IMG/VR virus record: IMGVR_UViG_3300029564_000003
Coordinates: 69,289-133,288 of that record
DNA length: 64,000 bases
Reading direction: 5' to 3' (one strand)
From: a virus
The translations under genes and the position numbers were made by a program. Under the pieces are notes generated by a model, which saw only the letters and a program-made list of their open reading frames with translations, had not been told where the DNA came from and searched no databases. The first letter of the stretch is position 1, and each line of letters opens with the position of its first letter. Shown here in pieces: positions 1 to 64,000 of the stretch.

Positions 1-128
1 ATCTTATAATGCTCAGGGGTGTCGCAATGAATCTTCCAATGCTTCGACACATCACCCTTGTCACACGAAAGGCACATCTTGTAACCCTTACCGCAGATAG
101 CGCAAGTGGCGTTATTCTTATTAGCCAT
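1..128 (-). CDS. small Cys-rich (zinc-ribbon-like) protein; 3' end lies outside window
   Basis: rc ATG at 126-128 preceded by GGAGGTG RBS; reads MANKNNATCAICGKGYKMCLSCDKGDVSKHWKIHCDTPEHYK... and runs off the window start. Confidence 0.4.
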   Translation of the reverse strand, partial: MANKNNATCAICGKGYKMCLSCDKGDVSKHWKIHCDTPEHYK

Positions 129-340
129 ATTTACACCTCCATGAAGGGATACAGGATATCCCCGTTGATAACAGTGTTGCATTATTAAAATATATATATT
201 GTGCTATTTTAAATAGCACGGTATTTCTTTGCTACGCAAAGCCATGTATTTACCACACAGTCATGTTGCAGCAAATGAGCGACATACGTTGAAAGGAATA
301 AAAGACATATGCCGCTCATTTGACACAACATGAACAACGA

Positions 341-392
341 TTGAAAAAAGAGGAGTGGAATCGTATAAAACAATCCCACTCCTCCAAAGAAG
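341..392 (-). terminator. rho-independent terminator after tail gene
   Basis: 9-bp stem GAGGAGTGG/CCACTCCTC with T-run on minus strand immediately 3' of the 426..1217 gene. Confidence 0.45.
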
Positions 393-425
393 CTAAAACA
401 ATAAGCAAACAACCTATCGTCTATA

Positions 426-1217
426 CTACGCGGCGTCACCAGCGACAACGATGGAGAACAGCTCAGCGCCCTCATCGCAGTAGTCCTTGTTAAGCTTCAT
501 CTCGAAAGGATGCTTGCCAGTAGAGGTGAGGGCAAGCTCGATGGACTCGGGGTTAATCTTCGCCTTGGGAATGATAACCTGACCAGAGATGAGCTTGTCG
601 GTGCAAACATCGCGGAAGTACACATAGAGAACGGCAGAGAAAGCCTCGGGGAAGTCCTCAGACATGTTGGCAACACGGACAGCCTCAGAAGACTCATAGG
701 TGTACTCGATTAGCAGCTGACCCTTGAAACCAGTCGGAGGAACAAGCTTGTTCTCGTTAATCTGGAACTCGGTGCCAGAAGGAGCAGAACCAGCCGTGAA
801 GCTACGACCGACATCCTTCTTCACAATCTCGTACACATACTTAATTGCCTCGGCATCTGCGGGCTTATGAGCAAGCGCAATGCCAGCGGCATCGTTATCG
901 CCAAAGGTAAGAACCTCATAGGTATAAGTTAGAATCTTATGGCTCTCATCGGCGACCTTCTTCTTGGAACCGAACTGCGTGGCAGCAAGGTCAAGAGAGA
1001 AGAGGGAGTTGGTCGCGGAGAAGGTGCCAGTCTTGGCACGGTAAATAGTAGTAATGACGGAACCGAGCGCGTCGGTAACGTCCTCGCCCTCAGAAGCGGT
1101 GTTGAGGGAAGGCTCCTCAAGCTGGGTAAGCTGGAACAGCATCTCGCCAGTCTCAAGGTCATGCGCAGTCATGCGACGGACACGGTCGATGACAAGCTCG
1201 TTAGCATTAAAAGCCAT
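426..1217 (-). CDS. putative major tail (tube) protein
   Basis: 263-aa ORF at the distal end of the head-to-tail gene order; compositionally typical of siphovirus tail tube proteins; no diagnostic motif. Confidence 0.35.
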   Translation of the reverse strand: MAFNANELVIDRVRRMTAHDLETGEMLFQLTQLEEPSLNTASEGEDVTDALGSVITTIYRAKTGTFSATNSLFSLDLAATQFGSKKKVADESHKILTYTYEVLTFGDNDAAGIALAHKPADAEAIKYVYEIVKKDVGRSFTAGSAPSGTEFQINENKLVPPTGFKGQLLIEYTYESSEAVRVANMSEDFPEAFSAVLYVYFRDVCTDKLISGQVIIPKAKINPESIELALTSTGKHPFEMKLNKDYCDEGAELFSIVVAGDAA

Positions 1218-1285
1218 AATAATGACCTCCTTGTATAATAAACGTCTATTATATTAATCATATCGAGCCACAAGCAAGACAATCA

Positions 1286-2113
1286 TCAGATATCGCCAGT
1301 CCAGTTTAAGCGGTCGGAATCGACCCCCTTAAGACTTGCGAATCCAGAATAGGCACCTTGCAAAAGCAACTGCGAATCTTGAATCTTGTTCGCTCGTTTG
1401 ATACTATCAAAGAACATACCAACGGGCATGTCCCATATACGCCTATCTCCGCACATACCCGTTTTGACGGAAAGTGCGGAAATCAGCGGTTTGAGGATGC
1501 TCTTATATGGCTTATTGGCGTTCCTCATAGCCTCTTCTCTAGCGTCGTCAATCAAATCCATCTTCGTGATTTCATTGGCTGGCATCTCGTTGTTGCGCTT
1601 GAACCCGTGAATTTGACGCACGGCACCAACCATCCTGATATAGGTTGGCCTATCGATTGTAATATCGTGTTCGACATCATACAGCACAACCTGCTCGGCA
1701 TCATTGTTCATGCACGGTATAAAATCAGCCAAATCGACATTCAGCGTCAACTCCAAAGGATTGACCAGCATAGCATCAAGTTCGTCCTCAGACAATCCAT
1801 CGAGCTGCTCTGCATATTCAGGATTGTCAACAAGCTCCTTATGAATCCTTTTCCTGCTAGAGACGAGCTGGGATATAAATTTCACGAATAGCTCATAATC
1901 GTCTATCTCCGTATAATCTATCCCAGCGTAATCGCAAAGCTGCCACTTTAAATCAGCTCCAACCGCCGTAAGGGTATGTACGGCGCTGAAATATTTGCGC
2001 TCACCGAAATCGGCAATCTGAGCTATCGTAGGCTGCTTCACAACTATATCATCGGTAATAACCATGTCATCACCGCGATACACTTTTAATTCATCAAATT
2101 CACACTCTGACAT
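1286..2113 (-). CDS. hypothetical structural/assembly protein
   Basis: 275-aa acidic ORF in the late operon between connector-region genes and the putative tail tube. Confidence 0.4.
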   Translation of the reverse strand: MSECEFDELKVYRGDDMVITDDIVVKQPTIAQIADFGERKYFSAVHTLTAVGADLKWQLCDYAGIDYTEIDDYELFVKFISQLVSSRKRIHKELVDNPEYAEQLDGLSEDELDAMLVNPLELTLNVDLADFIPCMNNDAEQVVLYDVEHDITIDRPTYIRMVGAVRQIHGFKRNNEMPANEITKMDLIDDAREEAMRNANKPYKSILKPLISALSVKTGMCGDRRIWDMPVGMFFDSIKRANKIQDSQLLLQGAYSGFASLKGVDSDRLNWTGDI

Positions 2114-2138
2114 ACTTCACACCCACCGTATGTTTTTA

Positions 2139-2630
2139 TCACTCAAACTCGCACAGCGAATCGTTCAAGTCGAGACCTTGGAATACGAGCGCCCTGTAAA
2201 GATAATCCTTTTGCGACGAACCCTCGATATTGCTGATTAACTTGAGCTTACCGATTCCGAAATCATCTCGACCGTTAAGCCTTTCGTCTATCAGCCTAGA
2301 CAAATAATCATTCCTGTTCTCAGTGACCTTCGGCACGTTGTCGACATTCATATGTTGCTCATGTGAGCAAATCCATATCTCTATGGTTGGCTGAACGTGA
2401 ATCTTACTGTCGAAGCGGTAGGGTTGAGGTATGTTGACCTGAACCGTGATGAATGTTTTGACATCGTTTATTGTGTTTGGATTCTGATGATAGTTGAAGA
2501 TATGAGTGTTGACGAGCTTCTCGCCCGTCTCGCCAGTAGAACATCCAAGCGCCGCGACAATCTCGGGGTCTTTGATAAACTCCTTGATTATCTTGTTTTT
2601 GGCTTTTCCTATTATAGAACTGTTAGCCAT
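2139..2630 (-). CDS. hypothetical head-tail protein
   Basis: ORF 2139..2672 trimmed to internal Met (MANSSIIGK) so that the start abuts the stop of the upstream gene. Confidence 0.35.
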   Translation of the reverse strand: MANSSIIGKAKNKIIKEFIKDPEIVAALGCSTGETGEKLVNTHIFNYHQNPNTINDVKTFITVQVNIPQPYRFDSKIHVQPTIEIWICSHEQHMNVDNVPKVTENRNDYLSRLIDERLNGRDDFGIGKLKLISNIEGSSQKDYLYRALVFQGLDLNDSLCEFE

Positions 2631-3685
2631 TATAACAACGACTCCACAGATATCACAATAGACGACACACACTGGCTGCGGTCGTCGGAAAGCACGAGCT
2701 TGAAGTCCTCGTCGATATATGCGTCGTCATCAATGCCAATGAGTATGTCGTTATCGACAATCTCGACATCAAGTGCATCCCTGAAGGAAGATATGATATT
2801 CCATCTTGGTACGATATGCGGCAACACGGTGCCGTTCTCATCATAGAACACCGCCGTAAATCGCTTAGCATCTCCACCAGATTTTATCACATCTGAATCG
2901 TGCTCGATTACAGAACGCATCACATCTGATTCAACGATATCATCCTGTTCGCCCAAAGGCTCGAAGTAATCGCAAATACCCAAATCTATACGGTCTGTAT
3001 AATGATTGAACACATTCTCAGTAACCGTTACGCGAACGATTCCTTTTTTTCCGTAGCCATAGCTCGTCGTATCGTTCTGCGTTACGATGAACACGCTCGG
3101 ACTTTCCATATTTTTATCCAAGAATATACGCTTGGGCGTCTTCAACTTTACCGTGTTTTCATCACACGGCAATGTCAACATGTGCTGCGAAGAGCCGATT
3201 GTGAACTGCCTATTCGACTGCTCACCAGAGTTATACTGTGTTGTGTTGATGTCGTAACACGGATACTCCCAAATAACCCCATCGGCATCCTGCCATTTCA
3301 GAATCCAATTGCACATAGTTAACTTTCCCTGCCAATGCACGCCATCAATATCGAACGACTCGGTGCATATATAATGCTCATCGGCATTGGAGTCATATAA
3401 TAGGTCGCCCACCATAACCTGCGTATCATACAGGGTTTGAAATTTCATGGTGACGCCTTGCGCTGCTGAGAAGCTGCGCTTGAAGATTCGTATGGCGATA
3501 CCATCATCGCCGACATAGTCTTCAGCACATCTCTTCCCGTGCCGCCAGAAATAAACACCGGGCGTGAGAGATGCGTCATCGAAGAACGTATCGCCCATGA
3601 GCATCCTACTGTTGTAAATATGCTCTTCTCTGAGTGAGTTTCCGCCCATACGCATCTTTGCGTTGAACTTATCAAGTCCTCTCAC
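2630..3685 (-). CDS. hypothetical virion structural protein
   Basis: 351-aa ORF, co-oriented and tightly packed in the late module. Confidence 0.4.
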   Translation of the reverse strand: MRGLDKFNAKMRMGGNSLREEHIYNSRMLMGDTFFDDASLTPGVYFWRHGKRCAEDYVGDDGIAIRIFKRSFSAAQGVTMKFQTLYDTQVMVGDLLYDSNADEHYICTESFDIDGVHWQGKLTMCNWILKWQDADGVIWEYPCYDINTTQYNSGEQSNRQFTIGSSQHMLTLPCDENTVKLKTPKRIFLDKNMESPSVFIVTQNDTTSYGYGKKGIVRVTVTENVFNHYTDRIDLGICDYFEPLGEQDDIVESDVMRSVIEHDSDVIKSGGDAKRFTAVFYDENGTVLPHIVPRWNIISSFRDALDVEIVDNDILIGIDDDAYIDEDFKLVLSDDRSQCVSSIVISVESLL

Positions 3686-3720
3686 AAACGCACCCCCAAT
3701 CCAATATCATTTCCAAAAAA

Positions 3721-4173
3721 TTATTTCTCGTAACCCGCATCCAAGGTAATGCCAGCCTCATCGACACCAAGCCACGCATATCTCATGACAAGTGACTCAT
3801 TCTCAGCGACATACGCCTTTCGCATAGCCATGAGCTTGTCGAGCATGTTCGCAGATGAATACGCCTTGAAATCAGTCGAACCCATCGACGCTTTAAGCAA
3901 CGATGGCGTCCTAATGTATGTTGAATCGACGTATTCTACAAGCATATAATTGGCGATGATATCCATCTCGATTTCGGACAGCTCGCAATTAAAGCGCTGG
4001 ATGATATCATCCCTGTTGTTCAGGTCTTTTCTGCAAACATGAAACTTCGCTAGGGCTGGAACCAAGTAGTCATGCAGCATATCCTTGACATCCTCTTCGG
4101 ACATCCTCGGGATATCCCAGTCACGAAATTTAGTAAGCACCCTGTCATACAGGTTTTCGTATGTAGTGTACAT
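3721..4173 (-). CDS. hypothetical head-tail connector/adaptor-like protein
   Basis: 150-aa ORF downstream of the capsid gene, position typical of head completion proteins. Confidence 0.35.
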   Translation of the reverse strand: MYTTYENLYDRVLTKFRDWDIPRMSEEDVKDMLHDYLVPALAKFHVCRKDLNNRDDIIQRFNCELSEIEMDIIANYMLVEYVDSTYIRTPSLLKASMGSTDFKAYSSANMLDKLMAMRKAYVAENESLVMRYAWLGVDEAGITLDAGYEK

Positions 4174-4201
4174 GTATACTCACCAACCCTACGATAAAGT
4201 A

Positions 4202-4762
4202 TTAGAGCACAGACACCAAATCGACACCGAGGCGCTTCTCAATGGTACGAATAACAGCGATATCAATAATATCGCCAGACTCAATCATACCCTTAATCTT
4301 CTGAAGCACAGTAAGCTTAGCGCCAGAACCGAGAGCTTTAATCTTCTCACAAGTTGCGCCGACACACTCACGGGTATATGCATCGACAGACATGAACTCT
4401 TCGGTCTTATCGCATAGCTTGGAGAGATTCAGTTTATTGATAACGCGCTCGTCAGTTGGCATGACCTCCATCTTCTCGAAATAGCTCGGGAAGTTGCGGC
4501 GCATACGAGTAAGAGTCTCAAGGGTCATATACTGAACCTCGCCGACGCTTTCCCATACGTACTTATCGGCTGTTGCTTTATCCTCATAACTCACACGATA
4601 GGGTACATTGGATGCAACCTCGACCTCATCTGACGGAGAAAGCTCCTTTTGCTTCGGAGCAGACTTGACAGGGGGCGCAGTCTTCTCTACAACCACAGCC
4701 TCATCAACGATGGGGGTCTCATCTGCCTTTTTGGTAGTGGTACTCTTCTTTGCAGCAGGCAT
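4202..4762 (-). CDS. hypothetical structural protein (Lys/Pro/Ala-rich N-terminus)
   Basis: 186-aa ORF immediately downstream of the capsid gene; low-complexity N-terminus PAAKKSTTTKKADETP. Confidence 0.4.
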   Translation of the reverse strand: MPAAKKSTTTKKADETPIVDEAVVVEKTAPPVKSAPKQKELSPSDEVEVASNVPYRVSYEDKATADKYVWESVGEVQYMTLETLTRMRRNFPSYFEKMEVMPTDERVINKLNLSKLCDKTEEFMSVDAYTRECVGATCEKIKALGSGAKLTVLQKIKGMIESGDIIDIAVIRTIEKRLGVDLVSVL

Positions 4763-4841
4763 ATTCCTACCACCTTTCTTAGACTAAATTCAAAACAGAG
4801 CGGGCGTGTTATGCAACACACCCGCGAAATCAATCAAAAGA

Positions 4842-5870
4842 TTAACCGTTGAAGGTAAACTTGCCGAAGCCGCGCTCAGGAAGCAGAAGACCGAGACCGA
4901 ACTTGGTCTGAACCTGAAGGTCGACAGAGCCATCGTTGCGCTTGCCAGACATATCCTCGGTAGTGCGGGTGTCACCGATAATCTCAAGCTTGATGGGCTT
5001 GGAATCACCAGCGATGATAAACACATCCTTGTCGTTCAGGGCGAACTCCATGGTGCCAGACTTGAAGGTCTGAGGAATCACCATAAGGTCGATGCCCTCC
5101 CAAGAGCCGATGGTGCCAGTGTTTGCACGCGCCTCCTTCTGAGAATCGGCGAACAGCTTGTCGGGAACAAGGTTGGCAACCTTGCGAAGAGCGGGCTTGG
5201 TGCCAGCGATGGTGACATCGGAACCGTTGGCGGTGGCGACGAAATCGCAAAGGCGGGCAAGCTCGTCAAGGCTGTTGCCAGAAGCGGTGAACTCATTCGC
5301 CACAGCATCGGAGACAGACTGGAACTGGGTGTAAATGCGGTCAGTCATATACTTGTTCATTGACTTGTAGACCTTGTCAATCACCTTCTCGAAGGGGATG
5401 ACACCGAGCAGCCAGCGCTCAAAGTCCTCGTAAACATGAATGAACATCCACTCAGAGGGTAGCTTGAAGGACGAACCGAGGTCGACCATCTGACGGTTGG
5501 TATCCCAGTGGTTGCCAGCAAACGTGGCGACGGTCAGGAAGCTAGAACCCTCAGAGTAGAACTCGGTATCATCACCGAGAGCACGGTTCTTGACCTCGAC
5601 GAAACGCTCGATGAACGGAGAGTTCATGATGTTCTCGCCGATAGAGGTGGTGACGACATCCTCGACAATCTCGAAGATGGCATCCTTGTTGCGACGCCAA
5701 GCCTGATACATGGTCATACCATGGGTAATCTCATCGTTAATCTTGTCGCGCAGGGCGTTCTGAAGCTCGAAAGTGCTCAGGCCGTCGGAGCCGGAGAAGT
5801 TGACGAGCGAAAGGTCGTGAGCCATATCAAAGGCCATGGACTCAGCGGCGCTAAAGTTAGTCTTAGGCAT
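4842..5870 (-). CDS. putative major capsid protein (HK97-fold-like)
   Basis: 342-aa ORF placed after the protease/scaffold and decoration genes in the canonical portal-protease-scaffold-MCP order; Gly-rich C-terminal half. Confidence 0.45.
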   Translation of the reverse strand: MPKTNFSAAESMAFDMAHDLSLVNFSGSDGLSTFELQNALRDKINDEITHGMTMYQAWRRNKDAIFEIVEDVVTTSIGENIMNSPFIERFVEVKNRALGDDTEFYSEGSSFLTVATFAGNHWDTNRQMVDLGSSFKLPSEWMFIHVYEDFERWLLGVIPFEKVIDKVYKSMNKYMTDRIYTQFQSVSDAVANEFTASGNSLDELARLCDFVATANGSDVTIAGTKPALRKVANLVPDKLFADSQKEARANTGTIGSWEGIDLMVIPQTFKSGTMEFALNDKDVFIIAGDSKPIKLEIIGDTRTTEDMSGKRNDGSVDLQVQTKFGLGLLLPERGFGKFTFNG

Positions 5871-5891
5871 AAATAATCTCCTCCTTTTCCA

Positions 5892-6425
5892 TTAAGCTAC
5901 GACACGAAGCTCGAACAGCTCGTAAGTGTCGCCGTAGGTGTGAGCGGTAGTGACAAGCGTGGCACCAAGGGTGCGCTTGCGCATAATCTTGCAATAAGAA
6001 CCAGACTCGGGCTGCTCGGCCTGAGCCTTGAAGCGACCAGAAGCGTCGGCAACGGCATAAGCGCCAACCTTTACCTGCTCGGCAGAATCAGAGGTGAAGC
6101 CAGCCTTGGAGATGCCAAACTCGTCGTTGCGAGCGAGCACGCGGACGCGGAAAACGGTACCAGCGGGAATGACGAAAGCGTCGCGGCGCTGGTTCACGGA
6201 GCGGGAAGTATCGGCGTCCCAGACGGGCTGGTCGACGATAACATAGGTGTGGTCTGCGGGAACACCCTGCTTAAACTTATAAACATGTGACATGCCCTCG
6301 GCAAGCTCGCCAAGGCCGCCAATCATGCCATTCTCAATATCCTCGGTAGCAACGCAGTCAAAGATGCGCTCGGCACCGATGGTGGACTGCATGTTCGTGG
6401 ACTCGAACACAGTACGAATAGCCAT
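5892..6425 (-). CDS. putative head decoration / auxiliary capsid protein
   Basis: 177-aa ORF between the scaffold and capsid genes. Confidence 0.3.
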   Translation of the reverse strand: MAIRTVFESTNMQSTIGAERIFDCVATEDIENGMIGGLGELAEGMSHVYKFKQGVPADHTYVIVDQPVWDADTSRSVNQRRDAFVIPAGTVFRVRVLARNDEFGISKAGFTSDSAEQVKVGAYAVADASGRFKAQAEQPESGSYCKIMRKRTLGATLVTTAHTYGDTYELFELRVVA

Positions 6426-6484
6426 ATCTATTCCTCCTTAAATAAGGTAAAATCAAATTAAAATATATAGATAAACATAAAAGC

Positions 6485-7966
6485 TTATCGGTTGACCTTG
6501 ATATAGCCGTACTTCGTGTTCACGTAGCCGTCCATATCCTCGTGGTCGTCAATCACGCCGACAGTGGTATCACCATCATCGACCTTGCTGAACTGCGCCT
6601 TCGCGCGATTCTGCTTAACATAGAGGACTGCGCACTCCTTCTCGATTTCATCGACGGAAAGCTCGTCCTTCTTATCCTTGATTGCGGCAAAAGCCTCGTT
6701 CTCGCCAAGGGAATCCTCGTACTCACCGAGCTTAGCGTCCTTCTCGGCGTTCAGCTCATCAGCCTTGCGCTGCTCATCTGCGGCGAAAAGCTCCTCGTAC
6801 TTGGGCTTCATCTCGTCAAACTCGGCCTTCACAGCCTCAAACTCGGCCTCGACCTGCTCCTTGGCAGACTCGGCCTCAGCAATCTTCTCGACAGACTCGT
6901 TCACCTTCTCAGTGAACTTGTCCTCAATCTCAGAAATATGCTGACCGAAATCAAATGCACCCTCGGGCGCTGCGGTGCCATCCTCGTAATCAGAGTAAGT
7001 AACCTTCTTGCGCTTAGCGCACGCAAAGTCCAGCACTGGCTTGTCGCCCTCCATCGTAAACGGCACGCCGTAATAATGGTAGTTGTCTTTCGTGTCGACG
7101 ACAATCACCTCGTCGTCCTGCACGTCGGTAGCGTAGAAACGCGAAACCTCCATGCCCCAGAACTCATCGGTATACGTCTCATGCTCACGAACAATCAGAG
7201 CGATATCCTCGAACTGCTGCATGATGGTCTGTGAAAAATCATGGTTTGGCATATTCCCAACACCTCCTTGCACATCTTCTTCGTCTAACAGCTTTGTAAA
7301 AGCCGCAAACTTATCATTCAAATCACTACGGACGCTCTGTGCGAACTCATCCATAGAAAAATTAACCTCTTTAATTGCGACACCTGCATCAACCATGGCT
7401 GGTGTAACATCAGAACCGAGCAAACAAGCACCATCGAAAGAAAACGAGGTGAAGTGGAAGAGACCATCCGTCTCATCCTCGTATCCGTCAATCGAATCTG
7501 GATAAAGTTCCATCGACTCATGTTTCTCAGTGTCACGCTTCATGATTCCAGTTGCGTCAGAAAACTTTTCCCACATGAGGCCATCGACCTGAAGGAACTC
7601 GCGAACCTCGCCGTCCTCGCACTCACTTGACACCCATCTGGGGTTGCAACTCTCAGGGATTACCCCGAAACATTGCCCTTTATAATATCTCTCGTAACCG
7701 TTATCGGTCTTCTTGATATCGTACTCATGACCCTTGAAATCATCTTCGCCAGTATACTTGTCATGCTCGATGAACCCGAGTATCGGCGTATTGTAAATCG
7801 TATCGATGTACTTATCGACAACCTGCTTTGAGAAGTAGCTTCCATTGCGGTTGGCCCCCGTATGCATCAGATTGATTGTCACACGCAAGAATCGAGTGTC
7901 GTTATCGGACACCTCGCCATCGATTGAGTACGTCGCATGTAGAGGCTTGTTCTTATCGTAGGGCAT
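6485..7966 (-). CDS. putative prohead protease-scaffold fusion protein
   Basis: Strong GGAGGAG RBS before internal Met (MPYDKNKPLH); C-terminal ~150 aa is highly charged coiled-coil (KAEFDEMKPKYEELFAADEQRKADELNAEKDAK) typical of scaffolds; N-terminal globular domain; sits between portal and capsid. Confidence 0.4.
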   Translation of the reverse strand: MPYDKNKPLHATYSIDGEVSDNDTRFLRVTINLMHTGANRNGSYFSKQVVDKYIDTIYNTPILGFIEHDKYTGEDDFKGHEYDIKKTDNGYERYYKGQCFGVIPESCNPRWVSSECEDGEVREFLQVDGLMWEKFSDATGIMKRDTEKHESMELYPDSIDGYEDETDGLFHFTSFSFDGACLLGSDVTPAMVDAGVAIKEVNFSMDEFAQSVRSDLNDKFAAFTKLLDEEDVQGGVGNMPNHDFSQTIMQQFEDIALIVREHETYTDEFWGMEVSRFYATDVQDDEVIVVDTKDNYHYYGVPFTMEGDKPVLDFACAKRKKVTYSDYEDGTAAPEGAFDFGQHISEIEDKFTEKVNESVEKIAEAESAKEQVEAEFEAVKAEFDEMKPKYEELFAADEQRKADELNAEKDAKLGEYEDSLGENEAFAAIKDKKDELSVDEIEKECAVLYVKQNRAKAQFSKVDDGDTTVGVIDDHEDMDGYVNTKYGYIKVNR

Positions 7967-8167
7967 ATATCTCCTCCAAATATCAGAACAGGCACTTCTT
8001 GAGCGTTTCCTCATAAAGTTTTATATTCGCGTCAATCGTATCGTCATACTCGAACACATACTTGCCATTATGCATGGCAATCATCTTCGAACCGTTGTTC
8101 TTTAGAAACGAAGCAACCGATAAATCATTGACGATAAATTCTTTATTTTTCATATCAAACACCTCGG

Positions 8168-9703
8168 TTACATGTCGTTCTTACCAAGGTCTTTTGTTTC
8201 CTCACCTTCATCGGAAAGGGACTCGCCCTTGTCCTCTGCTGTAGGACGACCACCCTCAGACTCCTGAACTGCGGCTGATGCGTTATATGCCGATGTAAGA
8301 GGAACGAGCGTATTCACATAATCGAACACATTCTCGCTCAAGATGTTGTAACCGAACATCTCGGCGGGGGTGACGCCAGAAGCGGCAATCCACTTATCTT
8401 TAGCCAGACCCAATGCGGCATTTTCCTTAAGCTCTTTCATGACAGCAGTCTTGTTGAACACGGTCATGTCGTTGATGTAAAATTTAAATGTCGCCTTCGG
8501 CATATTGAGCTTGCGAAGCTTTATGAATCGATTGACCCATCGCTCGAACTGACGGTATACGCCATACACGATACCAGCGTCATTCTCGACTGAAAGTGTC
8601 ATAGAAGTGGCGGTTCCACCGCTGTTGAACAGCTCCTTGCTTGTTCCGCTCGCATTGTAAATCTCATCGACGGCATCGCCGACGTTATTGCGGGTGTTCG
8701 CAGAATCTTTGAAGCTAATCGCCTCACCCTTTGAGCCGAGGGTATGAATCATACCAATATCCTTCGACATGCTCTCTCTATTGAGGTTTGCAAATACGCT
8801 CAATACGTTAGGGGAGAGAAGAGGGGTGTCGACTTTACTCTCATCAATGGGAACCTCTACCAATATCGCCTTGTAATTGTCGGTTCGAGCAGATTGAAGC
8901 TTAAGTTTCTTATAGACATCCAAATCCAAAATATCGCGCACCAAACTTATGAGGATTGGGAACGGATACGTCCATTGGCTGTTCATCTTGATGCAAATCT
9001 GCTTATCGGCAGGTGGCAGATACCAGTTGGTCTGCGATTTGCCTTCTATGTAATCAACATAAGCATCTTGAATATATGATGGATACGCCTTAATCTCAGT
9101 AGCCTTGATGCTACCTAGGTTGATTCTAAAGTTATAGAGACCGTCTTGAATCTGATACAATTTGCATATATTGTAATCAATCTTCTGGAAGAAGAAATCC
9201 CCCAAATCATTCTCGACTACAAGGCCGCAATACACATCTTGATAGGGGAGGGTGCGCATGATTTTAGAAAACTCATGCTTGATATTCATCGCATCGAGCT
9301 TCATCGCAACCTTGCCATATCGTTCAGCAATCTTGTTGACATTCGGTTTGGCGAATGGGTTAGTTGAAATGCTGATTCCCCAATTAAACAACGCCATATT
9401 TGCATATAACGTATTAAGCCTATTGTAATGCGGGCTGATATGCATTAATATATTCGACGCTTGAACAAGTACGCGCCACATCGCGCTTGGATGCTCTAAC
9501 GCCTTCTCAACATCCTCAAGGCGAATATGTCCTATACAATGCGTCTCGATGATTTGGGAATTCGTTATTACATCTTTAAGCATCTGACGCTTAAATTCCG
9601 AGAAGTCTATCTTGCCTTCTTTAAAATCGTTTTCGAGCTTCTGCTCTGATTGGAGAACCGATACCATATCGGCGTCGTTCCCGAATTCTATGTTATCGGG
9701 CAT
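8168..9703 (-). CDS. putative portal protein
   Basis: ~511 aa, immediately downstream of the terminase large subunit; GGGAGGTG RBS before MPDNIEF start. Confidence 0.45.
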   Translation of the reverse strand: MPDNIEFGNDADMVSVLQSEQKLENDFKEGKIDFSEFKRQMLKDVITNSQIIETHCIGHIRLEDVEKALEHPSAMWRVLVQASNILMHISPHYNRLNTLYANMALFNWGISISTNPFAKPNVNKIAERYGKVAMKLDAMNIKHEFSKIMRTLPYQDVYCGLVVENDLGDFFFQKIDYNICKLYQIQDGLYNFRINLGSIKATEIKAYPSYIQDAYVDYIEGKSQTNWYLPPADKQICIKMNSQWTYPFPILISLVRDILDLDVYKKLKLQSARTDNYKAILVEVPIDESKVDTPLLSPNVLSVFANLNRESMSKDIGMIHTLGSKGEAISFKDSANTRNNVGDAVDEIYNASGTSKELFNSGGTATSMTLSVENDAGIVYGVYRQFERWVNRFIKLRKLNMPKATFKFYINDMTVFNKTAVMKELKENAALGLAKDKWIAASGVTPAEMFGYNILSENVFDYVNTLVPLTSAYNASAAVQESEGGRPTAEDKGESLSDEGEETKDLGKNDM

Positions 9704-9717
9704 AGATTCACCTCCCG

Positions 9718-11292
9718 TCAATACATGGTCGGAGCCTGATTGAGTTGCTTCATCTGCCTTGCATAATCTTCGATGTTGAACTCGTATTTCGGTTTACGTA
9801 GATACTCACGCTCAAGCTGACACTGAACCCAGTAATTGTACGCCAGCGAGCTGTATCGGTCTTTTCGCATACCTGTGCGCTCCTTGATTTTTACATTTGT
9901 ACCCTTGACCTCATATTCAAGTTTTGTCAACTCTGTTCGAAGTAGGGTGGTTTGGATGTATGGCATCCTATATCTAAGTTGCTCTGGTGCTTGCATCTTG
10001 GCAAAGCCCTTGAAGTTCTTGGCCAACACGTCTTCGGCTGCGACCTCATCGATGAGCAGGTTTATCTTGCCAGTCTTGAAGCCGCTGCGTAGCAGGATGC
10101 AGATATCATTGTTGAACGACGCGCTGCCCTTGATAGACCATATGACCTTCGGGGCATCTGAAACCTTGCAACGTGCAGCCATGTCCTTGTCATTGCAACA
10201 CGACAATGCCGAGTAAAGTTCTCCCGTCTCTGGGTCTACAATGTCTTGAACCAGCTTGTCAAAGACTGATAAACCGACGCCAGTACAATCGACGACCAAG
10301 TCGGTACATTTGTATACGTCGAACAACCTTCTGACTATGAGCGCTAAATCATCGGCGTTCAACCCCTCATGGTTTTCCATCCATACGATATTGGCGACAT
10401 AATTACCGCTTCTTGTGGGAGTTGCGCTGTTAATGATAATCGCGCTCGCGTCGTTGTTGTGTTTGCTAGACGCCATAAGAGCAACGTCGACAGACAAAAT
10501 CCTTCGCTCATTTTCTTTAAGCTCTGGAATGGCATATGTCTTGTTCTTCATGACATATGGAGGATACATAGGATTCTTCAATCGTCTCCTGTCAGTGATG
10601 TCATCGAACGAAAAGAACGTGCCATCTTCATCCCCGTAGAACAGCGAATCCATTTCCATATACCACTTGACCTCGTCAAACGTCGTTTCCGATATTTCGT
10701 CTTCAACGGCGTGTATATCAAGCAAGTTCTCCAATATCGAAATCTGATAGGGGAGACTGCATATGAAATATTTCTTTTTATCATCAAGCATCTTGACGGT
10801 GTAGTCCTTGACCTTATCGAAAAGCCAGTGGTCTTTGTAAAACGCAGAACTCATATAGATTTCCTTGTTACGCTCCGTCAAATGCTTGTATTTAGGATTA
10901 TTGAGATACCTTGGCTGGCGCGGAGCGGTCAGGAATTTCTTAAGAACCGTGTTAATCACGTCGAGCTTTACCAGACGACACTCATCGACGATAAGTATGT
11001 TGGCTCTCTTACCTCGCGCGAAATCCGAAGCGGTCGCAGTCTTGATATACGAACCGTTCCTAAACACAATCCTACTGTCATTCTGACCAATCTTGCATTC
11101 AGATATCTCGGCCTTGAGATTCTCAGAACCCCAGCCGTATGATTTCATGAAGATATTTTCTATTTTCTCAAGCACCTCGTTCGCCTGTTTCAGCGTACCA
11201 GATACTACCACGATTTGAGTGTGTGGGTAGAGGATGCACCTGATTGTGGCGAAGAGGGCGGTGAGAAAGGTTTTCAGTATGTTATTACCCAT
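9718..11292 (-). CDS. terL: terminase large subunit, exon 2 (ATPase C-terminal part + nuclease domain)
   Basis: Contains Walker B-like ILIVDECRL and the overall TerL layout; the in-frame stretch opens only ~4 codons upstream of MGNNIL; the N-terminal P-loop part is encoded separately at 12291..12527. Confidence 0.65.
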   Translation of the reverse strand: MGNNILKTFLTALFATIRCILYPHTQIVVVSGTLKQANEVLEKIENIFMKSYGWGSENLKAEISECKIGQNDSRIVFRNGSYIKTATASDFARGKRANILIVDECRLVKLDVINTVLKKFLTAPRQPRYLNNPKYKHLTERNKEIYMSSAFYKDHWLFDKVKDYTVKMLDDKKKYFICSLPYQISILENLLDIHAVEDEISETTFDEVKWYMEMDSLFYGDEDGTFFSFDDITDRRRLKNPMYPPYVMKNKTYAIPELKENERRILSVDVALMASSKHNNDASAIIINSATPTRSGNYVANIVWMENHEGLNADDLALIVRRLFDVYKCTDLVVDCTGVGLSVFDKLVQDIVDPETGELYSALSCCNDKDMAARCKVSDAPKVIWSIKGSASFNNDICILLRSGFKTGKINLLIDEVAAEDVLAKNFKGFAKMQAPEQLRYRMPYIQTTLLRTELTKLEYEVKGTNVKIKERTGMRKDRYSSLAYNYWVQCQLEREYLRKPKYEFNIEDYARQMKQLNQAPTMY

Positions 11293-12290
11293 GAGCTTTT
11301 TATCTCATGCTCTGGGGCTTTCGCCCATTTTCATCGACTTGTCATTTCAAGCCCAGCTTGGCGTACATTTTCGTTCGTTATTGAACGTCGGACACTCTTG
11401 CCAAGATTATATTTATTCACTTGGTACGCTCTACGGTGTCAACCAGCCTTTCGCAATCTGGTTGATTACCTCGGTATTGACATATAATTTTATTACTTAG
11501 CTTTTACCGATTTTATCCGATTTTATCAGGGCAATTTTATTTTATAAATTTCTATTTATATGCAAATCTTTATTGTTATCAACATAATCGAACTTTTCTT
11601 TTTTACGAGACAAACATATACAGTCGTCTGTGTAGATATATTTCTTAAATTTTTCTATATTATCTACACCATAAATATATATGCTACAAGCATTGCTTCT
11701 TTTATCCTTTCTTGGTTCGCCCACTTTAATTCCGTTATTTATCAATATGTCTCTAACAGAAATCAAAAAGTTTTCGTTGCCACAAAAAGAACAAGAATAA
11801 CTGTGCATTCTATATTTTTTGCCTCGTTCACTATGATAATAGTCGCCTTCTGTGTATGAAACGCATCCATCACCATCAAAATATCCACGTATAAAATCTC
11901 TGATATATTGTTCTGGAACAATATCATACGTTGGGAACTCCAATGTTAAACTTTTGCATGGCGTGCATCCGAGATTAATTAAATCTCTACACATCTTCGT
12001 GTAATTAATAACAATTCGATTTGCATTGTATTTACCTGCAATTTTCCTATCCTGTATAGGAACATTGCTTTCAAGCGAGTCTCTGAACTTGATTAGGTGG
12101 TCTATATCTTGACTTTGAAGCGTTATCTCTAACGACATAGACCTCAGTTCTTCGCCTTTATAGTATCTGGTAATACATCCATCTGCATATAAAAACCCAA
12201 GCCAATATGCTTTATCAGATGAATCAATTTTCTTGAAATAATCCTTATTGTAAGTATACTTACTCATTTGTTATTCCAATCGTTCGCGGC
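11293..12290 (-). mobile_element. intron (probably group I) interrupting terL, carrying a LAGLIDADG homing endonuclease gene
   Basis: ~1 kb AT-rich insertion between the two terL coding segments; exon 1 ends ...AARGQGKL then stop, and exon 2 resumes at about 11292; contains a free-standing HEG with its own start codon. Confidence 0.6.
11542..12267 (-). CDS. LAGLIDADG homing endonuclease (double-motif)
   Basis: Two LAGLIDADG motifs: LGFLYADGC and IRGYFDGDGCV; AT-rich codon usage unlike the flanking genes. Confidence 0.8.
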   Translation of the reverse strand: MSKYTYNKDYFKKIDSSDKAYWLGFLYADGCITRYYKGEELRSMSLEITLQSQDIDHLIKFRDSLESNVPIQDRKIAGKYNANRIVINYTKMCRDLINLGCTPCKSLTLEFPTYDIVPEQYIRDFIRGYFDGDGCVSYTEGDYYHSERGKKYRMHSYSCSFCGNENFLISVRDILINNGIKVGEPRKDKRSNACSIYIYGVDNIEKFKKYIYTDDCICLSRKKEKFDYVDNNKDLHINRNL

Positions 12291-12527
12291 TTATAATTTA
12301 CCCTGTCCGCGCGCAGCGATGTAAGTCACATAATAATTGTGCATCATCGCGTACAATAATATCTTCTGAAATAACTTCAATTCGACGTTCAGATAATCCT
12401 TTGCGAACCTGTGCGGATTGCACCTGTAAAAACCAGCCCATGCCGCAATACCGTCCATAATCCGTTTCGACTTTTCGTTTGCGACTTCCTTATCTGACAA
12501 CTTATGCGTGGAATTCATAGACATCAT
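12291..12527 (-). CDS. terL: terminase large subunit, exon 1 (N-terminal P-loop segment)
   Basis: [37 protein letters not shown] = TerL N-terminus ending in the Walker A motif; a stop follows directly. Confidence 0.6.
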
Positions 12528-13588
12528 TCCATCCCGTCGTCTTCAAAGTGGTATTCTGGTATATCTTCTTCAAGATTGGTCTTGCCGAACACCGCCTCAA
12601 ACATAGATTCATCATCATCATCTTCAACGTATTCTGGTTTAGACGCGGTATATTTAGACATGAACTTATCATACAGGTTTGAGAATGCGTTCTTGATATT
12701 TACCATCTTCGCAAGATGTCCTCTAAAGAACACATCTATGTAAAGTCCGATTTTATCGACATCTCTTAAATCTTCCTCTGGCTCTGGGATTGGTCGTGTT
12801 CGCTCCCACTTATCTATAAGCGTACCCATTGTCTGATTTTCCGCCGTAGTGTCGCCGACATTCTGCTTAGGCTGCAATTTTGCAGCATCCATGAGTTTTA
12901 GATATTGCTCATTCAATTGCTTGATGTCGCCGATGTTGCCAGATGTCTCGGCCTTCAACTGCTGCAATTGAATCTTGCACAGCTGCTTGAACGTCTCCTC
13001 TTGCGCCATGGTGTTGCACTCATGACGGGCAGTCCATTCCATATATTTATCATATAAAAACACATAATCGTCTCGCGCAAAACCATTGCCGAACATCTTA
13101 ACACCCTCGCGAATGCGCACATCTTTCTCGACATCATCGTCATCATATATAGACATTGTCTTGCCAGCATCGACAGATTCCTTGAACTTATCTTTCAATG
13201 TATCGTCATATGAGCGCTGTATATATGTCTTAAGTCTAGTGCGTTGCATATAATACGACATAACCGAATGGCTACCATCGTTCTCCCAGCTCTTTATTGC
13301 TGATTGAACAAGCTTGTCACTATAATACACATCGAACATCATGCACATTCTCTCAATTGCCTTATGCTCTGGATTCGTCTTGTCTTCACTGACATACTTG
13401 TCATAATAATAATCATACATGTCATCTAGGCAATCTTGACATATTGGCAGTCTTGCATGGTTCTTGAAGAACTCGCTTCTCGTACTGTAATATTTCTTCG
13501 AATCTATCTTCTCACCGCATCGTATGCAGGTTAGTTTTGCGGGGGAGTCAAGGGTTTTGCTGCGGCTCGCATTATTAGCTATAGCCAT
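12524..13588 (-). CDS. hypothetical protein with N-terminal zinc ribbon; possible terminase small subunit
   Basis: 354-aa ORF immediately upstream of terL; CIRCGEKI...CQDC zinc-ribbon; acidic C-terminus; the call is positional only. Confidence 0.3.
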
Positions 13589-13615
13589 TCACATTCCCCA
13601 TTTCCTTCTTAGCGT

Positions 13616-13654
13616 ATATAAAAAAGGGGAGAGTCTACTGGTAGACCCTCCCCA
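13616..13654 (-). terminator. rho-independent terminator (minus strand)
   Basis: Stem GGGGAG(A)GTCTAC/GTAGAC(C)CTCCCC followed by T-run on minus strand (A-run on plus). Confidence 0.5.
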
Positions 13655-13697
13655 GTCCTGTGCGGACTTTATTATATTAATTCAATTATTAATTCAA

Positions 13698-14930
13698 TTA
13701 GAACTTGACATCATAAACGCAGTCAAGCCCGTCATTCCCGAACACGGCGATTACCTGCTCGGGCCGATTGCGCAGTCGCTTGTCCATGCAGAAGTTATCA
13801 GACCCCGAGAGACATCCGCTGGTAATCACCTTGGTATCGTACTCGGTGTGCATGGCATTGGTGTGGCGATGCGCCATAAAGATTGTTGAAGGGCGATAGT
13901 CGAGCATCATGGTAATCTTCGACACCACGCTCTTCGGGTCGTCCTTATCGCCATGTACGGCGACGACATTCGACCCACGAACGCTGAACACAGCCATCGA
14001 CTCCTCGATGTCGTTCACATGGAACACGATGTCGTTCTCGTTCTGAAGCTTCGCGCCAATATAAGGAATAATAAGATGGTCAAAGTTCTCCGCCTTCGCA
14101 AGTTCATTCTTGTTAGCGACAACGCGGGAGTGGTTGCCCGGAGTCACATATACATGCACCGTATCGACCATATCGCAAAGCTCGTAGAGGAAATCTGCGA
14201 TTAGGTCTGCCGCAGTGAGAAACTGCTCGATTACGTTCTGGTTGGACTCGATACGCAGTGGCGTATGAATGAGTCCGCTGATAATCTCAGAAATTATCAC
14301 ATGGGCGTTCTCAACGTTATGGCGCTCGGACACCTCGCAAATCTTGTCAAGGTACTTCCCAAGCCTATCCTTTAGAACATCTTCATCGAACTTATTCCAA
14401 GAGTTATCGATGACAATACCAGTATGCAGGTCGGTCAGAGTGACTACGATATCGGTATCCCCATGAAGATAGACCTTGTCCTTGTGTCCGATTCTGCGCT
14501 CGACATTATCGACAACGGCTCGCTTGACCTGCTCTACGAAACTTTCCTTGCGGGCTTGCTCGCGGAGCAGTCGCTTAAGCTCGTTGCGCTCATCACGCAA
14601 CTTGACCTTTTCCTTCTCAAGCTCGTGGCGTTGTGCCACAATCTCGGAGGACTCGTCGATTTCTCCAAATACACCAGCGTCGTGAAAACGCTTTGCCTGT
14701 TGATACGGTTTGCGGTAGGCACTTGCCGTAAATGGCATATCGCCCATATCCAACTCCTTGTTAAGGATGTCGGCGACCTCATTCCAGCTCATGTCGAGAA
14801 GACCAGAATCCTTTGCCTGACACAAACGCCAGATGAATTGCTCGTCATTCTCAAACTCTTCCTTTTTCAAATTCATAACTTCACACACCCGTCTTAGCTT
14901 GAAACGGCTCAATGGGTCAGATGCCCGCAC
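13698..14930 (-). CDS. calcineurin-like metallophosphoesterase with N-terminal coiled-coil
   Basis: Ordered motifs DxH (TDLHTG), GD, GNHS, and GHxH-like (AHRHTNAMH) of the metallophosphatase fold. Confidence 0.55.
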   Translation of the reverse strand: MRASDPLSRFKLRRVCEVMNLKKEEFENDEQFIWRLCQAKDSGLLDMSWNEVADILNKELDMGDMPFTASAYRKPYQQAKRFHDAGVFGEIDESSEIVAQRHELEKEKVKLRDERNELKRLLREQARKESFVEQVKRAVVDNVERRIGHKDKVYLHGDTDIVVTLTDLHTGIVIDNSWNKFDEDVLKDRLGKYLDKICEVSERHNVENAHVIISEIISGLIHTPLRIESNQNVIEQFLTAADLIADFLYELCDMVDTVHVYVTPGNHSRVVANKNELAKAENFDHLIIPYIGAKLQNENDIVFHVNDIEESMAVFSVRGSNVVAVHGDKDDPKSVVSKITMMLDYRPSTIFMAHRHTNAMHTEYDTKVITSGCLSGSDNFCMDKRLRNRPEQVIAVFGNDGLDCVYDVKF

Positions 14931-15300
14931 AAAGCGAGCCTCTTTCGAGTCTTTTGTTTGTATAGCACCGAATGTTTTGGACTAAACTAACCCGACCCAT
15001 CGACTTACTAACCACCACAATGGATGGCAAAACAACCCTGATGGGTTGACATATGCGGATATTGCCCCATCCGCGAATATGCTGTAACATTCATCTATCC
15101 ATACACGGGGTGGTGCCGCAACAGTTCCAAGATATAGAACAATCGCGGCACCTAGCTAAGAAAGGTGTAGGAATATGAATGATTCCCGACGGGATAAGAC
15201 ACCCGTCTATGACGCGAAATGAATCGCGCCTGTAAATGCCGCAACCCGCTTACGCGGGTCACGAAAGTATCATAATCCGCAAATGCGGGTTACTTCATGT

Positions 15301-15642
15301 TTACTCATCGCCATCTGCGCCAGCCTTGAACAATTTCCCGCAATAATGTCGGGTGATGTTCGCCTTGGCTTTAATCTTGGCGATAGTTGTAATTGTCTTG
15401 CCAGTCAAGTTGTTGACCTGCGTCTGCTCTGGGATATACTGCGAGTCAATAGTGATTCCCTCGAACAAACGAATCGATATATCAGACTTCTCATCAGCGC
15501 TAGACAGAGCCTTGAAAATCTCTTCCTCGATTGCGTTGTATACATCCTCGACAACAGACTTCCTGATTCTGGCAGACCGAGCCGCCATCTTTATGATTTG
15601 AGCCTTGGTATAGACGGTCTTCGGCTTATCATTGTTTTCCAT
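15301..15642 (-). CDS. HU/IHF-like histone-like DNA-binding protein
   Basis: 113 aa; N-terminal KAQIIKMAARSARI...VEDVYNAIEEEIFKAL and the beta-arm region match the HU/IHF family pattern. Confidence 0.7.
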   Translation of the reverse strand: MENNDKPKTVYTKAQIIKMAARSARIRKSVVEDVYNAIEEEIFKALSSADEKSDISIRLFEGITIDSQYIPEQTQVNNLTGKTITTIAKIKAKANITRHYCGKLFKAGADGDE

Positions 15643-15827
15643 TCAATCATCCTTTCCGTAAAGACCGACATGAAATCTCGGTTCAAACCTTTATTTCAAT
15701 AGAGGCTTCCATATATTGAGATTTCAAAAATCAACATATGACCTAGATTTCATGTTGTTTGTTCATTTTGGCAAAAGTTGCATATAACCTTAATTATATG
15801 CTGTTTATGTATTTTAGAGGGTAGGGT

Positions 15828-18788
15828 CTACACAGCGTTTTCCTCTCGTTTACGCTGTCGATATCTCTGCATCTTCAAACGCTTTAACTCTCTCTTATGT
15901 TCCTTCTGACACTCCTCGCAACGCTCGGTTGCAGAGTCGTACACGCTAACCTCGAACCACTCACCGCAATCAACGCACTGAACAGCCTTGGTTTGCGGAT
16001 TGAGCTTGTCAGACAGATTCTCGTAGATTACATCACCGTAGCACAACCACAGGGCTGTTTTGTTAGCAGACTTCTTGATTCCGTATAAGAACTTCACCAA
16101 GATGTCGACGACCTCTTGCTCGGTATATCCGAACTTAGACAATGCATCTCGAATCTTATCGGCGATGCGCTGATTCTTCATCTGGGTGCGCATATAACGC
16201 TCGCTCTTATCGGCCTTGCTAGATGACATCGCAGCATCGACGTTGAGATAATAAGCCTTATCGAACTTGCAATACTCGACGATGAGCGGGTCGGTTTCCT
16301 CCTCGATGATTCTTCCGTTGGATGTGAACGCGACATCGAACTCGATATTGGGGTCGTGCATCAACATCGCACAGTCTATTTTGCCGATTCCGAGTTTCCG
16401 CGTGTTGATTCTCGGATTCGGGATGACGGCCTCAAGCTTGTTGACGAAGCTGAGATTCGCATCTACGATTTGAGAATCTGTCTTGTCCTTCGCGTACTTG
16501 AAGAAGTGGGGGAGTGGTTGCCCTGTGAAGGCCGTCAGCTTCTTGTTCATATCCTTCGGACGCTCTGGTTTATAGAGGGTTTTTGCGTAATCGATAACGT
16601 AGTTGTTTTCCATACAAAGAATCTTGATTAGCTCGACAGCCTCCTTTTGCTCCTCAAGTGTTCCGTCGACAAACACGTCGCTGTTCCAAATCTTAGAGAT
16701 GTTGTTGCTGTAGATGCCGATGTTGCCACCGACGAACGCCGCATTCAATCCAGCGTATATCGCCTTGTTGTCGAGATGAACAGGGGATGCCTTCTTCATA
16801 TCGTAGTAAAGCGGGACGATATCGAACTTCTCGATGTTGCGCTTTGCCACGTCGATGATGGTCTTATCGGCCACCATGAGCAATTTGTCACCGTCGCAGT
16901 CAAATTGAAGCACCCTAGAAATAAGGTCTTTGCAGCTCGTATAAACAGCATCGGTACAATACCAGTTCCTCAGCTTATCACGACGCTCTTCATCGACACC
17001 GCGAGCGGCGACGTTCTTCCTTATCGCATGTTCCAAAAATAAGTGAGGAGACCTCAGACAATCAAGCTCATCGTTCTTCCTGAACAGCCAACAGAACACC
17101 TCGCCGTCATCGAGCAGCCCATTTGGATTGTCTGTACCCATGAACCAGTGTTCGCAAGCGGCATAGAAATCTGGGACTACGAATGTATACTTACCATGGA
17201 TATCGAGCTTTCCAGCCTTGCACCGCTTGATGATACTGTCCTTGATTCTCCTGATATGAGACTTCGTGTACTCGTCATTGATAAGCTCGGGGTATAACTC
17301 GATGCACTTCTGAAATGACGTCTTGCTCTTATTGTATGGCGTGATATCGAACATCGACTTCACGTTTCGAATAGATGAGCACATGTTCTCAAGCTTGTAC
17401 ACGGACTGTCGTGCTATCGAGGCAATCTCATCATCGGCGATATCGGTGAGCGACTGCAACATCTGGTAGTTGATGGTCGCGTCCTTTATCCGCTCTTCCT
17501 CCTCGTTTGTGAATCCTGCGGTGCATCCGTTGTCGTGGTACTTCTCCTTGTAATCATCCCAAGAGTCATAGAAACCCGAGAGCTTGAACTGACTCTTCGT
17601 GAATATCACCTGAATATCCTCATCGATTACGTCATGTTCCTCGCCGTAGATGTCCTTGATGATTGGCGAGCACCCATTTTCACGTATGAACTCGTCGAAA
17701 GGGAACGCGCACAGCAATCCCTTAATCCAAGGTATGCGCACCATCTTGTTGTTCTGCAAGATGCCGAACGCATTTGGCAGCATCATACCAGCTCCATCGG
17801 TATGCTCAATCTCACGATGGCCGCACTCTCGCGTCACGCTGTAATCGACATCGCTGACGAAGTCATAAGTTCCATATACCTCGGTCGCGAAGTCATCGAT
17901 GACGATGCACTTGTCGATATCAAACTCTTCCCACACATCGGTGGCAGAATTCGATAAGGCGTTGTAGGCGAGATACTTGTTCGGATTTATTCCACCCTTT
18001 GCATTGATATCATCGAGTGTCAAACCGCACATGATTGACTTCTCGCATCTGCGCCACACGGACTCCTTGACGAACACGCACTTCTTCGTTCGAATCTGAC
18101 CAGCGGAAGAGGTGAAGTAGATATACCTCTCACCCTTGTAGGTGAATCCGTTGAAAATCAAATCCTTGAGGACGTCGAAGTAGAACACCCGCACAATCAT
18201 GAAGTCATCGGTGAATTCGTCAATCTCCGCACCGATAGTCCTCGTGAAATACGAATCGAACACGGCGATTACGTCATCCTCGGACACAGTCGACTCGTCA
18301 AGCTTCCTGATGTGATGATGCCGGTTCGATGAATCGTTCGCCTCGACCTTGTTCGACAGGAGGGATAATAGCTTCTGCTTGACCTCGTTCGCCTTCTTAG
18401 TCTTCATATCCGCCAAGCTCTTGTAGTATGCGTAATCCACGGCGATGTCATTTACCGTGTCTGCATCGTCCCCGTGTATCGAGAAATCATACTCACCAGA
18501 CATCATGAGCTTGATATCCGACACGTCCACTCCGAACTCCGCCAGCTGAGACTCAAGCTGTCTGGTGCCAGTTATCGTTCTCTTGACACCGTTGGCGTTC
18601 ACTATGAACCCGCCGTTGACCAGCCTGTTGCGCTCAGCCCTCAGCTTGTGGTTGAGCATGTGGAGTCGGCGCTCGCGCTTGCTGTAGAAATTCGAGGTAT
18701 CTACATTGAGTATCTTCACCTGCTTATCTAGCGCCAATAAGAACACATCCTTCCATTTCCGAAACCTTTCTTTCCCCGTTTGAAACAA
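15828..18788 (-). CDS. large protein with DxDGD metal-binding motif and C-terminal zinc ribbon; candidate non-canonical single-subunit (two-barrel/YonO-like) RNA polymerase
   Basis: 986 aa; motif QFDCDGDKLLMV resembles the universal DxDGD catalytic loop of multisubunit-type RNAPs; C-terminal CVDCGEW...CEECQ zinc ribbon; first gene of the late-strand unit next to the divergent control region; the family assignment is inference. Confidence 0.35.
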   Translation of the reverse strand: MFQTGKERFRKWKDVFLLALDKQVKILNVDTSNFYSKRERRLHMLNHKLRAERNRLVNGGFIVNANGVKRTITGTRQLESQLAEFGVDVSDIKLMMSGEYDFSIHGDDADTVNDIAVDYAYYKSLADMKTKKANEVKQKLLSLLSNKVEANDSSNRHHHIRKLDESTVSEDDVIAVFDSYFTRTIGAEIDEFTDDFMIVRVFYFDVLKDLIFNGFTYKGERYIYFTSSAGQIRTKKCVFVKESVWRRCEKSIMCGLTLDDINAKGGINPNKYLAYNALSNSATDVWEEFDIDKCIVIDDFATEVYGTYDFVSDVDYSVTRECGHREIEHTDGAGMMLPNAFGILQNNKMVRIPWIKGLLCAFPFDEFIRENGCSPIIKDIYGEEHDVIDEDIQVIFTKSQFKLSGFYDSWDDYKEKYHDNGCTAGFTNEEEERIKDATINYQMLQSLTDIADDEIASIARQSVYKLENMCSSIRNVKSMFDITPYNKSKTSFQKCIELYPELINDEYTKSHIRRIKDSIIKRCKAGKLDIHGKYTFVVPDFYAACEHWFMGTDNPNGLLDDGEVFCWLFRKNDELDCLRSPHLFLEHAIRKNVAARGVDEERRDKLRNWYCTDAVYTSCKDLISRVLQFDCDGDKLLMVADKTIIDVAKRNIEKFDIVPLYYDMKKASPVHLDNKAIYAGLNAAFVGGNIGIYSNNISKIWNSDVFVDGTLEEQKEAVELIKILCMENNYVIDYAKTLYKPERPKDMNKKLTAFTGQPLPHFFKYAKDKTDSQIVDANLSFVNKLEAVIPNPRINTRKLGIGKIDCAMLMHDPNIEFDVAFTSNGRIIEEETDPLIVEYCKFDKAYYLNVDAAMSSSKADKSERYMRTQMKNQRIADKIRDALSKFGYTEQEVVDILVKFLYGIKKSANKTALWLCYGDVIYENLSDKLNPQTKAVQCVDCGEWFEVSVYDSATERCEECQKEHKRELKRLKMQRYRQRKREENAV

Positions 18789-19202
18789 TATTTGTTTTTA
18801 TATGTTTTCACTTTGTTTATCAACAAAAAACATTGTTTATAAACAAAAGCATCATAAAAACAAATACATTTTACAATTATAGCATATATATTCGCCAGTT
18901 AAAACCATCATCTATCACATCCATGGAAATAACATCGACATTCAACATGGCTAATAATACACATGCTTAATCGCGCACGTTGATATCCGTATACCCAGTT
19001 ATCAAAGTTTTATACGGTCGTATCTCTTCTTCACGAAATCTACATATAGCAACAACTAAAAGCAGTCACTTTGAAACTCGCGCCAAACTGATGGCGTAGT
19101 CTCGCCTTCGGCTCGCTACGCAGATGGGAGATAATCATACGGCCATTGGTTATAGCATACATCTATTGATTATACGATTGCAACCGTGATATCATCTTCG
19201 TC

Positions 19203-19270
19203 AAAACTTGTCACTTTGATTTCCTCGTTATAATATATATATAACGGTTTTTTCAAAGTGACAAGTTTTG
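19203..19270. repeat. 68-bp perfect palindrome, copy 1 (18-bp arms CAAAACTTGTCACTTTGA, centre CGTTATAATATATATATAACGG)
   Basis: Read directly from the sequence; identical second copy 191 bp downstream. Confidence 0.9.
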
Positions 19271-19393
19271 GAGTTGTATAATTTTGTGTTCATTCCATGA
19301 AGATGTTATATGAGTGTATAAAGTTTTAAGTTGTGGGTATAGAACCAACGACGACCAGAGATGTTTCATCGACGGTCGTTTTTAAGGAAATTT

Positions 19394-19461
19394 AAAACTT
19401 GTCACTTTGATTTCCTCGTTATAATATATATATAACGGTTTTTTCAAAGTGACAAGTTTTG
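19394..19461. repeat. 68-bp perfect palindrome, copy 2
   Basis: Identical to 19203..19270. Confidence 0.9.
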
Positions 19462-19490
19462 CTTGTATAACGATAAGGAGCCTTTGTCTT

Positions 19491-19646
19491 ATGCTGAATA
19501 ACATAAAGAATTATATGCGTTACGCCCTAAGAGATGAAATATCTCATTTTTACAGAGAATCAGTTCCTTACGTAGAATCATCTCTCATCCCCGAGGCGGA
19601 GCGCAGCGGAGACCTCGGCATCAGTTTAGCGCTAATTTCAAAGTGA
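19491..19646 (+). CDS. hypothetical small protein (51 aa)
   Basis: AAGGAG RBS 10 nt upstream of the ATG; lies between the palindromes and the iterons. Confidence 0.25.
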   Translation: MLNNIKNYMRYALRDEISHFYRESVPYVESSLIPEAERSGDLGISLALISK

Positions 19647-19770
19647 CAAGTTTGGCAACTTGAAGTGACAAATTCTTATGAATTTGAAGTGACAAACTTT
19701 TACAAGTTTGAAGTGACAAGTTTAACAACTTAAACAATAAGTTTGGCAACTTAAACAACCAAACACGTAA
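19636..19770. repeat. iteron array: 4-5 direct repeats of GAAGTGACAA(G/A)TT at ~24-bp spacing, plus GTTTGGCAACTT x2
   Basis: Seen in sequence; shares the GTGACAA core with the palindrome arms and with a single site at ~19063. Confidence 0.85.
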
Positions 19771-19788
19771 CGGCTAAGGAATGGTGGT

Positions 19789-20736
19789 ATGGCGAACGAT
19801 ATAGATGTTAGCGGGGTGATTGTGGGAGTCACCTATAAGTACAGAGAACTGTGCAATATCCTTATGGACGAGCCTTGTACTGGTAAACAGAAGATATTAC
19901 AACTAAAGCGTTGGTCTGGCTACATGAGTTGGGAGAACCCGACTACACAGAAGTACAAGATAACAGAAGTGTACGATGAGCCTACGGTTTCATCTAGGGG
20001 TGGTAAGAGGAGAAACAGCGGAAGGAAGAAGAAATTATACGATGAGTTCCTTTGGTTGTTGAACGCATTCATGCACAGGGAGTTCAACAGAAACACCTCT
20101 GGTGGACACGATGGCAAATTGTGTTCTTGCAGATTCACCGGAAACGAGATATCGAAATACTTCGGTCTGTACAACGACAACTTCCATAACGCGGTATCAG
20201 AATACTCGAAGAATCACGATGATGGGGTAGATGAGTTCTCGAAGGCGTGGTATGAGGTGTCGAAGTTGATAGCGGACATGCGCAGGAGATGGATATACAA
20301 CAGGATTGAGGACATCGACGGAGTCAAGTTCGGTTACGGAGTGATAGCGTATAAGGACAAGGATAGGTCTGAATTCGATTATCTTGACGATAAACTCGGC
20401 GATTGGAACTCGTACATGGCGAGATACATGGAGAGGCACAAGTTGAAGAACGAGGGAATGGTCGCAGATAGGGGAATGTATCTGGACATGATTAAGAACA
20501 TATCCCTCAACTTCGATGATTACGTCAGCGTCGAGAGAGTCAGGAGATTCGATTACGACATCGACATCTTGAAGGAGTATGAATTCGATGAGTATGAGGA
20601 TTACAAGAGGAAGTTCAACGATGCCGTGGTTGATGGCTTGAAGAGACACTTCGACAAGAAGGTGAGTTTAGGTGGATATGAGAATGCATACGATGGCTTC
20701 GTCAAAGTCGTCGTCGATGAATACGTGATGTTGTAA
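19789..20736 (+). CDS. hypothetical early protein (first gene of the plus-strand arm)
   Basis: 315 aa; AAGGAATGGTGG RBS; positioned immediately after the iteron array, consistent with a regulator or initiator; no recognisable motif. Confidence 0.5.
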   Translation: MANDIDVSGVIVGVTYKYRELCNILMDEPCTGKQKILQLKRWSGYMSWENPTTQKYKITEVYDEPTVSSRGGKRRNSGRKKKLYDEFLWLLNAFMHREFNRNTSGGHDGKLCSCRFTGNEISKYFGLYNDNFHNAVSEYSKNHDDGVDEFSKAWYEVSKLIADMRRRWIYNRIEDIDGVKFGYGVIAYKDKDRSEFDYLDDKLGDWNSYMARYMERHKLKNEGMVADRGMYLDMIKNISLNFDDYVSVERVRRFDYDIDILKEYEFDEYEDYKRKFNDAVVDGLKRHFDKKVSLGGYENAYDGFVKVVVDEYVML

Positions 20737-20805
20737 ATGATGTTATAAAACGACTATGGTCGTAAGACAGCTATGACAATCAGATAATACAATTGGATAT
20801 TTTTT

Positions 20806-20837
20806 GAGGGCGTCTCTTCGGAGGCGTCCTTTTTTTC
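20806..20837 (+). terminator. rho-independent terminator
   Basis: GGGCGTCTC-UUCG-GAGGCGTCC hairpin (two G-U pairs) followed by TTTTTTT. Confidence 0.6.
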
Positions 20838-21462
20838 GACGTTTTTATAAGCGCCTTTTTTTATTTGCATCTTTAAAAGACAAACAAACTTAAATACAGG
20901 GTTTATAAGCACGTCGTCTATGAAACACCCCTATGGAACGTCGATTTCAGACGGTGTGATTGTGTGACAAAACCGCTGGTAGATAGGCGTTTTTATTACT
21001 TGGTATGGGTGCGGTAATTCGTGTTTCAAGTATGAAGTTTTTATGCAGGGTATGTGTAGGAGTCTTGTTTCCGCTGGTAGACGGCTGATTACAGGGGTAG
21101 GCGAAGGTCTATTTTTGGCTGATTTTCAGTCGATTTTCAAGGCTGTTTTTGAGGTTCTCTCTAGGGCGTTTAGAGGTTCGCAAACGACAAGGGTGTTTTG
21201 GGTTCGGGTGTGATTTTGGGTTGCTGTTTGATGTGTTGCAAACGACAGGGGTGAGGGTGTGGATTTGGTGTTTTGGGTTCGGGATTTTGTGGCGTGTGTG
21301 TGGGGTGTATACGGGTTTGGTTTCAGGTTGTTTTTTGGGTCGGGGTGTGTGGGTGAAGCCCGTGGGGGGGCTGGGGCGATTCCCTAGTCGTTTACTAGGT
21401 TTAAACATGCCCCGTCCGGCACTTCGCGCCGTGCTTGTTCAAAAGTCACCGTGAGCTTTTGG

Positions 21463-21502
21463 GGATGAAAAAACGTGAGGTACCGAACATGTTTTTTCCT
21501 AC
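21463..21502. terminator. bidirectional-looking hairpin AAAAAACGTG...CATGTTTTTT
   Basis: 10-bp stem with A-run 5' and T-run 3'. Confidence 0.35.
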
Positions 21503-22495
21503 TACTTGCATAATAAAACAACCCCCTCTGTATAGTAACGCGCCGCGTTATTATATGAAACCGATTGTTAGTATATATAGTTAGAAGTTTGTCTAACAAT
21601 AGTAACGCAACGCGATACTATGCAACCCAAACCCAAACCCAAACCTTAAACCTATACTTGAACGTTAAACATAACGCCCCAAACACAACGCCTACAATCT
21701 GCCAAACCCAACTAACATATACCCCTCTGAGGGCCTCAGATGCCCCAAAAACGCCCGTTCAGTTTTCCACCTACACTTACCCCCGCCAACTGGTTATCGC
21801 CCCGTATACACGTTTCCGCAGGTAGAACCCTATATTTAGGTACCCGAACTATCGTCACTGGTATGCTGGTACGTACCAGTTGCAACACGATAGCGTACAC
21901 GTGTACGTTAAACGACACTTCGACCCGTTCTGTCGTCGATCTTATCGTGTGCTTATTTTATGTTTTCAACGTTCGACCCCTTGCATATACCTACGCTATC
22001 CGCTATATACGCGTCGCGTATGCAATATGCACGTCTAACGCGTATCCTATGCAGTCGATCGACCGCGTTTACCTGCTATTATACCGTTTACGCGCTATAT
22101 CGCCCTATTCTATGCATATCAACGCGTATACGACACCATTCTATGCAAGTACCTAAACTATGCCGTTTACCTGCGGTTTCACTAAACCATCATATATAGC
22201 ACCACTGTTTACCTGCTGTTTTGTTCAATTAAAATAGTTATTGCAATACATACCGCACCATGCGATATTGGTTTTGCCGCAAGGGGGCACGCCCCGAACG
22301 GCCGCCCGCTACGGGATGCGACCCGCGTAGCGCGTACTTTGAGAACCGAATATCGAGTTTATGAAGACTTTATGAAGACGCTAAAACGGTGCTAACATAG
22401 GGCTTGCCCCACGGGGCGGGAACCTTGATAAGAGCATACGTGGTAGGGCGCGGGGACGGGGACTGAACTGCGCCGCTACCGTGAGCGGCACTTAT

Positions 22496-22522
22496 GTTTC
22501 ACGTGAAACAGTTCACAAACAG
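22496..22522 (+). promoter_or_regulatory. operator-like element: perfect 14-bp palindrome GTTTCACGTGAAAC + AGTTCACAAACAG
   Basis: Seen in sequence; near-identical copy at 22927..22953. Confidence 0.6.
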
Positions 22523-22603
22523 GCGTGAGTACCGTTCACGGTGGGAAGACCGCCATATTCATAGGCCGTAGGGGTGAACCCTACACACACGAAAGGGGTT
22601 ATT

Positions 22604-22873
22604 ATGCCTACCATCAAGTACCACGACGCGTTCGAGCTCACGTCTCACGTGAACGACCTATGCGTGGCGCACGACGTTGCGAGTATGCATAGCGCTATGT
22701 TGTTCGGCGTGAGACTGGGCGGCATGAAAGCGGGAGACGTGTTGAACGTCTACGGTGGTTCTACGCTCACGTCCACGTTCTGTGAGTGCCCTATATTGGG
22801 CGCTGTTAAGTTCCAACTGCGAGTTATCAAGCTGTCAAACGGCAAGGGCTACGCTGTCGAGCGCGTGGCATAG
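22604..22873 (+). CDS. hypothetical protein
   Basis: AAAGGGG RBS then ATG (MPTIKYHDAFEL...). Confidence 0.5.
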   Translation: MPTIKYHDAFELTSHVNDLCVAHDVASMHSAMLFGVRLGGMKAGDVLNVYGGSTLTSTFCECPILGAVKFQLRVIKLSNGKGYAVERVA

Positions 22874-22926
22874 CACAGACCCTGGTAGCCCGTCAAACGG
22901 GCGGGCTACACCTACAATTCGCCAAC

Positions 22927-22953
22927 GTTTCACGTGAAACCATTCACAAACAG
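22927..22953 (+). promoter_or_regulatory. operator-like element GTTTCACGTGAAAC + CATTCACAAACAG (copy 2)
   Basis: Directly upstream of the RBS of the 22966 gene. Confidence 0.6.
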
Positions 22954-22965
22954 AAAGGTATCATT

Positions 22966-23181
22966 ATGTACGTTCCGTATTCTGAGCCGTTCCCCTACGT
23001 CAAGGGTATGCCTACCGTTATCCGCGTGACCGTTCACGAGCTTGACGCGCAAGACCGCCCGAATCGTTCCAAGCAGGTGCGTTATTGGGCGTGCTCTGAC
23101 GGGTTCTACCGCCCTGACGATGATGATATGCGCATCACGGGACTGTCTGTTGATAACGCATACTATTGCGCCAATTGCTAG
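22966..23181 (+). CDS. hypothetical protein (71 aa)
   Basis: GAAAGG RBS; complete ORF. Confidence 0.5.
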   Translation: MYVPYSEPFPYVKGMPTVIRVTVHELDAQDRPNRSKQVRYWACSDGFYRPDDDDMRITGLSVDNAYYCANC

Positions 23182-23282
23182 GCTGTTAATCCAATCCGCC
23201 CACTTGAAAAACAGTGGGCGGGCATGGGCGAACAGTCCAACATACCAACATGGGCAACATGCCCCGACCGAAAGGAACCATC

Positions 23283-23603
23283 ATGCACGTTACCAACATG
23301 AACAGCCCGCGCACGGGTAAGCCCGTGGCCAATCAGTTCATCATCACGGACGGCGGTATTACCGTGTTTCAGTCCTACAATTCTACCATCGCAACCATCG
23401 ACCGAAAGGAACATACTATCACGCTTGGCAAGAATTGGGACTATTCCGTTACAACTGCGAAATACCGCAACTTGTTTTTCGAGGGCGAGGGCTTTAGCCA
23501 CTTGCGGACGACGCAGAAAATCGAATCATATTTGAATTTGGTTGACCGTGGCGGGTACGTCTATGACGATTGGGGCGTTGAGTACTATATCGAGCTTGCA
23601 TAA
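23283..23603 (+). CDS. hypothetical protein (107 aa)
   Basis: GAAAGGAACC RBS before internal ATG of ORF 23214..23603. Confidence 0.5.
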   Translation: MHVTNMNSPRTGKPVANQFIITDGGITVFQSYNSTIATIDRKEHTITLGKNWDYSVTTAKYRNLFFEGEGFSHLRTTQKIESYLNLVDRGGYVYDDWGVEYYIELA

Positions 23604-23647
23604 TTTTTTCAAGCTAACAACGCGCAAAATAATTTTGCGCTAACCAC

Positions 23648-23677
23648 TTGACAACAACATAGACATGGGTTTACAAT
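23648..23677 (+). promoter_or_regulatory. sigma70-like promoter TTGACA-N18-TACAAT preceded by the palindrome GCGCAAAATAATTTTGCGC
   Basis: Hexamers and spacing read from the sequence; about 30 nt upstream of the 23708 gene. Confidence 0.4.
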
Positions 23678-23707
23678 GAACCTGTAAGAAAAACCATGAG
23701 GAAAACC

Positions 23708-24061
23708 ATGCAAACCCCTGATAGTTTCACGATGAATGGCCGCGACGCTCTGCGGAAAGTTCTGCGGAAGTTTACCGTCACGGACGAGGGCGCGGACGGC
23801 ATGGGTACGCTGTCAAATCTTTCCACGGAATTTTCATACAATGACAACCCGTGGTATAGCGTTGTCGTGGATGAAACGCGAGACGAGGAAAATTGCTACG
23901 GAATTTTGTACGTCACCCTGTATTACACAAACCCCGAGTGGGGCGTGTGTATCGCGGCGGAAAATGAATGCCGCTATGACGGTATGCACGAGCGCACGGA
24001 GATTTTGGCGCGTGAGCTTGTTGAGTGCGTCGGAATTATCGAAACTCAACTTATGGAATAA
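23708..24061 (+). CDS. hypothetical protein
   Basis: GAGGA RBS; 118 aa. Confidence 0.5.
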   Translation: MQTPDSFTMNGRDALRKVLRKFTVTDEGADGMGTLSNLSTEFSYNDNPWYSVVVDETRDEENCYGILYVTLYYTNPEWGVCIAAENECRYDGMHERTEILARELVECVGIIETQLME

Positions 24062-24167
24062 ACGGTTGTGCGGAAAATGTGGGGGTGGAAAAACCAAACC
24101 ATCCCCAACCCGCGCGGCATGATACAATAGACCCGACGGAAAAACAATCAGTAGGAAGGCTGGAAAA

Positions 24168-24416
24168 ATGACGCTGAAAGCGTTCACGGAAAAATGGATG
24201 GGACACGCTGATAACGGCTATACCGTCAATCGGTGCTTCTCATTCAAGCCTTGGTTCGGAGAATTTGAGGGGCAGACCGTGTACGTGGCTGCGGAATATT
24301 CCCGTGGCTGGTGGGAGGCGGTTCATGCCGAGACGAAAGACGGAAAATCTTTCGAGATGACGTGTACGAACGGAGAATCTAAATCAGACCTAATCAATAT
24401 GATTATGGGTTGCTAG
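24168..24416 (+). CDS. hypothetical protein (82 aa)
   Basis: Preceded by the conserved leader ACGGAAAAACAATCAGTAGGAAGGCTGGAAAAATG. Confidence 0.5.
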   Translation: MTLKAFTEKWMGHADNGYTVNRCFSFKPWFGEFEGQTVYVAAEYSRGWWEAVHAETKDGKSFEMTCTNGESKSDLINMIMGC

Positions 24417-24452
24417 ATTGCACGGAAAAACAACAGTAGGGAGAACGGAAAA

Positions 24453-24677
24453 ATGTATACTGGTTATCTTATGCCCATCGAGCAGGACATTGTCAACTGG
24501 CGCATGGAAAATCCCATGCTTGACACCATCATCACCATCATCATGTTGCTGCTCACCATCGCCGCAATCGTCTACATGCTGTCGCTCATGCGGAAAAATC
24601 AGCTCATTGAGGAGGAGCGTAGGCGCGAAGAGCGTAGGCGTAAGCGCGCGTGGATTCGCGCCAACGGCGGGCTGTAA
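24453..24677 (+). CDS. small membrane protein (one TM helix, basic C-terminus)
   Basis: Hydrophobic stretch LDTIITIIMLLLTIAAIVYMLSL; the same conserved leader as the 24168 gene. Confidence 0.5.
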   Translation: MYTGYLMPIEQDIVNWRMENPMLDTIITIIMLLLTIAAIVYMLSLMRKNQLIEEERRREERRRKRAWIRANGGL

Positions 24678-24750
24678 TAAAGCCAACGGCGGACTTTAGG
24701 CACGGCGGAAAAACACACACACAAACACACACGAGAGAGGACACGGAAAA

Positions 24751-24942
24751 ATGACTGTTAAAGAGTTCGTGGGCGCTCAGTCCACTCTGGAAAACCCCAT
24801 GAAGTTCAAAATCATCGCGCCCAATGTCAACGGCACTGGGGAAAAACTGACGGTGGAGAACTACGCAACGTTCGCGCCCATGGAAATTTTGATGTGGACT
24901 GCAACACCTGGTGGTAGTTATATCAACCTGTTCGTGGGTTAG
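24751..24942 (+). CDS. hypothetical protein (63 aa)
   Basis: ACGGAAAAATG start context. Confidence 0.45.
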   Translation: MTVKEFVGAQSTLENPMKFKIIAPNVNGTGEKLTVENYATFAPMEILMWTATPGGSYINLFVG

Positions 24943-24951
24943 GCGGAAGAT

Positions 24952-25245
24952 ATGAACAACAAGAAAAAGACTTGGCTTGCAATGATTATCATCGGATATA
25001 TCGTTGTCCTCATGGCGTATGTTATCAATGTTGTCGCGGAAAATCAGTACGCTAGTACTGCGGAAAATAAACCTACCGCCGCTGCGGAAAATACATCCGC
25101 TGTCGCGGAAGATTTGCCTACCGCTATCGAGTGCGGTTCGTGCGGTGCGCATGTGTACGAATACTGGTACTGGGAAAATATCAATGACGGTACGCCTGTA
25201 AAGATATGCCGTTACTGCTATGAGAACTGTATAGAGAATCAGTAG
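24952..25245 (+). CDS. membrane-anchored small protein with AEN repeats and C-terminal Cys cluster
   Basis: N-terminal TM helix; repeated AENxx peptides are encoded by repeated GCGGAAAAT DNA motifs. Confidence 0.45.
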   Translation: MNNKKKTWLAMIIIGYIVVLMAYVINVVAENQYASTAENKPTAAAENTSAVAEDLPTAIECGSCGAHVYEYWYWENINDGTPVKICRYCYENCIENQ

Positions 25246-26040
25246 CGGAGAACACCGCCACGGAGAATTAGTTGCCGATACGCTACCGCTTGCCGCTACG
25301 GAAAATCTCTAGCCCTACGCTGTCGCGTGGGGCTTCTGTGCTGTCGCGTTGGCGCGTGGAACTTTTCGCCATCGCGGAAAAATCGGTATGTTAGTACCAT
25401 CAATTTATAAAGTTAACCAACGGTAACAATGTAGTAGTATCAATATGTTAACCAACTATAACTATTAAGTTAACCATAGTTAACAAATGCACCATGCACC
25501 ACGCGACCCATCGTGCCACGTATCCACGCGCCACACGGAAAATCGGCCCAACGGAAAATTAGACGCGCTACAATCGCGCATCAGACGAGCAACACCACGC
25601 GCCACACAACGCCCTGGAACGCCACGGAATAACGCAAGCCTACCCACACACCCGAGACGCACGCAACGGCGGAAATATAGGCATCACAAGCCGTCACGGA
25701 AGATTGTACGTGCTGGCTCTAGCCGCTCACAGTCCATCGGCCACACGGAAAATCATACTGTGATTCAATTGTGTGGAATGTGTGAACCTATTGCAACCAC
25801 AAGGACAATCATATATATTGTAATCAATCGGTAGTCGAGCCGCTGGAAAATCAGAACATATCCAACGGAGGGGCATGGAAGAACCGTTACACTTTCTCTA
25901 CAGTTGTGCCAATATCTGCGGGTATCTCTACGCTTGTGTACCTACCAACGCTCACACGGAAAATATGTAGACCATGTGAATCTCTATATATATCTTGCGC
26001 CGCCACGGAAAATCAGATAGAGTATAACCACTAGATACAA
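25240..26040 (+). repeat. non-coding array dense in ACGGAAAAT(C)-type motifs (~14 copies / 800 bp)
   Basis: No convincing ORF; motif copies at ~25299, 25375, 25537, 25554, 25669, 25697, 25747, 25844, 25957, 26007 plus variants. Confidence 0.7.
25412..25484. repeat. four GTTAAC(C) palindromic repeats within ~75 bp
   Basis: AGTTAACCAACGGTAACAATG ... TGTTAACCAAC ... AGTTAACCATAGTTAACAAATG. Confidence 0.8.
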
Positions 26041-26062
26041 TCATCAACGGATAGGGTGAGCA

Positions 26063-26329
26063 ATGTATAATCCACTGCACAACGCGCACAACCAATACCA
26101 TCCCGCCATCGACCGCGCGGATAAAATCATGTGCCACTATCGCCGCGTTGGCGGAACTGTTGCAAGGCTTGTCGGAAAATATATCTGCACAGGATACAAC
26201 ATGCCCTGTATCGTCATATACAAGCGCGCTGACGGAAAATGTACCATCAAGAAATATGCCAAGGTACCTAAGTGTTATGCCCAAGCAGTAGCCCAAGCGG
26301 AAAATGATACCTACGAGCCATACTATTAG
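26063..26329 (+). CDS. hypothetical Cys-containing protein (88 aa)
   Basis: AGGGTGAG RBS; three ACGGAAAAT motifs lie inside it in different reading frames. Confidence 0.4.
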   Translation: MYNPLHNAHNQYHPAIDRADKIMCHYRRVGGTVARLVGKYICTGYNMPCIVIYKRADGKCTIKKYAKVPKCYAQAVAQAENDTYEPYY

Positions 26330-26452
26330 GTGGTGGCTTGAGTTGTGTGCATATATGTAGGCTTTGTGAATCTGCAAACAACAGTTGCACGGAAAATCAT
26401 TTGGTGTAATATATAAGTCGTAAGCAAGAGTGCAACCACGAGAGGAAACACC

Positions 26453-26662
26453 ATGCGTGAAATCTGGGTCAACCCCAAGAATCTCCCCAGGTTCATCAAT
26501 CTCAATGACATGATTACTGTGTATGACAACGATGATGATGTGTACGCCACCCTCAAGGTGCATTACAGCGGAATCTTTGAGAGCGGCGGGCTAGAGGGGG
26601 CTGAGTGGTTCATTGCCACGAACATTGATACGGGTGAAATCGTGCGTATCGTGATTGAGTAG
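26453..26662 (+). CDS. hypothetical protein (69 aa)
   Basis: GAGAGGAAACACC RBS. Confidence 0.5.
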   Translation: MREIWVNPKNLPRFINLNDMITVYDNDDDVYATLKVHYSGIFESGGLEGAEWFIATNIDTGEIVRIVIE

Positions 26663-26670
26663 AGGGCGCG

Positions 26671-26699
26671 GGTAGGTGAGAGCCTACCCTCTTTTTTTA
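26671..26699 (+). terminator. rho-independent terminator
   Basis: GGGTAGG-TGAGAG-CCTACCC + TCTTTTTTT. Confidence 0.65.
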
Positions 26700-26712
26700 T
26701 AGACGGAATAAA

Positions 26713-26773
26713 GTTAGCTTACGCTAACAATATAAGTTAGCTTTAGCTAACAATAAGTTAGTTAAAGCTAACA
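26713..26773. promoter_or_regulatory. three tandem 16-bp palindromic operator-like sites: GTTAGCTTACGCTAAC / GTTAGCTTTAGCTAAC / GTTAGTTAAAGCTAAC
   Basis: Seen in sequence at 26713-28, 26736-51, 26758-73; each is followed by AATA. Confidence 0.7.
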
Positions 26774-27257
26774 ATAAAATGCTACCAACGAATAACCAAT
26801 TTAATGAACACATTATGAAGATTCAATGAATACACAGGCAACACTTGACAACCACAACGCAATCAGGTTGTCAAGCAATCCGACACGGAAAAATCTAATT
26901 ATGTATTTATGCACAGTTCTCTACACAACTCAACCCAAACAACAAAACCGCAGGTAAACATAGCCGTTAGAATCGCGTGTATGGGAATATACATAACATA
27001 TGCCTATACTGTCTAGGATATGCAAACATCGCCCCAAATAGGCACATCACAGAGACGTACAAGACCATGCGATTGCGGAAGATTCGGACGATATGCACAG
27101 ACAACGAGCCAAACAACAACCATATGTGTAGCAATTGTGATGAAAAACATATACATAGTTTTCATCTTGACACACAGCGACAAAACCACATACAATATAG
27201 CCAACGCAACCAACAAAGGTTGCTAACGCAACCAACCGATAAGAGAGGACATACACC

Positions 27258-27572
27258 ATGCGTGAGTACACCGTAAGCGTTTACGCCATGAAGCACGATG
27301 ATTTGTTCGGCGGGTTTGAGACCGACTACATGAGCAGCCCAATCATTGAGCATAGGTACCCCGACAAGCAGCAAGCCGCCTATGATTTCGCCTTGCTCAA
27401 GGAGTTCCCGCGTGAGTTGTACCACACTGCCAAGGCGTGCGGAGGTAAGCCCGTGGGGTACGTTGCATTTCTTGAGTGTGTGCAAGACGAAGATATCTGC
27501 GGGTATCTTGACGTTGAGACTATCGATAGCACATCGTACACCACGGATGATTACATGCTTGAGCATAACTAG
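27258..27572 (+). CDS. hypothetical protein (104 aa)
   Basis: GAGAGGACATACACC RBS. Confidence 0.5.
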   Translation: MREYTVSVYAMKHDDLFGGFETDYMSSPIIEHRYPDKQQAAYDFALLKEFPRELYHTAKACGGKPVGYVAFLECVQDEDICGYLDVETIDSTSYTTDDYMLEHN

Positions 27573-27581
27573 CAGCAATCA

Positions 27582-27610
27582 GCCTGCCTATATGGTGGGC
27601 TTTTTCTTGC
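27582..27610 (+). terminator. probable rho-independent terminator
   Basis: GCCTGCC/GGTGGGC stem (with G-U pairs) + TTTTTC. Confidence 0.35.
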
Positions 27611-27715
27611 AGCTATAGTTATGAAGATTATATGAATATACAAACCACACTAGACACAAGCGTTATCAGTGTTAATATATAGACACGTTAAGCCACGACC
27701 GAAAGGACGCACACC

Positions 27716-27946
27716 ATGGACAACGTTACCACGCTTTATGTTTCAGAGGAAAATGAGTACGGCGAGATTCAAGACTATGAGATTGCAGTCGATACCGATT
27801 GGCTCAAAAATGAAATCATCGAGGATTTCGGTTTCAGCACTATCGAGGAGTTTATGGACGAGTACACCAGTGATGAATCATCGGAGGTTTATTGTATTGC
27901 TTCTATCACTGGACACCTTGCGAAGATTTTGCCCCCGTTGATTTAA
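27716..27946 (+). CDS. hypothetical acidic protein (76 aa)
   Basis: GAAAGGACGCACACC RBS. Confidence 0.5.
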   Translation: MDNVTTLYVSEENEYGEIQDYEIAVDTDWLKNEIIEDFGFSTIEEFMDEYTSDESSEVYCIASITGHLAKILPPLI

Positions 27947-27990
27947 GATGCATAACGGATTAAGAGTTTATCTCACAGAGAGGAATAATA

Positions 27991-28251
27991 ATGCAGTATT
28001 ACGCCATTGAGTACACCGAGACGCGCACGGCAACCTTCAATGTTCAGGCTGATAGTTATGAGGACGCTTGCGAGCGTTTCGCTAACATGCTTAACAACGA
28101 TGATATCATTTACAATGTACTTGACAATACGGACTTTGTGAACACGGATACTAATTGTCTTGGAAGCATTGGCGACGAGCCAGATGATTGTTGCGATGAC
28201 ACGATTACCGATGATGATTACAAGATGGCTATTGGTATCAAGGAGGATTAA
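27991..28251 (+). CDS. hypothetical acidic protein, paralog A1 (TNCxGxIGD family)
   Basis: Paralogous to 31418..31669 (shared ADSxEEAxER...NTDTNC.G.IGD...DYK.IG pattern). Confidence 0.55.
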   Translation: MQYYAIEYTETRTATFNVQADSYEDACERFANMLNNDDIIYNVLDNTDFVNTDTNCLGSIGDEPDDCCDDTITDDDYKMAIGIKED

Positions 28252-28253
28252 CC

Positions 28254-28493
28254 GTGTGCAAGTGGGCCGTGGTTTGCGTTTGCGCCTACGATAATCAGGT
28301 TTCGAGTGTTGACTTGTTCGATAGTTATGAGGACGCTTCTAAGTTCATGGAAAGCGACGCGGCGGAATCATACGAGGAAATGAAGGAGCACAACGCTAAT
28401 ATTTATATGGAGAATTGCGGGCAATGCGCTGAAATTGTTATCAATGGAAGTACCGATTATTTCTGGAGTATCGAGCCTACTAATATCCATTAA
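28254..28493 (+). CDS. hypothetical protein, paralog B1 (WAVVC...AEIVING family)
   Basis: Paralogous to 31996..32253. Confidence 0.55.
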   Translation: MCKWAVVCVCAYDNQVSSVDLFDSYEDASKFMESDAAESYEEMKEHNANIYMENCGQCAEIVINGSTDYFWSIEPTNIH

Positions 28494-28500
28494 AAGTAAT

Positions 28501-28533
28501 GAGAATGGGCGCGTATAACACGCGCCCTATTTT
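28501..28533 (+). terminator. rho-independent terminator
   Basis: GGGCGCGT-ATAAC-ACGCGCCC + TATTTTT. Confidence 0.7.
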
Positions 28534-28602
28534 TCTTGTCTCATAAAGTTATGAAGAAGTTATGAACTTAACAATCACACTAGACACAACACGGCACAGT
28601 GC

Positions 28603-28690
28603 TATTATATAGTTAATCGGTAGTCGCAGGTTGGCAATACCAACCCAAGGGGCAGATAAGAGCCGTGATTTATTGAGCTACAGTTGTGCG
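28603..28690 (+). repeat. ~90-bp conserved intergenic element, copy 1 (TATTATATAGTTAATCGGTAG...GAGCCGTGATTTAT..AGCTACAGTT)
   Basis: Near-identical copy at 35102..35180; partial copy ~25826..25900. Confidence 0.75.
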
Positions 28691-29038
28691 TATTTGTAAA
28701 ACACATGCACAACATCGAACTAGTGTTCTATCTGACTACATAAGCATAAGCCAATGAGAGCCGATTTAAGGCGTTGTATTTCCGATACTGGACACTTACA
28801 CCACACACGCCACGAACGCCCGAAATATCGCAACGTAAAGCGTTTTAGTACGTTAATCCTGGTATCAGTACGGCATTGATAGAGCGCATATATACGCGAT
28901 TGGCGCAATGGTTCTAAAGATTGGGATATGTGTTGAAGTTGTGAAGATGAAATATCCCGATGAGCAACGCCAAGACATGCGATATAGTGTAGTCACGCCG
29001 AGCGGATAGGGCGCGGCACGATTGAAAAGAGGATATTA

Positions 29039-29206
29039 TGTGGAGCAACTTCGATGACGATGATTTCATCATCATTTTCAGCAACGGCGAGTATCTTTAC
29101 GAGGGTCTTGTAAAGGACATGCCCGAGAATTTCAAGCATGATTCATACGATTGGTACGCGCTTGGAAGGACGGAGCGTGCCGATTACCTGTTGATTGAGT
29201 TCTAAC
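29039..29206 (+). CDS. hypothetical protein (55 aa)
   Basis: AAGAGGA RBS; followed by a terminator. Confidence 0.4.
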
Positions 29207-29250
29207 CACGAGAGGGCGCGGGATACTTAGGTACCCGCGCTTTTCTTTTG
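29207..29250 (+). terminator. rho-independent terminator
   Basis: GCGCGGG(A)TAC...GTACCCGCGC + TTTTCTTTT. Confidence 0.6.
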
Positions 29251-29325
29251 TGTATTATTATGTAGATTATATGAATGATAATGATGTGTGGTATAGTGTA
29301 TTCAACGTTATTAGAAAGGATTGAC

Positions 29326-29592
29326 ATGCACGATACGAAGCTCACCTTTGATAACTGCACGTTGTTCGATTGCTGGAACCAGCCGCATATGCTCATTCCC
29401 ATTGACATGTTCGGAATCCCAATCTACCCAGATGATGTGGTGTATGACGAGTGCGACCGCGATAAGACCAAGCCTATTAAGGTCATGGCAATTCGCACAT
29501 ATGATGACGAGGATGATACGCAGCAACATATCATCGACTATGAGGGCAATTGGCATTATGGAGACGAGTGTTTTCATGAATGGTATTGCTAA
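29326..29592 (+). CDS. hypothetical protein (88 aa)
   Basis: GAAAGGATTGAC RBS before internal ATG. Confidence 0.45.
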   Translation: MHDTKLTFDNCTLFDCWNQPHMLIPIDMFGIPIYPDDVVYDECDRDKTKPIKVMAIRTYDDEDDTQQHIIDYEGNWHYGDECFHEWYC

Positions 29593-29594
29593 AT

Positions 29595-29630
29595 ATGGCG
29601 CGGGTGCAAAGGCATCCGCGCTTTTCTTTA
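29595..29630 (+). terminator. rho-independent terminator
   Basis: GCGCGGGTGC...GCATCCGCGC + TTTTCTTT. Confidence 0.6.
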
Positions 29631-29712
29631 CAAAAACAATTGTGAAGAAAACATGAATACGCTTGATGTGTGATATAGTATAGACGTGTTGAGCCAAGAG
29701 AAAGGAAGCGAC

Positions 29713-30177
29713 ATGCTTTACGAGTTCAGCGGTAACATCCCCCAAGAAATGCGCTATTGGTCTAACGGGTGTGCCGATTTGTCGGGCGATATTTGCGAGT
29801 ACGATTTGCCAATGGAGCTTAGGCGCGTACTTGATGACCTGTGGACTGACGCATATGTTACGCGCTGCTACCTATTCGAGTTCAAAGGTCGATACGGCGT
29901 TGCGATTGAAGCCGAATACGAAGCGGATTATGCGCGTGATTTGGGAATCTCACCCGACACGCTGGAAGATTACGCGCATAGCATCGCAAGAGCAACAGCC
30001 GATAGGTACGGCAAGTACGATGTTATGTTCTGTAATCAATTAAACATATGGGGCGGTAATGCAAACTATAACGACAGTCTTGTGACCGTGTTCATGCCAT
30101 GGAATATCGACAAGAATGAATTTACGGCGGTTGCAAGGTGGTTCGATGATAATTGTTACCTGAGCATCGACATATAA
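29713..30177 (+). CDS. hypothetical protein (154 aa)
   Basis: GAGAAAGGAAGCGAC RBS. Confidence 0.5.
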   Translation: MLYEFSGNIPQEMRYWSNGCADLSGDICEYDLPMELRRVLDDLWTDAYVTRCYLFEFKGRYGVAIEAEYEADYARDLGISPDTLEDYAHSIARATADRYGKYDVMFCNQLNIWGGNANYNDSLVTVFMPWNIDKNEFTAVARWFDDNCYLSIDI

Positions 30178-30292
30178 ATATGTAGAGATTGTGAAGCCAT
30201 ATATTCTCAATGACACGATGGTTGTTTTGCTGTATATTATAGACAACGAAAAGGCGCGTATGACACGCGAGAACCGACCGAGAGGAATCGAC

Positions 30293-30856
30293 ATGTTCAC
30301 CAAGAAGCAGCTCACGGCAATCAAGCGCATTGCAGCCAAGGGCACCAAGGCGGAGAGCCGTACCACGCATTGCACCACGCTTGCCTGTGGCGGCGATAAG
30401 CTGGCAGCTGTCAACAATTACGCTGTGGTGCTGTTCGGCTATGACGCTTTTGACGATGGCGATATGGACGCGATTAAGGCAGACCCCGCCTATTTCTACA
30501 ATGAGAAGATAGGCGAAACCATGAGGGTCGAACGCCTGTTCGCAAACTTTGACGATTACATGGCGAATGGCGATAACGAATGGTATTGCGACACACTATG
30601 TGAATTTCTTACACCTGGTGATGTTGACAGGCTGTGCAATGATGCTACGAGTGTATTCGGTTGCGCAAAGCCCTGTATCGTTCGTGAGTTCGGAAACGAG
30701 CCGCGCAACAACGTTACGAGGTTTGCTGTCAACGCCAAGTATTTCAGGGACGCTTGCCATGCTGTTGGCGGCAACGTGTTCGTGAACTGGTCTATGAACG
30801 GCATTGTTGTTGATGGTTATCAAAGCAAGGCAATCGTCATGCCTGTTCGCCTGTAA
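30293..30856 (+). CDS. hypothetical protein (187 aa)
   Basis: GAGAGGAATCGAC RBS before internal ATG of ORF 30191..30856. Confidence 0.5.
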   Translation: MFTKKQLTAIKRIAAKGTKAESRTTHCTTLACGGDKLAAVNNYAVVLFGYDAFDDGDMDAIKADPAYFYNEKIGETMRVERLFANFDDYMANGDNEWYCDTLCEFLTPGDVDRLCNDATSVFGCAKPCIVREFGNEPRNNVTRFAVNAKYFRDACHAVGGNVFVNWSMNGIVVDGYQSKAIVMPVRL

Positions 30857-30959
30857 GGCAATTATGTAGACGGTGTGGAGACGTAGAATCCCAAACACCA
30901 CACCGTCTCACCGTGGTATAGTGTAACCACAGAGAGACAAACCAACCCGAAAGGAATCA

Positions 30960-31154
30960 ATGATGGATACCAAGGCCGCAGCAACCAAGGCTCATAGGCT
31001 CATTGCAGACATTACCGCAGCGCTTGACATGGCATATGAAGCGCAGTATGACGTGATGGACGAGGAATCTATCGAGATTTTCGAGCGCATCGAGCGCAAG
31101 CTGAACGGCGCGCACGACAACGCGCATGAGCTGTTCGATATGCTTAGTGAGTAG
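30960..31154 (+). CDS. hypothetical helical protein (64 aa)
   Basis: GAAAGGAATCA RBS. Confidence 0.45.
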   Translation: MMDTKAAATKAHRLIADITAALDMAYEAQYDVMDEESIEIFERIERKLNGAHDNAHELFDMLSE

Positions 31155-31164
31155 GAGGTTTGAC

Positions 31165-31371
31165 ATGGAGTGCGTCATTATCGAAGCCGAGCGCACGGGA
31201 TACGCGCCCGAGCAGTGCGGTGAGACGATGACCGTTGGCGAGCTGGTCGAGCTGGTCGAGTCGCTGTCTGGTTATGACGATGACGTTCCCGTGTACCTGT
31301 CACACGACAACGGATACACATACGGCAGCATCAATGAGTGCAACATCAGCCGTATGACCGTCGCTGTTTAA
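31165..31371 (+). CDS. hypothetical protein (68 aa)
   Basis: GTAGGAGGTTTGAC RBS. Confidence 0.5.
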   Translation: MECVIIEAERTGYAPEQCGETMTVGELVELVESLSGYDDDVPVYLSHDNGYTYGSINECNISRMTVAV

Positions 31372-31417
31372 GATTAAACCAAGCATCCACACAACGAGGT
31401 TTCTTAAGGAGTTTACC

Positions 31418-31669
31418 ATGGCTTACTTTGCTTTTGAGATTACAGAGCTTAAAGTGGTGACACTGGCAATCGAAGCAGACAGTGACGAAGAAGCATATGA
31501 GAGACTGTTGGATATTGATAGCTCGAGTGATGTTCTAGTTGACGCAATCGCCGCCGCGCATCCGTTCGATAACAACACCAATTGCTTTGGAGAGATATTA
31601 GGAGACGTGATTGGAAATGTGATAATTTCAGACGGCGATTATAAGCGCATCATAGGCGAGTATTATTAG
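31418..31669 (+). CDS. hypothetical acidic protein, paralog A2
   Basis: Paralog of 27991..28251. Confidence 0.55.
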   Translation: MAYFAFEITELKVVTLAIEADSDEEAYERLLDIDSSSDVLVDAIAAAHPFDNNTNCFGEILGDVIGNVIISDGDYKRIIGEYY

Positions 31670-31690
31670 GTAATCAGGTAGGTAACGGAT

Positions 31691-31948
31691 ATGGACACTG
31701 GAAACGAGCATACGCACCATGCGGAGCATGAGTACCCGCAACTCACAGGGCACACCGATGATACCACTCTTGCTTTCATCGACACATCCGACACCTACGG
31801 GTTGCCGATGGGCATGGTTCTCAAGCTGTGGACGTGTATGGGCAGACCGCGCAACATCGACACGGTAAGGCAAGAGGTCGAACGTCTGTTCGATGAGTTC
31901 GGGACGGAAGAATTGCTGTACGGCCTTGCTTTGTCATGGCTGGACTGA
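31691..31948 (+). CDS. hypothetical His-rich protein (85 aa)
   Basis: GGTAGGTAACGGAT RBS-like; N-terminal HTHHAEHE. Confidence 0.45.
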   Translation: MDTGNEHTHHAEHEYPQLTGHTDDTTLAFIDTSDTYGLPMGMVLKLWTCMGRPRNIDTVRQEVERLFDEFGTEELLYGLALSWLD

Positions 31949-31995
31949 CGGAAAAATAATCGACAATCTTGTGGAAAATCTGTGGAGGTATTGAC

Positions 31996-32253
31996 ATGTG
32001 GGCTGTTGTGTGTATGGGCATTTACGATTACACGATTTTAAGCGTCAACCTATTTGACGATTTCGACAAGGCAACGCGGTTCGTTCGCAACGATGTGGAA
32101 GAAAGCTACCGTGAAATGAGTGAATGTAACGACAATATCAGTATTGAAGCAGATTATTCGGCTGGGTATGCGGAAATCGTTATCAACGGAGAGGTTAAAT
32201 ATATTTGGGGTACCGACTTTGTTGGTGATGTGTGTGTGGATTGTGAAGATTAG
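31996..32253 (+). CDS. hypothetical protein, paralog B2
   Basis: TGGAGGTATTGAC RBS; paralog of 28254..28493. Confidence 0.55.
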   Translation: MWAVVCMGIYDYTILSVNLFDDFDKATRFVRNDVEESYREMSECNDNISIEADYSAGYAEIVINGEVKYIWGTDFVGDVCVDCED

Positions 32254-32348
32254 CAAGGTCGGAAAATCTCACGCTCCATGGTCGGAAAATCTGATATAGT
32301 ATAACCAACGAGAAGCAACAGGACGCCGAGCGGAAGTAGGTTGTTACC

Positions 32349-32642
32349 ATGCGATACTACGCTTTTCACCACACTTACGGAATCAACACCGCCGACACGC
32401 GCGGAAATATCATCGGTAGGCTGTATGTTTTCGACACAAGGCAGGATGCCGCACGTTGGGTTTCCGAAGATGTGTGGGACGGAAATTATCACCGCTCGAC
32501 TATCAGCTCAAAAGACGCGCGTAAGTACCTGGAAGATATGTGGTTTGATTTCGGATTGCGCAATAAAGCGGACGCAAGGTATATGAGCATGGGCAGTCTT
32601 GTGGATAGATACACGGATTGGGCGCGTGAGGAATATATGTAG
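32349..32642 (+). CDS. hypothetical protein (97 aa)
   Basis: Complete ORF with ATG start; Trp/Tyr-rich. Confidence 0.45.
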   Translation: MRYYAFHHTYGINTADTRGNIIGRLYVFDTRQDAARWVSEDVWDGNYHRSTISSKDARKYLEDMWFDFGLRNKADARYMSMGSLVDRYTDWAREEYM

Positions 32643-32733
32643 GAACTGTGAATCGGAATATTCCCGATACAAACACAGTCTAGTTTTGATATAGTATAAC
32701 CAAGGTAAAGGAGCCGAGAGGAAGGCGCTGACA

Positions 32734-32949
32734 ATGACGTGGCAAGAGCTGGCAGACTTCATCAACAACGAGATGCCCGAGTGCAACAGGAACCAAACTG
32801 CGAATGTCTGGGATGCGAGTTGTGACGAACCCACTGGCGGCAACTGGTATGAGGTTAAGGACATTAGTCCTTATGACGCTGACGAGCGGCCTAACGAGCA
32901 CAACTTCTATTCCATCGACATTAACACCGAGCTTGGAGCGTACAATTAG
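32734..32949 (+). CDS. hypothetical protein (71 aa)
   Basis: AAAGGAGCCGAGAGGAAGG RBS. Confidence 0.5.
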   Translation: MTWQELADFINNEMPECNRNQTANVWDASCDEPTGGNWYEVKDISPYDADERPNEHNFYSIDINTELGAYN

Positions 32950-33063
32950 AAACAAACTTTCAACGGAAGGAACAACTATGAAGAACGTTGTTGTTAATAG
33001 CGAGGACATTATTAACGCCCTGGTGTCTATCGGAGATTGTTTTGATAAGTAGGAAGGCTTACA

Positions 33064-33654
33064 ATGGGCTACATAATCGCTACCGAAAATAATCAGTATT
33101 TGCAGTTGCTCGATGTTAATTTCGGAAAGTATGGTCTTACGGATGATGTATGCAAGGCGAAAAGATGGGGCACCAGCAAGCAAGCCCACAGGTCGCTAAA
33201 GACAATCAAGAATCAGTTTAAGGGCATGTGCATATCGTTCTGTGTCAAGAACGAGGATGCCATGCACGTCACGCGAGAGCCTATTGATAACATAGAGCCG
33301 CTGTCTTTTGATATTTCCGATACAGCGGATAACCTACTTGCCATATCGAGACAGGCGGAAAATTACAAGCGGTATCTTGATGAATGTTTGAGTACCATAG
33401 ACATGGAGATTGTAGACATTGAACATGCGGCAGAGTTCTACGAGCTTAATGCTTCACAAGGTTACAAGATATACAAGATGTTGCACGATGCCAGAGTTAA
33501 GCGGCGTATCATCAAAAACAACATGGAGATTGTCAAGAAGTTTTTAGGTACAACGTTGCAGAGCGGGAGCATCGAGAGCTTGAAAGATTGCATCGACGGC
33601 ATTGATAGCAAGACTTATAATCCGCGCGTAAACAAAGAACTGTTCGGTGTGTAG
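33064..33654 (+). CDS. hypothetical protein (196 aa)
   Basis: GTAGGAAGGCTTACA RBS. Confidence 0.5.
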   Translation: MGYIIATENNQYLQLLDVNFGKYGLTDDVCKAKRWGTSKQAHRSLKTIKNQFKGMCISFCVKNEDAMHVTREPIDNIEPLSFDISDTADNLLAISRQAENYKRYLDECLSTIDMEIVDIEHAAEFYELNASQGYKIYKMLHDARVKRRIIKNNMEIVKKFLGTTLQSGSIESLKDCIDGIDSKTYNPRVNKELFGV

Positions 33655-33737
33655 TAAACGAGCGTTCCGTATGTTGTTTATCAACACACCGATAATTAAG
33701 CCCGTATTTGATAAAGAGGATAACGAGAGGAACGACT

Positions 33738-34316
33738 ATGGACACCACGTATCTGGACGAGCTTGTTAAGCTGAGCGACAGCGCGGATAAAATTGTAGCC
33801 GAGGTGCATAAGGTGAACAAGCATTTGCGTGACGAGTACGAGGACATGGAGGTTGCCGCGCTGGAAAAATTCATCGATGACATGCGCGGGCTTGGTGAGT
33901 ATGCGAAGAAATTTGAGCATTGGGCGTTTTATACTGGTATCACGCTTGATTATCATCGCAATAGCTTTGATTCATATGCAGAACTCATAGTGAGATTCTA
34001 TAAAGACGGAACTTTTGCGTTGAAATCAAACGCATACAGAACTTATCCATATATCTACAACGATAGGTATTCCAATTGCGGAAAAATAATGACAAACTTT
34101 GGAGATACTTATCGCGGAGCGACTAAATGTGTCGATGGGTGGTCTTGGGAAATCAATGAGAGCAAGCGCTTTATCGCGCTCAACGCGGACAAGATTTACA
34201 ATCGCGTGTATGATATGATTTGCGAGCGTCTCGCAGAAGACACCAAGCGGAAGATTGAAGCTGTACGCAAGCAGAACGAGCAGCTTATTAAGGACATTGA
34301 GCGACTGGAAGCCTAA
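33738..34316 (+). CDS. hypothetical protein (192 aa)
   Basis: GAGAGGAACGAC RBS before internal ATG. Confidence 0.5.
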   Translation: MDTTYLDELVKLSDSADKIVAEVHKVNKHLRDEYEDMEVAALEKFIDDMRGLGEYAKKFEHWAFYTGITLDYHRNSFDSYAELIVRFYKDGTFALKSNAYRTYPYIYNDRYSNCGKIMTNFGDTYRGATKCVDGWSWEINESKRFIALNADKIYNRVYDMICERLAEDTKRKIEAVRKQNEQLIKDIERLEA

Positions 34317-34469
34317 AAGCGTAAGGGCGCGATACACAAGGGCATATGATTGTCCTGTACCTAACTATCTTGTGTTGATATTGTGAACGCGAAGATTCAC
34401 GATGCACCGACACCGTAAGTCTGATATATTCAAGTTGTCAAAGCCAAGGACAAAGAGAAGGGAACCATA

Positions 34470-34925
34470 ATGGCTGACACGAACGATATTCCCAATTGTG
34501 ATATTTGCCCGATTGGTAAGAGGTACAATTATCGCCGTTGCCCATATAGCCATCATAAGTTCCGAAATGGGAAGCGGGGTAAGCTACAATGCGACTATAA
34601 GGGCGAGATTAAGGACGAGCCTAGATGCGGTGACTGTGCTCATTGGCAGGGACATTTGTGCCACCCAAATAATAATAACGGGAGACATGATTTCTTTGGA
34701 AATTGCTATTACAAGATAGGAAATTGGAATGCTTGTAAGCCCGTAGGTGACTGTCCTCATTACATCGAGCGCAAAGATGGTGAACTTGCTCACACTGATT
34801 GGATTGAGCAGCGTGTAGGCGAGCTTGGCGGAACACATGATTCTTCGCCTAAGTCGCGTGAGTTGAGGATGCAAGTTCGTAAAGAGTGGGAAGATAACCA
34901 TATTCATCGACAAGGCGGCGTGTGA
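34470..34925 (+). CDS. Cys/His-rich putative zinc-binding protein (151 aa)
   Basis: Multiple CxxC/HxxC clusters (CDICPIG, CPYSHH, CGDCAHWQGHLCHP, CPHY). Confidence 0.5.
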   Translation: MADTNDIPNCDICPIGKRYNYRRCPYSHHKFRNGKRGKLQCDYKGEIKDEPRCGDCAHWQGHLCHPNNNNGRHDFFGNCYYKIGNWNACKPVGDCPHYIERKDGELAHTDWIEQRVGELGGTHDSSPKSRELRMQVRKEWEDNHIHRQGGV

Positions 34926-35101
34926 CGAGTTCGATACGCCCGCTTGTTAATCGTTTCGCCTGTATCTTTTCAGATTTCTGGTGTGCTGTTGCGACTTGCA
35001 GCACACCAGATTTTGCGTTACGCGCAATTGTGTGTGAAATATGGATGCTGAATTATTTCCAATTCTCAGTATGAATGTACGCCGAGTCTGGTATTATATA
35101 G

Positions 35102-35180
35102 TTAATCGGTAGCCGAGACGAACCCAAATAGGGGAAGCAGGGGCAAGAAGGAGCCGTGATTTATCTAGCTACAGTTCTAT
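35102..35180 (+). repeat. ~90-bp conserved intergenic element, copy 2
   Basis: See 28603..28690. Confidence 0.75.
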
Positions 35181-35299
35181 AGAAACTACAAATCATGGCT
35201 AAATGTGTTGGGTTTATGAATTGGAAATCGTCACCGAAACACAGCGCGAGGCAGGGTAATATATCCATGTGGTCAAAACAGCAAGAGAAAGGAACCACA

Positions 35300-35836
35300 A
35301 TGGCGTACAACGAGAACAACAGCGAGTACAAAGAGCTGGTAGACGAGGAGCGCGAGCTTCTGGACTTGGAGGAGAGCGAGCGGTCGGGCAAGATTCTCGA
35401 TGTGCTGGCCGAGCTGGATGACAAAGACGTGTATGACATCATGCGCGATTTCATGGCGTGGGATGGTTCGTTCGATAATTTTGTTGACTACTCTGATTTC
35501 AGCGAGTACGTTAGCACGATGACGGACGGTAAGAGCGGCAATGAGCTTGTTCGTTTCATCATGGACGTTGCAAAAGCCGTCAATGAGTATGACGGCTCCG
35601 ATGTTGAGTACGCCGCCATCGGCTATGAGCGTGGTCTTTACCTTGTGATTAAGGACTGGGAGGACGTGTACAGCGATTGCGCCGAGTACGCCGACGAACT
35701 TGCAGACCATATCATCGACGACCCTTGTGCGCAGTCTCACGTCGATTTACCGTCTGAAATCACCGACATGCTTGACCTGTGGGTGCGCGAGGATGATGGT
35801 GAGTTCGAGTATGAGGATGAGGACGAGGACGAGTAA
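35300..35836 (+). CDS. highly acidic protein with poly-Glu/Asp C-terminus (possible DNA mimic)
   Basis: GAGAAAGGAACC RBS; C-terminus EDDGEFEYEDEDEDE; overall strongly acidic. Confidence 0.45.
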   Translation: MAYNENNSEYKELVDEERELLDLEESERSGKILDVLAELDDKDVYDIMRDFMAWDGSFDNFVDYSDFSEYVSTMTDGKSGNELVRFIMDVAKAVNEYDGSDVEYAAIGYERGLYLVIKDWEDVYSDCAEYADELADHIIDDPCAQSHVDLPSEITDMLDLWVREDDGEFEYEDEDEDE

Positions 35837-35941
35837 CCCAATTGTGTGGGTTATATGAATCGCCTATTGTCGGTTAGTTTGTTCGCTTGCTCTGGTAATA
35901 TAAGTGTTGTCAGGGCAAGCGACTAGTGAAAGGTTCAAATC

Positions 35942-36118
35942 ATGTCGCGTGTTTACATCGTAATGTCCGAGCTGAACGGGTACAAGAGGGTCGAGTCCGT
36001 GTACGCGAACGAGGACAATGCTTGGGCGTACCGCAACGAGCTTGCGAACGATTGGCATTACGACCGTCACGACCTGTACGTTGTCGAGTATCACGTAATG
36101 GACATGCCCGTTGGATAG
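35942..36118 (+). CDS. hypothetical protein (58 aa)
   Basis: GAAAGGTTCAAATC RBS; not in the ORF track because it is under 60 aa. Confidence 0.4.
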   Translation: MSRVYIVMSELNGYKRVESVYANEDNAWAYRNELANDWHYDRHDLYVVEYHVMDMPVG

Positions 36119-36194
36119 ACCGAGTTGAAGGCGTGGGGCGGCGATTAACCTGCCCCACATGATAGAACCGTCACGATAAACAAGGAGAATAACA

Positions 36195-36827
36195 ATGCGT
36201 ACCATCGCCATCACCGCGAACGTATACAAGTATAACGAACTGAATACCAAAGCGCAGGAGCGCGTAATGGAGTGGTATGTTGCAAACTACCGCACGCCCG
36301 AGCTGTTCAGCGAGATGCTTGCCGATGATTTGGAAATAGTGTTCGGCGAGAACGATTTGGACGTAGAGTATTCGCTCAGCAATTCCCAGGGCGATGGTCT
36401 GAATGTCTACGGCTCTATCTCGTTGACGCAGATTCTCGATGAAGCAGAGCGGTGCAGTTGGATTACGTACTTCGATGCTTTCCGCAACTGTTTTACAGCA
36501 GACGAGAAGGCGCTTATCAGGAGATACGCTGAGGATTACGACACTGTGAACATCCCGCGTAACACAAGCAATATGTATCATTATTGCCATGCAGACCACA
36601 TCGACTATGTATATGATTACATGACCATGACGAACGCTGGTGAGGACGACGATACTGATTTGCTGAATCGAGTCAATGCCGCATTGATTTCCTTGTTTTC
36701 GGAGCTATGTGCATCTTATAAGGAGTGGGGATATGAATTCCTCTATGATGTTGACGATGATACACTATCAGAGGTGTGCGAGGCGAACGGCTGGGAGTTC
36801 ACCGAGGATGGTGAGTTGTACGTGTGA
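36195..36827 (+). CDS. acidic protein, possible ArdA-like antirestriction protein
   Basis: N-terminal ITANVYKYNELNTKAQERVMEWY resembles the ArdA N-terminal YIANLGKYNEGEL pattern; strongly acidic composition; weak. Confidence 0.3.
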   Translation: MRTIAITANVYKYNELNTKAQERVMEWYVANYRTPELFSEMLADDLEIVFGENDLDVEYSLSNSQGDGLNVYGSISLTQILDEAERCSWITYFDAFRNCFTADEKALIRRYAEDYDTVNIPRNTSNMYHYCHADHIDYVYDYMTMTNAGEDDDTDLLNRVNAALISLFSELCASYKEWGYEFLYDVDDDTLSEVCEANGWEFTEDGELYV

Positions 36828-36938
36828 TTGAGTTGCGCCGTATGGCATAATTTCTTACCGAGCGGTAAGTTTTGTATCATACGGTGCATTTCTTCCCGAA
36901 CGGTAATAAATCTTAGACGATAACAGAAAGGCGAAACA

Positions 36939-37241
36939 ATGTCTCACGAGCTGTACATTTCCGACTGGTGCTGCAAGGCTGGTTACACCCCCGAGAACGA
37001 TTACGACCCGCGCTATTACGATGCTGGCGGTAGCCTGTCGGTGGATGACTTGTGTTACATCGGCGAGGAATTCGGCTATGATTCGTTCTCTATTCCGATT
37101 GACACCGTGCTGTACACCGAGAATATCAACGTCATGCGCTACATGCAGGACGATGCGCTAATCGCGCCAATGTGGTTCGATGTGTGCGGCGATGATGTCA
37201 ACACCGTTGACGAACTGCATAAATCTGGCTGGACGTGGTAG
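36939..37241 (+). CDS. hypothetical protein (100 aa)
   Basis: AGAAAGGCGAAACA RBS. Confidence 0.5.
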   Translation: MSHELYISDWCCKAGYTPENDYDPRYYDAGGSLSVDDLCYIGEEFGYDSFSIPIDTVLYTENINVMRYMQDDALIAPMWFDVCGDDVNTVDELHKSGWTW

Positions 37242-37317
37242 CCGTTGACGCTTGACATATTCCGCACATGCGCTTAACATGGAGGTATGAATAATAACAT
37301 GGGGGAGCTGTGCGGAT

Positions 37318-37533
37318 ATGTCGAGCATCAAAAGCGAGATTGGAAAGGTCGATAGAACACCGTTCAACACGACGATAAGAACCGACCTATTGAATGACTT
37401 CAAACGATACTCAAAGGACACTGGCGTTCCTATGAACGTGCTTGTAGAGCTATTCATGGCTGGTGTCGTAGACGGAAAATTCGATATCGCCATAGTCAAA
37501 GGCGGGGTTCATCTGGATTTTCAGGAAGAATGA
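37318..37533 (+). CDS. putative ribbon-helix-helix (CopG/Arc-like) regulator
   Basis: N-terminal beta-strand segment RTPFNTTIRTDLL followed by two predicted helices; 71 aa. Confidence 0.4.
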   Translation: MSSIKSEIGKVDRTPFNTTIRTDLLNDFKRYSKDTGVPMNVLVELFMAGVVDGKFDIAIVKGGVHLDFQEE

Positions 37534-37596
37534 CAACTGTGTTGATTTCGTGTAGCCCAAAATGACTGTATAAAACATGTGATATATGGGTATGAG

Positions 37597-37788
37597 ATGC
37601 ACGTTGCGGAAAATCTGAACGAAGGGATTACCATGTACGAGGACGATGTTAAGGACGAGTTGCGGAAAATCGCGGAAAGCATGGTCGATGCGTCCGATGG
37701 CCTGACGGTTGCCGATGCGATGGATGCGATTCGTTATTATCTCGATGTGATTCTCAATGACATTCAGCGAGAGTTGGAGGACAAGTAA
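37597..37788 (+). CDS. hypothetical acidic protein
   Basis: Internal start of ORF 37579..37788; an alternative ATG at 37633 has a better RBS. Confidence 0.4.
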   Translation: MHVAENLNEGITMYEDDVKDELRKIAESMVDASDGLTVADAMDAIRYYLDVILNDIQRELEDK

Positions 37789-38039
37789 TGCCAAGGTGCG
37801 CACATGAGCGCGTGTGTACCGAGTACATGCGCCGCTACGGAAAAATCCTATCGAAGCATTGCCCGAATCCGAGTCGATGCCCGTTCTATCAGAAGGAGAA
37901 CACCGTGACAATCAAGGAGTTCATGGATGATTTCATGGACGGCATGGCGGATGCGTTCTGTGTCAATGACAACGGCGTTACCAAGGTGAAGCGCAAGACC
38001 GTTCCCAGGGACATGGTCGATGATTGCTACGGTGTGTGA
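37788..38039 (+). CDS. hypothetical Cys-rich protein (83 aa)
   Basis: CxxxC...CPxxxRC pattern. Confidence 0.45.
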   Translation: MPRCAHERVCTEYMRRYGKILSKHCPNPSRCPFYQKENTVTIKEFMDDFMDGMADAFCVNDNGVTKVKRKTVPRDMVDDCYGV

Positions 38040-38434
38040 TTGATGTGGAGACATTTGACTGGGACGATGGATTCTATTGTGAATACGATGTAAACCAAGA
38101 GGGGCGATTTGAATCTTCGTTCAATGATAAGCTCTTCGCGACGCTGTTCACGACACTGGTCGTAGCTACATTGCTGTTCGTTATCGTCAGTCTTGGACTG
38201 TCTAGCTGTGCGGACAAACATGAAGCGCAGGAAGCGACAAATGATACGGAACTTGCAACCATTTATGATACGGCAAAAGAAGATGATGGTTTCTTGTATG
38301 AAGGTCGCGGACTGTGTTCTGAGTGCGGCAGGGAGGGCTACACGATTGACGATAACATCGTGTGCCGTAACGAGGATTGCCCTAATTACGGCCTTGCAGC
38401 ACCAGCAATCATGACGGGGACGGAAAATCAATAG
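38024..38434 (+). CDS. membrane/lipoprotein-like protein with C-terminal zinc ribbon
   Basis: TM segment FATLFTTLVVATLLFVIVSLGLSSC (lipobox-like LSSC); CSECG...CRNEDC; start codon uncertain (TTG/GTG). Confidence 0.35.
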   Translation: MLRCVIDVETFDWDDGFYCEYDVNQEGRFESSFNDKLFATLFTTLVVATLLFVIVSLGLSSCADKHEAQEATNDTELATIYDTAKEDDGFLYEGRGLCSECGREGYTIDDNIVCRNEDCPNYGLAAPAIMTGTENQ

Positions 38435-38457
38435 ACGATTCTGATTGAGAGGTTCAC

Positions 38458-38952
38458 ATGCTTACCGAAGACGAGGTTGTGCAGAGCGTGCGCAATGATA
38501 TCATAAGGGCTAGCATCCTGCTTGGCAAGGCTCTTGAATCCATGAGCAAGCCGAATAAGGATTATAAGAAGTGCTGGGGTTATCTCAATACAGCGAACCA
38601 TCATTCGCGCAACGCGGAAAATATGTGCTTCGATAGAGCGAATTGGGTGAGAGGTGAAATAGTGGTTGACATCTATAAAGTGGTAGACGATAACATTGCC
38701 GACAAGTGGTTCAAGGCTACGTTTGTCGGAGAGAAAACATATCTCAAAGGACTTACAGTTGTGAACGGTCGAGAGTACCATATCAAATTCATGGGTAAGT
38801 TCGGTGATAAGGGATGGCTTTGGTTTGTGATTCGTGACCCGAACACCAACGCTGTATATAAGCTGATGCTCGGATACAAGGAGGCCCAATGCCCGTATAG
38901 CAGCATCGGTACATTCCTGTCGAACTGGAAGATTGCCGATTGGGTTGATTGA
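38458..38952 (+). CDS. hypothetical protein (164 aa)
   Basis: GAGAGGTTCAC RBS. Confidence 0.5.
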   Translation: MLTEDEVVQSVRNDIIRASILLGKALESMSKPNKDYKKCWGYLNTANHHSRNAENMCFDRANWVRGEIVVDIYKVVDDNIADKWFKATFVGEKTYLKGLTVVNGREYHIKFMGKFGDKGWLWFVIRDPNTNAVYKLMLGYKEAQCPYSSIGTFLSNWKIADWVD

Positions 38953-39009
38953 TATTTAGCAACATACATATAGTTACGATAACTAGACGGAAAATCTAAG
39001 GAGTTACAA

Positions 39010-39183
39010 TGGGTGCAATCAAGAAGCTGTTCGGGCGCAAGAGCAAGACGTGTCACAACATCTCGCTTGAGGACGGAAAATTTACCTGCTCGCGCTGCAA
39101 TGGCAGTGTCGAGTTCAAGGGTCGGGATGATTTGGCAATCGCCTACTGCCCGATGTGCGGCAAGCCCGTGGTGAAGGGGTAGA
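39010..39183 (+). CDS. small zinc-ribbon protein (57 aa)
   Basis: AAGGAG RBS; CSRCNG...CPMCG. Confidence 0.45.
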
Positions 39184-39186
39184 GGT

Positions 39187-39375
39187 ATGGAAATTAATAT
39201 CGGTGCGCCTGAAGCGATATACTTATCCATACTCATTATAGATGCTATTTTTAGAGTTTACCGAGATGCTGTAGAATCAACCAATAGAATCGACCTGGCG
39301 GCGAGCATCGTAGCTACCGTCCTGTCTGTTTGTATCGATACTGCTATTCTTATCTGGGGCGGATTCTTCTCGTAG
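39187..39375 (+). CDS. small hydrophobic membrane protein (62 aa)
   Basis: Two hydrophobic segments; GGTAGAGGT RBS. Confidence 0.4.
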   Translation: MEINIGAPEAIYLSILIIDAIFRVYRDAVESTNRIDLAASIVATVLSVCIDTAILIWGGFFS

Positions 39376-39466
39376 AAATATTGTTATTTTATGTATAATA
39401 TATGTTGTTTTATACAAGTACAGTCTGACGGAAAATCTGTGGTAAGATGACGCATGTATTCTGTCT

Positions 39467-40186
39467 GTGCCTATGAGAACGGATGTTGAGATGGGTGTTA
39501 AATCTGCGAATTTCAGCTATGGCGCTATGAGCCTTGTTGGCCTGTATCATACGGGCAATGTGTCCATCAAGATGACGACATACGTCGAGGGTGAATCGAC
39601 AAGGGGCTTGCCAATCACAATCTATATGGCGAAGGCAGCGGACATGGAAAATATGTATAACAATTCCGATGTATGGGTCAACCTGACAAATGGAATAGAA
39701 GCTGTCAGAGACCTTGACAGCTATGATTGTACTTATAATTTCTGTCGCTTTCAATCAACCAGCTTCGAGCAGCGCGACTGGGGAGCGGCAATTGACTCAA
39801 TGCCCGATGACATGCTTGTGAATCTGGCTGTCGGAAAACCTCAGACGATTATCGACTTCGGTGCCAACAAGAACTGTCCTCGTGCGATGCGTCAAGGCAT
39901 CCCGATTGCAGCTGATATTCTAGCACGTGCTTGGGATATCGAGACAGATGATAAGCTGCGTATCTTCAGCCGAGACGGAAAAAATATCATCACGGTAGAC
40001 GATGATACGCGAATGGATATACTGCGCAGCATGACCAAGCGTCAGCGCAGTAGGCTGAATTATTTCAAGAAGTATGTTTGCACCGACAAGATTGAGTTCA
40101 ATTTGTTGTGCGGAAAAACCACGCACGATAACGACTACGATTTCCATGTCGATATGCTGCATAACTGTTCCAAGTGTATCGAGTAG
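39467..40186 (+). CDS. hypothetical protein (239 aa)
   Basis: GTG start in the track; alternative ATGs at 39473 and 39491. Confidence 0.4.
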   Translation: MPMRTDVEMGVKSANFSYGAMSLVGLYHTGNVSIKMTTYVEGESTRGLPITIYMAKAADMENMYNNSDVWVNLTNGIEAVRDLDSYDCTYNFCRFQSTSFEQRDWGAAIDSMPDDMLVNLAVGKPQTIIDFGANKNCPRAMRQGIPIAADILARAWDIETDDKLRIFSRDGKNIITVDDDTRMDILRSMTKRQRSRLNYFKKYVCTDKIEFNLLCGKTTHDNDYDFHVDMLHNCSKCIE

Positions 40187-40227
40187 ACATATCATAGGTC
40201 AGACGGAGAATTTATCAATCGTGGAGG

Positions 40228-40262
40228 ATTCGTGTATACGGGTTCTCCACGATTTATTTTGA
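40228..40262 (+). terminator. rho-independent terminator
   Basis: ATCGTGGAG...CTCCACGAT stem + TTTATTTT. Confidence 0.55.
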
Positions 40263-40337
40263 GCAAACTACTTGCCAACCATGTGCTAACCATGTTACTA
40301 TCTACTTGTAAGGAGAGAACGATAGGAGGTTTTCGAT

Positions 40338-41132
40338 ATGGGAAATGCGGCATACGATTTCAATCGGAATAACTATTACAAGAAGAACAACATCATCGAC
40401 TTCGACTTTCGAGCGAAGCAGGTCGTGGCACCGAAGGCGGAAGCGCCGACTGGCGAGTACGACAATCGAGCGGGAAAGAAGACCGAGGTTTACGCAATCC
40501 GCACGGATGAAGAGGTCAAGGCTATGATTGACGTGCTGGACAAGCATATCGAGGAGGCCAACACGCCTACGCTCAAGCGTGTTGCGGCCAGGAATAAGAT
40601 GCTGTTCATCGTGGGAATCAACGTTGGTCTGCGCGCCAGCGACTTGCGCCTGTTGACTTGGGATTTCTTTTTTAAACAGATGCCAGATGGAAAATTTGAG
40701 TTCCGCGATGGATATAGTTTGCGACCCAAGAAGACGGCGCGATATCAGAAGCATGTCAATCTCCATTTCAATTCCGCCGTTAAGAAGGTTATCAGCTGGT
40801 ATGTTGAGCAGTATCCTATTGACGATATCAAGGGTTATGTTTTCCGTTCACGTCAGCTTGATAAGCCAATCACTGTAAATGCCATGTGCCGAGTTGTGAA
40901 AGAAACGGGTGAAGAAGCTGGAATCAAACAGCCGCTTGGCAGTCATTCGATGCGCAAGACTCTTGGATATAGGATGTATCATGACGCAGATAACAAGACG
41001 GAAGCCCTTATTATTCTTCAGTCAATCTATGGGCATAGCGCACCAAGTACAACGCTCAAGTACATTGGCATATCAAATGATGAAATCGAGAGTGCGTTCG
41101 GTGATTTGAACATCGGTATTGATTATATTTAG
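40338..41132 (+). CDS. int: tyrosine recombinase / phage integrase (XerC/D-like, 264 aa)
   Basis: R-box GLRASDL, HxxR (HSMRKT) and catalytic Tyr context LKYIG; TAGGAGGTT RBS. Confidence 0.75.
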   Translation: MGNAAYDFNRNNYYKKNNIIDFDFRAKQVVAPKAEAPTGEYDNRAGKKTEVYAIRTDEEVKAMIDVLDKHIEEANTPTLKRVAARNKMLFIVGINVGLRASDLRLLTWDFFFKQMPDGKFEFRDGYSLRPKKTARYQKHVNLHFNSAVKKVISWYVEQYPIDDIKGYVFRSRQLDKPITVNAMCRVVKETGEEAGIKQPLGSHSMRKTLGYRMYHDADNKTEALIILQSIYGHSAPSTTLKYIGISNDEIESAFGDLNIGIDYI

Positions 41133-41234
41133 GGCGGAAATTTATGAATACACGGGGTTGATATATTCTACTCCGTGTATTATCATAAATATATATGCAA
41201 TACACAATAATCAGAATGGAAAGGTCGAGATTAT

Positions 41235-42152
41235 GTGGCGAGAGAGTATGATGCATTTGTTGATTCGATAGAATCTGAGAACACGGCGAAGATAGCGCGG
41301 TCTATGTCGTACATAGGGGAACACGATTACGATTGCGTGACACCTCCGATGATTGACGCTGTCGTGTTGGATATGAAACCAAAGAGCATGAAAGATATCA
41401 CAACGACTTTGTATATCATGTCATTATATGCCGTGTATCTCGGTAATAGAGATATGGAATACATGATAAGAGGTGTCGATAGGAAACTGTTGTGGAGAAT
41501 GGCCAAGCCACATGCGCCAAAGAAGTTCATATCGTCAGCTGAGTTCGAAGATATATACGACAGTATCTTAAGACACGAGGAACATAACGCATTGTATTAT
41601 GCATCTTTATTTGCAAGCATATACTATGGCATATACTCAGACGATTTGAGTGCGCTCAAGAATCTGCGTGCGTCCGATATAGACGGAACATCGGTACGTG
41701 TCGGCGATATCGTCATCGATGTGCCAATCGAGTTGTCAAGAAATCTTTTATCTCTGGCTGACAGCAATGCATGGTGGCGCAATAATAGATACGGCGCGTA
41801 CAAGGTTGTCACCAAAGGTTTGCATGATGATTCGTGCTTCAAGGTTGAGAGCAGGAACGGAACGACAGAATACACGTACAGATACAGTTATTATAGGATG
41901 CTGAGGAAGATAGCCAAGGAATATATCGGCAGGGGATTGACGCCATTGCAGTTATATGTGAGCGGCATAATGTACAGGCTGTCGAAAAGACTTGATGATA
42001 TCGGTGTCACATTGGAAGATGCGTTCGGTGACAACAATAAGAACAGGTCTGTGAGCAGAATCATACGTGATGAATTGGATTATTCTGGATATGATATAGA
42101 GGTTCGCAACTTTCGTGAGATTGTCAAAGGCCATATAGATACATTTACATGA
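41235..42152 (+). CDS. divergent tyrosine-recombinase-like protein
   Basis: GTG start; LRASDIDGT echoes the integrase R-box; Tyr-rich C-terminus; weaker match than the int gene. Confidence 0.35.
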   Translation: MAREYDAFVDSIESENTAKIARSMSYIGEHDYDCVTPPMIDAVVLDMKPKSMKDITTTLYIMSLYAVYLGNRDMEYMIRGVDRKLLWRMAKPHAPKKFISSAEFEDIYDSILRHEEHNALYYASLFASIYYGIYSDDLSALKNLRASDIDGTSVRVGDIVIDVPIELSRNLLSLADSNAWWRNNRYGAYKVVTKGLHDDSCFKVESRNGTTEYTYRYSYYRMLRKIAKEYIGRGLTPLQLYVSGIMYRLSKRLDDIGVTLEDAFGDNNKNRSVSRIIRDELDYSGYDIEVRNFREIVKGHIDTFT

Positions 42153-42182
42153 GAGATTGTGAAGATGTTATTAAGAACACTT

Positions 42183-42220
42183 GATAGCACATCGACAGTG
42201 TGCTATCATTTTTTTCGATA
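42183..42220 (+). terminator. rho-independent terminator
   Basis: GATAGCACA...TGTGCTATC 9-bp stem + ATTTTTTT. Confidence 0.65.
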
Positions 42221-42236
42221 AAAATTCTACGGAGGA

Positions 42237-42584
42237 ATGTTCGTTATGGATTTGAATTTAGAAAAATATGGTTACGAAAAACATTACATAGACCACACCA
42301 AGCGCAGTGGTAAAATTGCACATGTATCTGGTAGCGTGTTCACAATCAACGGTTATAATCTGATAACAAAGGTGGACATGCGTGATTTGAAATTTATTCA
42401 AGATGACGAACGTGTTATAGTGCATGATTGTCAAAACGATATCGTCATGGATGTCAAGCTGGATGACATCGTCGATTGGCAAATCAAAAATTGGGGAGAA
42501 AATATGGAGGAGCACGTATTTACGTTGGTTGACAGGGATTTTTATTGTAAGATGTTGGTAAGCGGATACGAGGAGACGTACTGA
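42237..42584 (+). CDS. hypothetical protein (115 aa)
   Basis: GGAGGAATGTTCGTT RBS. Confidence 0.5.
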   Translation: MFVMDLNLEKYGYEKHYIDHTKRSGKIAHVSGSVFTINGYNLITKVDMRDLKFIQDDERVIVHDCQNDIVMDVKLDDIVDWQIKNWGENMEEHVFTLVDRDFYCKMLVSGYEETY

Positions 42585-42694
42585 TATCTGATTCGATTAA
42601 TTGTGTTCAGATTGTGAATCTCCGAACTATCTGAATGGAACGATGGTCATTGGGTATAAGATATAAGACAGTGAACGAGAGAACAGGGGACGAA

Positions 42695-43240
42695 ATGGAA
42701 GTCGAAATCAACGTGTTTATCGAGAAGCGCGATAAGGACACTGGCAAATGGCACGCACTTTCCACCTATTACGATGCGGTATACGAAGGTCGAGACTACG
42801 GCTTGTTCGGGTTGTTAGCTGGCGTCCGCAGTACCAGCGGTATGCTTCAGCCTGTAAGGGGCTTGCCAGAGGACGTTTCAGATGAGCTGCGTAAGTTGTA
42901 TGATGAATATGATTACTTCCCCTACGAATCCCGTAATGAATATGGTTACTTCTCTGCTACTTACTATGACTTCTGTGAGCTTGAGCTTGCATCGTATATC
43001 ATGTCTCAGTGGGCTGAATTTCTTGTGGAGAATGGCTTGGCATTACGAGATTATGATTATTGTCTGGTGAGTATGTCTGGTGTTGAAATCGCAAACTCAA
43101 TCGGGTATAATCTTAACCAGTTTGATTCTCTTGCATCGTTTATCGATGATGTTAAGAAATTCATTCGCTCACATGACGAATGTGATGTTGACAAAATCGT
43201 GCCGAACGATTATCGTATCGTCATATGGTTCAACTGTTAA
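42695..43240 (+). CDS. hypothetical protein
   Basis: AGGGGACGAA RBS before internal ATG of ORF 42635..43240. Confidence 0.45.
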   Translation: MEVEINVFIEKRDKDTGKWHALSTYYDAVYEGRDYGLFGLLAGVRSTSGMLQPVRGLPEDVSDELRKLYDEYDYFPYESRNEYGYFSATYYDFCELELASYIMSQWAEFLVENGLALRDYDYCLVSMSGVEIANSIGYNLNQFDSLASFIDDVKKFIRSHDECDVDKIVPNDYRIVIWFNC

Positions 43241-43413
43241 GTCGTATCTTCGACTGCTAAGGTATGATTGTTGGATTATGGAGGAAATATGGAGACGTAA
43301 ATTCTCGGTTGACCTCTTAGTCCGAATATGGTATAATACCATCAACAAACGGCGCGCATACTAGTAAATATATATGCGTACATACGTTAAAGTTCAAAGA
43401 AAGGAAGAACATT

Positions 43414-44064
43414 ATGACTACCGAGACTATGAATATGCACAAGGCTCTTGTCGAGCGCAAGATTCTGCCTGACCGCATTTACAAGTTGCAGCGTGAGTGC
43501 GAGTTCATCAAGGCAGTTAAGAATAACTCCAAGAAGATTGGAGGCAAGACGGTTCGCGAGCTTGAGGAGGCTATGAAGGCCAACGACCAGAAGCTCAGTG
43601 ACCTTGAGAATCGACTTAACGCTCTTGACGATGCCATTACGATGTCTAATGGCGAGACCACGGTTACAATCAATGGCGAGACCATTACCGTTTCCGTGGC
43701 AATTGAGCGAAAGAAGAAGCGCGTTGCTCGTCTTCAGGCTCGTCGCGACTCACTTATTATGCAGTATCGTGATGCCATGAGTACCTACGATATGAATAGC
43801 GGGGATGTTCTTGAGGATGAGGCCAACGAGTATGTTCAGCGCATCCTTCGCTCTCAGGGTGGCACCGCAGAGAAGTCTGATGATAAGTTCATCAAGGCTC
43901 TTCATGATTCTTACATCGAGAATAACGAGTTCAAGCTTATCGACCCGCTTGGCGTCAAGGATAGAATCGCATCTCTTGATGATGAGATTGCCGAGCTTGA
44001 GTCTGAGTACGATGCTGCGCTCAGCGTGAGCAATGCGATTACCGTGATTGAGTTCTCCTACTAG
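43414..44064 (+). CDS. coiled-coil protein (216 aa)
   Basis: GAAAGGAAGAAC RBS; heptad-rich central region. Confidence 0.5.
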   Translation: MTTETMNMHKALVERKILPDRIYKLQRECEFIKAVKNNSKKIGGKTVRELEEAMKANDQKLSDLENRLNALDDAITMSNGETTVTINGETITVSVAIERKKKRVARLQARRDSLIMQYRDAMSTYDMNSGDVLEDEANEYVQRILRSQGGTAEKSDDKFIKALHDSYIENNEFKLIDPLGVKDRIASLDDEIAELESEYDAALSVSNAITVIEFSY

Positions 44065-44220
44065 CCATCAACGATGAACTTGTTGCAAGCCGAAAACCTA
44101 GAACGGCTGTTCATCTTATGCTTGCCGTTGAGAGATGTAAAATATTATAACGTGCTCCATTTATCTTATATATAAGTGCCATTGATAAAGGCGCTCTTCA
44201 AGGGGAAGAGAATTTTCCGC

Positions 44221-44365
44221 AAAGTTCAAACCTCAAAGATTAAGGTTCATGGTTCAACGCTTAAAGTTCTACATCTCATTTGCATGATTGGTGTTTACGG
44301 ATTTTTATATCGTGCAAATGAACGCAAAGTTCAATCTTCAAGCACAAACGTTCAAGTCTATATCA
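44221..44365. repeat. iteron cluster AAAGTTCAA(A/T)C / CGTTCAAG (5-6 copies)
   Basis: Seen in sequence; non-coding. Confidence 0.7.
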
Positions 44366-44650
44366 AATCCTTGGGTTTCGGTTATTCGTTTAACAGCCAA
44401 CGACGATAGGTTATCCACAAGGCTGGCTTGTAACAAGTTCTTTCTTGACGATATGCGCCAAGACGCATCGACTGATACCGACAGTCGGAAAATAAACGGT
44501 ATGCTGAGCGGTCTTGGAAACGCTCAGGTTTAGATATTGTCTGTGTAGACTTTGCGCATGTTCTACTAAGTGTCCAGTAAGCGGCGAACCTCAGTGTACA
44601 ATAAGGGGAGCAAAGAGGAAACAGCAGACATTATTTTGATTGTGACACGT

Positions 44651-44734
44651 CCGAGGCTGGCGAAATTGGCAGACGCATCGGACTTAAAATCCGACGGTAG
44701 CAATACCATACGAGTTCGACTCTCGTGCTTCGGA
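44651..44734 (+). tRNA. tRNA-Leu (anticodon TAA), class II with long variable arm; no encoded CCA
   Basis: Manual fold: 7-bp acceptor CCGAGGC/GCTTCGG, U8, 3-bp D-stem with 11-nt D-loop, anticodon stem TCGGA/TCCGA, loop CTTAAAA (U33, A37), 15-nt variable arm, T-arm ACGAG-TTCGACT-CTCGT. Confidence 0.6.
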
Positions 44735-44897
44735 CGTGTCACAATTGACACTGTTGTTGGAGTGCGCGAGGTGGGCGCATCGTATAAGTTGACAAGACAG
44801 GCGACTTATAATCGCCAGATGCAGGAGCGTGGCCTGCTGCGCCTACCTCCCGTACTCCAACAATTCGGAAATTTTATTGGCTAAGAAAGGAAACACA

Positions 44898-45827
44898 ATG
44901 CTCTTTTTCATCGCAGGTTGCCTCTTGGCAATCATTGGAATCGTGCTTACCATCGCTCTTGTTCGAGCAAACAAGAAGAACGACAACGATTCTACGACCC
45001 CTATCGGCGGACTTGTTGTTCTTGCCATCGGTCTCGTTCTTATCCTGCTGTCTAGCATTTATACTCAGGATGTTGGTGAGACTGTTGTTCTTCGCAACCT
45101 TGGCGGTTCCGTTGCTGGCCATTCCGAGGATGCTGGTTTCCACTTCAAGGCGCCTTGGCAGGACACTATCAAGTATGATACCCGTAACAACCTTATCAAT
45201 ATGTACGGTGACACGGAATATTCTTACGATGGTGGTTCGGCTCAGGGTTCTAAGGTCACTATCAACGATGCGTCTGGTGCCAAGGCGAACATTGATATTC
45301 AGGTGAATTATTCGCTTGACCCGTCCACTGCGGAATATCTTTACAGTGAGTATGGCACTCAGACCGTGTTCACTCAGAACTACGTGTCGCAGGATGTTCG
45401 CTCTGTCGCTCGTGAGCAAGCTGGCAAGTTCGACACCATCACGCTTCTCACCGACCGCGCTCAGTACACCAAGGCAATCACCGATGCGCTGACCGCAAAG
45501 TGGGATAAGATTGGACTGACCGTTGAGCAGGTCACTGTTCAGGATATCTCTTATCCTCAGTCCATCACCGATGCATATGCTCGCTCTCAGGAGGCCGAGG
45601 TTGAGAAGCAGACCGCCCTCAACGAGCAGGAGACCGCTAAGGTTAAGGCTGAGACAAAGGTCGTTGAGGCTGAGAAGGAGGCGGAGGCCAACCGCAAACT
45701 TGCCGAGTCTCTTACTCCCGAGGTTTTGACGAAGCAGTACTATGATACTCTTTCTGAGCTTGGCAAGAATGGCAATGTTGTCGTGACCGATGGTCGTAGC
45801 ACTCCCATTGTTAACGTCGGTAAGTAA
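44898..45827 (+). CDS. SPFH/band-7 (prohibitin/HflK-C-like) domain membrane protein
   Basis: N-terminal TM helix, then an SPFH-like core and an Ala/Glu/Lys-rich coiled-coil (QEAEVEKQTALNEQETAKVKAETKVVEAEKEAEANRKLAE) typical of band-7 proteins. Confidence 0.6.
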   Translation: MLFFIAGCLLAIIGIVLTIALVRANKKNDNDSTTPIGGLVVLAIGLVLILLSSIYTQDVGETVVLRNLGGSVAGHSEDAGFHFKAPWQDTIKYDTRNNLINMYGDTEYSYDGGSAQGSKVTINDASGAKANIDIQVNYSLDPSTAEYLYSEYGTQTVFTQNYVSQDVRSVAREQAGKFDTITLLTDRAQYTKAITDALTAKWDKIGLTVEQVTVQDISYPQSITDAYARSQEAEVEKQTALNEQETAKVKAETKVVEAEKEAEANRKLAESLTPEVLTKQYYDTLSELGKNGNVVVTDGRSTPIVNVGK

Positions 45828-46414
45828 TATGTTATTCATCGCCTCGGTATCCTTCGGGTAGTCCGTGAAAGATGATATGGCTTTGGCTATATCACGAAAG
45901 CGAAACTGTCAGAGCTAAAACCTTTGCTGGTGGTATAGGCTAAACCAGCACCTTCTGTGGAATATATTGAGCCACTCCGCCGCATTTGCAGTCAGTTCAA
46001 GCAAACGAAGAATATTAGAGAATTCCTTCATAGCTCTTGTTGGCAACGGTTAAATATATTCCACAGAGGGTTTCATCTGCAAGGCGCACATGTACGCGGC
46101 ACTATAACCACTTGTCCATATGGCTTTCTCCTTACTACTATTTGCTGTTACTTATTATTGTGGTTTTCCTCTCTTTGTGACGTGTATGTTTTTCCTTTCT
46201 CTCGCGTAATTAACTCTCTTTGGCCCGTGCGTGTGCGTCTTGCAGATGAAATCTCTCTGATATGCATCTCTACCGTGTGTAGATGATGCCCTCTGGAAGC
46301 GTCTAATCGGCGCTTCCTGTTTGGAGTGGATAACCAGTGGGGAACTGGGCTGGACTGCTAATCCAAGCGTGCCATTTGTGGCATTGGTGTCGGATACCAA
46401 TCGCTCCGCCAAAT

Positions 46415-46494
46415 GCGCCTATAGGGTAATGGAGAACCCACCTGTCTTCTAAACAGGAATTTTAATCTCAGTTCGACTCTGAGTAGGCGTACCA
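46415..46494 (+). tRNA. tRNA-Arg (anticodon TCT), CCA encoded, unusually long 9-nt variable loop
   Basis: Manual fold: acceptor GCGCCTA/TAGGCGT (G1-U72), U8, D-arm GGGT-AATGGAGA-ACCC, anticodon arm CCTGT-CTTCTAA-ACAGG, T-arm CTCAG-TTCGACT-CTGAG, discriminator A + CCA. Confidence 0.55.
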
Positions 46495-46535
46495 GCTGTA
46501 ATTGCAGAGCGACTAGTCAGAAAGTAGCTAGTCTG

Positions 46536-47138
46536 ATGAAAGGTGAAACTCGCACACCCGTCGCTCTGCTTACAAATATTGCGAGAGATTGCGAGATTTA
46601 TATGGATGAATCCAATTCATATGAACTATGGAAAGAGTTGGTGTATCAATCAGAAAACTATCCTAAATTTGAAGTATCTAATACTGGTCAATTAAGAAAC
46701 TCAAAAACAAAACACATATACAAACAACATCTAAATCATCAAGGATATTATCAGGTATGTGTTTCACTTGGCAGTAGAAGTAGCAAAAAGGTTTTCAAGA
46801 TACACAGAGCTGTTGCGGAAACATTTGTAGAAAATCCATATAACAAGCAAATTATAAATCATATAGATGGCATAAAAACAAACAATAATGCAGCTAATCT
46901 TGAATTTGTAACGCATCAAGAAAATACAATTCATGCAGTTAAAAATGGATTGACACATTATCATTATGGGGAAGATATACATAATGCAAAGTTTACAAAT
47001 GATGAAGTAAGACATATAAGAGAAATATATATTGAAAACGATAAGGAATTTGGATGTTGTGCCTTGGCAAAGAAGTACAACGTTAATCATTCTGTTATAT
47101 CAAGAATAATTCATAATAAGCATTATGCCCATGTCTAA
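46536..47138 (+). CDS. HNH homing endonuclease (phage HNH_3 type)
   Basis: GYYQVCV...KIHRAVAETFVENPYNKQIINHIDGIKTNNNAANLEFVTHQEN = HNH_3 signature; AT-rich relative to neighbours; adjacent to a tRNA. Confidence 0.7.
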   Translation: MKGETRTPVALLTNIARDCEIYMDESNSYELWKELVYQSENYPKFEVSNTGQLRNSKTKHIYKQHLNHQGYYQVCVSLGSRSSKKVFKIHRAVAETFVENPYNKQIINHIDGIKTNNNAANLEFVTHQENTIHAVKNGLTHYHYGEDIHNAKFTNDEVRHIREIYIENDKEFGCCALAKKYNVNHSVISRIIHNKHYAHV

Positions 47139-47147
47139 GGAGCAACC

Positions 47148-47534
47148 ATGAGTGACCTCAAGCAAGAATACCTCGATGCAAAGTATGCGGATTATGACGA
47201 TGAATCTGATGCTCCATATCATCGAAAGCGCAAGCACAGCAAGCCAAAGAAATCAAGTCATAAACACGAGTATGTAAATATGGTAGTCGTGAACCCAGAA
47301 AAGGAGGATGACTTTCACCTTGTTGGTGCGTGTAAGCAGTGTGGTAAGATAGGCAATGTTCAAACAGATAAAAGAATTGAACGGAAATTTCCCAATATCA
47401 AATATAAATCATACATGATTTGCCATTCTGTTGGACACGAAAGTGAATATGATGAGTTTGTGAAGTGGTGCAAAGACAACTATGAGGTTGTTGAAATCGA
47501 TTATGATGATATGTGGGATTTGAAATACATCTGA
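47148..47534 (+). CDS. hypothetical protein with basic N-terminal patch and CxxC...H.H cluster
   Basis: 128 aa; GGAGCAACC RBS. Confidence 0.45.
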   Translation: MSDLKQEYLDAKYADYDDESDAPYHRKRKHSKPKKSSHKHEYVNMVVVNPEKEDDFHLVGACKQCGKIGNVQTDKRIERKFPNIKYKSYMICHSVGHESEYDEFVKWCKDNYEVVEIDYDDMWDLKYI

Positions 47535-47551
47535 TGTAGAAAGGTTTTTAT

Positions 47552-48004
47552 ATGTTTAACAGCTTCGATATGAGGATGTTTAACGAAGCTAAGAAAGAAG
47601 CCGAGAAGAGCGATTTCGATAAGTTTCATTTCGGAGCAGTGATAACATATAAAAACCGTATTATCGGCAGGGGGCATAATAGCGACAAGACGGACACAAT
47701 GCAATGTAGATATAATATCTATCGTCATTTCAACAACTTCGATGGAATAAATTATGTAAAGCACAGTATCCACGCTGAAATCAGCGCTATCAAAAGCATA
47801 CCATATGTTACTGGCAAAGAGGTTGATTTCTCTAAGTGCAGTATATATATTTACAGGATATGCGATGGCAACGAAAACGGATTCGGCAACAGTATGCCAT
47901 GTCCAGCGTGTCGTCATGCGCTTATTGATATGGGTATTACAAATATATATTACACATCTCAATATGGGTATTCATATACGAAGCTGTCGGAAGGAAAGTT
48001 ATGA
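47552..48004 (+). CDS. dCMP/cytidine deaminase-like zinc enzyme
   Basis: HAEISAI ... PCPACRHALIDMGI = the H(A/C)E and PCxxC zinc-binding motifs of the CDA fold. Confidence 0.55.
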   Translation: MFNSFDMRMFNEAKKEAEKSDFDKFHFGAVITYKNRIIGRGHNSDKTDTMQCRYNIYRHFNNFDGINYVKHSIHAEISAIKSIPYVTGKEVDFSKCSIYIYRICDGNENGFGNSMPCPACRHALIDMGITNIYYTSQYGYSYTKLSEGKL

Positions 48005-48504
48005 GAACCGTTCTTGTATCGTCTGCCAATACGATTAACGAAGACCTTGATGGACTGTGTAAATATATCGGTAAAGAACCCAAAGGTGCGTATGTGATAT
48101 CAATTACATCATCCATTCATCCTTACATAGACGCATATTATGTACGTGGTCTTTTGAAGTTGACGTTTGACGATGTTGAGTATGGTGATGAGTTCGATGG
48201 TTGTCGTGGCATCACGAAGGAAGACGCTGATGCAATCGTTGATTTCTTTGTAAACACGCCAGATGATGCTATTATAATCGTGCAATGCGACGGAGGCATC
48301 TCGCGTTCTGCTGGTGTTGCTGCGGCACTACTTCATATCGACCATGGTGGGGAAGATTTTGTCTTCATGAATCCGCTGATGTGTCCGAACAAGCTGTGTT
48401 TCACCACAGTATTGCAAAGTTATCACGACCACGAGGTGTCATGTCTTATGGATAAGTTCAAGCTTAACGAGCGTTTGAATAAGACATACAGAAAATATTA
48501 TTAA
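48001..48504 (+). CDS. CX5R protein-tyrosine/dual-specificity phosphatase-like enzyme
   Basis: P-loop VQCDGGISRSAG matches the C-x5-R(S/T) signature. Confidence 0.5.
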   Translation: MRTVLVSSANTINEDLDGLCKYIGKEPKGAYVISITSSIHPYIDAYYVRGLLKLTFDDVEYGDEFDGCRGITKEDADAIVDFFVNTPDDAIIIVQCDGGISRSAGVAAALLHIDHGGEDFVFMNPLMCPNKLCFTTVLQSYHDHEVSCLMDKFKLNERLNKTYRKYY

Positions 48505-48519
48505 CAATAAAGGAGGTGA

Positions 48520-48768
48520 GTGCATGTGCAAGATTTCGTAATGAATGATGAGCAACGAGAGCTGGCAGAGAAACACCACGACCTTATCTATAAGGTTGCA
48601 AATGAATGGGGTTTTGATGTAGATGAGTATTACGGAGATATGGCAATCGGTTTATGCTATGCTGTAGGAGCTATCGGTAAGTGCTGTAAGAGCGCCGATT
48701 TCGACAAGATAGCCACGGCATTCATGGTGGCAGAATGTTATAGGCCAACTTCTAAATATTACTATTAA
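48520..48768 (+). CDS. hypothetical protein (82 aa)
   Basis: AAAGGAGGTGAG RBS. Confidence 0.5.
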   Translation: MHVQDFVMNDEQRELAEKHHDLIYKVANEWGFDVDEYYGDMAIGLCYAVGAIGKCCKSADFDKIATAFMVAECYRPTSKYYY

Positions 48769-48813
48769 GGTTATATGCTAGTATGTATATTAGCCATGAG
48801 AAAGGTGAAGGAA

Positions 48814-49422
48814 ATGAGCAAGTATAAAATCAGCGATGTCATCAAGGATATCGATGAGCAGCTTGACGCGTGTGTTTTGTGCGAAGGCTCTTTCGTTGGT
48901 TGTAGCGAGTACGACCAGCTTTGGAAGCGACGTGACATGCTGCAAAAGTTTGACGAGTGGGGCTATGAGTTTGTCGATGAAAACGACAACCGAATCCTGG
49001 ATAACGGCATAATCGTTCCGATTCCAGACAGGTATCGTAGCATTGGTGATGACAACGACGATGTTTCCGATTCCATCAACGATGATGGCGATGACGTGGA
49101 TGAAGAGGATGTAGACCTTGCCGTTGCCGCTCTTGAGGATGTTCTCGATATCATGGATGTGTCTGACAAGGTTCTCGATATCCTTGGCGATGCTGAGTTC
49201 GAGACCCATGTCATTACCGCAGATACCTATGATTCTGTGAACGTCTCCGTCACAACAGACTTCGGCTACAGCACCGCTGTCGGGAAGACGTATCCGTACA
49301 ACATTTGCGACAACAACGAACTTCTTTCGTCTGTTGTGTTCGACCTTGTTCGTGATATCGTTATCGAGCTTGAGGGCAACTATACATATATGCGTCTCAT
49401 GTTCGAGAACTGTGTCGACTAA
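48814..49422 (+). CDS. hypothetical highly acidic protein
   Basis: GAAAGGTGAAGGAA RBS before MSKYKISD; Asp-rich central region. Confidence 0.45.
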   Translation: MSKYKISDVIKDIDEQLDACVLCEGSFVGCSEYDQLWKRRDMLQKFDEWGYEFVDENDNRILDNGIIVPIPDRYRSIGDDNDDVSDSINDDGDDVDEEDVDLAVAALEDVLDIMDVSDKVLDILGDAEFETHVITADTYDSVNVSVTTDFGYSTAVGKTYPYNICDNNELLSSVVFDLVRDIVIELEGNYTYMRLMFENCVD

Positions 49423-49434
49423 GGAGTATGAAAA

Positions 49435-50619
49435 GTGTATCTTGATAACGCGGCCACGACTAAAATCAAAGACGAAGTCCTTGATGCCATGATGCCGTAT
49501 CTTACAGAGCAATTCTACAATCCATCCTCTCTGTACTCAGAGTCGGTAAAGGTTAAAGAGGCAGTTGACAATGCTCGCTCAATGGTCGGAGAATTCATCG
49601 GTTCAAAGCCGAATGAGATTTACTTCACGAGTGGTGGCAGCGAAGCTAACAGCTGGGCTATTCAAGGCTTCGTCAATAGCCGACTGAATAAGAAGCGGTT
49701 GCCGTATATCATCACCACTGATATCGAGCACAAGTCAATTCTTGATTGTGTGAAGAATCAGACCTTGGCAACCAAGTATCATCTTGGCGTTGATTATGAG
49801 GGTTACGTCTCCAAGGACGAACTCAATGATGCAATTGCGCTCATGATTAACAGCGGTGCAAATCCCGCCGATATTCTCGTGTCTATTCAGTTCGCCAACA
49901 ACGAGGTTGGAAGCATCCAGAATATCGAGGAGCTGTCAGAGGTCGCGCATATGTACGGCTGCGTGTTCCACACCGATGCCGTTCAGGCTTTTGGACAGCT
50001 GAAGATTGATGTGAATGACATGGGTATCGATATGCTCACGGCATCTGCTCACAAGATTGGTGGAGCCAAGGGCACTGGATTCCTGTATATCAAGAACAAG
50101 ATTCGCAGCAAGTACAAGTTCGCACCTCTTGTCTATGGCAGTCAGATGGGCAATCTTCGAGGCGGTACCGAGAACGTGGCTGGCATTGTGGGTATGGCTA
50201 AGGCCGTCGAGCTTATCAAGGATAAGTGGAAGGATGGTGCCGCACTTGCCATGACACGAGATTATTTCATCAATAAGCTCATCGTCATGGGTTGCGATGT
50301 GAATGGCGCTGTTCCAACTGGTGATGATGGTATCAACGACCGTCTTCCGAACAACGTGAACGTCATTCTTCCCGATGGTGTAGCGGCGGAGAATCTGCTG
50401 TATGCGCTTGATTCTGATGGGGTTAAAATCGGAACTGGTTCCGCTTGCAACTCGAAGTCTGTCAAGCCGTCATATGTTTTGAAGGCTATGCACAAGACTG
50501 ATGATGAGTGTTCGCGTAGCATCCGCATCACCATTCCAGATGATATGACTATGAGTGATGTCGATGAGGTTGTCGAGGTAATCGACAAGAATATCGCCGT
50601 GCTTAAGAACATTGGTTAA
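49435..50619 (+). CDS. iscS: cysteine desulfurase (IscS/NifS-like, class V aminotransferase fold)
   Basis: PLP-lysine motif SAHKIGGAKGTGFLYI and catalytic-Cys loop GSACNSKSVKPSYVLKAM closely match IscS motifs; GTG start with AAGGAG RBS. Confidence 0.75.
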   Translation: MYLDNAATTKIKDEVLDAMMPYLTEQFYNPSSLYSESVKVKEAVDNARSMVGEFIGSKPNEIYFTSGGSEANSWAIQGFVNSRLNKKRLPYIITTDIEHKSILDCVKNQTLATKYHLGVDYEGYVSKDELNDAIALMINSGANPADILVSIQFANNEVGSIQNIEELSEVAHMYGCVFHTDAVQAFGQLKIDVNDMGIDMLTASAHKIGGAKGTGFLYIKNKIRSKYKFAPLVYGSQMGNLRGGTENVAGIVGMAKAVELIKDKWKDGAALAMTRDYFINKLIVMGCDVNGAVPTGDDGINDRLPNNVNVILPDGVAAENLLYALDSDGVKIGTGSACNSKSVKPSYVLKAMHKTDDECSRSIRITIPDDMTMSDVDEVVEVIDKNIAVLKNIG

Positions 50620-50635
50620 AATATTGTGTATGTTT

Positions 50636-50690
50636 TATGGTCGTCAATTGTATATGCTGTGATATCGTTGACGACCATATTATTTTATAG
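50636..50690 (+). terminator. possible terminator hairpin
   Basis: ATGGTCGTCAA...TTGACGACCAT 11-bp stem, long loop, ATTATTTTA. Confidence 0.3.
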
Positions 50691-50710
50691 ATTTGAAGTG
50701 AGGTGTGTAT

Positions 50711-51889
50711 ATGATTGTAAATGGCGAACGCGCACTAGCCTATATCGTTAATGTCGATAGCATCACGCCTATCGACGGCGCAGACAACATCGAGCTTGCG
50801 CATGTCGGCGGATGGAGTCTGATTACCAACATAGGACAGTTCAAGGCTGGTGATGAAGCGGTCTTCTTCGAAATCGATTCGCTGCTTCCAGAGGCGGAGT
50901 GGTCTGAGTTCCTGCGTCCTAAGAAGTTCCGAATTAAGACCCTTCGTCTTAATAAGTTCGGTGTGTGGTCTCAGGGCTTGCTCATGCCGATGGATATCCT
51001 GCCGAAGGGTAAGTCGTTCAAAGTCGGCGATGATGTAACCAAGGTTCTCGGCGTGAAGTATTACGTCGCAGAGGACAATGAGCGCAAGGCGAAGAACCCA
51101 AATCCAAATCAGAAGTACAACCGCATGTGCGCACGCAATCCCAAGCTTGCTCAGAAACCTTGGTTCAAGTGGCTCATGAAGCGCCTGTGGGGTCGCAAGC
51201 TGCTGTTCGTCTTCTTCGGACATAAGAGCGATAATCCAAAGAAGTTCCCGCAGTGGATTAAACGGACTGATGAAGATAGGGTGGAGAATGTCATGTGGCT
51301 ACTCGATGACAAATCACCATATGTAGTAACCGAGAAAATCGATGGAACTTCGCTGACGGTATTCCTAGATTTGACTGGTCGTAAACCAGACTTCGGGGTG
51401 TGTTCTCGTAACGTACGTCAGATTGATATGTATAAAGAGAACTTCCATACTGAATCAGCTGGCACCAACGTATACTGGGAGGCAGCGCTTCGGTATGACC
51501 TCAAGACCGTGTGCGAGAAGATTGCAAAGGAGACTGGCAGCAAGCGCGTTGTGATTCAGGGCGAGGTGTACGGTGAGGGCATTCAGGGCAATCCATTACA
51601 TATCGACCACCGCGACCTAGCCGTGTTTAATCTTGTGCTTGACGGCGTGCGTCTTGGCTCCATTGAGGCCGATAATATCTTATGGAAGTACGGTGTCCCG
51701 TTCGTTCCGATTCTCGATGAATCCTTTATTCTCCCCGACAAGGAGGACTTCGAGGACTTCAAGTTGTACGCGGACGGTAAAAGCGTAATTAATAAGAAGT
51801 GTCTGCGTGAAGGTGTCGTATGCCGTAGTCAAGATGGTCAGAAGTCGTTTAAGAACGTCAGTCGCAAATGGCTGATGCAGCATGAGTAG
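50711..51889 (+). CDS. ATP-dependent polynucleotide ligase; RNA ligase-like with N-terminal OB-like domain (Rnl5/DraRnl-like architecture)
   Basis: Nucleotidyltransferase motif I KIDGT (EKIDGTSLTV) ~200 aa from the N-terminus, motif III-like VIQGEVYGEG, motif V-like REGVVCR...K. Confidence 0.5.
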   Translation: MIVNGERALAYIVNVDSITPIDGADNIELAHVGGWSLITNIGQFKAGDEAVFFEIDSLLPEAEWSEFLRPKKFRIKTLRLNKFGVWSQGLLMPMDILPKGKSFKVGDDVTKVLGVKYYVAEDNERKAKNPNPNQKYNRMCARNPKLAQKPWFKWLMKRLWGRKLLFVFFGHKSDNPKKFPQWIKRTDEDRVENVMWLLDDKSPYVVTEKIDGTSLTVFLDLTGRKPDFGVCSRNVRQIDMYKENFHTESAGTNVYWEAALRYDLKTVCEKIAKETGSKRVVIQGEVYGEGIQGNPLHIDHRDLAVFNLVLDGVRLGSIEADNILWKYGVPFVPILDESFILPDKEDFEDFKLYADGKSVINKKCLREGVVCRSQDGQKSFKNVSRKWLMQHE

Positions 51890-51897
51890 GTGAAGAT

Positions 51898-52344
51898 ATG
51901 ATTGGCATGTATCGCGTATTTGATAAGAATAAGCAAGAATATGTCGATGGTTTCTATACGGCTAACGATGGCGCTTTGTGCCATATGAAGAAGCGTAAAC
52001 TTCTTCCCGACAAGCTCGTATATGTTCATGGGATTGATGAGAATGCAGACCGATTCGCACTGCAATATGCGACAGGAATCCGTGATAAGAACGACCGACT
52101 GATTTATGAGGGTGATATCTGCAAGTTGTATAATTTGCCAGATGGAACTGCTCGCGCGGTCATTTCTTGGAGCGATGAGATTGGGTTGTTCTGCGCATTC
52201 GACTTCGATAATGAGAAGTATTACAGCATTTATGGTAATGCATCATCCGATAATATCGAGGTCGTAGGCGATATCTGTACGGGTAACTATCAGGATGTTG
52301 CCATCGAAGACGATAATGACGAGGAGGTTGATAGCGATGGCTAA
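51898..52344 (+). CDS. hypothetical protein (possibly YopX-like)
   Basis: 148 aa; acidic C-terminus; weak. Confidence 0.4.
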   Translation: MIGMYRVFDKNKQEYVDGFYTANDGALCHMKKRKLLPDKLVYVHGIDENADRFALQYATGIRDKNDRLIYEGDICKLYNLPDGTARAVISWSDEIGLFCAFDFDNEKYYSIYGNASSDNIEVVGDICTGNYQDVAIEDDNDEEVDSDG

Positions 52345-53212
52345 GCTTCTAAAGGGCGCTGATATTCGTGCTATTGTAGAAGAGTATGTAAGCAAGAACA
52401 CGAGTATGCTGAAGAAGTTTAACAAGCCTCCCGTGCGTCTAGCTGTCGTTCTCGTTGGCAATGATATGGCATCGAGCGTGTACGTCAGGAATAAGACGAG
52501 GGCTTGCGAGCGATGTGGTATCGAGTGCAAGAACTATGTCCTCGATGAGTTTTCAAGCGCAGATGATATCATCATGCTTATCAAGAAGCTGAACCACGAT
52601 GACAATGTGAATGGAATCTTGTTGCAACTTCCGCTGCCAGAACACCTCAAGGAGGACGAAGAGCGAATCTTGCAGTCAATCAACCCGAATAAGGATGTTG
52701 ATGGATTCTGCTACAACAATGTCGGTAAACTTCATCGTGGCCGACTGAAAGATGCACTCATTCCATGTACAGCAGCTGGTATCATGTACATGTTGAAGTA
52801 TAATCAAATCGATATCGCAGGTAAGCATTGCGTTATCGTGGGCAGGAGCAACATCGTCGGCAAGCCCCTTGCTGGGCTGATGCTTGATAATGATGCTACT
52901 GTTACAGTATGTCATTCTAAGACGGAGAACCTGAAGGATATCTGCAAGCAAGCGGATATCTTGGTGTGCGCAATTGGCAAGCCAAAGTTTTTCGATGAAT
53001 CTTATGTGAAGGATGGTGCCACAGTTATCGATGTGGGCATAAACAGGGATGAGAACGGCGAGCTGTGCGGCGATGTTGATTTTAACTCGGTGTTTGACAA
53101 GGCATCGGCAATCACGCCTGTTCCTGGCGGTGTCGGTGTTCTTACTGTGACAGAGCTTATGCGTAATTGTCTGAGGGCCTGGGAAATCCAGCATAAGAGA
53201 GGATGGTTTTGA
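52337..53212 (+). CDS. folD: bifunctional 5,10-methylene-tetrahydrofolate dehydrogenase/cyclohydrolase
   Basis: Near-diagnostic FolD blocks: VLVGNDMASSVYVRNKTRACE, GILLQLPLP, DKDVDGF, GRSNIVGKP, VGKP, VIDVGINR. Confidence 0.88.
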   Translation: MAKLLKGADIRAIVEEYVSKNTSMLKKFNKPPVRLAVVLVGNDMASSVYVRNKTRACERCGIECKNYVLDEFSSADDIIMLIKKLNHDDNVNGILLQLPLPEHLKEDEERILQSINPNKDVDGFCYNNVGKLHRGRLKDALIPCTAAGIMYMLKYNQIDIAGKHCVIVGRSNIVGKPLAGLMLDNDATVTVCHSKTENLKDICKQADILVCAIGKPKFFDESYVKDGATVIDVGINRDENGELCGDVDFNSVFDKASAITPVPGGVGVLTVTELMRNCLRAWEIQHKRGWF

Positions 53213-53676
53213 TGGGAAAAGGAGCATCATTGAAGGTGTACCTTGCTGGGAAGATGAGCGGGTTGTCATGGGATGAGATGCAGCAGTGGCGTAGGGAGTT
53301 CTCACAGCATGTAAATGAGCATACGCACAATTGCAACATGCAAAACAAAGTCCGTATCTTCAATCCGTGTGATTATTATAACCCGCTATTGTCAGAGGAT
53401 GATGTTGATGGATTCATCGACCGAGAGGCAATGCAGTTCGATATCTACCATCTGAAGGATTCCGATATCGTAGTGGCAAATCTCGATGGCGATAGCATCG
53501 GAACGGCAATGGAGGTCGCGATTGCCAAAGACAACGGCATTCCTGTAATAGGCATATGCCACGATAAGTCAGCGCTGCATCCATGGCTCAAAGAAAGCTG
53601 TATGGCTTTGTGCAATTCGCTGTATGATGCAGAGGCATATGTGTGCGACTATCTCATCCTTCCGATGATGGCATAG
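53212..53676 (+). CDS. nucleoside 2-deoxyribosyltransferase-like / DNPH1-like (NDT-fold) protein
   Basis: VYLAGKMSG ... GTAMEVAIAKDNGIPVIG fits the NDT-family YLAG...G(T/S)xxExGxA pattern; ATG overlaps the folD stop. Confidence 0.45.
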   Translation: MGKGASLKVYLAGKMSGLSWDEMQQWRREFSQHVNEHTHNCNMQNKVRIFNPCDYYNPLLSEDDVDGFIDREAMQFDIYHLKDSDIVVANLDGDSIGTAMEVAIAKDNGIPVIGICHDKSALHPWLKESCMALCNSLYDAEAYVCDYLILPMMA

Positions 53677-53679
53677 CAA

Positions 53680-53925
53680 TGTGTCTTTTATGTGTTGTAA
53701 TTGTTTTGGTATAGACCGATATTGACTTTTTGTATAATATGTTGTATAATACCGCTTGTAAATAGATAAGGTTATATGCAATTGAGTCATGTGCGATATA
53801 ATGCAAATGGCAATATTTTGCGAAACCGAACGGTCGCAATATTATGCGACAATCAACGTGTGTAAAGTTTTGCATATTGTGCGAAATGCAAAAGTATGCA
53901 AGCTAAGAAAGAAATAGGAGGATAT
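53680..53925 (+). promoter_or_regulatory. regulatory intergenic region with repeated TTGCGAAA/TCGCAATATT/TTGCATATTGTGCGAAATGCAAA palindromic motifs
   Basis: Near-palindrome AATATTTTGCGA-N11-TCGCAATATT at ~53806-53840; precedes the replication module. Confidence 0.45.
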
Positions 53926-53927
53926 GT

Positions 53928-55073
53928 ATGGCAAAGCAAGGTGAGAAGCTGGGTAAGAAGAACTGGGTTTCCAAGTTCAAGCTGGTTGGCAAGGCGAAGG
54001 TGAATGATTATACCTTCAAGCTCGATGAGCAGTCCAAGAGTTCTTCGTGGGTTTACAATTCCATGAACCTCGGTATCGACTGTGGTGACAAGTACGGCAT
54101 GTGCTACTGCTCAATGATGGGTGGCTACTCTCCCGACCGAGAGACCACTATTTACGCGAACATGAAGGATGACTTTACCAAGACCGCTAAGATTGCATGG
54201 GAAGACCGCAACGACCCCGATATTCTCGATGAGCTGCACTTCTCGAACTTCATCAGCGTCGCTCTTGAGGTCGATAGCAACGGCAAGAACTACAAGCGAG
54301 AGTTCCTCAGCCCCTATGATGCAATCAAGGCAATTCACAAGCTGCTCAAGGACGGTATGACCGTGTGCGTGGTTGGCAACCTTCAGTATCGCGAGTACAA
54401 CGGCACCGTTCAGATGGACAAGGTCGCGACTGGTATCTTCCTTTCCACCAAGGAGCCAGAGGAGTTCGAGGCAACGTTCACTCAGAGCGTCCTGCTTGGC
54501 AAGGATTCCGTGTCTCCCGCAGATTTCGATAAGATGACTGGCATCCTTCCTGTTGACGGCATCGTTCTCGATTACGTCAAGGAGGTCAACGGCCACGAGG
54601 TCAAGACCAACTATCCGATGCACTTCAATTTCGAGTGCCAGTTCGATAAGCCCGATGTGCTCAAGGCGTTCTATAAGAACATCCTGAAGGTTAAGAAGGA
54701 CTACACTCAAATCAACTTCGTCGGCGAGTTCGTGTCTAGCGGCAGCACCGTCGCGCCAACTCTCGATGACGTTGACGATGACATTCGAAGCCTTATCGGC
54801 GTGTGCTACACCGAGGAGGAGGTGCTTCGTATGTGCGCTGGTAGCGGTTCTCGTGAGCATCACGTTTTCCTGCGCCGACCCAACATTGAGAACATCACCA
54901 CCGATGACGGAATCGTTCATCACAACATGCAGCGTTACGAGGAGCGCTACACCGAGGATGAGATTGATTTCTCTTGGACTATGGTCAACGACGATGAGCC
55001 TCCGTTCGATGAGACCGTCGAGGTTCACTCTGGTGACGACGATGATTTCGATTCTTTCCTGAACGACCTGTAA
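53928..55073 (+). CDS. putative ssDNA-binding/annealing protein with acidic C-terminal tail
   Basis: 381 aa; C-terminus SGDDDDFDSFLNDL resembles SSB-type acidic tails; first gene of the replication module. Confidence 0.3.
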   Translation: MAKQGEKLGKKNWVSKFKLVGKAKVNDYTFKLDEQSKSSSWVYNSMNLGIDCGDKYGMCYCSMMGGYSPDRETTIYANMKDDFTKTAKIAWEDRNDPDILDELHFSNFISVALEVDSNGKNYKREFLSPYDAIKAIHKLLKDGMTVCVVGNLQYREYNGTVQMDKVATGIFLSTKEPEEFEATFTQSVLLGKDSVSPADFDKMTGILPVDGIVLDYVKEVNGHEVKTNYPMHFNFECQFDKPDVLKAFYKNILKVKKDYTQINFVGEFVSSGSTVAPTLDDVDDDIRSLIGVCYTEEEVLRMCAGSGSREHHVFLRRPNIENITTDDGIVHHNMQRYEERYTEDEIDFSWTMVNDDEPPFDETVEVHSGDDDDFDSFLNDL

Positions 55074-55103
55074 TCAGCAGGTTTCAGATAGTTTTGGATT
55101 GCA

Positions 55104-55134
55104 TGGAGGGCGGTTTGATTCGCCCTCCTTCTTT
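55104..55134 (+). terminator. rho-independent terminator
   Basis: GGAGGGCG-GTTTGATT-CGCCCTCC + TTCTTTTG. Confidence 0.55.
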
Positions 55135-55165
55135 TGACAGTTGAATATAAGAAAGGTGAATGAAT

Positions 55166-56251
55166 ATGGGTAAATTTGGCAAGAAGAACCACGTATCTCT
55201 TAACCCGCTCGATGCGAATATCTGCCTTCTCGGTACTCCAAAGGTTGGTAAGACAACTCTTATGAAGGAGGTGGCAGAGGAGCTTGTCGGCGAGGATGGA
55301 TATATGTTCTTGGAGATGTACCGCGAGAATGGTCACAAGTACATCGAAGACCTTATGTACGAAGAGGTCCCAGATTGGACTACGTTCGTTGAGATTATCG
55401 ACGATATCGTTGACAACAAGACCGAAGACTATCCTGACCTGAAGGTTGTCTTTATCGACACCATCGATAACGCTATTTTGCTTGCCGAGCAGGAATCGAT
55501 TCGACTTTGGAATAAGGAGAATCCGACCAAGAAGACCAGTGCAATCAATGCTGCTTGGGGTGGATATATGAAGGGCCAAGACAAGGCAATGGAGCTGTTT
55601 CAGGAACAGATTTTCCGCCTTCGCACAGTAGGTGTTGCATTTCAGCTAATCGGACACGTCCGTGTGGCTACCGTAACAGACCCTGTTACTGGTGATACCT
55701 ATCAGCAGCTCAGTTCCGATGTGTCTCAGCGCTACTTCAATCAGCTCAAAAAGAATATCGACCTTGTCGGTATCGCATACATCGACCGTGAGATTGTAAA
55801 GGACAATAAGAAGAATAGCGTTGTCAAGTCTGAGACCCGCAAGATTAAGTTCCGCGATTCCAGTTATTGCGTCGATAGCGGTGGTCGTATGGCTCACATC
55901 GTTGACGAGATTGAGTTCGGCGCGAAACAATTTATCAAGGCTATGCGAGATGCTCTTGAGGCCGCTGTTCGCGATGGTGGAAAGTCAATCAAAGACCGCT
56001 ATCAGGAGAACAAGGAGCAGGAGGAGGACTTCGAGAAGGAAGTTGCCCAGAAGGAGTCGGCTGCAAAGAAGCGGAAGGAGCTTGATGACACCATCAACAA
56101 TATCGTCATGTTCTTCACCGACAATCGAGATAATCGAGATATTCTGAAGCCTATTATGAAGGCAATCAAGGATATGGGCTACACCAGCCCCAAGGAGATT
56201 GACAATATCGACGATGCTGATAAGATTATGAAGCTCATCGACGAGGCTTAA
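55166..56251 (+). CDS. RecA-like/AAA ATPase (Sak4-type recombination/replication ATPase)
   Basis: Walker A LLGTPKVGKTT, Walker B KVVFIDTID. Confidence 0.45.
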   Translation: MGKFGKKNHVSLNPLDANICLLGTPKVGKTTLMKEVAEELVGEDGYMFLEMYRENGHKYIEDLMYEEVPDWTTFVEIIDDIVDNKTEDYPDLKVVFIDTIDNAILLAEQESIRLWNKENPTKKTSAINAAWGGYMKGQDKAMELFQEQIFRLRTVGVAFQLIGHVRVATVTDPVTGDTYQQLSSDVSQRYFNQLKKNIDLVGIAYIDREIVKDNKKNSVVKSETRKIKFRDSSYCVDSGGRMAHIVDEIEFGAKQFIKAMRDALEAAVRDGGKSIKDRYQENKEQEEDFEKEVAQKESAAKKRKELDDTINNIVMFFTDNRDNRDILKPIMKAIKDMGYTSPKEIDNIDDADKIMKLIDEA

Positions 56252-56260
56252 GGAGATTTT

Positions 56261-56418
56261 ATGAACGATTCCGATATTTTTATCGACGGTCGCATCAAGG
56301 TTCTTGAAGAGCGTTACAATCGACTGGTGCGCAACGGCAAGAACACCGATGGCGAGGGTGTGCTTCGACGTATTCGACGCACCATCAACAAGGCCAAGCG
56401 TGGCGTCGTCCTAGCGTA
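56261..56418 (+). CDS. small basic protein (52 aa)
   Basis: AAGGAG RBS; followed by a GGAGGTGGGG...CCCACCTCC hairpin. Confidence 0.35.
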
Positions 56419-56480
56419 AGGCAGGGACATAACGGAGGTGGGGCTGAACTCCCACCTCCTATATTCGAAGGAGGTGTAAC

Positions 56481-57029
56481 ATGATGGAGGACGAGCTTCC
56501 AACTGTTGAGCAGAAGCCAAAGCGAAAACGAAGGCGCAAGACGTATCCTCAAATGCCGATTAAGGAAAGAGATGCGTGGAATGAGCTTGATATGTTCATT
56601 CGCAAAAACGTCATGGGATATGATGATGTCAAAGGATTGACTACCAACATGGTGCTGCGTCTCAAAGGACTGCGCTGGGGTCAATCAACTGCAAACCTAG
56701 ATGTTTATAAGCGCTCTGATTACACCTTCGAGACGATATTAACGGCATATAAGGCATACATATACGAGATACGTCGAGCCATGTCGAACAAGACATTTGA
56801 GAACGATGAGCAGAAGTTCGCATATGCGCTCAAGATAGTAGAGAATCATGTGCCAGAGATATATCAGCGCATGAAGAATATGCGGGAAGCTAAGAAGAAT
56901 GCGGAACAACACGTAAAAGAAACAGTCGAAGATAATTCATCTAAGCGCAATAACCAGAATGGTCTTGACTGTTTCAGGCAAGTCAAGGACAATGTTCGAC
57001 GCCAGCAGATGTTTGAAGAATTTTGGTAA
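56481..57029 (+). CDS. hypothetical protein with basic N-terminus (KPKRKRRRK)
   Basis: GAAGGAGGTG RBS; 182 aa. Confidence 0.5.
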   Translation: MMEDELPTVEQKPKRKRRRKTYPQMPIKERDAWNELDMFIRKNVMGYDDVKGLTTNMVLRLKGLRWGQSTANLDVYKRSDYTFETILTAYKAYIYEIRRAMSNKTFENDEQKFAYALKIVENHVPEIYQRMKNMREAKKNAEQHVKETVEDNSSKRNNQNGLDCFRQVKDNVRRQQMFEEFW

Positions 57030-57032
57030 GGG

Positions 57033-58535
57033 GTGACGTTCAGACATATGGCCGAGAAGAATAAGGCAAATCCCGTAGATGAATACAGGGTGCAGATTGC
57101 CAAGGAGATTATCTCTCAGACAGCCAATATCGAAGGTCAGATTGTATGTTGTATCTACAATGAGCCGAGTTTGCTCTATGAGTTGAACCTCACGCTCAAT
57201 GACTTCCATACGAACACTTGGCGCGTTTATTTCGAGATAGCCCGTGCGCTTGTCGTCGATGAGCGCAAAGAGGTAATCAATGATATCGAGGTCGGACTGT
57301 ATCTTAATCGACACGATAAGCTCAAGAAGGAATATACCGAGAGCGGTGGCTACGATGTAATTGATGAGCTTAAGAACTACACTGAGCGTGACAACCTAGA
57401 TTCATATATCTCCACGCTCAACAAGTGGAATGCCGTATTGCAACTTATCAAGAATGGATTCGTCGTAACAGAAGCCGATAAGAAGAAATTCGAGGATATG
57501 TCGCTTGACGATATCCACGACTGGTATATGCTCAAGTTCGGCAAGGTTTTCATTGATACGGATGAGAATATCCATAAGTACAATGGATATGAAGGAATGA
57601 AGGAGCTTGTCGATAAGCTTGACGAGGGCGAGGGTGGAGGCATACCGTTTCACAACTGCCCATTGCTCAACGATGAGACTGGCGGACTGATGCCAGGAAG
57701 TATCACTGGCATCGGTGGTAGTTCTGGCGCAGGTAAGTCAACCTTGGCTGTCAACTATATCTTCCCAACCGTGACGCAAGAGAACCTTAAAGCTTTGTTC
57801 ATCATCAATGAGGAAGATGAGACGAAATTCAAGAAAGAAGCCCTCATTTGGTATTGTAACAATGATGACGGTATGCAATCTAAGCTTAAAGGTAAGCGGA
57901 TTACAAAGAAGATGCTGCGCAAAGGCAACTTCGATGACGATGTGAAACAGGCTTTATATGACGCTTCAGCATGGTACGACAGTATCAAAGAGAAACAGAA
58001 CATCACCATCATTCCTCTTGAACAGTACAAGGCTTGCACTGTAATCAAGCTTCTCAAGCAGTACACCAAGATGGGGTGGGATATCATCGTGCTCGATACG
58101 CTCAAGGAGAGCGCTGATTCTCGCGATAAGGAAGCGTGGAAATCGATGATGAATGATTGCGTCGGATTCTATGATGTAATCAAGCACAGCAATACCGCCA
58201 TGGTAATCACGTACCAGCTTGTGAAGAACCGCAGCCGCTATCTGAGCAGTGCAGACATCGGTGTGTCCAAGGGAATCTTGGATGTGTTTTCACTCAACTT
58301 GTTTTTCCGCAGACCGTTTCAAGACGAACTTGAGGGTAAAAACGTGTACTTGTGGCAGGTTGGCAATAATGGCAGCACGCTCCCAAAGAGCTTTGAGGAG
58401 AATGTTGATTATATGATTTGCTTCATTAGCAAGAACCGATTCGGCAGGTCTAATATCCAGATAGCAAGTGAAGCCGATTTCTCAGTCAACCGTTATCAAG
58501 ACTATGCTTATTGTACTATCCCACAGGACTTCTAA
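57033..58535 (+). CDS. dnaB: DnaB-family replicative helicase
   Basis: Walker A GIGGSSGAGKSTLAV, Walker B IIVLDTL, plus a DnaB-like N-terminal helical domain; start may be the ATG at 57048. Confidence 0.6.
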   Translation: MTFRHMAEKNKANPVDEYRVQIAKEIISQTANIEGQIVCCIYNEPSLLYELNLTLNDFHTNTWRVYFEIARALVVDERKEVINDIEVGLYLNRHDKLKKEYTESGGYDVIDELKNYTERDNLDSYISTLNKWNAVLQLIKNGFVVTEADKKKFEDMSLDDIHDWYMLKFGKVFIDTDENIHKYNGYEGMKELVDKLDEGEGGGIPFHNCPLLNDETGGLMPGSITGIGGSSGAGKSTLAVNYIFPTVTQENLKALFIINEEDETKFKKEALIWYCNNDDGMQSKLKGKRITKKMLRKGNFDDDVKQALYDASAWYDSIKEKQNITIIPLEQYKACTVIKLLKQYTKMGWDIIVLDTLKESADSRDKEAWKSMMNDCVGFYDVIKHSNTAMVITYQLVKNRSRYLSSADIGVSKGILDVFSLNLFFRRPFQDELEGKNVYLWQVGNNGSTLPKSFEENVDYMICFISKNRFGRSNIQIASEADFSVNRYQDYAYCTIPQDF

Positions 58536-58592
58536 CATTTCTGTGTTATGATATAAGGCACCATATATTCGCTTTAAAGGAGGGCGCGTTCA

Positions 58593-59675
58593 ATGGATGT
58601 CCAATCTCTAAAATCATACATATATGAGAACGGCAAGATTGAACGTGTCCTCGATGAGCTTGGGTGCCACAACATACGGCACAATGAAGGGCGCGGTTAT
58701 TATGCCGCGACCATGCCAGACGGCGACAATCCAAGTGGAGTTGTCGTATCAGATAATAAATGGCTCGACTTCAGAAGCTATTCACGAGGCATCGGACTCG
58801 ATGACCAACAGGATATAATCAACCTGATTCAAATCGTGTTGGATATTGGTTTCGTAGATGCAATCAAGTGGTTGCATTCGCTATTTGATTTGGAATTCAT
58901 TCCATATGTCAAAGAAGTGAGACCGCCAAAGGAACATTGTCTGCAAACATTCAGAGATATCAAGGATGCTCGCGGTGCCGTAATTGATGCGTCTGAAATC
59001 AGGGAGATATCCGAAGAGGCTTTTGATGATTACACGCCGATACTTCATATCGACTGGTTCAGAGAAGGAATCATGCCTTGGGCTGCTGACAAGTTCGAGC
59101 TGTGCTATTCGTATAAACATAAGAGAATGGTGATACCTCTAAGATATTGGGCTGATGGTAGGCTGCTCGGATTTAACCAGCGTACTATGATTGACAACTA
59201 CAAAGAGCTTGGAGTCTCGAAATACTTCATCACTCCATCTTACAGGAAAGGTGTGAACCTGTATGGATTGTGGGAGAACAAGGATGAAATCGAGAAGGCC
59301 AAGCGTGTAGTCGTGGTAGAATCTGAGAAGTCCGTGCTCAAACGGTTCTCACACGGAGACCCGACATGCGTCGCACTGCAAGGTAAGACCATGACATATG
59401 AACAGATGAGAATCATACGCGGACTTAACGTCAACGAGGTAATCATCGCTCTCGACAAAGATGTTGATATCAATGATGTCAGATGTATGTGCGATAAGTT
59501 TTATAAGGCAGTCAAAGTGTCTTATGTAAGGGATGACTTCGATTACATGGGCGATAAAGATAGTCCGTGCGATTGTCATAACTGGCAATACGAAGAGCTT
59601 ATAGATAATAGAGTTGAGTACGGTAAGCGTGAGCATGAGGCGTATCAGCGCTTCATCGGGAAAGGTATGGTATAA
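58593..59675 (+). CDS. dnaG: DnaG-type DNA primase (zinc-binding + Toprim)
   Basis: Toprim motifs VVVVESEKSVL (E) and IIALDKDVD (DxD); N-terminal Cys/His cluster. Confidence 0.55.
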   Translation: MDVQSLKSYIYENGKIERVLDELGCHNIRHNEGRGYYAATMPDGDNPSGVVVSDNKWLDFRSYSRGIGLDDQQDIINLIQIVLDIGFVDAIKWLHSLFDLEFIPYVKEVRPPKEHCLQTFRDIKDARGAVIDASEIREISEEAFDDYTPILHIDWFREGIMPWAADKFELCYSYKHKRMVIPLRYWADGRLLGFNQRTMIDNYKELGVSKYFITPSYRKGVNLYGLWENKDEIEKAKRVVVVESEKSVLKRFSHGDPTCVALQGKTMTYEQMRIIRGLNVNEVIIALDKDVDINDVRCMCDKFYKAVKVSYVRDDFDYMGDKDSPCDCHNWQYEELIDNRVEYGKREHEAYQRFIGKGMV

Positions 59676-59677
59676 AC

Positions 59678-59890
59678 ATGAAGGTGTATTTCCAGAACAG
59701 CAAGGGGAAAGAGCTGCTTTTGGCAGAGGTTGAAAACAGCGATGATGCCGAATCCGTAATCAAGCATTTCTTGAATGAGCGGGATTATGTCGCTCCTTAT
59801 ATGCGTCGTTGGATGCAGGATAAGGACGGCAAGACGCGCGTCTACACCGATTTCGGTAGCCATACCGAGTTCATTATCGTCGAATATTAG
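59678..59890 (+). CDS. hypothetical protein (70 aa)
   Basis: Start overlaps the primase stop. Confidence 0.45.
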   Translation: MKVYFQNSKGKELLLAEVENSDDAESVIKHFLNERDYVAPYMRRWMQDKDGKTRVYTDFGSHTEFIIVEY

Positions 59891-59904
59891 AGGAGAAGAT
59901 AGAT

Positions 59905-60351
59905 ATGTTTATGTGCAAGGCTTGTGGTGAGCTGTTTGATGGCGCGTACAGTCGATGCCCGAAGGCTTCGTGTAACGGAGGTTACGAGGAGGCGGAGGGC
60001 GCGGGTAATGACATCATTTATGTTGACGATGCTTTCGCGCCTGTAATTCAGATGTTGCATAAGAAGGGTTATGAGATTGCGTCTTCTGAGTTTGGCAACT
60101 CAGTCAACTGTCTGCGCGGATGTCCCGAGATTCGTTTCGATGACATCTTGCTGGATATCTTGGGAGAGAACGTACTTGAGTGTGCATTTGCCGACGTTCC
60201 TTCTCCTTGGACTTACGGTGTTTACAATGGTCATCCTATGCTAACCGCATTTATCTTCGAAACAGACCCAGTTGAGCGTTATCATATGTTCCTTATGGCA
60301 CATGCCGCACTTGCAGATTGGGCGAATGAGGTAAATGAGCTTGAATATTAG
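59905..60351 (+). CDS. zinc-ribbon protein (148 aa)
   Basis: CKACG...CPKASC. Confidence 0.45.
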   Translation: MFMCKACGELFDGAYSRCPKASCNGGYEEAEGAGNDIIYVDDAFAPVIQMLHKKGYEIASSEFGNSVNCLRGCPEIRFDDILLDILGENVLECAFADVPSPWTYGVYNGHPMLTAFIFETDPVERYHMFLMAHAALADWANEVNELEY

Positions 60352-60361
60352 GAGGGGTTAG

Positions 60362-61540
60362 ATGGCTCGGCTTTCTTTTGAGCAGCTGAATGAGATTAAA
60401 GAGATGTATGACGTTGACAGACTATGGTCTTACAGTCGCGTATCAACGTATATGACCAGTCAATATGAGTATTATTTGAAGTACGTCAAGCGTGAGAAGG
60501 AAGACCGTACAGATTGCGCATATGCCAGTCTTGGTACGATTTGCCACGACACCCTCGATGATTATTATGAGGGAAAGATTGAGTATGATGATATGCTCGG
60601 TCAGTTCGAAGACGGTTGGATGGTTGCGGTCGATGTATCTGGTCTCAAACTAGACCGAAACGATGCGGAACACGATAAGCAGTTGAAGGCAAAATATAAG
60701 GAATGTATCGAACACTTCTTCAAGAACCACGTCAGATACAAGCACAAGCTTCTTATTGAGAAGCCTATTACGGCTAAACTTGGCAAGAACGCATTTATCG
60801 GATATATCGATGCCATGTTCAAAGATGATGACGATGTGTGGAACATCGTAGATTTCAAGACCAGCTCAAAGTATTCTGGTAAATCACTTGAGGAGCATTC
60901 TGGACAGTTGATTACATATGCTGTTGGTATGAATCAAAAGGGTGTTCCATTCGACAAAATCAAGTGTTGCTTCAACTTCCTCAAGTACTGCGATATTCAG
61001 TATACTCAGGCAAATGGCAAGACGAAGACCCGCCAGGTTGAGCGTTGCAAGATTGGCGAATCACTTCAGACGAATGCGCGTATGTGGCTCAAGAAGCTCG
61101 GTTACGAGGATGAGACAGACAATTATCTGATGGAGCTTGCAAGCTCAAATAGCATCGATGTGCTGCCATATGATGTTCGCGAGAAGTATGTAATCTCTGA
61201 CTGCTTTGTGTATGTTCCTTTAACAGAAGAGCTTATCAACCGTTGGATTGATGATATCATCAACACCATTGATGAGATTGAATCCAAGGAGTATGAGTAC
61301 AAGCAGACGCATGACGAGATGCTGTTCTGGGATAGTGATGAAAACCTCAAGTCTCAGAGCTATTATTTCGCCACGCTTATGGGATATTCGCCTAAGAAGC
61401 ATAAGCCTTATGGCAAGTATCTCGACGAGCTTGACAAGAAGAACAATTGTGATTTCCTATTCATGCCGAAGAATAATGTCAATGTAGAGACAAGCAACGA
61501 CGATGACGATGATTTGTCCTGGTTGGATTCACTTGTATAA
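60362..61540 (+). CDS. PD-(D/E)xK nuclease (RecB/Cas4-like exonuclease)
   Basis: GYIDAMF...WNIVDFKTS (D...D/E-x-K) and QLITYAV (QxxxY) motifs. Confidence 0.5.
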   Translation: MARLSFEQLNEIKEMYDVDRLWSYSRVSTYMTSQYEYYLKYVKREKEDRTDCAYASLGTICHDTLDDYYEGKIEYDDMLGQFEDGWMVAVDVSGLKLDRNDAEHDKQLKAKYKECIEHFFKNHVRYKHKLLIEKPITAKLGKNAFIGYIDAMFKDDDDVWNIVDFKTSSKYSGKSLEEHSGQLITYAVGMNQKGVPFDKIKCCFNFLKYCDIQYTQANGKTKTRQVERCKIGESLQTNARMWLKKLGYEDETDNYLMELASSNSIDVLPYDVREKYVISDCFVYVPLTEELINRWIDDIINTIDEIESKEYEYKQTHDEMLFWDSDENLKSQSYYFATLMGYSPKKHKPYGKYLDELDKKNNCDFLFMPKNNVNVETSNDDDDDLSWLDSLV

Positions 61541-61543
61541 GGA

Positions 61544-61801
61544 GTGCGTATGAACGTTGAAGAGATTCCGCAGAATCAGGCGGATAACTTGGTTGAGATT
61601 ATCGACGGGTATATGGTCAAAGGCGGACATCACATCAATGTGAATGTATTTGACCGTGAGACGCTTATTGATGCTCAGAAGCATCCTGAGAAGTATCCTC
61701 AACTCACTATACGTGTATCGGGATATTGCGTGGCGTTCAATAACCTCACCAAGGAACAGCAAGACGAGGTTATCGCTCGCACGTTCCATGAAAATATGTA
61801 A
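61544..61801 (+). CDS. grcA: autonomous glycyl-radical cofactor (GrcA/YfiD-like; PFL C-terminal domain mimic)
   Basis: [59 protein letters not shown] aligns nearly residue-for-residue with the GrcA/PFL glycine-radical motif RVSGY. Confidence 0.85.
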
Positions 61802-61904
61802 AATATGAATAATGTATGTAGGCTTGTTTACTTAGTAAGCGAGTCTACATACTGCTAACTATATATGCTATAAATATATGACATGACGAAAAGGAGATTG
61901 CCTT

Positions 61905-62198
61905 ATGTTTGGATTTACAGTAGAGGACATTCTCACTGGGCAATTCGAGATATTCGAATGCACGATTGAGATTGATGTTGCGGGTAACATTCATCGCAAC
62001 ACGGTACAGGCACCTCGTATTTTAATACAACAAGACTTCTTGCGGCTTGTACAACAGGCTGTTAATGATAATAAGCCTGTAAAGGTAAAATTGAGCAGGA
62101 TGGTTGAGTGTGAAAACGATTGGACTGGCGAAGTTAAATTGAGGGAGGCCAGTGTTGCGTTTATGAACAGGTCATATGTTGATAATGTGGGAGTGTAG
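61905..62198 (+). CDS. hypothetical protein (97 aa)
   Basis: AAAAGGAGATTGCC RBS. Confidence 0.5.
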   Translation: MFGFTVEDILTGQFEIFECTIEIDVAGNIHRNTVQAPRILIQQDFLRLVQQAVNDNKPVKVKLSRMVECENDWTGEVKLREASVAFMNRSYVDNVGV

Positions 62199-62990
62199 AT
62201 GTTTCAGATTTACAATGACGACTGTCTAAATGTGTTGAAAGACATGGACGATAATTGTATTGATTTGACGGTTACATCACCACCATATGACAAGCTTAGG
62301 AAATACAACGGCAGTATCGAACAGTGGAGCTTTGATAAGTTCATGGATATCGCGCATGAGCTTTACAGGGTGACTAAAGACGGCGGTGTCGTTGTATGGA
62401 TTGTCAATGATTCTACTGTCAACGGAAGTGAGACTGGCACGTCGTTTAAACAGGCATTGTATTTCATCGAGTGTGGGTTTAGGTTATATGACACTATGAT
62501 TTGGGAGAAGCCGAGTCCAGCTGCGCCAACGCAAGATAGATATTACGACGTGTTCGAGTATATGTTCGTGTTCTCAAAGGGCAAACCAAAGTCGATACAT
62601 CTGCTTGAAGACAGAAAGAACAAGTCTGCTGGTACAAAGTCGCATAGGGAGACGAGGTCGTGCAGGGAAGACAGAAAGATTAAAGAAGAGATGCGTACTG
62701 TGAAGGAATACGGCAGAAGGTTCAATGTGTGGCATGTGTCCAGAGGTTTGAACAAGACGAAGCACCCAGCTGTATTCCCAGAGCAACTTGCGCAAGACCA
62801 CATTCTGTCTTGGAGCAACGAGGGCGACGTTGTCCTAGACCCGTTCATGGGGAGCGGCACCACTGGCAAGATGGCATTGTTGAATAATAGAGATTTTGTA
62901 GGCTGCGAGATAGATTCGGATTATTACGATATTGCGTATGATAGAATCTTAGATTGTCAATTGGAAAAGTGCGTAGATAGGTTGGTGTAG
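62199..62990 (+). CDS. DNA methyltransferase, beta-class (N4-cytosine or N6-adenine), SPPY motif
   Basis: Motif IV TSPPY near the N-terminus and motif I VLDPFMGSGTTG near the C-terminus. Confidence 0.7.
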   Translation: MFQIYNDDCLNVLKDMDDNCIDLTVTSPPYDKLRKYNGSIEQWSFDKFMDIAHELYRVTKDGGVVVWIVNDSTVNGSETGTSFKQALYFIECGFRLYDTMIWEKPSPAAPTQDRYYDVFEYMFVFSKGKPKSIHLLEDRKNKSAGTKSHRETRSCREDRKIKEEMRTVKEYGRRFNVWHVSRGLNKTKHPAVFPEQLAQDHILSWSNEGDVVLDPFMGSGTTGKMALLNNRDFVGCEIDSDYYDIAYDRILDCQLEKCVDRLV

Positions 62991-63114
62991 TTAAATGGAG
63001 ATGGTAAAAGCAACGGGACAAGGCACATGATTAACATTGCAAAAAACCATAATATAAATACACATGTCATTAAATACAATACAAACGAGTACGGTGATAT
63101 TACAGAGGTTGAAC

Positions 63115-63558
63115 ATGTTTAACGACGAGTCTGATGATATTAAAAATAAATTCGATACAACTGGCAAGGTGTTTGTTGTGTGGTACGACAACGGAGAAGA
63201 GTATGAAGACCATGATGAATGGGTAGATACAGTCTTCTCAACTTATCAAGCTGCTGAGAAGTATCTTGATGGTATCTATGGATACGAACGCAAAACTGTC
63301 GAATATCTAAATGATAAGCATATCGAGTGGCACGTTAAATCGCCATCGTGTCCTATGGATGATAGCGGTGGTAAGATTATATATCGCAACGGCCATCCAA
63401 AATGTTTTAATGGCTGTATTGATTGCCCTAGCCTTAAGTTCAATTCCGATGGAGTAAACACATGTGATAATTTTGAGGATGTTTACAGTGATGTAATTTG
63501 GAATGATGACAACTATTACTATATCGTTGAGTATGATGTATTGGCCGATAAGGAGTAG
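63115..63558 (+). CDS. hypothetical Cys-containing protein
   Basis: GAGGTTGAAC RBS before internal ATG of ORF 63064..63558. Confidence 0.45.
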   Translation: MFNDESDDIKNKFDTTGKVFVVWYDNGEEYEDHDEWVDTVFSTYQAAEKYLDGIYGYERKTVEYLNDKHIEWHVKSPSCPMDDSGGKIIYRNGHPKCFNGCIDCPSLKFNSDGVNTCDNFEDVYSDVIWNDDNYYYIVEYDVLADKE

Positions 63559-63560
63559 AT

Positions 63561-64000
63561 ATGGATAAAGAAACAATCGAAGCTCGTCTTCAAGAGCATC
63601 TTAGCGAGGCTATGGTCAATGAGAATATCTCAGACTGGTTCGTCATCGCATCGAATGGCAGTGTGAACTACGGACTTGACAATGAGGATTCCGATATCGA
63701 CTCCAAGTTGCTCACAGTGCCGAGCCTCAAGAAGCTCATTGAGAACAAGCGCGACAACACCACTTATTTTATGAAAGATAACTGGGAGCACGTCGAGGTA
63801 AAGGATGTTGCGCTCTATATGAACACTATCTTGAAGCAGAACATCAACTTCGTAGAGACGCTGTTCGCAAAGGCAGTTATCGTAAACCCGCGTTACAAGA
63901 ACGACTGGGAGATGCTGTATGAGAATCGCGAGCTTATCGCGCGATACGATACCAAGCGGGCTGTCAAGTGCATGTACGGCATGATGGTTCAGAAGCGCAA
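63561..64000 (+). CDS. Pol-beta-superfamily nucleotidyltransferase, 5' part (truncated by window end)
   Basis: GS...DxD signature: IASNGSVNYGLDNEDSDIDSKLL. Confidence 0.45.
   Translation, partial: MDKETIEARLQEHLSEAMVNENISDWFVIASNGSVNYGLDNEDSDIDSKLLTVPSLKKLIENKRDNTTYFMKDNWEHVEVKDVALYMNTILKQNINFVETLFAKAVIVNPRYKNDWEMLYENRELIARYDTKRAVKCMYGMMVQKR

What the first reader, a model, noticed from the sequence alone, without database searches (positions are those of the whole stretch)
20840..22570. 1.7-kb gene-free block with GT-rich and CA-rich inverted arms, tandem duplication, (CCCAAA)n repeats, G-quadruplex-prone tracts and two iteron families
Compositional arms:
- Plus strand 21150-21400 is extremely G/T-rich. 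It carries a ~58-bp tandem duplication (GCAAACGACARGGGTG...TTTTGGGTTCGGG, units ~21180-21236 and 21239-21295) and stacked G-runs (GGGG TGA GGG TGT GG ... GGG TC GGGG TGTGT GGG ... GGGGGGG CT GGGG at 21340-21382) capable of G4 formation.
- 21600-21780 is the mirror image (CA-rich), including (CCCAAA)x3-4 at ~21625-21645. The two arms are therefore imperfect reverse complements around a central 180-bp segment with its own hairpins.

Iterons:
- Downstream (21780-22260), CTATGCA occurs about 5 times and GTTTACCTGC 3 times (22077, 22166, 22207).
- TTTATGAAGAC is repeated twice at ~22358.

This is not explained by any gene and is far more structured than ordinary intergenic DNA. Possibilities are a replication origin or terminus, a packaging (pac/cos) region, a transcribed structured ncRNA, or a recombination hotspot.
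Basis: seen in the sequence. Interest (0 to 1): 0.7.

Follow-up and report, generated by a model that had tools for sequence, protein, structure and literature searches.

The report
Phage genome-end terminal repeat region
This gene-free block is most likely where the linear DNA of an uncultured SPbeta-like gut phage begins and ends: a short terminal repeat flanked by mirrored G-rich arms, used to cut and package the genome and perhaps to start replication. That is a known kind of element, here with some conserved features not described before.

Summary
The block holds the most extreme strand composition in the 64-kb window: a G/T-rich arm, a hairpin-rich centre of about 260 bp, a mirrored C/A-rich arm, then iterons. 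The same layout recurs in every relative I recovered.

The window is part of a 133-kb human-gut contig of an SPbeta-like phage, with a YonO RNA polymerase and a YonF-type terminase. [quoted passage not shown]

In Perkons and SPbeta the left DTR border lies just after a GTGTGG motif, preceded by a G-rich, C-poor arm and followed about 60 nt later by a C-run. The window has this arrangement at 21346-21413.

I therefore read 21361 to about 21621 as the collapsed DTR at the concatemer junction, with subterminal arms and the early-gene control region. This rests on short motifs and position; a profile HMM did not detect Perkons or SPbeta.

A replication origin may overlap. Relatives carry DnaA-box-like arrays and a winged-helix protein gene sits next door, but the window itself has no DnaA boxes.

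No ncRNA family or conserved fold was found. The kind is known; this is a new member. No read data were available.

The parts
19789..20736 (+). p315 gene, immediately left of the block. It encodes a multi-winged-helix DNA-binding protein conserved next to the block in all close relatives.
20806..20835 (+). Intrinsic terminator of the p315 gene; true left edge of the block.
   Evidence: 11-bp stem with 6 GC pairs followed by a T-run; identical in L005.
20836..21150 (+). Left flank with short conserved sites: GNCGTTTTTAT x3 (20838, 20986, 21034), CCGCTGGTAGA x2 (20973, 21071) and TTTATGCAGGGTATGTGTAG.
   Evidence: Repeat families D4 and D6. A C(T/A)GGTA(G/A)A site lies on the + strand left of Box A in window, L005, L003, L004, L008, L010 and L012. 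The stretch is 96% identical to L005, with copy-number change of the GNCGTTTTTAT unit.
21151..21345 (+). G/T-rich, C-poor subterminal arm. On the proposed linear genome this is the right end, just inside the right DTR copy. It holds the imperfect 58/75-nt duplication, TTTGGG x4 and stacked G-runs.
   Evidence: G+T reaches 90 per 100 nt, the window maximum. It is unstructured as ssDNA (z +0.1). It is 97.7% identical to L005, against 90.2% for the adjacent coding gene. A G-rich, C-poor arm precedes the mapped DTR border in Perkons, SPbeta and Thrax1 and is present in all metagenomic relatives.
21346..21363 (+). Box A (TGTGTGGGTGAAGCCCGT). Proposed recognition site at the left DTR border; predicted cut between about 21360 and 21363. 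Contains a degenerate DnaA-box-like core.
   Evidence: Consensus GGTGTGTGGATGAASNNCRT in 31 distinct loci. Unique in the window (nhmmer E 6e-11). Perkons: TGTGTGGATAGATGA|DTR. SPbeta: GTGTGGAAATGGAAGT|250-bp block. Not coding: the positions that would be third codon positions are invariant across distant relatives (alignment).
21398..21413 (+). Box B (GGTTTAAACATGCCCC), at fixed spacing from Box A (59-65 nt from Box A start to the C-run).
   Evidence: Spacing and motif are conserved in 12 junctions including Perkons and SPbeta and in about 30 metagenomic cores. The spacer is variable, often a hairpin, with no consensus fold.
21361..21621 (.). Central segment, the proposed short direct terminal repeat of about 261 bp, present as one copy in the assembly. 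It contains a hairpin at 21383-21398, a hairpin at 21467-21498, conserved GGTACCGAAC at 21479-21488, a C-run at 21522-21526, a palindrome at 21532-21554, an AT-rich TTGTTAG/CTAACAA inverted repeat at 21565-21602 and TAGTAACGC units.
   Evidence: The length matches Perkons (264), SPbeta (about 250) and Thrax (285). ssDNA fold z -3.6. Identity to L005 falls to 75%, with whole-iteron indels, from about 21371. Contig L006 ends at the equivalent of 21621-21623. The right border is uncertain, anywhere from 21565 to 21625.
21622..21790 (+). C/A-rich, G-poor subterminal arm, just inside the left DTR copy on the proposed linear genome. It holds (CCCAAA)x3.7 at 21624-21645.
   Evidence: G+T falls to 20 per 100 nt, the window minimum. 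TRF confirms the repeat. It mirrors the TTTGGG sites of the left arm. The arm is present in all close relatives with different short C-rich repeats, for example (CCCTCA)3 in L004. T7 has a CA-rich CCTAAAG array in the same place.
21791..22261 (+). Iteron field: CCGCAGGTAGA (21816), CTATGCA x3 (22047, 22110, 22141), GTTTACCTGC x3 (22067, 22165, 22207) and several small palindromes. Candidate origin or protein-binding array.
   Evidence: Counts against the whole window. This stretch is largely specific to the window compared with L005 (67% identity, 166 gap columns). In the corresponding region of relatives there are DnaA-box-like arrays: L008 has 10-11 boxes at 11-bp phasing, L020 has 8-9, and L003, L010 and L012 have 3-5.
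22262..22603 (+). GC-rich, strongly self-complementary segment leading into the first early gene (ATG at 22604). It holds TTTATGAAGAC x2 (22358-22379) and the palindrome GTTTCACGTGAAAC (22496-22509). Probably the early promoter, operator and 5' leader.
   Evidence: RNA fold z -4.8. 80% identical to L005, with long identical stretches. The palindrome is conserved in L003, L004, L005, L010 and L012 and recurs at 22927-22940 before the second gene. No reliable consensus structure across distant relatives.

Best explanation
The block is the genome-end (concatemer-junction) region of a linear, SPbeta-like phage genome that the assembler closed into a circle.

**Proposed anatomy**
- The central ~260 bp (about 21361-21621) is a short direct terminal repeat.
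- In replicating concatemers one copy sits between the right end of one genome (p315 gene, G/T-rich arm, Box A) and the left end of the next (C/A-rich arm, iterons, early genes).

**Proposed mechanism (inferred by analogy with T7-type packaging; not shown here)**
- The YonF-type terminase recognises the bipartite Box A/Box B site.
- It nicks the + strand just after Box A and the - strand at the other border.
- The two 3' ends, both on the G-rich strands, are extended through the repeat, so each daughter end gets a full copy.
- On this reading the arms mirror each other because the same machinery acts in opposite orientation at the two borders.

**Consequences**
- The left end (DTR, CA arm, early operators, small early genes) would be packaged last and injected first.
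- The adjacent iteron and box arrays and the winged-helix protein p315 may add a replication origin.

**Status of each step**
- Shown: the anatomy, its conservation, and its correspondence to mapped termini of relatives.
- Inferred: that ends are cut here in this phage, the nicking scheme, and the role of the arms.
For: **Lineage**
- The YonO homolog is 40% identical to SPbeta yonO. YonG, YonJ, HU and portal homologs are present. TerL is 42% identical to SPbeta YonF.

**Relatives with this terminase type have short DTRs**
- Perkons: 264 bp by PhageTerm.
- Tsamsa and Thrax: 284-285 bp.
- phiCD211: 378 bp, as an exact prefix/suffix of the record.
- SPbeta, phi3T and Goe11-14 have a sharp-edged ~250-bp high-coverage block between yonP and yonR, next to yonO.

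**Border anatomy matches**
- Perkons reads ...TGTGTGGATAGATGA|GCTTAGGG... with TATACCCCC about 55 nt further on.
- SPbeta reads GTGTGGAAATGGAAGT|GCTATGGG... with TATACCCCC.
- The window reads TGTGTGGGTGAAGCC... with CATGCCCC at the same spacing.
- I predicted the border from SPbeta and then found it in Perkons. The exact 9-mer in a 40-nt target has a chance of about 1e-4 (my estimate from base composition).

**G-rich arm**
- A G-rich, C-poor arm of 160-400 nt directly precedes the border in Perkons, SPbeta, Thrax1, the window and all metagenomic relatives. A C-rich stretch follows the repeat.

**Central segment**
- Its length of 261 bp lies within the known DTR range.
- Window/L005 identity breaks sharply about 10 nt after the predicted border.
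- One independent contig (L006) stops exactly at the centre/CA-arm border.

**Other support**
- TGT(G/T)GA(A/T) boxes are oriented + on the left (25 vs 2) and - on the right (30 vs 7) over 14 junctions.
- T7 gives a precedent for a CA-rich short-repeat array just inside the left terminal repeat and for minor origins at both ends.
Against: - No read data were available, so no terminus was observed for this phage.
- A profile HMM of 31 cores finds the window (E 6e-11) but not Perkons or SPbeta. An earlier 11-sequence profile gave only E 0.31 in SPbeta. The link rests on short motifs plus position and spacing.
- By strict synteny the SPbeta yonP-yonR spacer corresponds to the other spacer (18788-19789). 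That spacer has its own repeats, and four contigs break there.
- The SPbeta authors interpret their data as pac plus headful packaging, not DTR.
- phiCD211 has a DTR but no Box A and only a short G-rich stretch in place of an arm.
- The core also occurs with p315 homologs in small integrase-bearing chromosomal islands. That would fit a replication module equally well.
- The right border is not defined by any conserved motif.
Confidence: 0.58

Rival explanations
1. The block is primarily the lytic replication origin. p315 would be an iteron-binding initiator acting on the adjacent sites (Box A, iterons), with host DnaA helping in relatives. The strand-asymmetric arms would be unwinding or helicase-loading zones. 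The genome ends would lie elsewhere.
For: - DnaA-box-like arrays next to the core in relatives: L008 has 10-11 boxes at 11-bp phasing, L020 has 8-9, and L025 has 3 perfect TGTGGATAA in tandem plus one 1-mismatch copy.
- Box A itself contains TCATCCACA in most relatives.
- Iterons with unit-copy indels between window and L005.
- AT-rich palindromic stretch at 21565-21602.
- p315 and the core travel together into small integrative islands, as Rep-ori modules do.
- The cumulative GC-skew minimum is near 19-21 kb.
- The phage has its own helicase and primase but no recognised initiator.
Against: - The window has no DnaA-box enrichment: 4 hits with <=2 mismatches in 1.73 kb, against 4.3 per kb in the window overall.
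- In islands L138 and L135 the core fills a ~120-nt spacer with no AT-rich unwinding element or iterons.
- The local skew has the opposite sign to that expected around an origin.
- The GC-skew minimum is confounded by the switch of gene orientation.
- This reading does not explain the match to mapped DTR borders.
- The two readings are not exclusive. I put the chance that an origin lies somewhere within the block at about 0.4.
Confidence: 0.2
2. The block is a pac site for headful packaging, as proposed for SPbeta. Terminase would make one sequence-specific cut here and later cuts would be sequence-independent. There would be no fixed terminal repeat, and the arms would be small-terminase binding arrays.
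For: - Kohm et al. interpret the SPbeta, phi3T and Goe11 coverage as pac plus headful packaging, with packaging running leftward from the right edge of the 250-bp block.
- Phased short repeats are typical of small-terminase binding sites.
Against: - The SPbeta block has two sharp edges and the same size in phages of different genome length, which the authors themselves found hard to explain.
- Perkons, Thrax/Tsamsa and phiCD211, which have the same terminase family, have defined short DTRs.
Confidence: 0.12
3. The arms and/or the core encode structured non-coding RNAs: GU-rich sRNAs transcribed toward the centre, or C-rich leaders transcribed outward that act as Rho-loading sites.
For: - The RNA fold of 22262-22603 is far better than shuffles (z -4.8).
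- Outward transcripts of both arms would be C-rich and G-poor, like rut sites (composition).
- SPbeta has an unannotated ncRNA near its YonO promoter, though at a different locus.
Against: - No Rfam match at E<=1 apart from a chance plant miRNA hit.
- RNAalifold finds no consensus structure in 31 cores.
- The GT arm has no structure.
- No convincing promoters face the arms.
- Consensus folding of the GC-rich part across relatives is negligible (-6.3 kcal/mol).
Confidence: 0.06
4. The block is ordinary intergenic DNA whose odd composition is drift or low-complexity expansion without function.
For: - Short microsatellite-like repeats, and copy-number variation between close relatives.
Against: - The layout is conserved across relatives whose flanking protein is only 40-58% identical.
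- The GT arm is more conserved than the adjacent gene.
- Box A/B is conserved in about 30 distinct loci.
Confidence: 0.02

Closest known systems
Short direct terminal repeat region of Psychrobacillus phage Perkons (MT325768; PMC13245101)
   Same: - YonO- and HU-encoding SPbeta-like phage.
- 264-bp DTR in the large non-coding region between the leftward yonO block and the rightward early genes.
- TGTGTGGAT motif ending at the left DTR border, a C-run about 60 nt inside, and a 400-nt G-rich, C-poor arm before it.
   Different: - Very AT-rich genome.
- No p315 homolog.
- The C-rich arm is weak and lies 300-400 nt beyond the DTR.
- Sequence similarity is limited to the short motifs and is not detected by a profile HMM.
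- Its termini are experimentally supported; those proposed here are not.
SPbeta / phi3T / Goe11-14 'pac-site' fragment between yonP and yonR (bioRxiv 10.1101/2021.11.22.469490, Suppl. 11; Fink & Zahler 1982 as cited there)
   Same: - Same phage lineage and terminase family (42% TerL identity).
- Sharp ~250-bp block that starts right after GTGTGGAAATGGAAGT, with TATACCCCC inside.
- G-rich arm to its left.
- Packaging proceeds toward yonO and the late genes.
   Different: - Interpreted by its authors as pac plus headful packaging.
- The arm is purine-rich rather than G/T-rich.
- The spacer is 0.95 kb and directly abuts yonP, with no p315 gene in between.
Phage T7 concatemer junction (160-bp terminal repeat with flanking short-repeat arrays SRL/SRR and the end-proximal promoters phiOL/phiOR)
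   Same: - Short exact terminal repeat.
- A CA-rich, G-poor array of short repeats (CCTAAAG) immediately inside the left repeat.
- Replication-associated elements near both ends.
- The model of staggered nicks plus fill-in to duplicate the repeat.
   Different: - Unrelated phage and terminase.
- T7's right-hand array has the same orientation as the left one, so there is no mirrored G-rich arm.
- No Box A/B.
Tyrovirus (Tsamsa, Thrax1-5) and phiCD211 short DTRs
   Same: - Same broad TerL family (25-32% identity).
- DTRs of 284-378 bp in a non-coding region.
- Thrax1 has G>C before the repeat and C>G after it.
   Different: - No recognisable Box A/B.
- phiCD211 has only a short G-rich stretch before the repeat, not an arm.
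DnaA-box / iteron replication origins (oriC, P1 oriR, RepE and Pi plasmids)
   Same: - Arrays of 9-mers matching TTATCCACA at 0-1 mismatch, with 11-bp phasing, in relatives.
- Iterons.
- An adjacent winged-helix protein gene.
   Different: - The window has no DnaA boxes.
- No defined AT-rich unwinding element or DnaA-trio was found.
- The boxes are arranged as inverted sets around the repeat and may be sites for a phage protein.
Eukaryotic telomeric repeats (resemblance only)
   Same: - (CCCAAA)n / (TTTGGG)n-type repeats.
- On the proposed linear genome the G-rich strand runs 5' to 3' toward each end.
   Different: - Only 3-4 tandem units, about 260 bp from the proposed physical end.
- No telomerase or protelomerase context.
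- No evidence of overhangs.

Membership tests
Short-DTR (T7-type) genome terminus / concatemer junction | An identical direct repeat at both physical ends of virion DNA, seen as read-start pile-ups and a 2x coverage step. | not testable with these tools
   No reads were available. One contig (L006) ends at the equivalent of 21621-21623, which is suggestive only.
Short-DTR (T7-type) genome terminus / concatemer junction | The large terminase belongs to a clade whose characterised members generate short DTRs. | tested here: met
   TerL is 42% identical to SPbeta YonF, 25-32% to Thrax and phiCD211, and 21% to Perkons. DTRs are documented for Perkons, Thrax/Tsamsa and phiCD211.
Short-DTR (T7-type) genome terminus / concatemer junction | Border sequence shared with relatives whose termini are mapped. 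| tested here: inconclusive
   Box A (GTGTGG...) at the border and a C-run at 59-65 nt occur in Perkons, SPbeta and the window. The profile HMM does not reach significance for Perkons or SPbeta.
Short-DTR (T7-type) genome terminus / concatemer junction | Lies in the non-coding region between the late (leftward) and early (rightward) gene blocks. | tested here: met
   Gene map of the window and relatives compared with SPbeta and Perkons. Caveat: the p315 gene splits the region in two.
Headful pac site | One fixed end with decaying coverage and circular permutation; small-terminase binding repeats. | not testable with these tools
   Needs reads. No small terminase was identified in the window.
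DnaA-dependent origin | A cluster of DnaA boxes (TTATCCACA, <=1 mismatch). | tested here: not met
   Window: none with <=1 mismatch in the block, and 4 with <=2 mismatches in 1.73 kb against 4.3 per kb in the window overall. Met in relatives L008, L020, L025, L021, L003, L010 and L012.
DnaA-dependent origin | An AT-rich unwinding element adjacent to the boxes. | tested here: inconclusive
   A short AT-rich palindromic stretch lies at 21565-21602. No DnaA-trio pattern is visible.
Iteron/Rep-type origin | Direct iterons next to the gene of a winged-helix initiator that binds them. | tested here: inconclusive
Described RNA family (Rfam 15) | A covariance-model match at or near the gathering score. 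| tested here: not met
   The only hit is a chance one: MIR9563, 25.5 bits against a gathering score of 90, E 0.094.
Structured RNA or ssDNA element (core) | A consensus secondary structure with covariation across homologs. | tested here: not met
   RNAalifold on 31 cores predicts no pairs. Hairpins occur, but at different places.
Canonical G-quadruplex motif | Four G3+ runs with loops of 1-7 nt. | tested here: not met
   None in the window. Two motifs appear with loops <=12, both in the GT arm.
Protelomerase target (telRL) of hairpin-ended linear phages | A long perfect palindrome with an even dyad, next to a protelomerase gene. | tested here: not met
   The palindrome at 21532-21554 is short, imperfect and has an odd centre. 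No protelomerase appeared among the proteins I scanned. I did not screen every ORF.

The most novel reading that the evidence does not exclude
Box A/Box B, together with the p315 winged-helix protein, is a portable end-recognition (or replication-plus-packaging) module. It is shared between SPbeta-like phages, a second group of large gut and rumen phages, and small integrase-bearing chromosomal islands, some of which carry defence genes. The islands would be satellites that use it to be replicated or packaged by such phages. The mirrored, telomere-like G-strand arms would be a functional device, for example giving strand polarity to the two nicking events at the DTR borders or providing structure-free, recombination-prone 3' tails after end resection.
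Probability: 0.2. Interest if true: 0.65.

Novelty: new member of a known kind. Interest (0 to 1): 0.4.

Why it matters
SPbeta is a model temperate phage, yet its packaging signal, genome ends and replication origin are still undefined. This analysis ties a striking non-coding block in an uncultured gut relative to the mapped ends of SPbeta, Perkons and Thrax. It proposes a common anatomy: a G-rich arm, Box A at the cut, a C-run inside the repeat, and a C-rich arm beyond it.

If confirmed it would:
- reinterpret the SPbeta '250-bp pac fragment' as a short terminal repeat;
- give a sequence signature for finding the true ends of large Firmicute phages in metagenomes, which matters for completeness calls and for engineering;
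- point to p315 and the box arrays as candidates for end recognition or replication initiation.

It is not a new kind of system.

Tried and rejected
**Searches that found nothing**
- Nucleotide search of the block against 50,697 phage records: no match.
- Back-translated searches with p315 and the first early protein in IMG/VR: nothing.
- p315 by tblastn in cultured phages: nothing.
- Rfam: nothing real.

**Ideas dropped after testing**
- YonO promoter: in SPbeta it lies upstream of yonK, at a different locus.
- A hairpin with a conserved loop around Box A: apparent covariation in 4 sequences vanished with 31.
- Coding potential of the CA-rich strand (99-aa ORF at 21109-21408): rejected, because Box A is invariant at would-be third codon positions, the would-be start varies between ATG and ACG, and there are frame-breaking indels against L005.
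- A Chi-like role for GC(T/A)GGTA(G/A)A sites: orientation is consistent on the left arm but mixed on the right.
- DnaA boxes in the window itself: absent.
- Conserved right-border motif: only a weak TATAT..(C/A)AAG pattern at +205 to +225, not convincing.
- Consensus structure of the GC-rich leader: inconclusive.

**Uninformative or unsupportive checks**
- BUCT083 record ends: the record is deposited as circular, so I did not compare its ends with the SPbeta block.
- phiCD211: has a DTR but no Box A and only a short G-rich stretch before the repeat, so the anatomy is not universal in the terminase family.
- Profile HMM link to Perkons and SPbeta: not significant.
Full report
**What is there**

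The block runs from the terminator of a 315-aa gene (20806-20835) to the ATG of the first small rightward gene (22604). It contains, in order:
- a left flank with short conserved sites;
- a G/T-rich, C-poor arm (21151-21345);
- a hairpin-rich central segment (about 21361-21621);
- a C/A-rich, G-poor arm (21622-21790) starting with (CCCAAA)x3.7;
- an iteron field (21791-22261);
- a GC-rich, strongly self-complementary segment (22262-22603).

In 100-nt windows across all 64 kb, the G+T maximum (90) and minimum (20) both fall here, at 21255 and 21623. No other place reaches 75.

TTTGGG sits on the + strand five times left of 21460 and on the - strand five times right of 21620.

GTTTACCTGC (3 of the window's 3 + strand copies), CTATGCA (4 of 5) and the tandem TTTATGAAGAC are real.

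The '58-bp duplication' is imperfect, and G4 motifs exist only with relaxed loops.

ORFs in the block are by-products of skewed composition. They are not conserved and are broken by non-triplet indels in the closest relative.

**What the surrounding genome is**

The window is part of a 133,308-bp human-gut metagenome contig.

Left of 18.8 kb the genes run leftward:
- a YonO-type single-subunit RNA polymerase (15828-18788, 40% identical to SPbeta yonO);
- HU, YonJ, YonG, TerL and portal homologs.

Right of 22.6 kb small genes run rightward. Further on lie tRNAs, a DnaB-like helicase, a primase, a Sak4-like annealing protein and an exonuclease.

This is an SPbeta-like phage. It has no close cultured relative at the nucleotide level.

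**Relatives**

Through homologs of the 315-aa protein (p315) I recovered loci L003, L004, L005, L008 and L010-L012. L020 came from the Box A pattern search described below. In these loci p315 is 39-91% identical to the window's.

All have a 1.7-2.2 kb gene-free block after p315, with the same order of G-rich arm, centre and C-rich arm. The short repeats differ: (CCCTCA)3 in L004, and TAAACGACAAT-type units in L003.

The best-conserved piece is a bipartite core:
- Box A, GGTGTGTGGATGAASNNCRT;
- a variable spacer of about 35-40 nt, often a hairpin;
- Box B, GGTTTAAAnnnCCCC.

The distance from Box A to the C-run is 59-65 nt.

Pattern searches of viral, genome and metagenome collections found about 30 distinct cores.

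RNAalifold predicts no shared structure, and the box is invariant at would-be third codon positions. It therefore looks like a two-part DNA recognition site, not an RNA or a coding sequence. It occurs once in the window (nhmmer E 6e-11).

**The link to genome ends**

For SPbeta, restriction mapping and PhageTerm place the genome opening point between yonP and yonR, next to yonO.

Supplement 11 of Kohm et al. gives a sharp-edged block of about 250 bp, of the same size in six phages. It begins GCTATGGGTAC... and ends ...GGGAATCGAAG.

In the SPbeta sequence that block starts directly after GGGTGTGGAAATGGAAGT, contains TAAATATACCCCC about 50 nt in, and is preceded by a 300-nt G-rich, C-poor arm.

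Using that as a prediction, I looked at Psychrobacillus phage Perkons. It encodes YonO and HU, and its 264-bp short DTR was defined with PhageTerm.
- Its right end reads ...GCTGTGTGGATAGATGA|GCTTAGGG....
- TTTTTATACCCCC follows about 50 nt into the repeat.
- A 400-nt arm with G-C of +15 to +25 per 100 nt precedes it.

Thrax1 has a 285-bp DTR and also has G>C before and C>G after the repeat. phiCD211 has a 378-bp DTR but lacks the box and has only a short G-rich stretch before the repeat.

The window's TerL is 42% identical to SPbeta YonF and belongs to the same family as all of these.

Transferring the Perkons and SPbeta border to the window puts the left border at 21361-21363.

Three observations bear on the right border:
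- The C/A arm begins at 21622, which would give a repeat of about 261 bp, within the known range.
- Identity between the window and its closest relative L005 is 97.7% through the GT arm, higher than the 90.2% of the adjacent gene. It drops to 75%, with iteron-unit indels, from about 21371.
- One independent contig (L006) runs from p315 through the arm and centre and stops at the equivalent of 21621-21623.

**How it most likely works**

I propose that the assembler closed a linear, terminally repetitive genome. The block is then the concatemer junction:

right genome end (p315, G-rich arm, Box A) | DTR | left genome end (C-rich arm, iterons, early operators, early genes).

By analogy with T7-type packaging, terminase would nick the + strand after Box A and the - strand at the other border. 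The 3' ends would be extended through the repeat to give each end a copy. This is established for T7 and is an inference here.

Both primer strands would then be the G-rich strands. The two arms would mirror each other because the two events are related by a two-fold axis.

The strand orientation of TGT(G/T)GA(A/T) boxes over 14 junctions fits this: 25 on + against 2 on - to the left, and 30 on - against 7 on + to the right. Composition contributes to that bias.

In SPbeta, packaging proceeds toward yonO. The end bearing the early genes would therefore be packaged last and injected first.

The GC-rich segment with the conserved GTTTCACGTGAAAC palindrome, repeated before the second gene, is probably the early promoter, operator and leader. 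Its RNA fold has z -4.8, but cross-species structure is inconclusive.

**The origin question**

Relatives carry arrays that look like DnaA boxes:
- L008: 10-11 copies of TTATCAACA or TTTTCCACA at 11-bp phasing.
- L020: 8-9 copies of TTTTCAACA.
- L025: 3 perfect tandem TGTGGATAA plus one 1-mismatch copy.
- L021: 2 perfect copies.

Box A itself contains TCATCCACA in most relatives.

A clear p315 homolog (E 7e-29) sits 28 nt from a core in a small integrase-bearing chromosomal island, L135. L138 has a similar arrangement, although its 415-aa protein shows only weak N-terminal similarity to p315 (E 0.01). L015 has a p315 homolog with a resolvase, an integrase and a PycTM-domain gene.

A Rep-ori module would behave this way, so an origin inside the block is plausible; I put it at about 0.4.

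The window itself has no DnaA boxes. In the islands the core fills a 120-nt spacer with no unwinding element. The boxes may instead be inverted copies of the Box A motif, bound by a phage protein. T7 also has minor origins at both ends, so the two functions can coexist.

**Weak points**

- No reads, so no terminus was observed.
- The profile HMM does not link the core to Perkons or SPbeta. The case rests on short motifs, spacing, arms and position.
- The yonO-p315 spacer (18788-19789) is the strict syntenic counterpart of the SPbeta spacer. It has its own palindromic repeats, at which four contigs break. I attribute that to assembly, but it is the main alternative location for the ends.
- The function of the arms is inferred only.

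**Comparison and novelty**

Short DTR termini and T7-like junctions with flanking short-repeat arrays are known. T7 even has a CA-rich CCTAAAG array in the same place. Perkons, Tsamsa/Thrax and phiCD211 show that the same terminase family uses them.

This is a new member in an uncultured gut phage. Three things appear undescribed in the papers I read:
- the shared Box A/B border signature;
- the G-rich and C-rich mirrored arms;
- the association with p315 and with integrative islands.

Interest is moderate. The analysis gives a testable reinterpretation of the SPbeta 'pac fragment' and a signature for phage ends, not a new kind of system.

Noticed in passing
window 19205-19272, 19390-19457 and 19640-19720; L015 5870-5945: There are two copies of a 66-68-nt element in the yonO-p315 spacer. 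Each is an inverted repeat, AAACTTGTCACTTTGA ... (TA)n ... TCAAAGTGACAAGTTT. Four or five GAAGTGACAA(G/A)TT repeats follow. The same ACTTGTCAC / GTGACAAGTT inverted repeat precedes the distant p315 homolog in island L015, so it is probably the operator of this gene family.
   Followed up: partly
L002, L005, L006 and L211 starts, equivalent to window ~19426-19432 (or the first copy at ~19241): Four independent single-run assemblies all begin at the (TA)n centre of that palindromic element. This is most likely an assembly break at a palindrome or repeat. It is also the main alternative site for a special DNA end.
   Followed up: partly
L006 end, equivalent to window 21621-21623: Contig L006 runs p315, GT arm, Box A, centre and stops at ...GATACTATGCCA. 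That is exactly the border with the (CCCAAA)n arm, and no repeat of 31 nt or more explains it. It fits a right genome end, but it is a single observation.
   Followed up: partly
L135 683-2141; L138 5285-6626; L015 4634-10084: In L135, a p315 homolog (28% identical, E 7e-29) lies beside a Box A/B core in a small integrase-bearing chromosomal island, next to metG, ksgA and tatD. L138 has a core beside an integrase, a resolvase and a 415-aa protein with only weak N-terminal similarity to p315 (E 0.01). L015 carries a p315 homolog (P0013) with a resolvase, an integrase and a PycTM-domain gene, but only a degenerate Box A. These may be satellites or integrative elements sharing the phage's cis site.
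   Followed up: partly
window 22496-22509 and 22927-22940: The perfect palindrome GTTTCACGTGAAAC, followed by TTCACAAACAG, lies just upstream of the first two early genes. It is conserved in L003 (x2), L004, L005 (x2), L010 and L012. It is probably an operator of the early genes.
   Followed up: partly
L021 7690-7780; L025 (reverse strand) 13330-13370; L106, L115, L149: A second group of large phage contigs has the same core without YonO or p315 in the fetched stretch. Perfect tandem DnaA boxes (TGTGGATAA) lie in the G-rich arm, and the palindromic promoter-like ACAAACTATAATTTGT follows the core.
   Followed up: no
window 11542-12267 (-); L003, L004 and L020 yonO regions: A LAGLIDADG homing-endonuclease ORF lies between TerL and YonG. 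The YonO gene is split into two or three ORFs or frames in relatives, as in several SPbeta-group records that have GIY-YIG inserts.
   Followed up: no
window 21151-21365 vs 19789-20736 (compared with L005): The non-coding GT arm is 97.7% identical between window and L005, while the adjacent protein-coding gene is 90.2% identical at the nucleotide level. That suggests either strong constraint or recent exchange ending at Box A.
   Followed up: yes
window ~25547-25690: A second C/A-rich, G-poor patch (G+T <=28 per 100 nt) lies among the early genes. It overlaps a doubtful 115-aa ORF (25487-25834).
   Followed up: no
L007 4153-5835 (SPbeta yonK-yonN): SPbeta has a 1.7-kb stretch with no annotated gene between yonK and yonN, where the YonO promoter and an unannotated ncRNA were reported (PMC5467207). 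The equivalent spacer in the window (about 14930-15300) is much shorter.
   Followed up: no

Follow-up and report, generated by a model that had tools for sequence, protein, structure and literature searches.

Why does a single short word, RCGGAAAAWY, recur so densely in the early genes of this phage, in one orientation, and what might read it? The window, by which we mean the whole analysed stretch of 64,000 nucleotides, derives from a phage that resembles SPbeta and encodes a YonO RNA polymerase; it is part of a 133-kb human-gut contig.

Abundance and strand bias of the word

The early-gene word is 9-10 nt long, with a run of 4 or 5 A residues. Information is confined to about 10 nt, the flanks being uninformative beyond -1 and +7/+8. 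We write its complement as ATTTTCCG and its repeated form in RNA as (ACGGAAAAU)n. For counting, the core CGGAAAA[AT] (CGGAAAAW) was used. The window contains 47 matches to this core, 42 on the (+) strand and 5 on the (-) strand, whereas dinucleotide shuffles of both strands (n = 100) gave 5.2 ± 2.05 matches and never more than 11. Between 23901 and 40200 on the (+) strand, 41 copies (spanning 23958-40118) were observed, compared to 0.86 ± 0.90 in the shuffles (maximum 4), an approximately 48-fold excess. For 23901-26900 alone, 25 copies compared to 0.30 expected result in an approximately 83-fold excess. A preliminary description of this DNA had estimated about 45 exact early copies and at least a 100-fold excess. 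The abundance is real, but the exact number is 41, and an excess of that size is obtained only against a uniform null. In a ranking against an order-3 Markov background, CGGAAAA is the most over-represented 7-mer of the window and CGGAAAAT the most over-represented 8-mer, and CGGAAAATC and ACGGAAAAT lead the list of 9-mers. Both the excess and the strand bias are confirmed. The one-off variants that had also been noticed are present and likewise strand-specific, with (+):(-) counts of 5:0 for TGGAAAAT, 5:0 for CGGAAGAT and 4:0 for CGGAGAAT.

No (-) copy was found between 23.6 and 41.2 kb. The (-) copies of the window are located at 3046, 12836, 44212, 55610 and 58302; the earlier claim of a single reverse copy (around 44203) therefore has to be corrected to five, although the early block is indeed free of them. 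Similarly, the reported near-absence from the late arm in both orientations holds for the (+) strand (no copy), but two copies are present on the (-) strand. An isolated (+) copy at 44486..44493 is probably due to chance.

Selection at the nucleotide level and conservation in relatives

Within genes, 21 copies were observed, compared to 4.5 ± 1.8 after shuffling of synonymous codons and 1.3 after shuffling of the codon order. Since the excess persists when the protein sequence is kept, selection acts on nucleotides and not on the protein, as had been proposed, and A-richness or codon usage does not account for the counts. Consistent with this, the word is used in all reading frames (VGKY/DGKC/AEND) and forces AEN repeats in the gene 24952-25245, both as originally described. 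In this gene, four (+) copies at 25037..25113 (AEN/AED repeats) are spaced by 24, 24 and 21 nt. Between the repeat units only the motif is conserved, so that they are not a plain tandem duplication, and Tandem Repeats Finder did not call the array.

Comparison with related phages, all of them from Clostridia MAGs, showed that the motif and its strand polarity are conserved. Relatives whose YonO is 62-66% identical, and which have essentially no early genes in common, carry 19-37 copies at a distance of 3-8 kb from YonO; orientation and map position are those found in the window. In closer relatives, the ratio of sense to antisense copies is 33:0 and 24:0. That phages with unrelated early genes retain the word implies that something reads it. 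Some relatives carry kb-long (approximately 1.75 kb), almost ORF-free arrays with up to 1 copy per 50 bp; AT-rich, palindrome-rich DNA is interleaved in these arrays. In three aligned arrays (approximately 79% pairwise identity), 88% of the motif columns are invariant compared to 70% elsewhere, and relatives about 90% identical to the window have kept the copies while the flanks diverged. Judged by these alignments, the word is under purifying selection. SPbeta itself shows no enrichment of CGGAAAA. The array of one relative, L008, has a promoter-like site within it and a terminator following it, the pattern expected of a long non-coding transcript, and such arrays are likely transcribed. On the other hand, six copies in L008 follow a strong terminator but precede the next promoter-like site, and their transcription is doubtful.

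Confinement to three putative promoter-to-terminator blocks

Within the window, copies of the word are confined to three putative transcription units on the (+) strand, whose promoters and terminators were assigned by consensus matches. Each block starts with a TTGACA or TTGTCA -35 element and ends with a strong hairpin followed by a T-run. Block 1 (23958..26893) carries 25 exact copies and about eight one-off variants (CGGAGAAT, CGGAAGAT, TGGAAAAT). It is opened by a promoter-like TTGACA-18-TACAAT (11/12 matches; 23648..23677), and the intrinsic-terminator-like hairpin at its end lies at 26670..26689. Block 2 (31949..34086) carries five exact copies, with variants at 31905, 31972 and 34248, between a promoter-like TTGTCA-18-AATAAT (31931..31960), whose spacer includes the copy at 31949, and a terminator-like hairpin of 13 pairs (34977..35010). 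Block 3 (37473..40118) comprises 11 exact copies and variants at 39645 and 40204, with TTGACA-17-TAACAT (37252..37280) at its start and a hairpin of 17 pairs (40217..40254) at its end. Together, the blocks hold 40 of the 41 early-arm copies; for the copies at 26886 and 31949, the position makes transcription doubtful. The 3.8 kb upstream of the first promoter-like site contain no copy, the replication genes are motif-free, and 0-1 copies were counted in the interleaved units, in the late arm and among the genes of the same orientation at 41-64 kb. That the late arm and these 41-64 kb genes lack the word weakens the suggestion that it is a polar orienting sequence.

Inside the blocks, the density is 2.2 per kb in coding sequence (all frames) and 5.8 per kb in non-coding sequence, a 2.6-fold non-coding enrichment. 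With one-off variants counted, 28 of 56 sites are in coding sequence. Distances to the next start codon are uniformly distributed, without a preferred value, and the non-coding sites are not concentrated at ribosome-binding sites. Neither a fixed -10 or -35 partner of the word nor helical phasing or a significant period was found, the spacings ranging from 10 to >100 nt. Upstream of 12 genes in these blocks, a copy lies at a distance of no more than about 130 nt. The predicted unpaired probability of the motif (0.64) is close to that with shuffled flanks (0.61) and that of words of the same composition (0.60). Special RNA accessibility beyond composition is thus not predicted, nor is presentation in hairpin loops.

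In three successive leaders of block 1, the ribosome-binding site is bracketed by two copies. The conserved leader blocks reported for the first two are present as described: ACGGAAAAACAATCAGTAGGAAGGCTGGAAAAATG (24136..24170) precedes the gene 24168-24416, and ACGGAAAAACAACAGTAGGGAGAACGGAAAAATG (24422..24455), with copies 23 nt apart, precedes the gene 24453-24677. In the leader of the gene 24751-24942 (24706..24753), the copies are separated by a CA-rich spacer and the second one adjoins the ATG. The arrangement CGGAAAA(A)TG occurs in 20 of 145 sites. Further downstream, an ORF-free, C/A-rich stretch of 817 nt (25246..26062) carries 10 copies. Independent gene calls on the source contig also leave it non-coding, and it is the counterpart of the kb-long arrays of the relatives.

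A possible reading coupled to transcription

The reading that we favour, tentatively, is that RCGGAAAAWY is a dense, sense-only recognition word on a subset of early units, read as a single strand and coupled to transcription. We infer that the blocks are real transcripts, that RNA is the level of reading, and what the effect of reading might be. For the RNA-site role suggested earlier, the location of 40 of 41 copies in the three blocks favours a reading linked to transcription, but the analogy to RegB that came with it is loose. The reader could be a sequence-specific factor that the lineage has conserved or that the host provides. Early RNA would be its most likely substrate, bound by an RNA-binding protein or cleaved by an endoribonuclease; the displaced non-template DNA strand in the elongating polymerase seems a less likely one. 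Dose rather than position may matter, so that more copies per transcript would result in a stronger setting of translation, stability or read-through. Copy pairs around ribosome-binding sites might directly control translation of the first genes, and the almost ORF-free arrays (817 nt here, approximately 1.75 kb in relatives) could serve as a sink or timer for the factor.

A candidate reader did not emerge from the window. Pfam and PHROG scans of about 60 window proteins (the window covers half of the 133-kb genome) revealed no RNA-binding or RNase domain and no RegB-like protein. No early protein is common to all motif-positive phages, and DUF8033, the sole recurrent neighbour, is also found in a motif-free phage. 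No Rfam family matched.

A more specific proposal, which we consider possible but rather doubtful, is that immediate-early transcripts carry a 9-nt RNA 'zip code' together with kb-long non-coding decoy arrays, with one phage or host factor setting timing, translation or decay. If true, the zip code would define a phage-wide regulon, controlled after transcription and equipped with its own sponge. To our knowledge, such a regulon has not been described for phages or Firmicutes, and our literature search found no published 8-9-nt RNA tag this dense in phage early mRNAs.

DNA-level explanations

Among the alternatives, a Chi-like polar signal, which was not among the roles suggested earlier, fares best, although we regard it as unlikely. 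The word or its complement ATTTTCCG would be a hotspot for a host AddAB/RecBCD-type helicase-nuclease or another translocase. Stacked near the pac-proximal end, it would halt degradation of an entering or unpackaged end, aid recombinational circularisation and limit CRISPR spacer capture. Such a role would fit a top-ranked octamer with extreme one-strand bias (42:5 in the window, 41:0 in the early blocks) that occurs in coding and non-coding sequence without positional preference and clusters beside the region that holds pac in SPbeta. In SPbeta, the B. subtilis Chi, AGCGG, favours the same strand by 27:2 regardless of gene orientation (late arm 6:0, early arm 21:2). In the window, AGCGG is only mildly biased, in the same direction in both arms (71:42), a hint that the host Chi may be another sequence, and no genome-wide polar k-mer was found. 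Known Chi sequences are G-rich, which the word is not. Moreover, the first 4-5 kb beside the putative pac region are motif-free, and the word, at 8 per kb here and up to 1 per 50 bp over 1.75 kb in relatives, is 5-15 times denser than Chi in the Chi-rich phages described. The closest published precedent (PMC12315714) is provided by the lambdoid phage LLS, with 23 Chi sites, 20 of them in one orientation and clustered terminally, and by Pseudomonas phage MD8, whose 32 sites all share one orientation. Missing from the late arm and from 41-64 kb, the word differs from Chi in SPbeta or LLS. Chi enrichment was found in phages lacking recombination modules of their own (PMC12315714), whereas this phage encodes an AAA_24-domain protein (placed as SPbeta's Sak4-like yorG), a PD-(D/E)XK nuclease and a YonJ-like exonuclease. 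A Chi site should be set by the DNA end or replication, independently of transcription units, but the word starts and stops at promoter-like and terminator-like boundaries.

Slightly less probable still is an array of double-stranded-DNA sites for a monomeric phage DNA-binding protein, such as an early shut-off or roadblock factor, an origin or centromere nucleoprotein complex, or an SroF/MrpR-like asymmetric repressor. Repressors of the SPbeta family offer a precedent, as they bind asymmetric A-tract boxes as monomers (bioRxiv 10.1101/2025.11.27.690993). In addition, promoter-like elements are overlapped by several copies of the word: CGGAAAATCTATTGACA lies directly upstream of a -35 element, TTGACACACGGAAAAATATTGAGTATATA and TTGCACGGAAAATC..TAATAT lie within promoter-like spacers, and the GGA/GAA words TGTGGAGAAA (11-nt period) and TTATGAAGATTATATGAAT directly after terminators and upstream of promoters resemble DNA-level control. 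The AT-rich, palindrome-rich DNA in the relatives' arrays points in the same direction. Against this, half of the sites are intragenic and spread over 16 kb, without regular or helical spacing or a positional tie to promoters. A double-stranded-DNA binder would not require the orientation lock, and 41 sense to 0 antisense copies over 16 kb are hard to reconcile with dimeric binders in particular. We rejected an SPBRE-type SroF/MrpR operator: about 10 nt are informative compared to the 15-26 bp read by SroF and MrpR, there are more than 40 sites, and the integrase-like protein of the window (40338-41132) has intact catalytic residues (R, HxxR, H and Y) and no relationship to YopR or YopP. We also rejected iterons of an origin and repeats of a centromere on the basis of the aperiodic spacing (10 to >100 nt) and the 16-kb spread including genes. 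A cluster of DnaA boxes (TTATCCACA, reverse complement TGTGGATAA) was also rejected, as ACGGAAAA has three mismatches over 8-9 positions, the TGTG end among them. Sites resembling a DnaA box show no enrichment in the window (26 compared to 17 ± 4); only T-variant words in the 11-nt arrays of relatives resemble DnaA boxes.

It is improbable that the word acts as a stand-alone, -10-like promoter element of the GAAAAT type (A at -11, T at -7), recognised by a phage polymerase or, with the help of a specificity factor from the phage, by host RNA polymerase, analogous to the 8-bp T4 late promoter. The co-orientation with genes, the non-coding enrichment, the 12 block genes with a copy upstream and the conserved modules leading from motif to ribosome-binding site would agree with it, as would a GGAAAA located 17 nt upstream of TAnATA elements in the relative L031, with an operator in the spacer. 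But half of the copies are intragenic, array copies are only 11-25 nt apart, and copies abutting an ATG could not drive that gene. The A-run is variable, no initiation region is conserved, and the window yielded no sigma-like protein. In SPbeta, transcription by YonO is limited to the late operon (PMC5467207), and the late arm has no (+) copy here. A T4-late- or T7-style promoter was rejected, given the uniform start-codon placement, the 28 of 56 sites in coding sequence and the uninformative flanks. Least probable of all are strand-specific (T5-like) nicks or one-strand methylation or hypermodification: the strand specificity would suit them and possible enzymes are encoded in the window (HNH/NUMOD4 endonuclease, 46536-47138; N6_N4 methyltransferase, 62199-62990; FolD-like and nucleoside deoxyribosyltransferase-like enzymes), but there is no tie between the word and any of them, one strand would be shredded if it were nicked every 25-50 bp, and neither role explains the block boundaries and leader architecture.

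Comparison with known systems

If the word is read in RNA, T4 RegB offers a partial parallel. This endoribonuclease targets GGAG in early mRNAs, a 4-nt word that is the Shine-Dalgarno sequence itself. Like the RegB target, the word may be a short sense-strand mark of one temporal class of transcripts, often in leaders near ribosome-binding sites, for class-wide post-transcriptional control. In contrast, the word described here is 9-10 nt long, flanks the ribosome-binding site or sits anywhere, and forms arrays; the window proteins scanned, about 60, include no candidate for a cognate endoribonuclease. In CsrB/RsmZ-type sponge RNAs, GGA words lie tens of nt apart, and in CsrA dual-site leaders two sites bracket the ribosome-binding site. 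Many GGA-containing words on a putative non-coding RNA and leaders with two bracketing sites are reminiscent of this, but the CsrA consensus includes neither the conserved C that precedes GGA nor the AAAA(T) that follows it. A CsrA/Rsm sponge RNA was rejected on account of the unremarkable unpaired probability, the lack of hairpin-loop presentation and the missing Rfam match; we know of no sponge RNA in Firmicutes. Elements of the ops/RfaH type are short oriented words on the non-template strand of selected operons, with one or two per operon in the leader. If read on the non-template strand, the word would resemble them in orientation and operon choice, but here there are 5-25 copies per block, and no NusG paralogue was seen in the window.

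Two systems read at the DNA level are also similar. SPBRE/SroF(MrpR) sites (PMC10516654; bioRxiv 10.1101/2025.11.27.690993) belong to the same phage family, are asymmetric A-tract sites repeated in the early arm and, like the word, might be seen as sites read by a monomer. SPBRE is a 15-26 bp box at about nine intergenic sites, whereas the word has 9-10 nt and more than 40 copies, half of them genic. With the Chi sites of LLS and MD8 (Genome Res 2025, PMC12315714), to which the oriented AGCGG that we observed in SPbeta can be added, the word shares the rank of top octamer, the nearly one-stranded distribution, the regional clustering and the occurrence in genic and intergenic sequence. It differs in being A-rich instead of G-rich, 5-15 times denser, gathered in places into dedicated kb-long non-coding arrays, and confined to three blocks the size of transcription units, with none in the remaining genome.

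Over-representation and strand bias of the word

The strict form of the word, CGGAAAA[AT], occurs 42 times on the plus strand of the window and 5 times on the minus strand, with 5.2 ± 2.05 copies expected for both strands together in dinucleotide shuffles of the whole window. Between 23901 and 40200, 41 plus-strand copies were found versus 0.86 ± 0.90 in dinucleotide shuffles, and the opposite strand of this interval carries none. The density is highest at 23901-26900 (+), with 25 copies versus 0.30 in the same kind of shuffle. A preliminary description had claimed a strand-specific excess of this word; our analysis bears it out, with slightly corrected counts and fold values. The word tops the lists of over-represented 7-, 8- and 9-mers of the window, and its position profile reads R-CGGAAAA-W-Y, outside of which no information was found. 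The one-off variants TGGAAAAT, CGGAGAAT and CGGAAGAT are likewise confined to a single strand.

Dinucleotide, order-3 Markov, synonymous and codon-order shuffles rule out an artefact of composition or codon usage. Duplication of paralogous leaders or a tandem repeat was also rejected, since neighbouring units keep the word alone and Tandem Repeats Finder makes no call. With gene boundaries that match independent predictions for the source contig, and with the main one-off variants included, coding sequence (12.75 kb) and non-coding sequence (4.85 kb) contain 28 sites each. The 21 exact intragenic copies exceed both the 4.5 ± 1.8 obtained by synonymous-codon shuffling and the 1.3 obtained by codon-order shuffling, which indicates that the word shapes the choice of codons as well as that of amino acids (xEN, xGK). 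Further 9-mers over-represented on one strand of the whole window are AGGGCGCGG (7:0) and TTTACCTGC (6:1), and CATCGAC shows a plus-strand bias in each arm (16:3 and 19:11).

Genome organization

The window mirrors the gene order of SPbeta. The 986-aa product of a minus-strand gene at 15828-18788 shares about 40% identity with SPbeta YonO, a single-subunit RNA polymerase. This gene and the HU-like (15301-15642, the yonN position) and YonJ-like (13698-14930) genes of the same strand are arranged in the SPbeta order. At 14930-15300 lies a structured non-coding stretch, in the place of the SPbeta YonO promoter and a non-coding RNA. The late, left arm (0.4-18.8 kb, minus strand) contains the YonJ-like exonuclease, terminase, portal and HU-like genes; a LAGLIDADG endonuclease gene (11542-12267, minus strand) adjoins the terminase gene. 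The early, right arm (19.8-64 kb, plus strand) starts with dozens of small genes without assigned function and continues with tyrosine recombinase, tail fibre and RNA ligase genes, two tRNAs and a replication module encoding an AAA_24 protein, a PD-(D/E)XK nuclease and a DnaB helicase. A Toprim match in this module is weak (E 7e-4, below Pfam's threshold). An HNH/NUMOD4 endonuclease gene is present at 46536-47138 (+), and in one relative (L188) YonO is split by an HNH gene.

Between the arms lies a 68-bp direct repeat, its two copies (19203-19270 and 19394-19461) being 100% identical at a distance of 191 bp. The palindrome formed by each copy, AAAACTTGTCACTTTGA...TCAAAGTGACAAGTTTT, surrounds a promoter-like TTGTCA-17-TAATAT, and more copies of TTCAAAGTGACAAGTTT follow (within 19249-19763). 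The region 19203-19763 is likely a switch and/or pac region; in SPbeta, pac adjoins yonO (SPbeta literature). The genes for tRNA-Leu(UAA) and tRNA-Ile(UAU) (44651-44735 and 44773-44847) are preceded by a 600-nt non-coding stretch with a perfect DnaA box (44411-44419, minus strand) and several AAAGTTCAA repeats (44220-44350), which may be an origin-like region. Genes for a FolD-like methylene-THF dehydrogenase/cyclohydrolase (52295-53212), a nucleoside 2-deoxyribosyltransferase-like protein (53203-53676) and an N6_N4 DNA methyltransferase (62199-62990) suggest, taken together, that nucleotides or DNA may be modified.

Over positions 16453-36662 the window matches an ENA metagenome contig of 133,308 bp at 100% identity, and a second contig of 67.7 kb, labelled human gut metagenome, contains an identical stretch. 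No nucleotide matches to cultured phages were found, nor any match of the early-region DNA to INPHARED phages. Relatives of the YonO gene come from Clostridia MAGs and from IMG/VR contigs (up to 145 kb); the genome relatives are all Clostridia MAGs, with a YonO identity of at most 57%. Exact sequence look-up of YonO and the RNA ligase gave no match that would name a host.

Placement of the copies

The copies are concentrated in three blocks, whose transcription units are predicted from promoter-like and terminator-like sites. Block 1 (23648-26689, 24 strict copies) opens with a promoter-like TTGACA-18-TACAAT and block 2 (31931-35010, 5 copies) with a promoter-like TTGTCA-18-AATAAT; both close with a strong terminator-like hairpin and T-run. 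Block 3 (36870-41200, 11 copies) has a promoter-like TTGACA-17-TAACAT at 37252 and a strong hairpin at 40217-40254, and its copies, spanning 37473 to 40118, lie within this predicted unit (37252-40254). There are 0-1 copies in the interleaved units, which have different upstream elements, and likewise in the late arm, in the 3.8 kb leading up to the first promoter and in the co-oriented genes that fill the rightward 23 kb.

Copies are freely placed inside the blocks. They occur in all three reading frames, and those in non-coding DNA are uniformly distributed relative to the following start codon. Neither a favoured spacing from -10 or -35-like hexamers nor helical periodicity was detected, and predicted RNA accessibility of the word is no higher than that of words of the same composition. 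The leaders of three consecutive genes (24168, 24453 and 24751) each contain two copies bracketing the ribosome-binding site, and CGGAAAA(A)TG is found again in relatives. For some copies transcription is doubtful, namely 26886 and 31949 in the window and six in the relative L008 that a terminator and the following promoter-like site enclose.

Other elements accompany promoters of the early arm. Tandem palindromic operator-like units of 21-23 nt (AAGTTAGC-N4-GCTAACAAT; GTTAACCAAC) lie beside promoters at 26707-26779, 23600-23650 and 25400-25490. Double hexamers of the TTATGAAGATTATATGAAT type (26808, 27614, 28544, 29241, 29623) are found directly 3' of terminators and upstream of the TAGACA-16-TAWTAT promoters of motif-free units; this element also follows terminators in three relatives (L002, L004, L008). 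A conserved promoter-region module consists of ATATGTAG-N4-TGTGAA (25961, 26351, 30176, 32633) followed by the extended -10-like TGATATAGTATAACCA (26015, 30914, 32292, 32687), and a second module, TATTATATAGTTAATCGGTAGYCG, occurs at 25811, 28600 and 35089.

Conservation in related phages

The preliminary description had raised the question whether the word and its polarity are conserved in related phages; both are kept in several of them. In phages whose YonO is 62-66% identical, CGGAAAA is found 19-37 times in the same strand orientation, at a distance of 3-8 kb from the start of YonO, and is often the top k-mer. Two closer relatives show 33:0 and 24:0. The early arms of relatives share few proteins and no detectable DNA similarity with the window. 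In relatives about 90% identical to the window, copies are kept and flanks have diverged; occasionally a copy has been gained or lost, or its first base has switched between C and T. L002, L004 and L008 contain a nearly ORF-free stretch of 2.6 kb, about 79% identical between them (pairwise blastn). When the three are aligned together, 88% of the motif columns show no variation, as against 70% of the remaining columns, and 23 of the 37 motif positions are common to all three.

More distant AT-rich relatives show a weak excess of TGGAAAAT that is confounded by purine-rich coding strands, and SPbeta itself lacks the word. Among the IMG/VR matches listed (at least 120; pattern of three close copies), arrays of at least 30 copies occur in the SPbeta-like clade only. 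The remaining listed matches fall in protein-coding repeats, either of P-x-T-E-N/K in HTH_36 Rep-like proteins or in proteins rich in E/K; they are a different signal, an artefact of the search pattern. In six HTH_36 Rep-like phage sequences (L179, L134, L126, L079, L105, L086), P-x-T-E-N/K is encoded by tandem DNA repeats of 15 nt that share the core ACGGAAAAWCC.

Relatives also carry repeats of their own. AATCGTTAACAAC, an analogue of the operator-like word of the window, occurs 29-51 times in L031 and L009, mostly at a 30-nt period in L031, and sometimes has GGAAAAT 10-12 nt upstream. At about 6550-6970 (minus strand), L008 has some 35 tandem TGTGGAGAAA-like units of 11 nt, flanked by a terminator and a small membrane-protein gene starting CGGAAAAATG; L002 and L004 have an equivalent region. 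DnaA-box-like TGTGGAnAA is strand-biased in the same three phages (10-16:0-2). The upstream 10 kb of L021/L037 and L025 contain 15-30 one-strand copies of 35-40-nt units (CCTGCTGCC-A7-N-ATTTTTAAAAACTTTA; AATTTTTAAAAACTA then TAnnnT), which look like lineage-specific promoter/operator modules of other YonO phage lineages.

Discussion

The absolute orientation lock, the unit-like confinement to blocks and the free placement within them lead us to favour, tentatively, a signal that is read single-stranded, in step with transcription and by dose. Its most economical version would be an RNA tag recognised by a binding protein or nuclease; the non-coding arrays might then serve as a sink for this reader, and the paired leader copies as translational operators. 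No reader was found among roughly 60 window proteins scanned. A DUF8033 protein (23283-23603) adjoins arrays in several relatives and was rejected as reader, since an unrelated DUF8033 phage lacks the motif.

The closest published precedent is a Chi-like polar DNA signal, a reading we regard as unlikely. Lambdoid phages are known with 20-32 terminally clustered Chi sites in one orientation (PMC12315714). The B. subtilis Chi sequence AGCGG is biased to one strand of SPbeta (NC_001884, 56000-105900; 27:2, shuffles 16 and 7.5) alike in the late (6:0) and early (21:2) arms, thus independently of gene orientation. Our word differs from this pattern in that most of the genome lacks it, and in that its copies keep within unit boundaries and are packed 5-15 times more densely. 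The phage also has recombination genes of its own.

We consider an array of duplex-DNA binding sites improbable. Some copies overlap promoter elements, and neighbouring word families are clearly upstream of promoters, but such an array is hard to reconcile with the sites inside genes, the lack of regular spacing and the strand lock of 41:0. Minor possibilities are that the word is a promoter element by itself or a site of nicking or modification.

Other candidates were rejected. A promoter of sigma-A or alternative-sigma type that has a partner element does not fit, as there is no information beyond -1 to +8 and no preferred -10/-35 offset; a YonO late promoter does not fit a late arm without copies, and the SPbeta literature leaves the YonO promoter undefined (PMC5467207). 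A hairpin-loop RNA motif gave no signal above composition, and neither helical phasing nor a cooperative array was detected. CodY, DnaA and other palindromic host regulators are excluded by the 0 reverse copies, the DnaA-box match also being poor. An anti-motif small RNA is not indicated, as the sole intergenic ATTTTCCG (44212) lacks supporting features and Rfam reports two tRNAs only. The integrase-like protein at 40338-41132 has kept its catalytic residues and shows no similarity that would make it a SroF-like repressor; the SPbeta SPBRE/SroF-MrpR operator is a box of 15-26 bp with about 9 sites (PMC10516654; bioRxiv 10.1101/2025.11.27.690993).

Lysis-lysogeny control is studied in SPbeta-like phages as a model, and these phages have many uncultivated gut relatives. 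To our knowledge, the regulation of their long early arm after de-repression is largely undescribed. The word outlasts complete turnover of neighbouring genes and has non-coding stretches as long as 1.75 kb given over to it. Being strongly selected, it offers an experimental handle, as bait for the reader or recoded for function. An RNA tag, if true, would add a new layer of phage temporal control and the first sponge-like RNA in Firmicutes; a Chi-like signal, if true, would define the hotspot of a gut Clostridia host and represent an extreme form of end protection. Either outcome would help gut phage annotation, as gene-centred pipelines are at present blind to such arrays.

Full-text literature matches to the word itself are eukaryotic NFAT papers only, and the SPbeta literature holds nothing like it. 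The word falls in with kinds of element already known, polar over-represented oligomers or class-specific transcript motifs, and there is a real chance that it is a new regulatory device.

What the first reader, a model, noticed from the sequence alone, without database searches (positions are those of the whole stretch)
25240..26040. 800-bp non-coding array packed with the ACGGAAAAT motif: candidate binding-site sponge or structured ncRNA
No credible ORF is present; the only long ORF (25487..25834) is R/T/P low-complexity. The block carries about 14 motif copies at irregular 25-110 bp spacing, four GTTAAC(C) palindromes (25412-25484), and a partial copy of the ~90-bp conserved element (~25826-25900).

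The plus strand is strongly A/C-biased. A dedicated non-coding region that concentrates a motif scattered through the early transcripts suggests a decoy/titration element or a processing hub for whatever factor recognises the motif.
Basis: partly seen in the sequence, partly recalled or inferred. Interest (0 to 1): 0.7.

Follow-up and report, generated by a model that had tools for sequence, protein, structure and literature searches.

The report
Strand-specific 9-mer studding phage early transcripts
The flagged block is a genuinely gene-free stretch inside an early operon of a human-gut SPbeta-like phage. It and its neighbouring genes are packed, on the transcribed strand only, with the 9-base word (A)CGGAAAA(T). 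Related phages conserve this word and expand it into a 1.4-1.9 kb gene-free cassette, which points to an undescribed multi-site regulatory element whose reader is still unknown.

Summary
**Verdict: a real, family-conserved element. Its nucleic-acid level of action (RNA or DNA) and its reader are unresolved.**

- **Motif counts.** ACGGAAAAT occurs 14 times in the window against 0.7 expected. The core CGGAAAAT occurs 31 times against 2.8 expected, with 28 copies on the + strand. The block holds 6 exact copies, or 11 with close variants, not 14.
- **Non-coding status.** 25246-26062 is ORF-free. No gene was called there, and the 115-aa ORF has no Pfam match and no homolog.
- **Not a self-contained array.** 35 of 42 strict copies lie in two predicted early transcription units (23678-26699 and 37281-40254). 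They occur in all three codon phases, and none lies upstream of either unit's promoter.
- **Relatives.** Related Clostridia phages with a YonO-type RNA polymerase carry, at the same position, a 1.4-1.9 kb ORF-free array of 28-34 copies. It has an internal sigma-A-type promoter and flanking terminators.
- **Rejected readings.** The motif is not a promoter element, is not helically phased, matches no Rfam family, and shows no special RNA fold.
- **Best reading (about 0.4).** A recognition site read on the transcripts, with the block as the reduced local version of a sponge or landing-pad RNA.
- **Main rival (about 0.3).** Orientation-dependent DNA sites like mycobacteriophage stoperators.

The parts
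23648..23677 (+). Sigma-A-type promoter-like site (TTGACA-18-TACAAT, 11 of 12). Predicted start of transcription unit A.
23958..26397 (+). Motif-dense domain. It holds 24 strict copies (CGGAAAA[AT]) and 35 family copies, all on the + strand, across small genes and the ORF-free block.
24952..25245 (+). Small membrane/zinc-ribbon gene whose linker carries GCGGAAAAT three times plus GCGGAAGAT (AEN/AED repeats). Its homolog sits directly upstream of the array in relative L119.
25246..26062 (+). The ORF-free block (the finding). It holds 7 strict and 11 family motif copies.
25298..25306 (+). Exact ACGGAAAAT copy.
25535..25559 (+). Two exact copies 16 nt apart (25535-25543 and 25551-25559). The second is followed after 9 nt by TACAAT.
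25745..25753 (+). Exact copy.
25956..25964 (+). Exact copy.
26005..26030 (+). Exact copy followed after 9 nt by TATAAC. This 25-nt module recurs at 32283-32307 (92% identical) and is the likely promoter of gene 26063-26329.
25412..25484 (.). Four GTTAAC palindromes in a 75% A+T stretch. They are operator-like sites of a second, lineage-variable motif type (compare AATCGTTAACAAC in L031 and L009).
25487..25760 (+). C-rich, T-poor segment (T 12%). It is covered by the spurious 115-aa ORF.
25791..25819 (+). Promoter-like site (TTGCAA-17-TATATT, 9 of 12) feeding the conserved leader.
25811..25910 (+). Copy of the conserved leader element (AATCGGTAGTCG ... CTACAGTT). The same element lies directly downstream of the arrays in L002, L003, L004 and L040.
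26670..26699 (+). Intrinsic-terminator-like hairpin plus T run. Predicted end of unit A.
37252..37280 (+). Promoter-like site (TTGACA-17-TAACAT). Predicted start of the second motif-dense unit, E.
37473..40222 (+). Second motif-dense domain. It holds 11 strict and 16 family copies, mostly inside genes and in all three codon phases.
40217..40254 (+). Terminator-like hairpin (17 pairs). Predicted end of unit E.

Best explanation
**What is shown**
- The block is the ORF-free middle of a roughly 3-kb early transcription unit of a human-gut SPbeta-like phage that has a YonO-type RNA polymerase.
- That unit and one other early unit carry, on the sense strand only, many copies of the 9-mer (A/G)CGGAAAA(T/A).
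- The 9-mer is kept across related phages whose early proteins are otherwise not conserved.
- In those relatives the homologous position holds a 1.4-1.9 kb ORF-free cassette (terminator, sigma-A-type promoter, about 1.4 kb holding most of the 28-34 copies, terminator).

**What is inferred**
- The 9-mer is a recognition site read on the transcript by a sequence-specific RNA-binding protein or endoribonuclease, of phage or host origin and not identified.
- That factor acts on the mRNAs of the two marked units.
- The non-coding block, and the larger cassette in relatives, acts as a multi-site sponge or landing pad that buffers or times that factor's action.
- In this window the block is a reduced version embedded in an operon. 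It also houses two promoters and four GTTAAC operator-like palindromes that probably regulate it.
For: **Enrichment and strand bias**
- The enrichment and + strand bias are far beyond chance.

**Confinement to transcription units**
- 35 of 42 strict copies fall in two predicted promoter-to-terminator units that make up 23% of the early region (binomial 2e-16).
- There are no copies in the 3.9 kb upstream of unit A's promoter or in the 0.4 kb upstream of unit E's promoter.

**Nucleic-acid-level selection**
- Copies inside genes occur in all three codon phases (AEN/TEN, DGK, RKI). The constraint is therefore on the nucleic acid, not the protein.

**Conservation in relatives**
- The motif clusters are conserved on the early-gene strand: L002 has 33 copies against 4 on the other strand, and L008 has 42 against 2.
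- Early proteins are hardly shared between the window and these relatives.

**Positional homology of the block with the relatives' arrays**
- The same zinc-ribbon gene lies upstream.
- The same leader element lies downstream.

**Cassette architecture in two lineages about 65% identical**
- L002, L008 and L119 share: terminator, then about 300 bp, then TTGACA-18-TATCAT/TATCGT, then about 1.4 kb without an ORF, then terminator.
- In L002, 23 of the 28 array copies lie between that promoter and the downstream terminator.
- Overlapping frames are 'conserved' together, which is the pattern of nucleotide rather than coding conservation.
- Motif columns are better conserved than spacers: 0.70 against 0.57 for L002 versus L119.

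**Compactness of the site**
- The 185-site logo is a compact 9-10-mer with no flanking -35 or -10 and no helical phasing. It behaves as a stand-alone site rather than promoter architecture.
Against: - No transcription data exist. The units are consensus predictions only.
- Motif copies are not predicted to be more single-stranded than with shuffled flanks (41 sites, Wilcoxon p 0.53).
- The region folds no better than chance, and there is no hairpin association.
- In L002 and L119 some 5-15 mostly degenerate copies lie between the upstream terminator and the internal promoter. They would reach RNA only by read-through.
- Palindromic, clearly DNA-type motifs are interleaved with the 9-mer and even abut it: GTTAACAACGGAAAAA in L031 and GTTAACCAACGGTAAC in the window.
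- In L138 four 11-bp tandem copies sit just upstream of a consensus promoter, which looks like DNA-level action.
- No candidate RNA-binding protein was found in the window.
- The window block lacks the bracketing terminators seen in relatives.
Confidence: 0.4

Rival explanations
1. **DNA-level, orientation-dependent protein sites ('stoperator'-like).** A phage or host DNA-binding protein recognises the asymmetric 9-mer in duplex DNA and blocks or modulates RNA polymerase travelling in one direction, silencing or punctuating units A and E. The dense ORF-free arrays would then be high-capacity binding platforms or insulators.
For: - The site is asymmetric, has many copies, and its orientation tracks the direction of transcription. 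These are the defining features reported for mycobacteriophage L5-type stoperators (PMC9283540).
- The 9-mer is interleaved with and abuts palindromic operator-type motifs.
- Copies occur in promoter spacers just after the -35: window 26385-26397 (TTGCACGGAAAAT), L002 (TTGACAtACGGAAAAA) and L011 (TTGCACgCGGAAAGA).
- Copies occur as 11-bp tandems upstream of a promoter in L138.
- Copies lie upstream of the internal promoter in L002 and L119.
- There is no RNA accessibility signal.
- SPbeta, whose structural module this phage shares, uses a repeated DNA element (SPBRE) bound by the MrpR repressor (PMC10516654).
Against: - A density of 8-12 sites per kb is far beyond what a roadblock needs.
- Most copies are inside genes or in a long ORF-free cassette, not in short intergenic gaps.
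- The main promoters of units A and E carry no copy.
- The promoter-plus-terminator bracket around an ORF-free array in relatives has no obvious purpose under this model.
- No cognate repressor was found. The only integrase-fold protein keeps its catalytic R, HxxR, H and Y residues, unlike MrpR.
Confidence: 0.3
2. **Replication origin or initiator-titration locus.** The 9-mers would be iterons or weak DnaA-type boxes, and the AT-rich GTTAAC stretch would be the unwinding element.
For: - In unrelated viral contigs, 15-bp tandem repeats ACGGAAAATCCGnnn lie inside genes with an N-terminal HTH_36 domain, one of them also with DnaB_2. One further array lies just upstream of a DnaB helicase gene. 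This is the lambda-O-like origin arrangement.
- Relative L138 has five DnaA boxes (TGTGGATAA or TGTGGAAAA) next to motif copies.
- The block has a 75% A+T segment and direct, co-oriented repeats.
Against: - Spacing is irregular, from 11 to more than 100 bp.
- Copies spread over 2.5-3 kb of coding sequence in two units 11 kb apart.
- No HTH_36-type initiator was found in the window or the relatives' loci.
- There is no DnaA box with up to one mismatch inside the block.
- The replication genes lie about 30 kb away.
Confidence: 0.08
3. **Promoter element.** The 9-mer would be an upstream box for an activator or sigma-appropriation system, like the T4 MotA box, or an UP-like alpha-CTD site, making the block a cluster of middle promoters.
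For: - Four window copies are followed after exactly 9 nt by a -10-like hexamer (25552, 26006, 26390, 32283).
- The module CGGAAAATC-N8-TATAACCA is duplicated.
Against: - Across 398 sites in 13 sequences only 11 have TAnnnT at that offset. Similar small peaks occur at other offsets, and no -35 sits at a fixed distance.
- The logo carries no flanking information.
Confidence: 0.07
4. **Neutral debris.** The block would be decayed remains of duplicated small-gene cassettes whose ribosome-binding or linker sequences happened to contain the word.
For: - The early region is a rapidly shuffling set of promoter-gene-terminator cassettes.
- Some real starts use ...ACGGAAAAATG (window 24453 and 24751; L138).
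Against: - The exact 9-mer persists across lineages with about 65% array identity and unrelated early proteins.
- Motif columns are conserved above spacers.
- The motif occurs in all three codon phases.
- ATG-adjacent copies are no more often followed by ORFs than random ATGs: 29% against 25%.
Confidence: 0.05

Closest known systems
Stoperators of cluster A mycobacteriophages (L5 gp71-type repressor; PMC9283540)
   Same: A short asymmetric site, tens of copies per genome, with orientation tied to the direction of transcription, acting within transcription units rather than only at promoters.
   Different: - Stoperators are 13-mers placed singly in short intergenic gaps and at promoters.
- Here a 9-mer occurs at 8-12 per kb, mostly inside genes or in a long ORF-free cassette, only in some units.
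- No gp71-like repressor was identified.
SPBRE elements bound by MrpR (YopR) in Bacillus phage SPbeta (PMC10516654)
   Same: The same broad phage type: YonO-type polymerase and Yon/Yom structural proteins. Both have a repeated element scattered through the early region.
   Different: - SPBRE is a 15-bp element present once in about ten promoter regions.
- Here the main promoters of the marked units lack the motif.
- The copies form dense arrays.
- No catalytically dead recombinase-fold repressor is evident.
Protein-sponge RNAs such as CsrB/CsrC and RsmY/RsmZ (own knowledge)
   Same: A non-coding RNA carrying many copies of a short GGA-containing word that also occurs near ribosome-binding sites of target mRNAs. 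61% of copies read ACGGA, which fits A(N)GGA.
   Different: - Those RNAs are 100-480 nt, present the motif in hairpin loops, and come from chromosomes of Proteobacteria.
- Here the RNA would be up to 1.4 kb and phage-borne in Clostridia.
- There is no loop or accessibility signal.
- The invariant AAAA(T/A) tail is not a CsrA feature.
T4 RegB endoribonuclease sites (GGAG) in early mRNAs (own knowledge)
   Same: A short sense-strand word marking early transcripts for a phage-timed RNA-level event. Some copies overlap translation start regions.
   Different: - The RegB word is 4 nt and sits mainly in Shine-Dalgarno sequences.
- No decoy array is known for it.
- No RegB homolog was detected here.
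Origin iterons inside lambda-O-like initiator genes (HTH_36/DnaB_2 proteins)
   Same: The identical 9-mer forms tandem repeats in such genes in unrelated viral contigs.
   Different: - Those repeats are strictly 15-bp tandem, coding (TEN-P-x linkers), and sit next to helicase genes.
- The window copies are irregular, spread over kilobases, and no such initiator is present.
Pseudo-ToxI repeats of phage PhiTE (RNA mimic of a type III antitoxin; own knowledge)
   Same: A phage-encoded repetitive non-coding RNA that neutralises a sequence-specific host endoribonuclease.
   Different: ToxI units are regular 36-nt tandem pseudoknots. Here there is no regular unit and no predicted structure.

Membership tests
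Csr/Rsm-type protein-sponge RNA | A discrete non-coding transcript with its own promoter and terminator | tested here: inconclusive
   The window block has no bracketing terminators and lies inside an operon. The homologous arrays in L002, L008 and L119 do have an internal consensus promoter and flanking terminators. These are predictions only.
Csr/Rsm-type protein-sponge RNA | GGA motifs presented unpaired or in hairpin loops | tested here: not met
   The probability that the 9-mer is unpaired is 0.088 against 0.053 with shuffled flanks, Wilcoxon p 0.53. There is no hairpin association.
Csr/Rsm-type protein-sponge RNA | Bound by CsrA/RsmA | not testable with these tools
   This needs binding assays. 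The host genome is not available.
Mycobacteriophage-type stoperators | Asymmetric site in many copies whose orientation follows transcription | tested here: met
   28 of 31 core copies and 42 of 47 strict copies are on the + strand. Relatives show 33 against 4 and 42 against 2.
Mycobacteriophage-type stoperators | Sites placed singly in short intergenic gaps and at early promoters | tested here: not met
   Most copies are intragenic or in ORF-free arrays at 8-12 per kb. None lies at the promoters of units A and E.
Mycobacteriophage-type stoperators | Cognate monomeric HTH plus stoperator-domain repressor | not tested
   No Pfam or PHROG hit of that kind appeared among about 60 window proteins scanned. 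No structure-based search was run.
SPbeta SPBRE/MrpR system | [quoted passage not shown] | tested here: not met
   There are no copies within about 190-300 nt of the promoters at 23648 and 37252. No -35 or -10 sits at a fixed offset from the motif.
SPbeta SPBRE/MrpR system | Recombinase-fold repressor that has lost its catalytic residues | tested here: not met
   The only Phage_integrase-domain protein (40338-41132) retains R, HxxR, H and Y. It has no PDB match to MrpR.
Replication-origin iterons (lambda O / HTH_36 type) | Regularly spaced tandem direct repeats | tested here: not met
   Gaps range from 11 to more than 140 bp with no dominant period.
Replication-origin iterons (lambda O / HTH_36 type) | Initiator gene carrying or adjoining the repeats | tested here: not met
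   A profile built from nine such initiators finds nothing in the six-frame ORFs of the window or of nine relatives' loci.
T4-type middle promoter (MotA box) | Box at a fixed distance upstream of a -10 element, replacing the -35 | tested here: not met
   Only 11 of 398 sites have TAnnnT at offset +17, with similar peaks elsewhere.
Any curated RNA family (Rfam 15) | Covariance-model match | tested here: not met
   Only tRNAs reach the gathering score. The best hit in 25100-26200 is JUMPstart on the minus strand at E 3.8.

The most novel reading that the evidence does not exclude
A clade of gut SPbeta-like phages encodes a long (up to about 1.4 kb) non-coding early RNA carrying about 20-30 copies of ACGGAAAAU. 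This RNA acts as a sponge or decoy for a sequence-specific host RNA-binding protein or defence endoribonuclease (for example a CsrA-like or toxin-type RNase). The same word is written into selected early mRNAs so that their fate is coupled to it. This would be the first phage-borne multi-site protein-sponge RNA in Firmicutes.
Probability: 0.25. Interest if true: 0.85.

Novelty: new variant of a known kind. Interest (0 to 1): 0.6.

Why it matters
- If the 9-mer is read on RNA, these phages would provide a new class of viral sponge or decoy RNA. They would also give a handle on an unknown RNA-binding factor in gut Clostridia, where post-transcriptional control is poorly charted.
- If the 9-mer is read on DNA, this would be a much denser, unit-wide form of orientation-dependent transcriptional silencing than the stoperators known from mycobacteriophages.
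- Either way the element marks specific early operons in an uncultivated family of large SPbeta-like phages with a YonO-type polymerase. It also gives a simple sequence probe (three close copies of the word) for finding relatives.

Tried and rejected
- **Nucleotide matches to known phages.** There were none with near or distant search.
- **Structured RNA.** Fold z-scores are -1.8 and -1.9 on the two strands. Rfam gives nothing.
- **Coding potential of the 115-aa ORF.** There is no Pfam hit, no homolog and no called gene.
- **Promoter-element idea.** No -10 or -35 sits at a fixed distance.
- **Helical phasing or curved DNA.** No periodicity appears at 10-11 bp.
- **Motif followed by a hairpin (antisense terminators).** No enrichment.
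- **Link to real start codons.** Motif-ATG copies are followed by ORFs of 40 or more codons in 29% of cases, against 25% for random ATGs.
- **'Never C before CGG' as a recognition feature.** It is explained by genome-wide CCGG avoidance.
- **DnaA-box reading.** No box with up to one mismatch lies in the block.
- **HTH_36 initiator in the window.** None found.
- **MrpR-like dead recombinase.** The catalytic residues are intact.
- **Fetching relatives with the ribbon-helix-helix protein or the recombinase.** No loci were returned.
Early proteins are barely shared with relatives.
- **TGGAAAAT 'variant lineage' (L018, L049).** It cannot be separated from ordinary sense-strand codon usage.
- **Literature search for the word itself.** It returned only unrelated primer sequences.

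Full report
**Context**

The window is part of a roughly 133-kb phage contig from a metagenome assembly. It is identical over 12.3 kb to ENA ERZ27235212 k119_136267. Other contigs carrying the same tail-tube protein come from human gut samples.

- Bases 1-18788 encode, on the minus strand, a structural and packaging module. It includes the terminase and portal and Pfam families named after SPbeta proteins: YonD_N, YonB, YomW and YomU_Tube.
- A 986-aa protein at 15828-18788 matches Pfam RdRP (PF05183, E 1.6e-7, above its cut-off) and phrog_8308. I read this as a YonO-type two-barrel RNA polymerase (PMC5467207).
- From 19789 onward the plus strand carries small early genes, then a replication module.
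- No nucleotide match exists in the phage collection. The portal is only about 28% identical to SPbeta-like, Lactococcus 949-like and Bacillus phages.
- Relatives found through the polymerase are 49 IMG/VR contigs of about 115-145 kb and 13 genome contigs, 11 of them titled as Clostridia (including a Faecalicatena contorta isolate).

**Checking the observation**

The motif is real and strand-specific.
- ACGGAAAAT occurs 14 times against 0.69 expected, all on the + strand.
- The core CGGAAAAT occurs 31 times against 2.8 expected, with 28 on +.
- With one mismatch there are 62 against 18 expected.

The block count needs correcting. The block holds 6 exact copies, 8 within one mismatch, and 11 under a broader family pattern, rather than about 14.

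The block is non-coding.
- The source's own gene caller leaves 25246-26062 empty.
- The 115-aa ORF has no Pfam match and no homolog among 5.8 billion clusters.

- Four of the window's six GTTAAC sites lie at 25412-25484.
- The A/C bias is local to 25487-25760, where T is 12%.
- The partial conserved element at about 25811-25910 is confirmed, with two more copies at about 28600 and 35089.

**The block is not the whole story**

The coding kilobase before the block carries as many copies as the block's own kilobase.
- Using consensus promoter and terminator scans, the early region splits into predicted units.
- 35 of the 42 strict copies (CGGAAAA[AT], + strand) fall in just two units, which together make up 23% of the early region (binomial 2e-16).
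  - Unit A runs from the promoter at 23648 to the terminator at 26670 and holds 24 copies (7.9 per kb).
  - Unit E runs from the promoter at 37252 to the terminator at 40217 and holds 11 copies.
- There are no copies in the 3.9 kb before unit A's promoter, none in the 0.4 kb before unit E's, and almost none in the cassettes between them.
- Inside genes the word sits in all three codon phases: GCG GAA AAT, GAC GGA AAA T and CGG AAA AT. It is therefore selected as nucleic acid, not as peptide.

**Relatives**

- The same word clusters on the early-gene strand of related phages. L002 has 33 copies against 4, and L008 has 42 against 2.
- Early proteins are barely shared with the window.
- A logo from 185 distinct sites is a compact [A>G,T]CGGAAAA[T/A] with no informative flanks.
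- The absence of C before CGG simply reflects genome-wide avoidance of CCGG: 6 observed against 118 expected.
- Spacing is irregular with a minimum of 11 bp and no helical period.
- The window block is positionally homologous to the relatives' arrays.
  - The zinc-ribbon gene 24952-25245 has a homolog directly upstream of the L119 array.
  - The leader motif ACTTTCTCTACAGTT lies directly downstream of the arrays in L002, L003, L004 and L040.
- In L002, L008 and L119 the array is a cassette: terminator, about 300 bp, a TTGACA-18-TATCAT (or TATCGT) promoter, about 1.4 kb without a credible ORF, then a terminator. L119 is only about 65% identical to the other two.
- ORF fragments in two overlapping frames are 'conserved' together, which is the pattern of nucleotide conservation.
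- Motif columns are better conserved than the rest: 0.70 against 0.57 for L002 versus L119. Alignment bias toward repeats may contribute to this difference.

**A second motif type**

- Lineage-specific, near-palindromic words accompany the 9-mer:
  - AATCGTTAACAAC in L009 and L031, including a 30-bp tandem run;
  - GTTTTGAAAAAC in L011;
  - TTTTTAAAAACTTTAA, three times upstream of each early promoter in L021.
- The window's GTTAAC cluster and the GTTAGC-N4-GCTAAC triplet at 26711-26779 belong to this class.
- These look like operators of a fast-evolving dimeric DNA-binding protein.
- They are interleaved with the 9-mer and sometimes abut it.

**What the 9-mer is not**

- It is not a promoter element. 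Only 11 of 398 sites have a -10-like hexamer at the offset seen in four window copies.
- It is not a known RNA family.
- It is not part of a stable fold.
- It is not preferentially unpaired.
- It is not linked to hairpins.
- It is not linked to real start codons.
- It is not a DnaA box in this window.

**Mechanism**

Several features say the factor acts along transcription units, on the moving polymerase or on the RNA, rather than at promoters:
- sense-strand specificity;
- confinement within predicted transcription-unit boundaries;
- indifference to reading frame;
- absence from the units' own promoters.

Two readings remain.

1. **RNA-level recognition (about 0.4).** A binding protein or endoribonuclease reads the word on the transcript. 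This explains strand specificity without further assumptions. It also gives a purpose to the relatives' promoter-to-terminator ORF-free cassette, as a sponge or landing-pad RNA. The window block would be a reduced, operon-embedded version of that cassette.
2. **DNA-level sites (about 0.3).** These would be orientation-dependent sites comparable to mycobacteriophage stoperators (PMC9283540). This reading is favoured by:
   - the interleaved palindromic operators;
   - copies in promoter spacers;
   - the 11-bp tandem copies upstream of a promoter in L138;
   - copies upstream of the internal promoter in relatives;
   - the lack of an accessibility signal.

   Against it stand the extreme density, the intragenic placement, and the lack of any purpose for the cassette's promoter and terminator.

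Origin, promoter-box and neutral-debris readings are minor. The reader of the motif was not identified. About 60 window proteins scanned gave no relevant domain other than a weak ribbon-helix-helix match at 37318-37533.

**Comparison and novelty**

- The closest known systems are stoperators, SPbeta's SPBRE/MrpR (PMC10516654), Csr/Rsm sponge RNAs, T4 RegB target sites, and origin iterons.
- Defining features of each were tested, and at least one failed for every family (see the membership table).
- I therefore class the element as a new variant of a known kind (multi-site recognition arrays) and not as a member of any described family.
- The literature search found no description of the word.

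Noticed in passing
window 15828-18788 (-): A 986-aa protein matches Pfam RdRP (PF05183) above its cut-off and phrog_8308. It looks like a YonO-type single-chain two-barrel RNA polymerase and heads the minus-strand structural module. An extended -10 (TGCTATAAT) lies upstream at about 18890.
   Followed up: partly
window, genome-wide: There is strong avoidance of GATC (2 observed, 328 expected), CCGG (6 against 118) and GGCC (63 against 136). This suggests selection against host restriction. A DNA methylase gene lies at 62199-62990.
   Followed up: partly
window 20740-21740: A second ORF-free kilobase, with no gene called. A G/T-rich half with many G runs (21000-21370) is followed by an A/C-rich half (CCCAAA repeats, 21600-21720). 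Imperfect inverted repeats lie at 21195-21224 and 21622-21651. Relative L138 has the same G/T-to-A/C switch next to five DnaA boxes, so this may be an origin or R-loop region.
   Followed up: partly
window 19050-19760: This is the divergent control region between the polymerase gene and the early genes. It has at least seven copies of AAAGTGACAAGTTT in both orientations and a perfect 68-nt direct repeat (19203-19270 and 19394-19461) containing a hairpin-like inverted repeat. Relatives carry TGTGGACAA at 41-bp spacing in the same place.
   Followed up: no
window 25811-25910, 28600-28700, 35089-35185; L002 2705-2795 (-): A roughly 90-nt element starts at the -10 of extended -10 promoters (TAATCGGTAGTCG ... 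GGGGCA ... AGRRCCGT ... CTACAGTT). It is conserved at nucleotide level but in different reading frames in the window and L002. A variable internal hairpin is visible by eye. RNAalifold found no supported consensus structure.
   Followed up: partly
window 26700-27257: A third ORF-free stretch follows the unit A terminator. It has three GTTAGC-N4-GCTAAC palindromes (26711-26779) and an inverted repeat CTTGACAACC...GGTTGTCAAG (26846-26876). The half-sites resemble KorB-type operators (from memory, not tested).
   Followed up: no
window 26808, 27602, 28532, 29241, 29623; also 25961, 26351, 30176, 32633: Recurrent upstream promoter modules occur directly after terminators and before -35-like TAGACA. 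Examples are TTATGAAGAnnATGAAT and ATATGTAG-N4-TGTGAA. They suggest a separate class of early promoters with TGTGAA-type upstream sites.
   Followed up: no
loci L067, L078, L097, L139, L149, L161 and others (IMG/VR): In unrelated viral contigs the same 9-mer forms 15-bp tandem repeats ACGGAAAATCCGnnn. These lie inside genes with an N-terminal HTH_36 domain (one also DnaB_2) and encode (P)xTEN linkers. One array lies just upstream of a DnaB helicase gene. These are probably origin iterons within initiator genes.
   Followed up: partly
L138 (reverse-strand coordinates 4386-4443; same contig as L021): There is a cluster of three perfect and two near-perfect DnaA boxes (TGTGGATAA or TGTGGAAAA) within about 60 bp. 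It is flanked by GCGACTGGAAAA repeats and a roughly 250-nt G-free, C-rich stretch.
   Followed up: partly
window 11542-12267 (-), next to terminase 9718-11292: A LAGLIDADG homing-endonuclease gene sits beside the large terminase gene. An HNH endonuclease gene lies at 46536-47138 near three tRNA genes (44651, 44773, 46415).
   Followed up: no
window 37318-37533 (+): The first gene of the second motif-dense unit encodes a 71-aa protein with a weak ribbon-helix-helix match (RHH_3, E 0.003). It is a possible DNA-binding regulator. No relatives were retrievable.
   Followed up: partly
window 23283-23603 (+); L031, L009, L049, L021: A DUF8033 (phrog_21575) protein is one of the very few early proteins shared across the phage family. 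In L031 it lies directly downstream of the AATCGTTAACAAC array.
   Followed up: no
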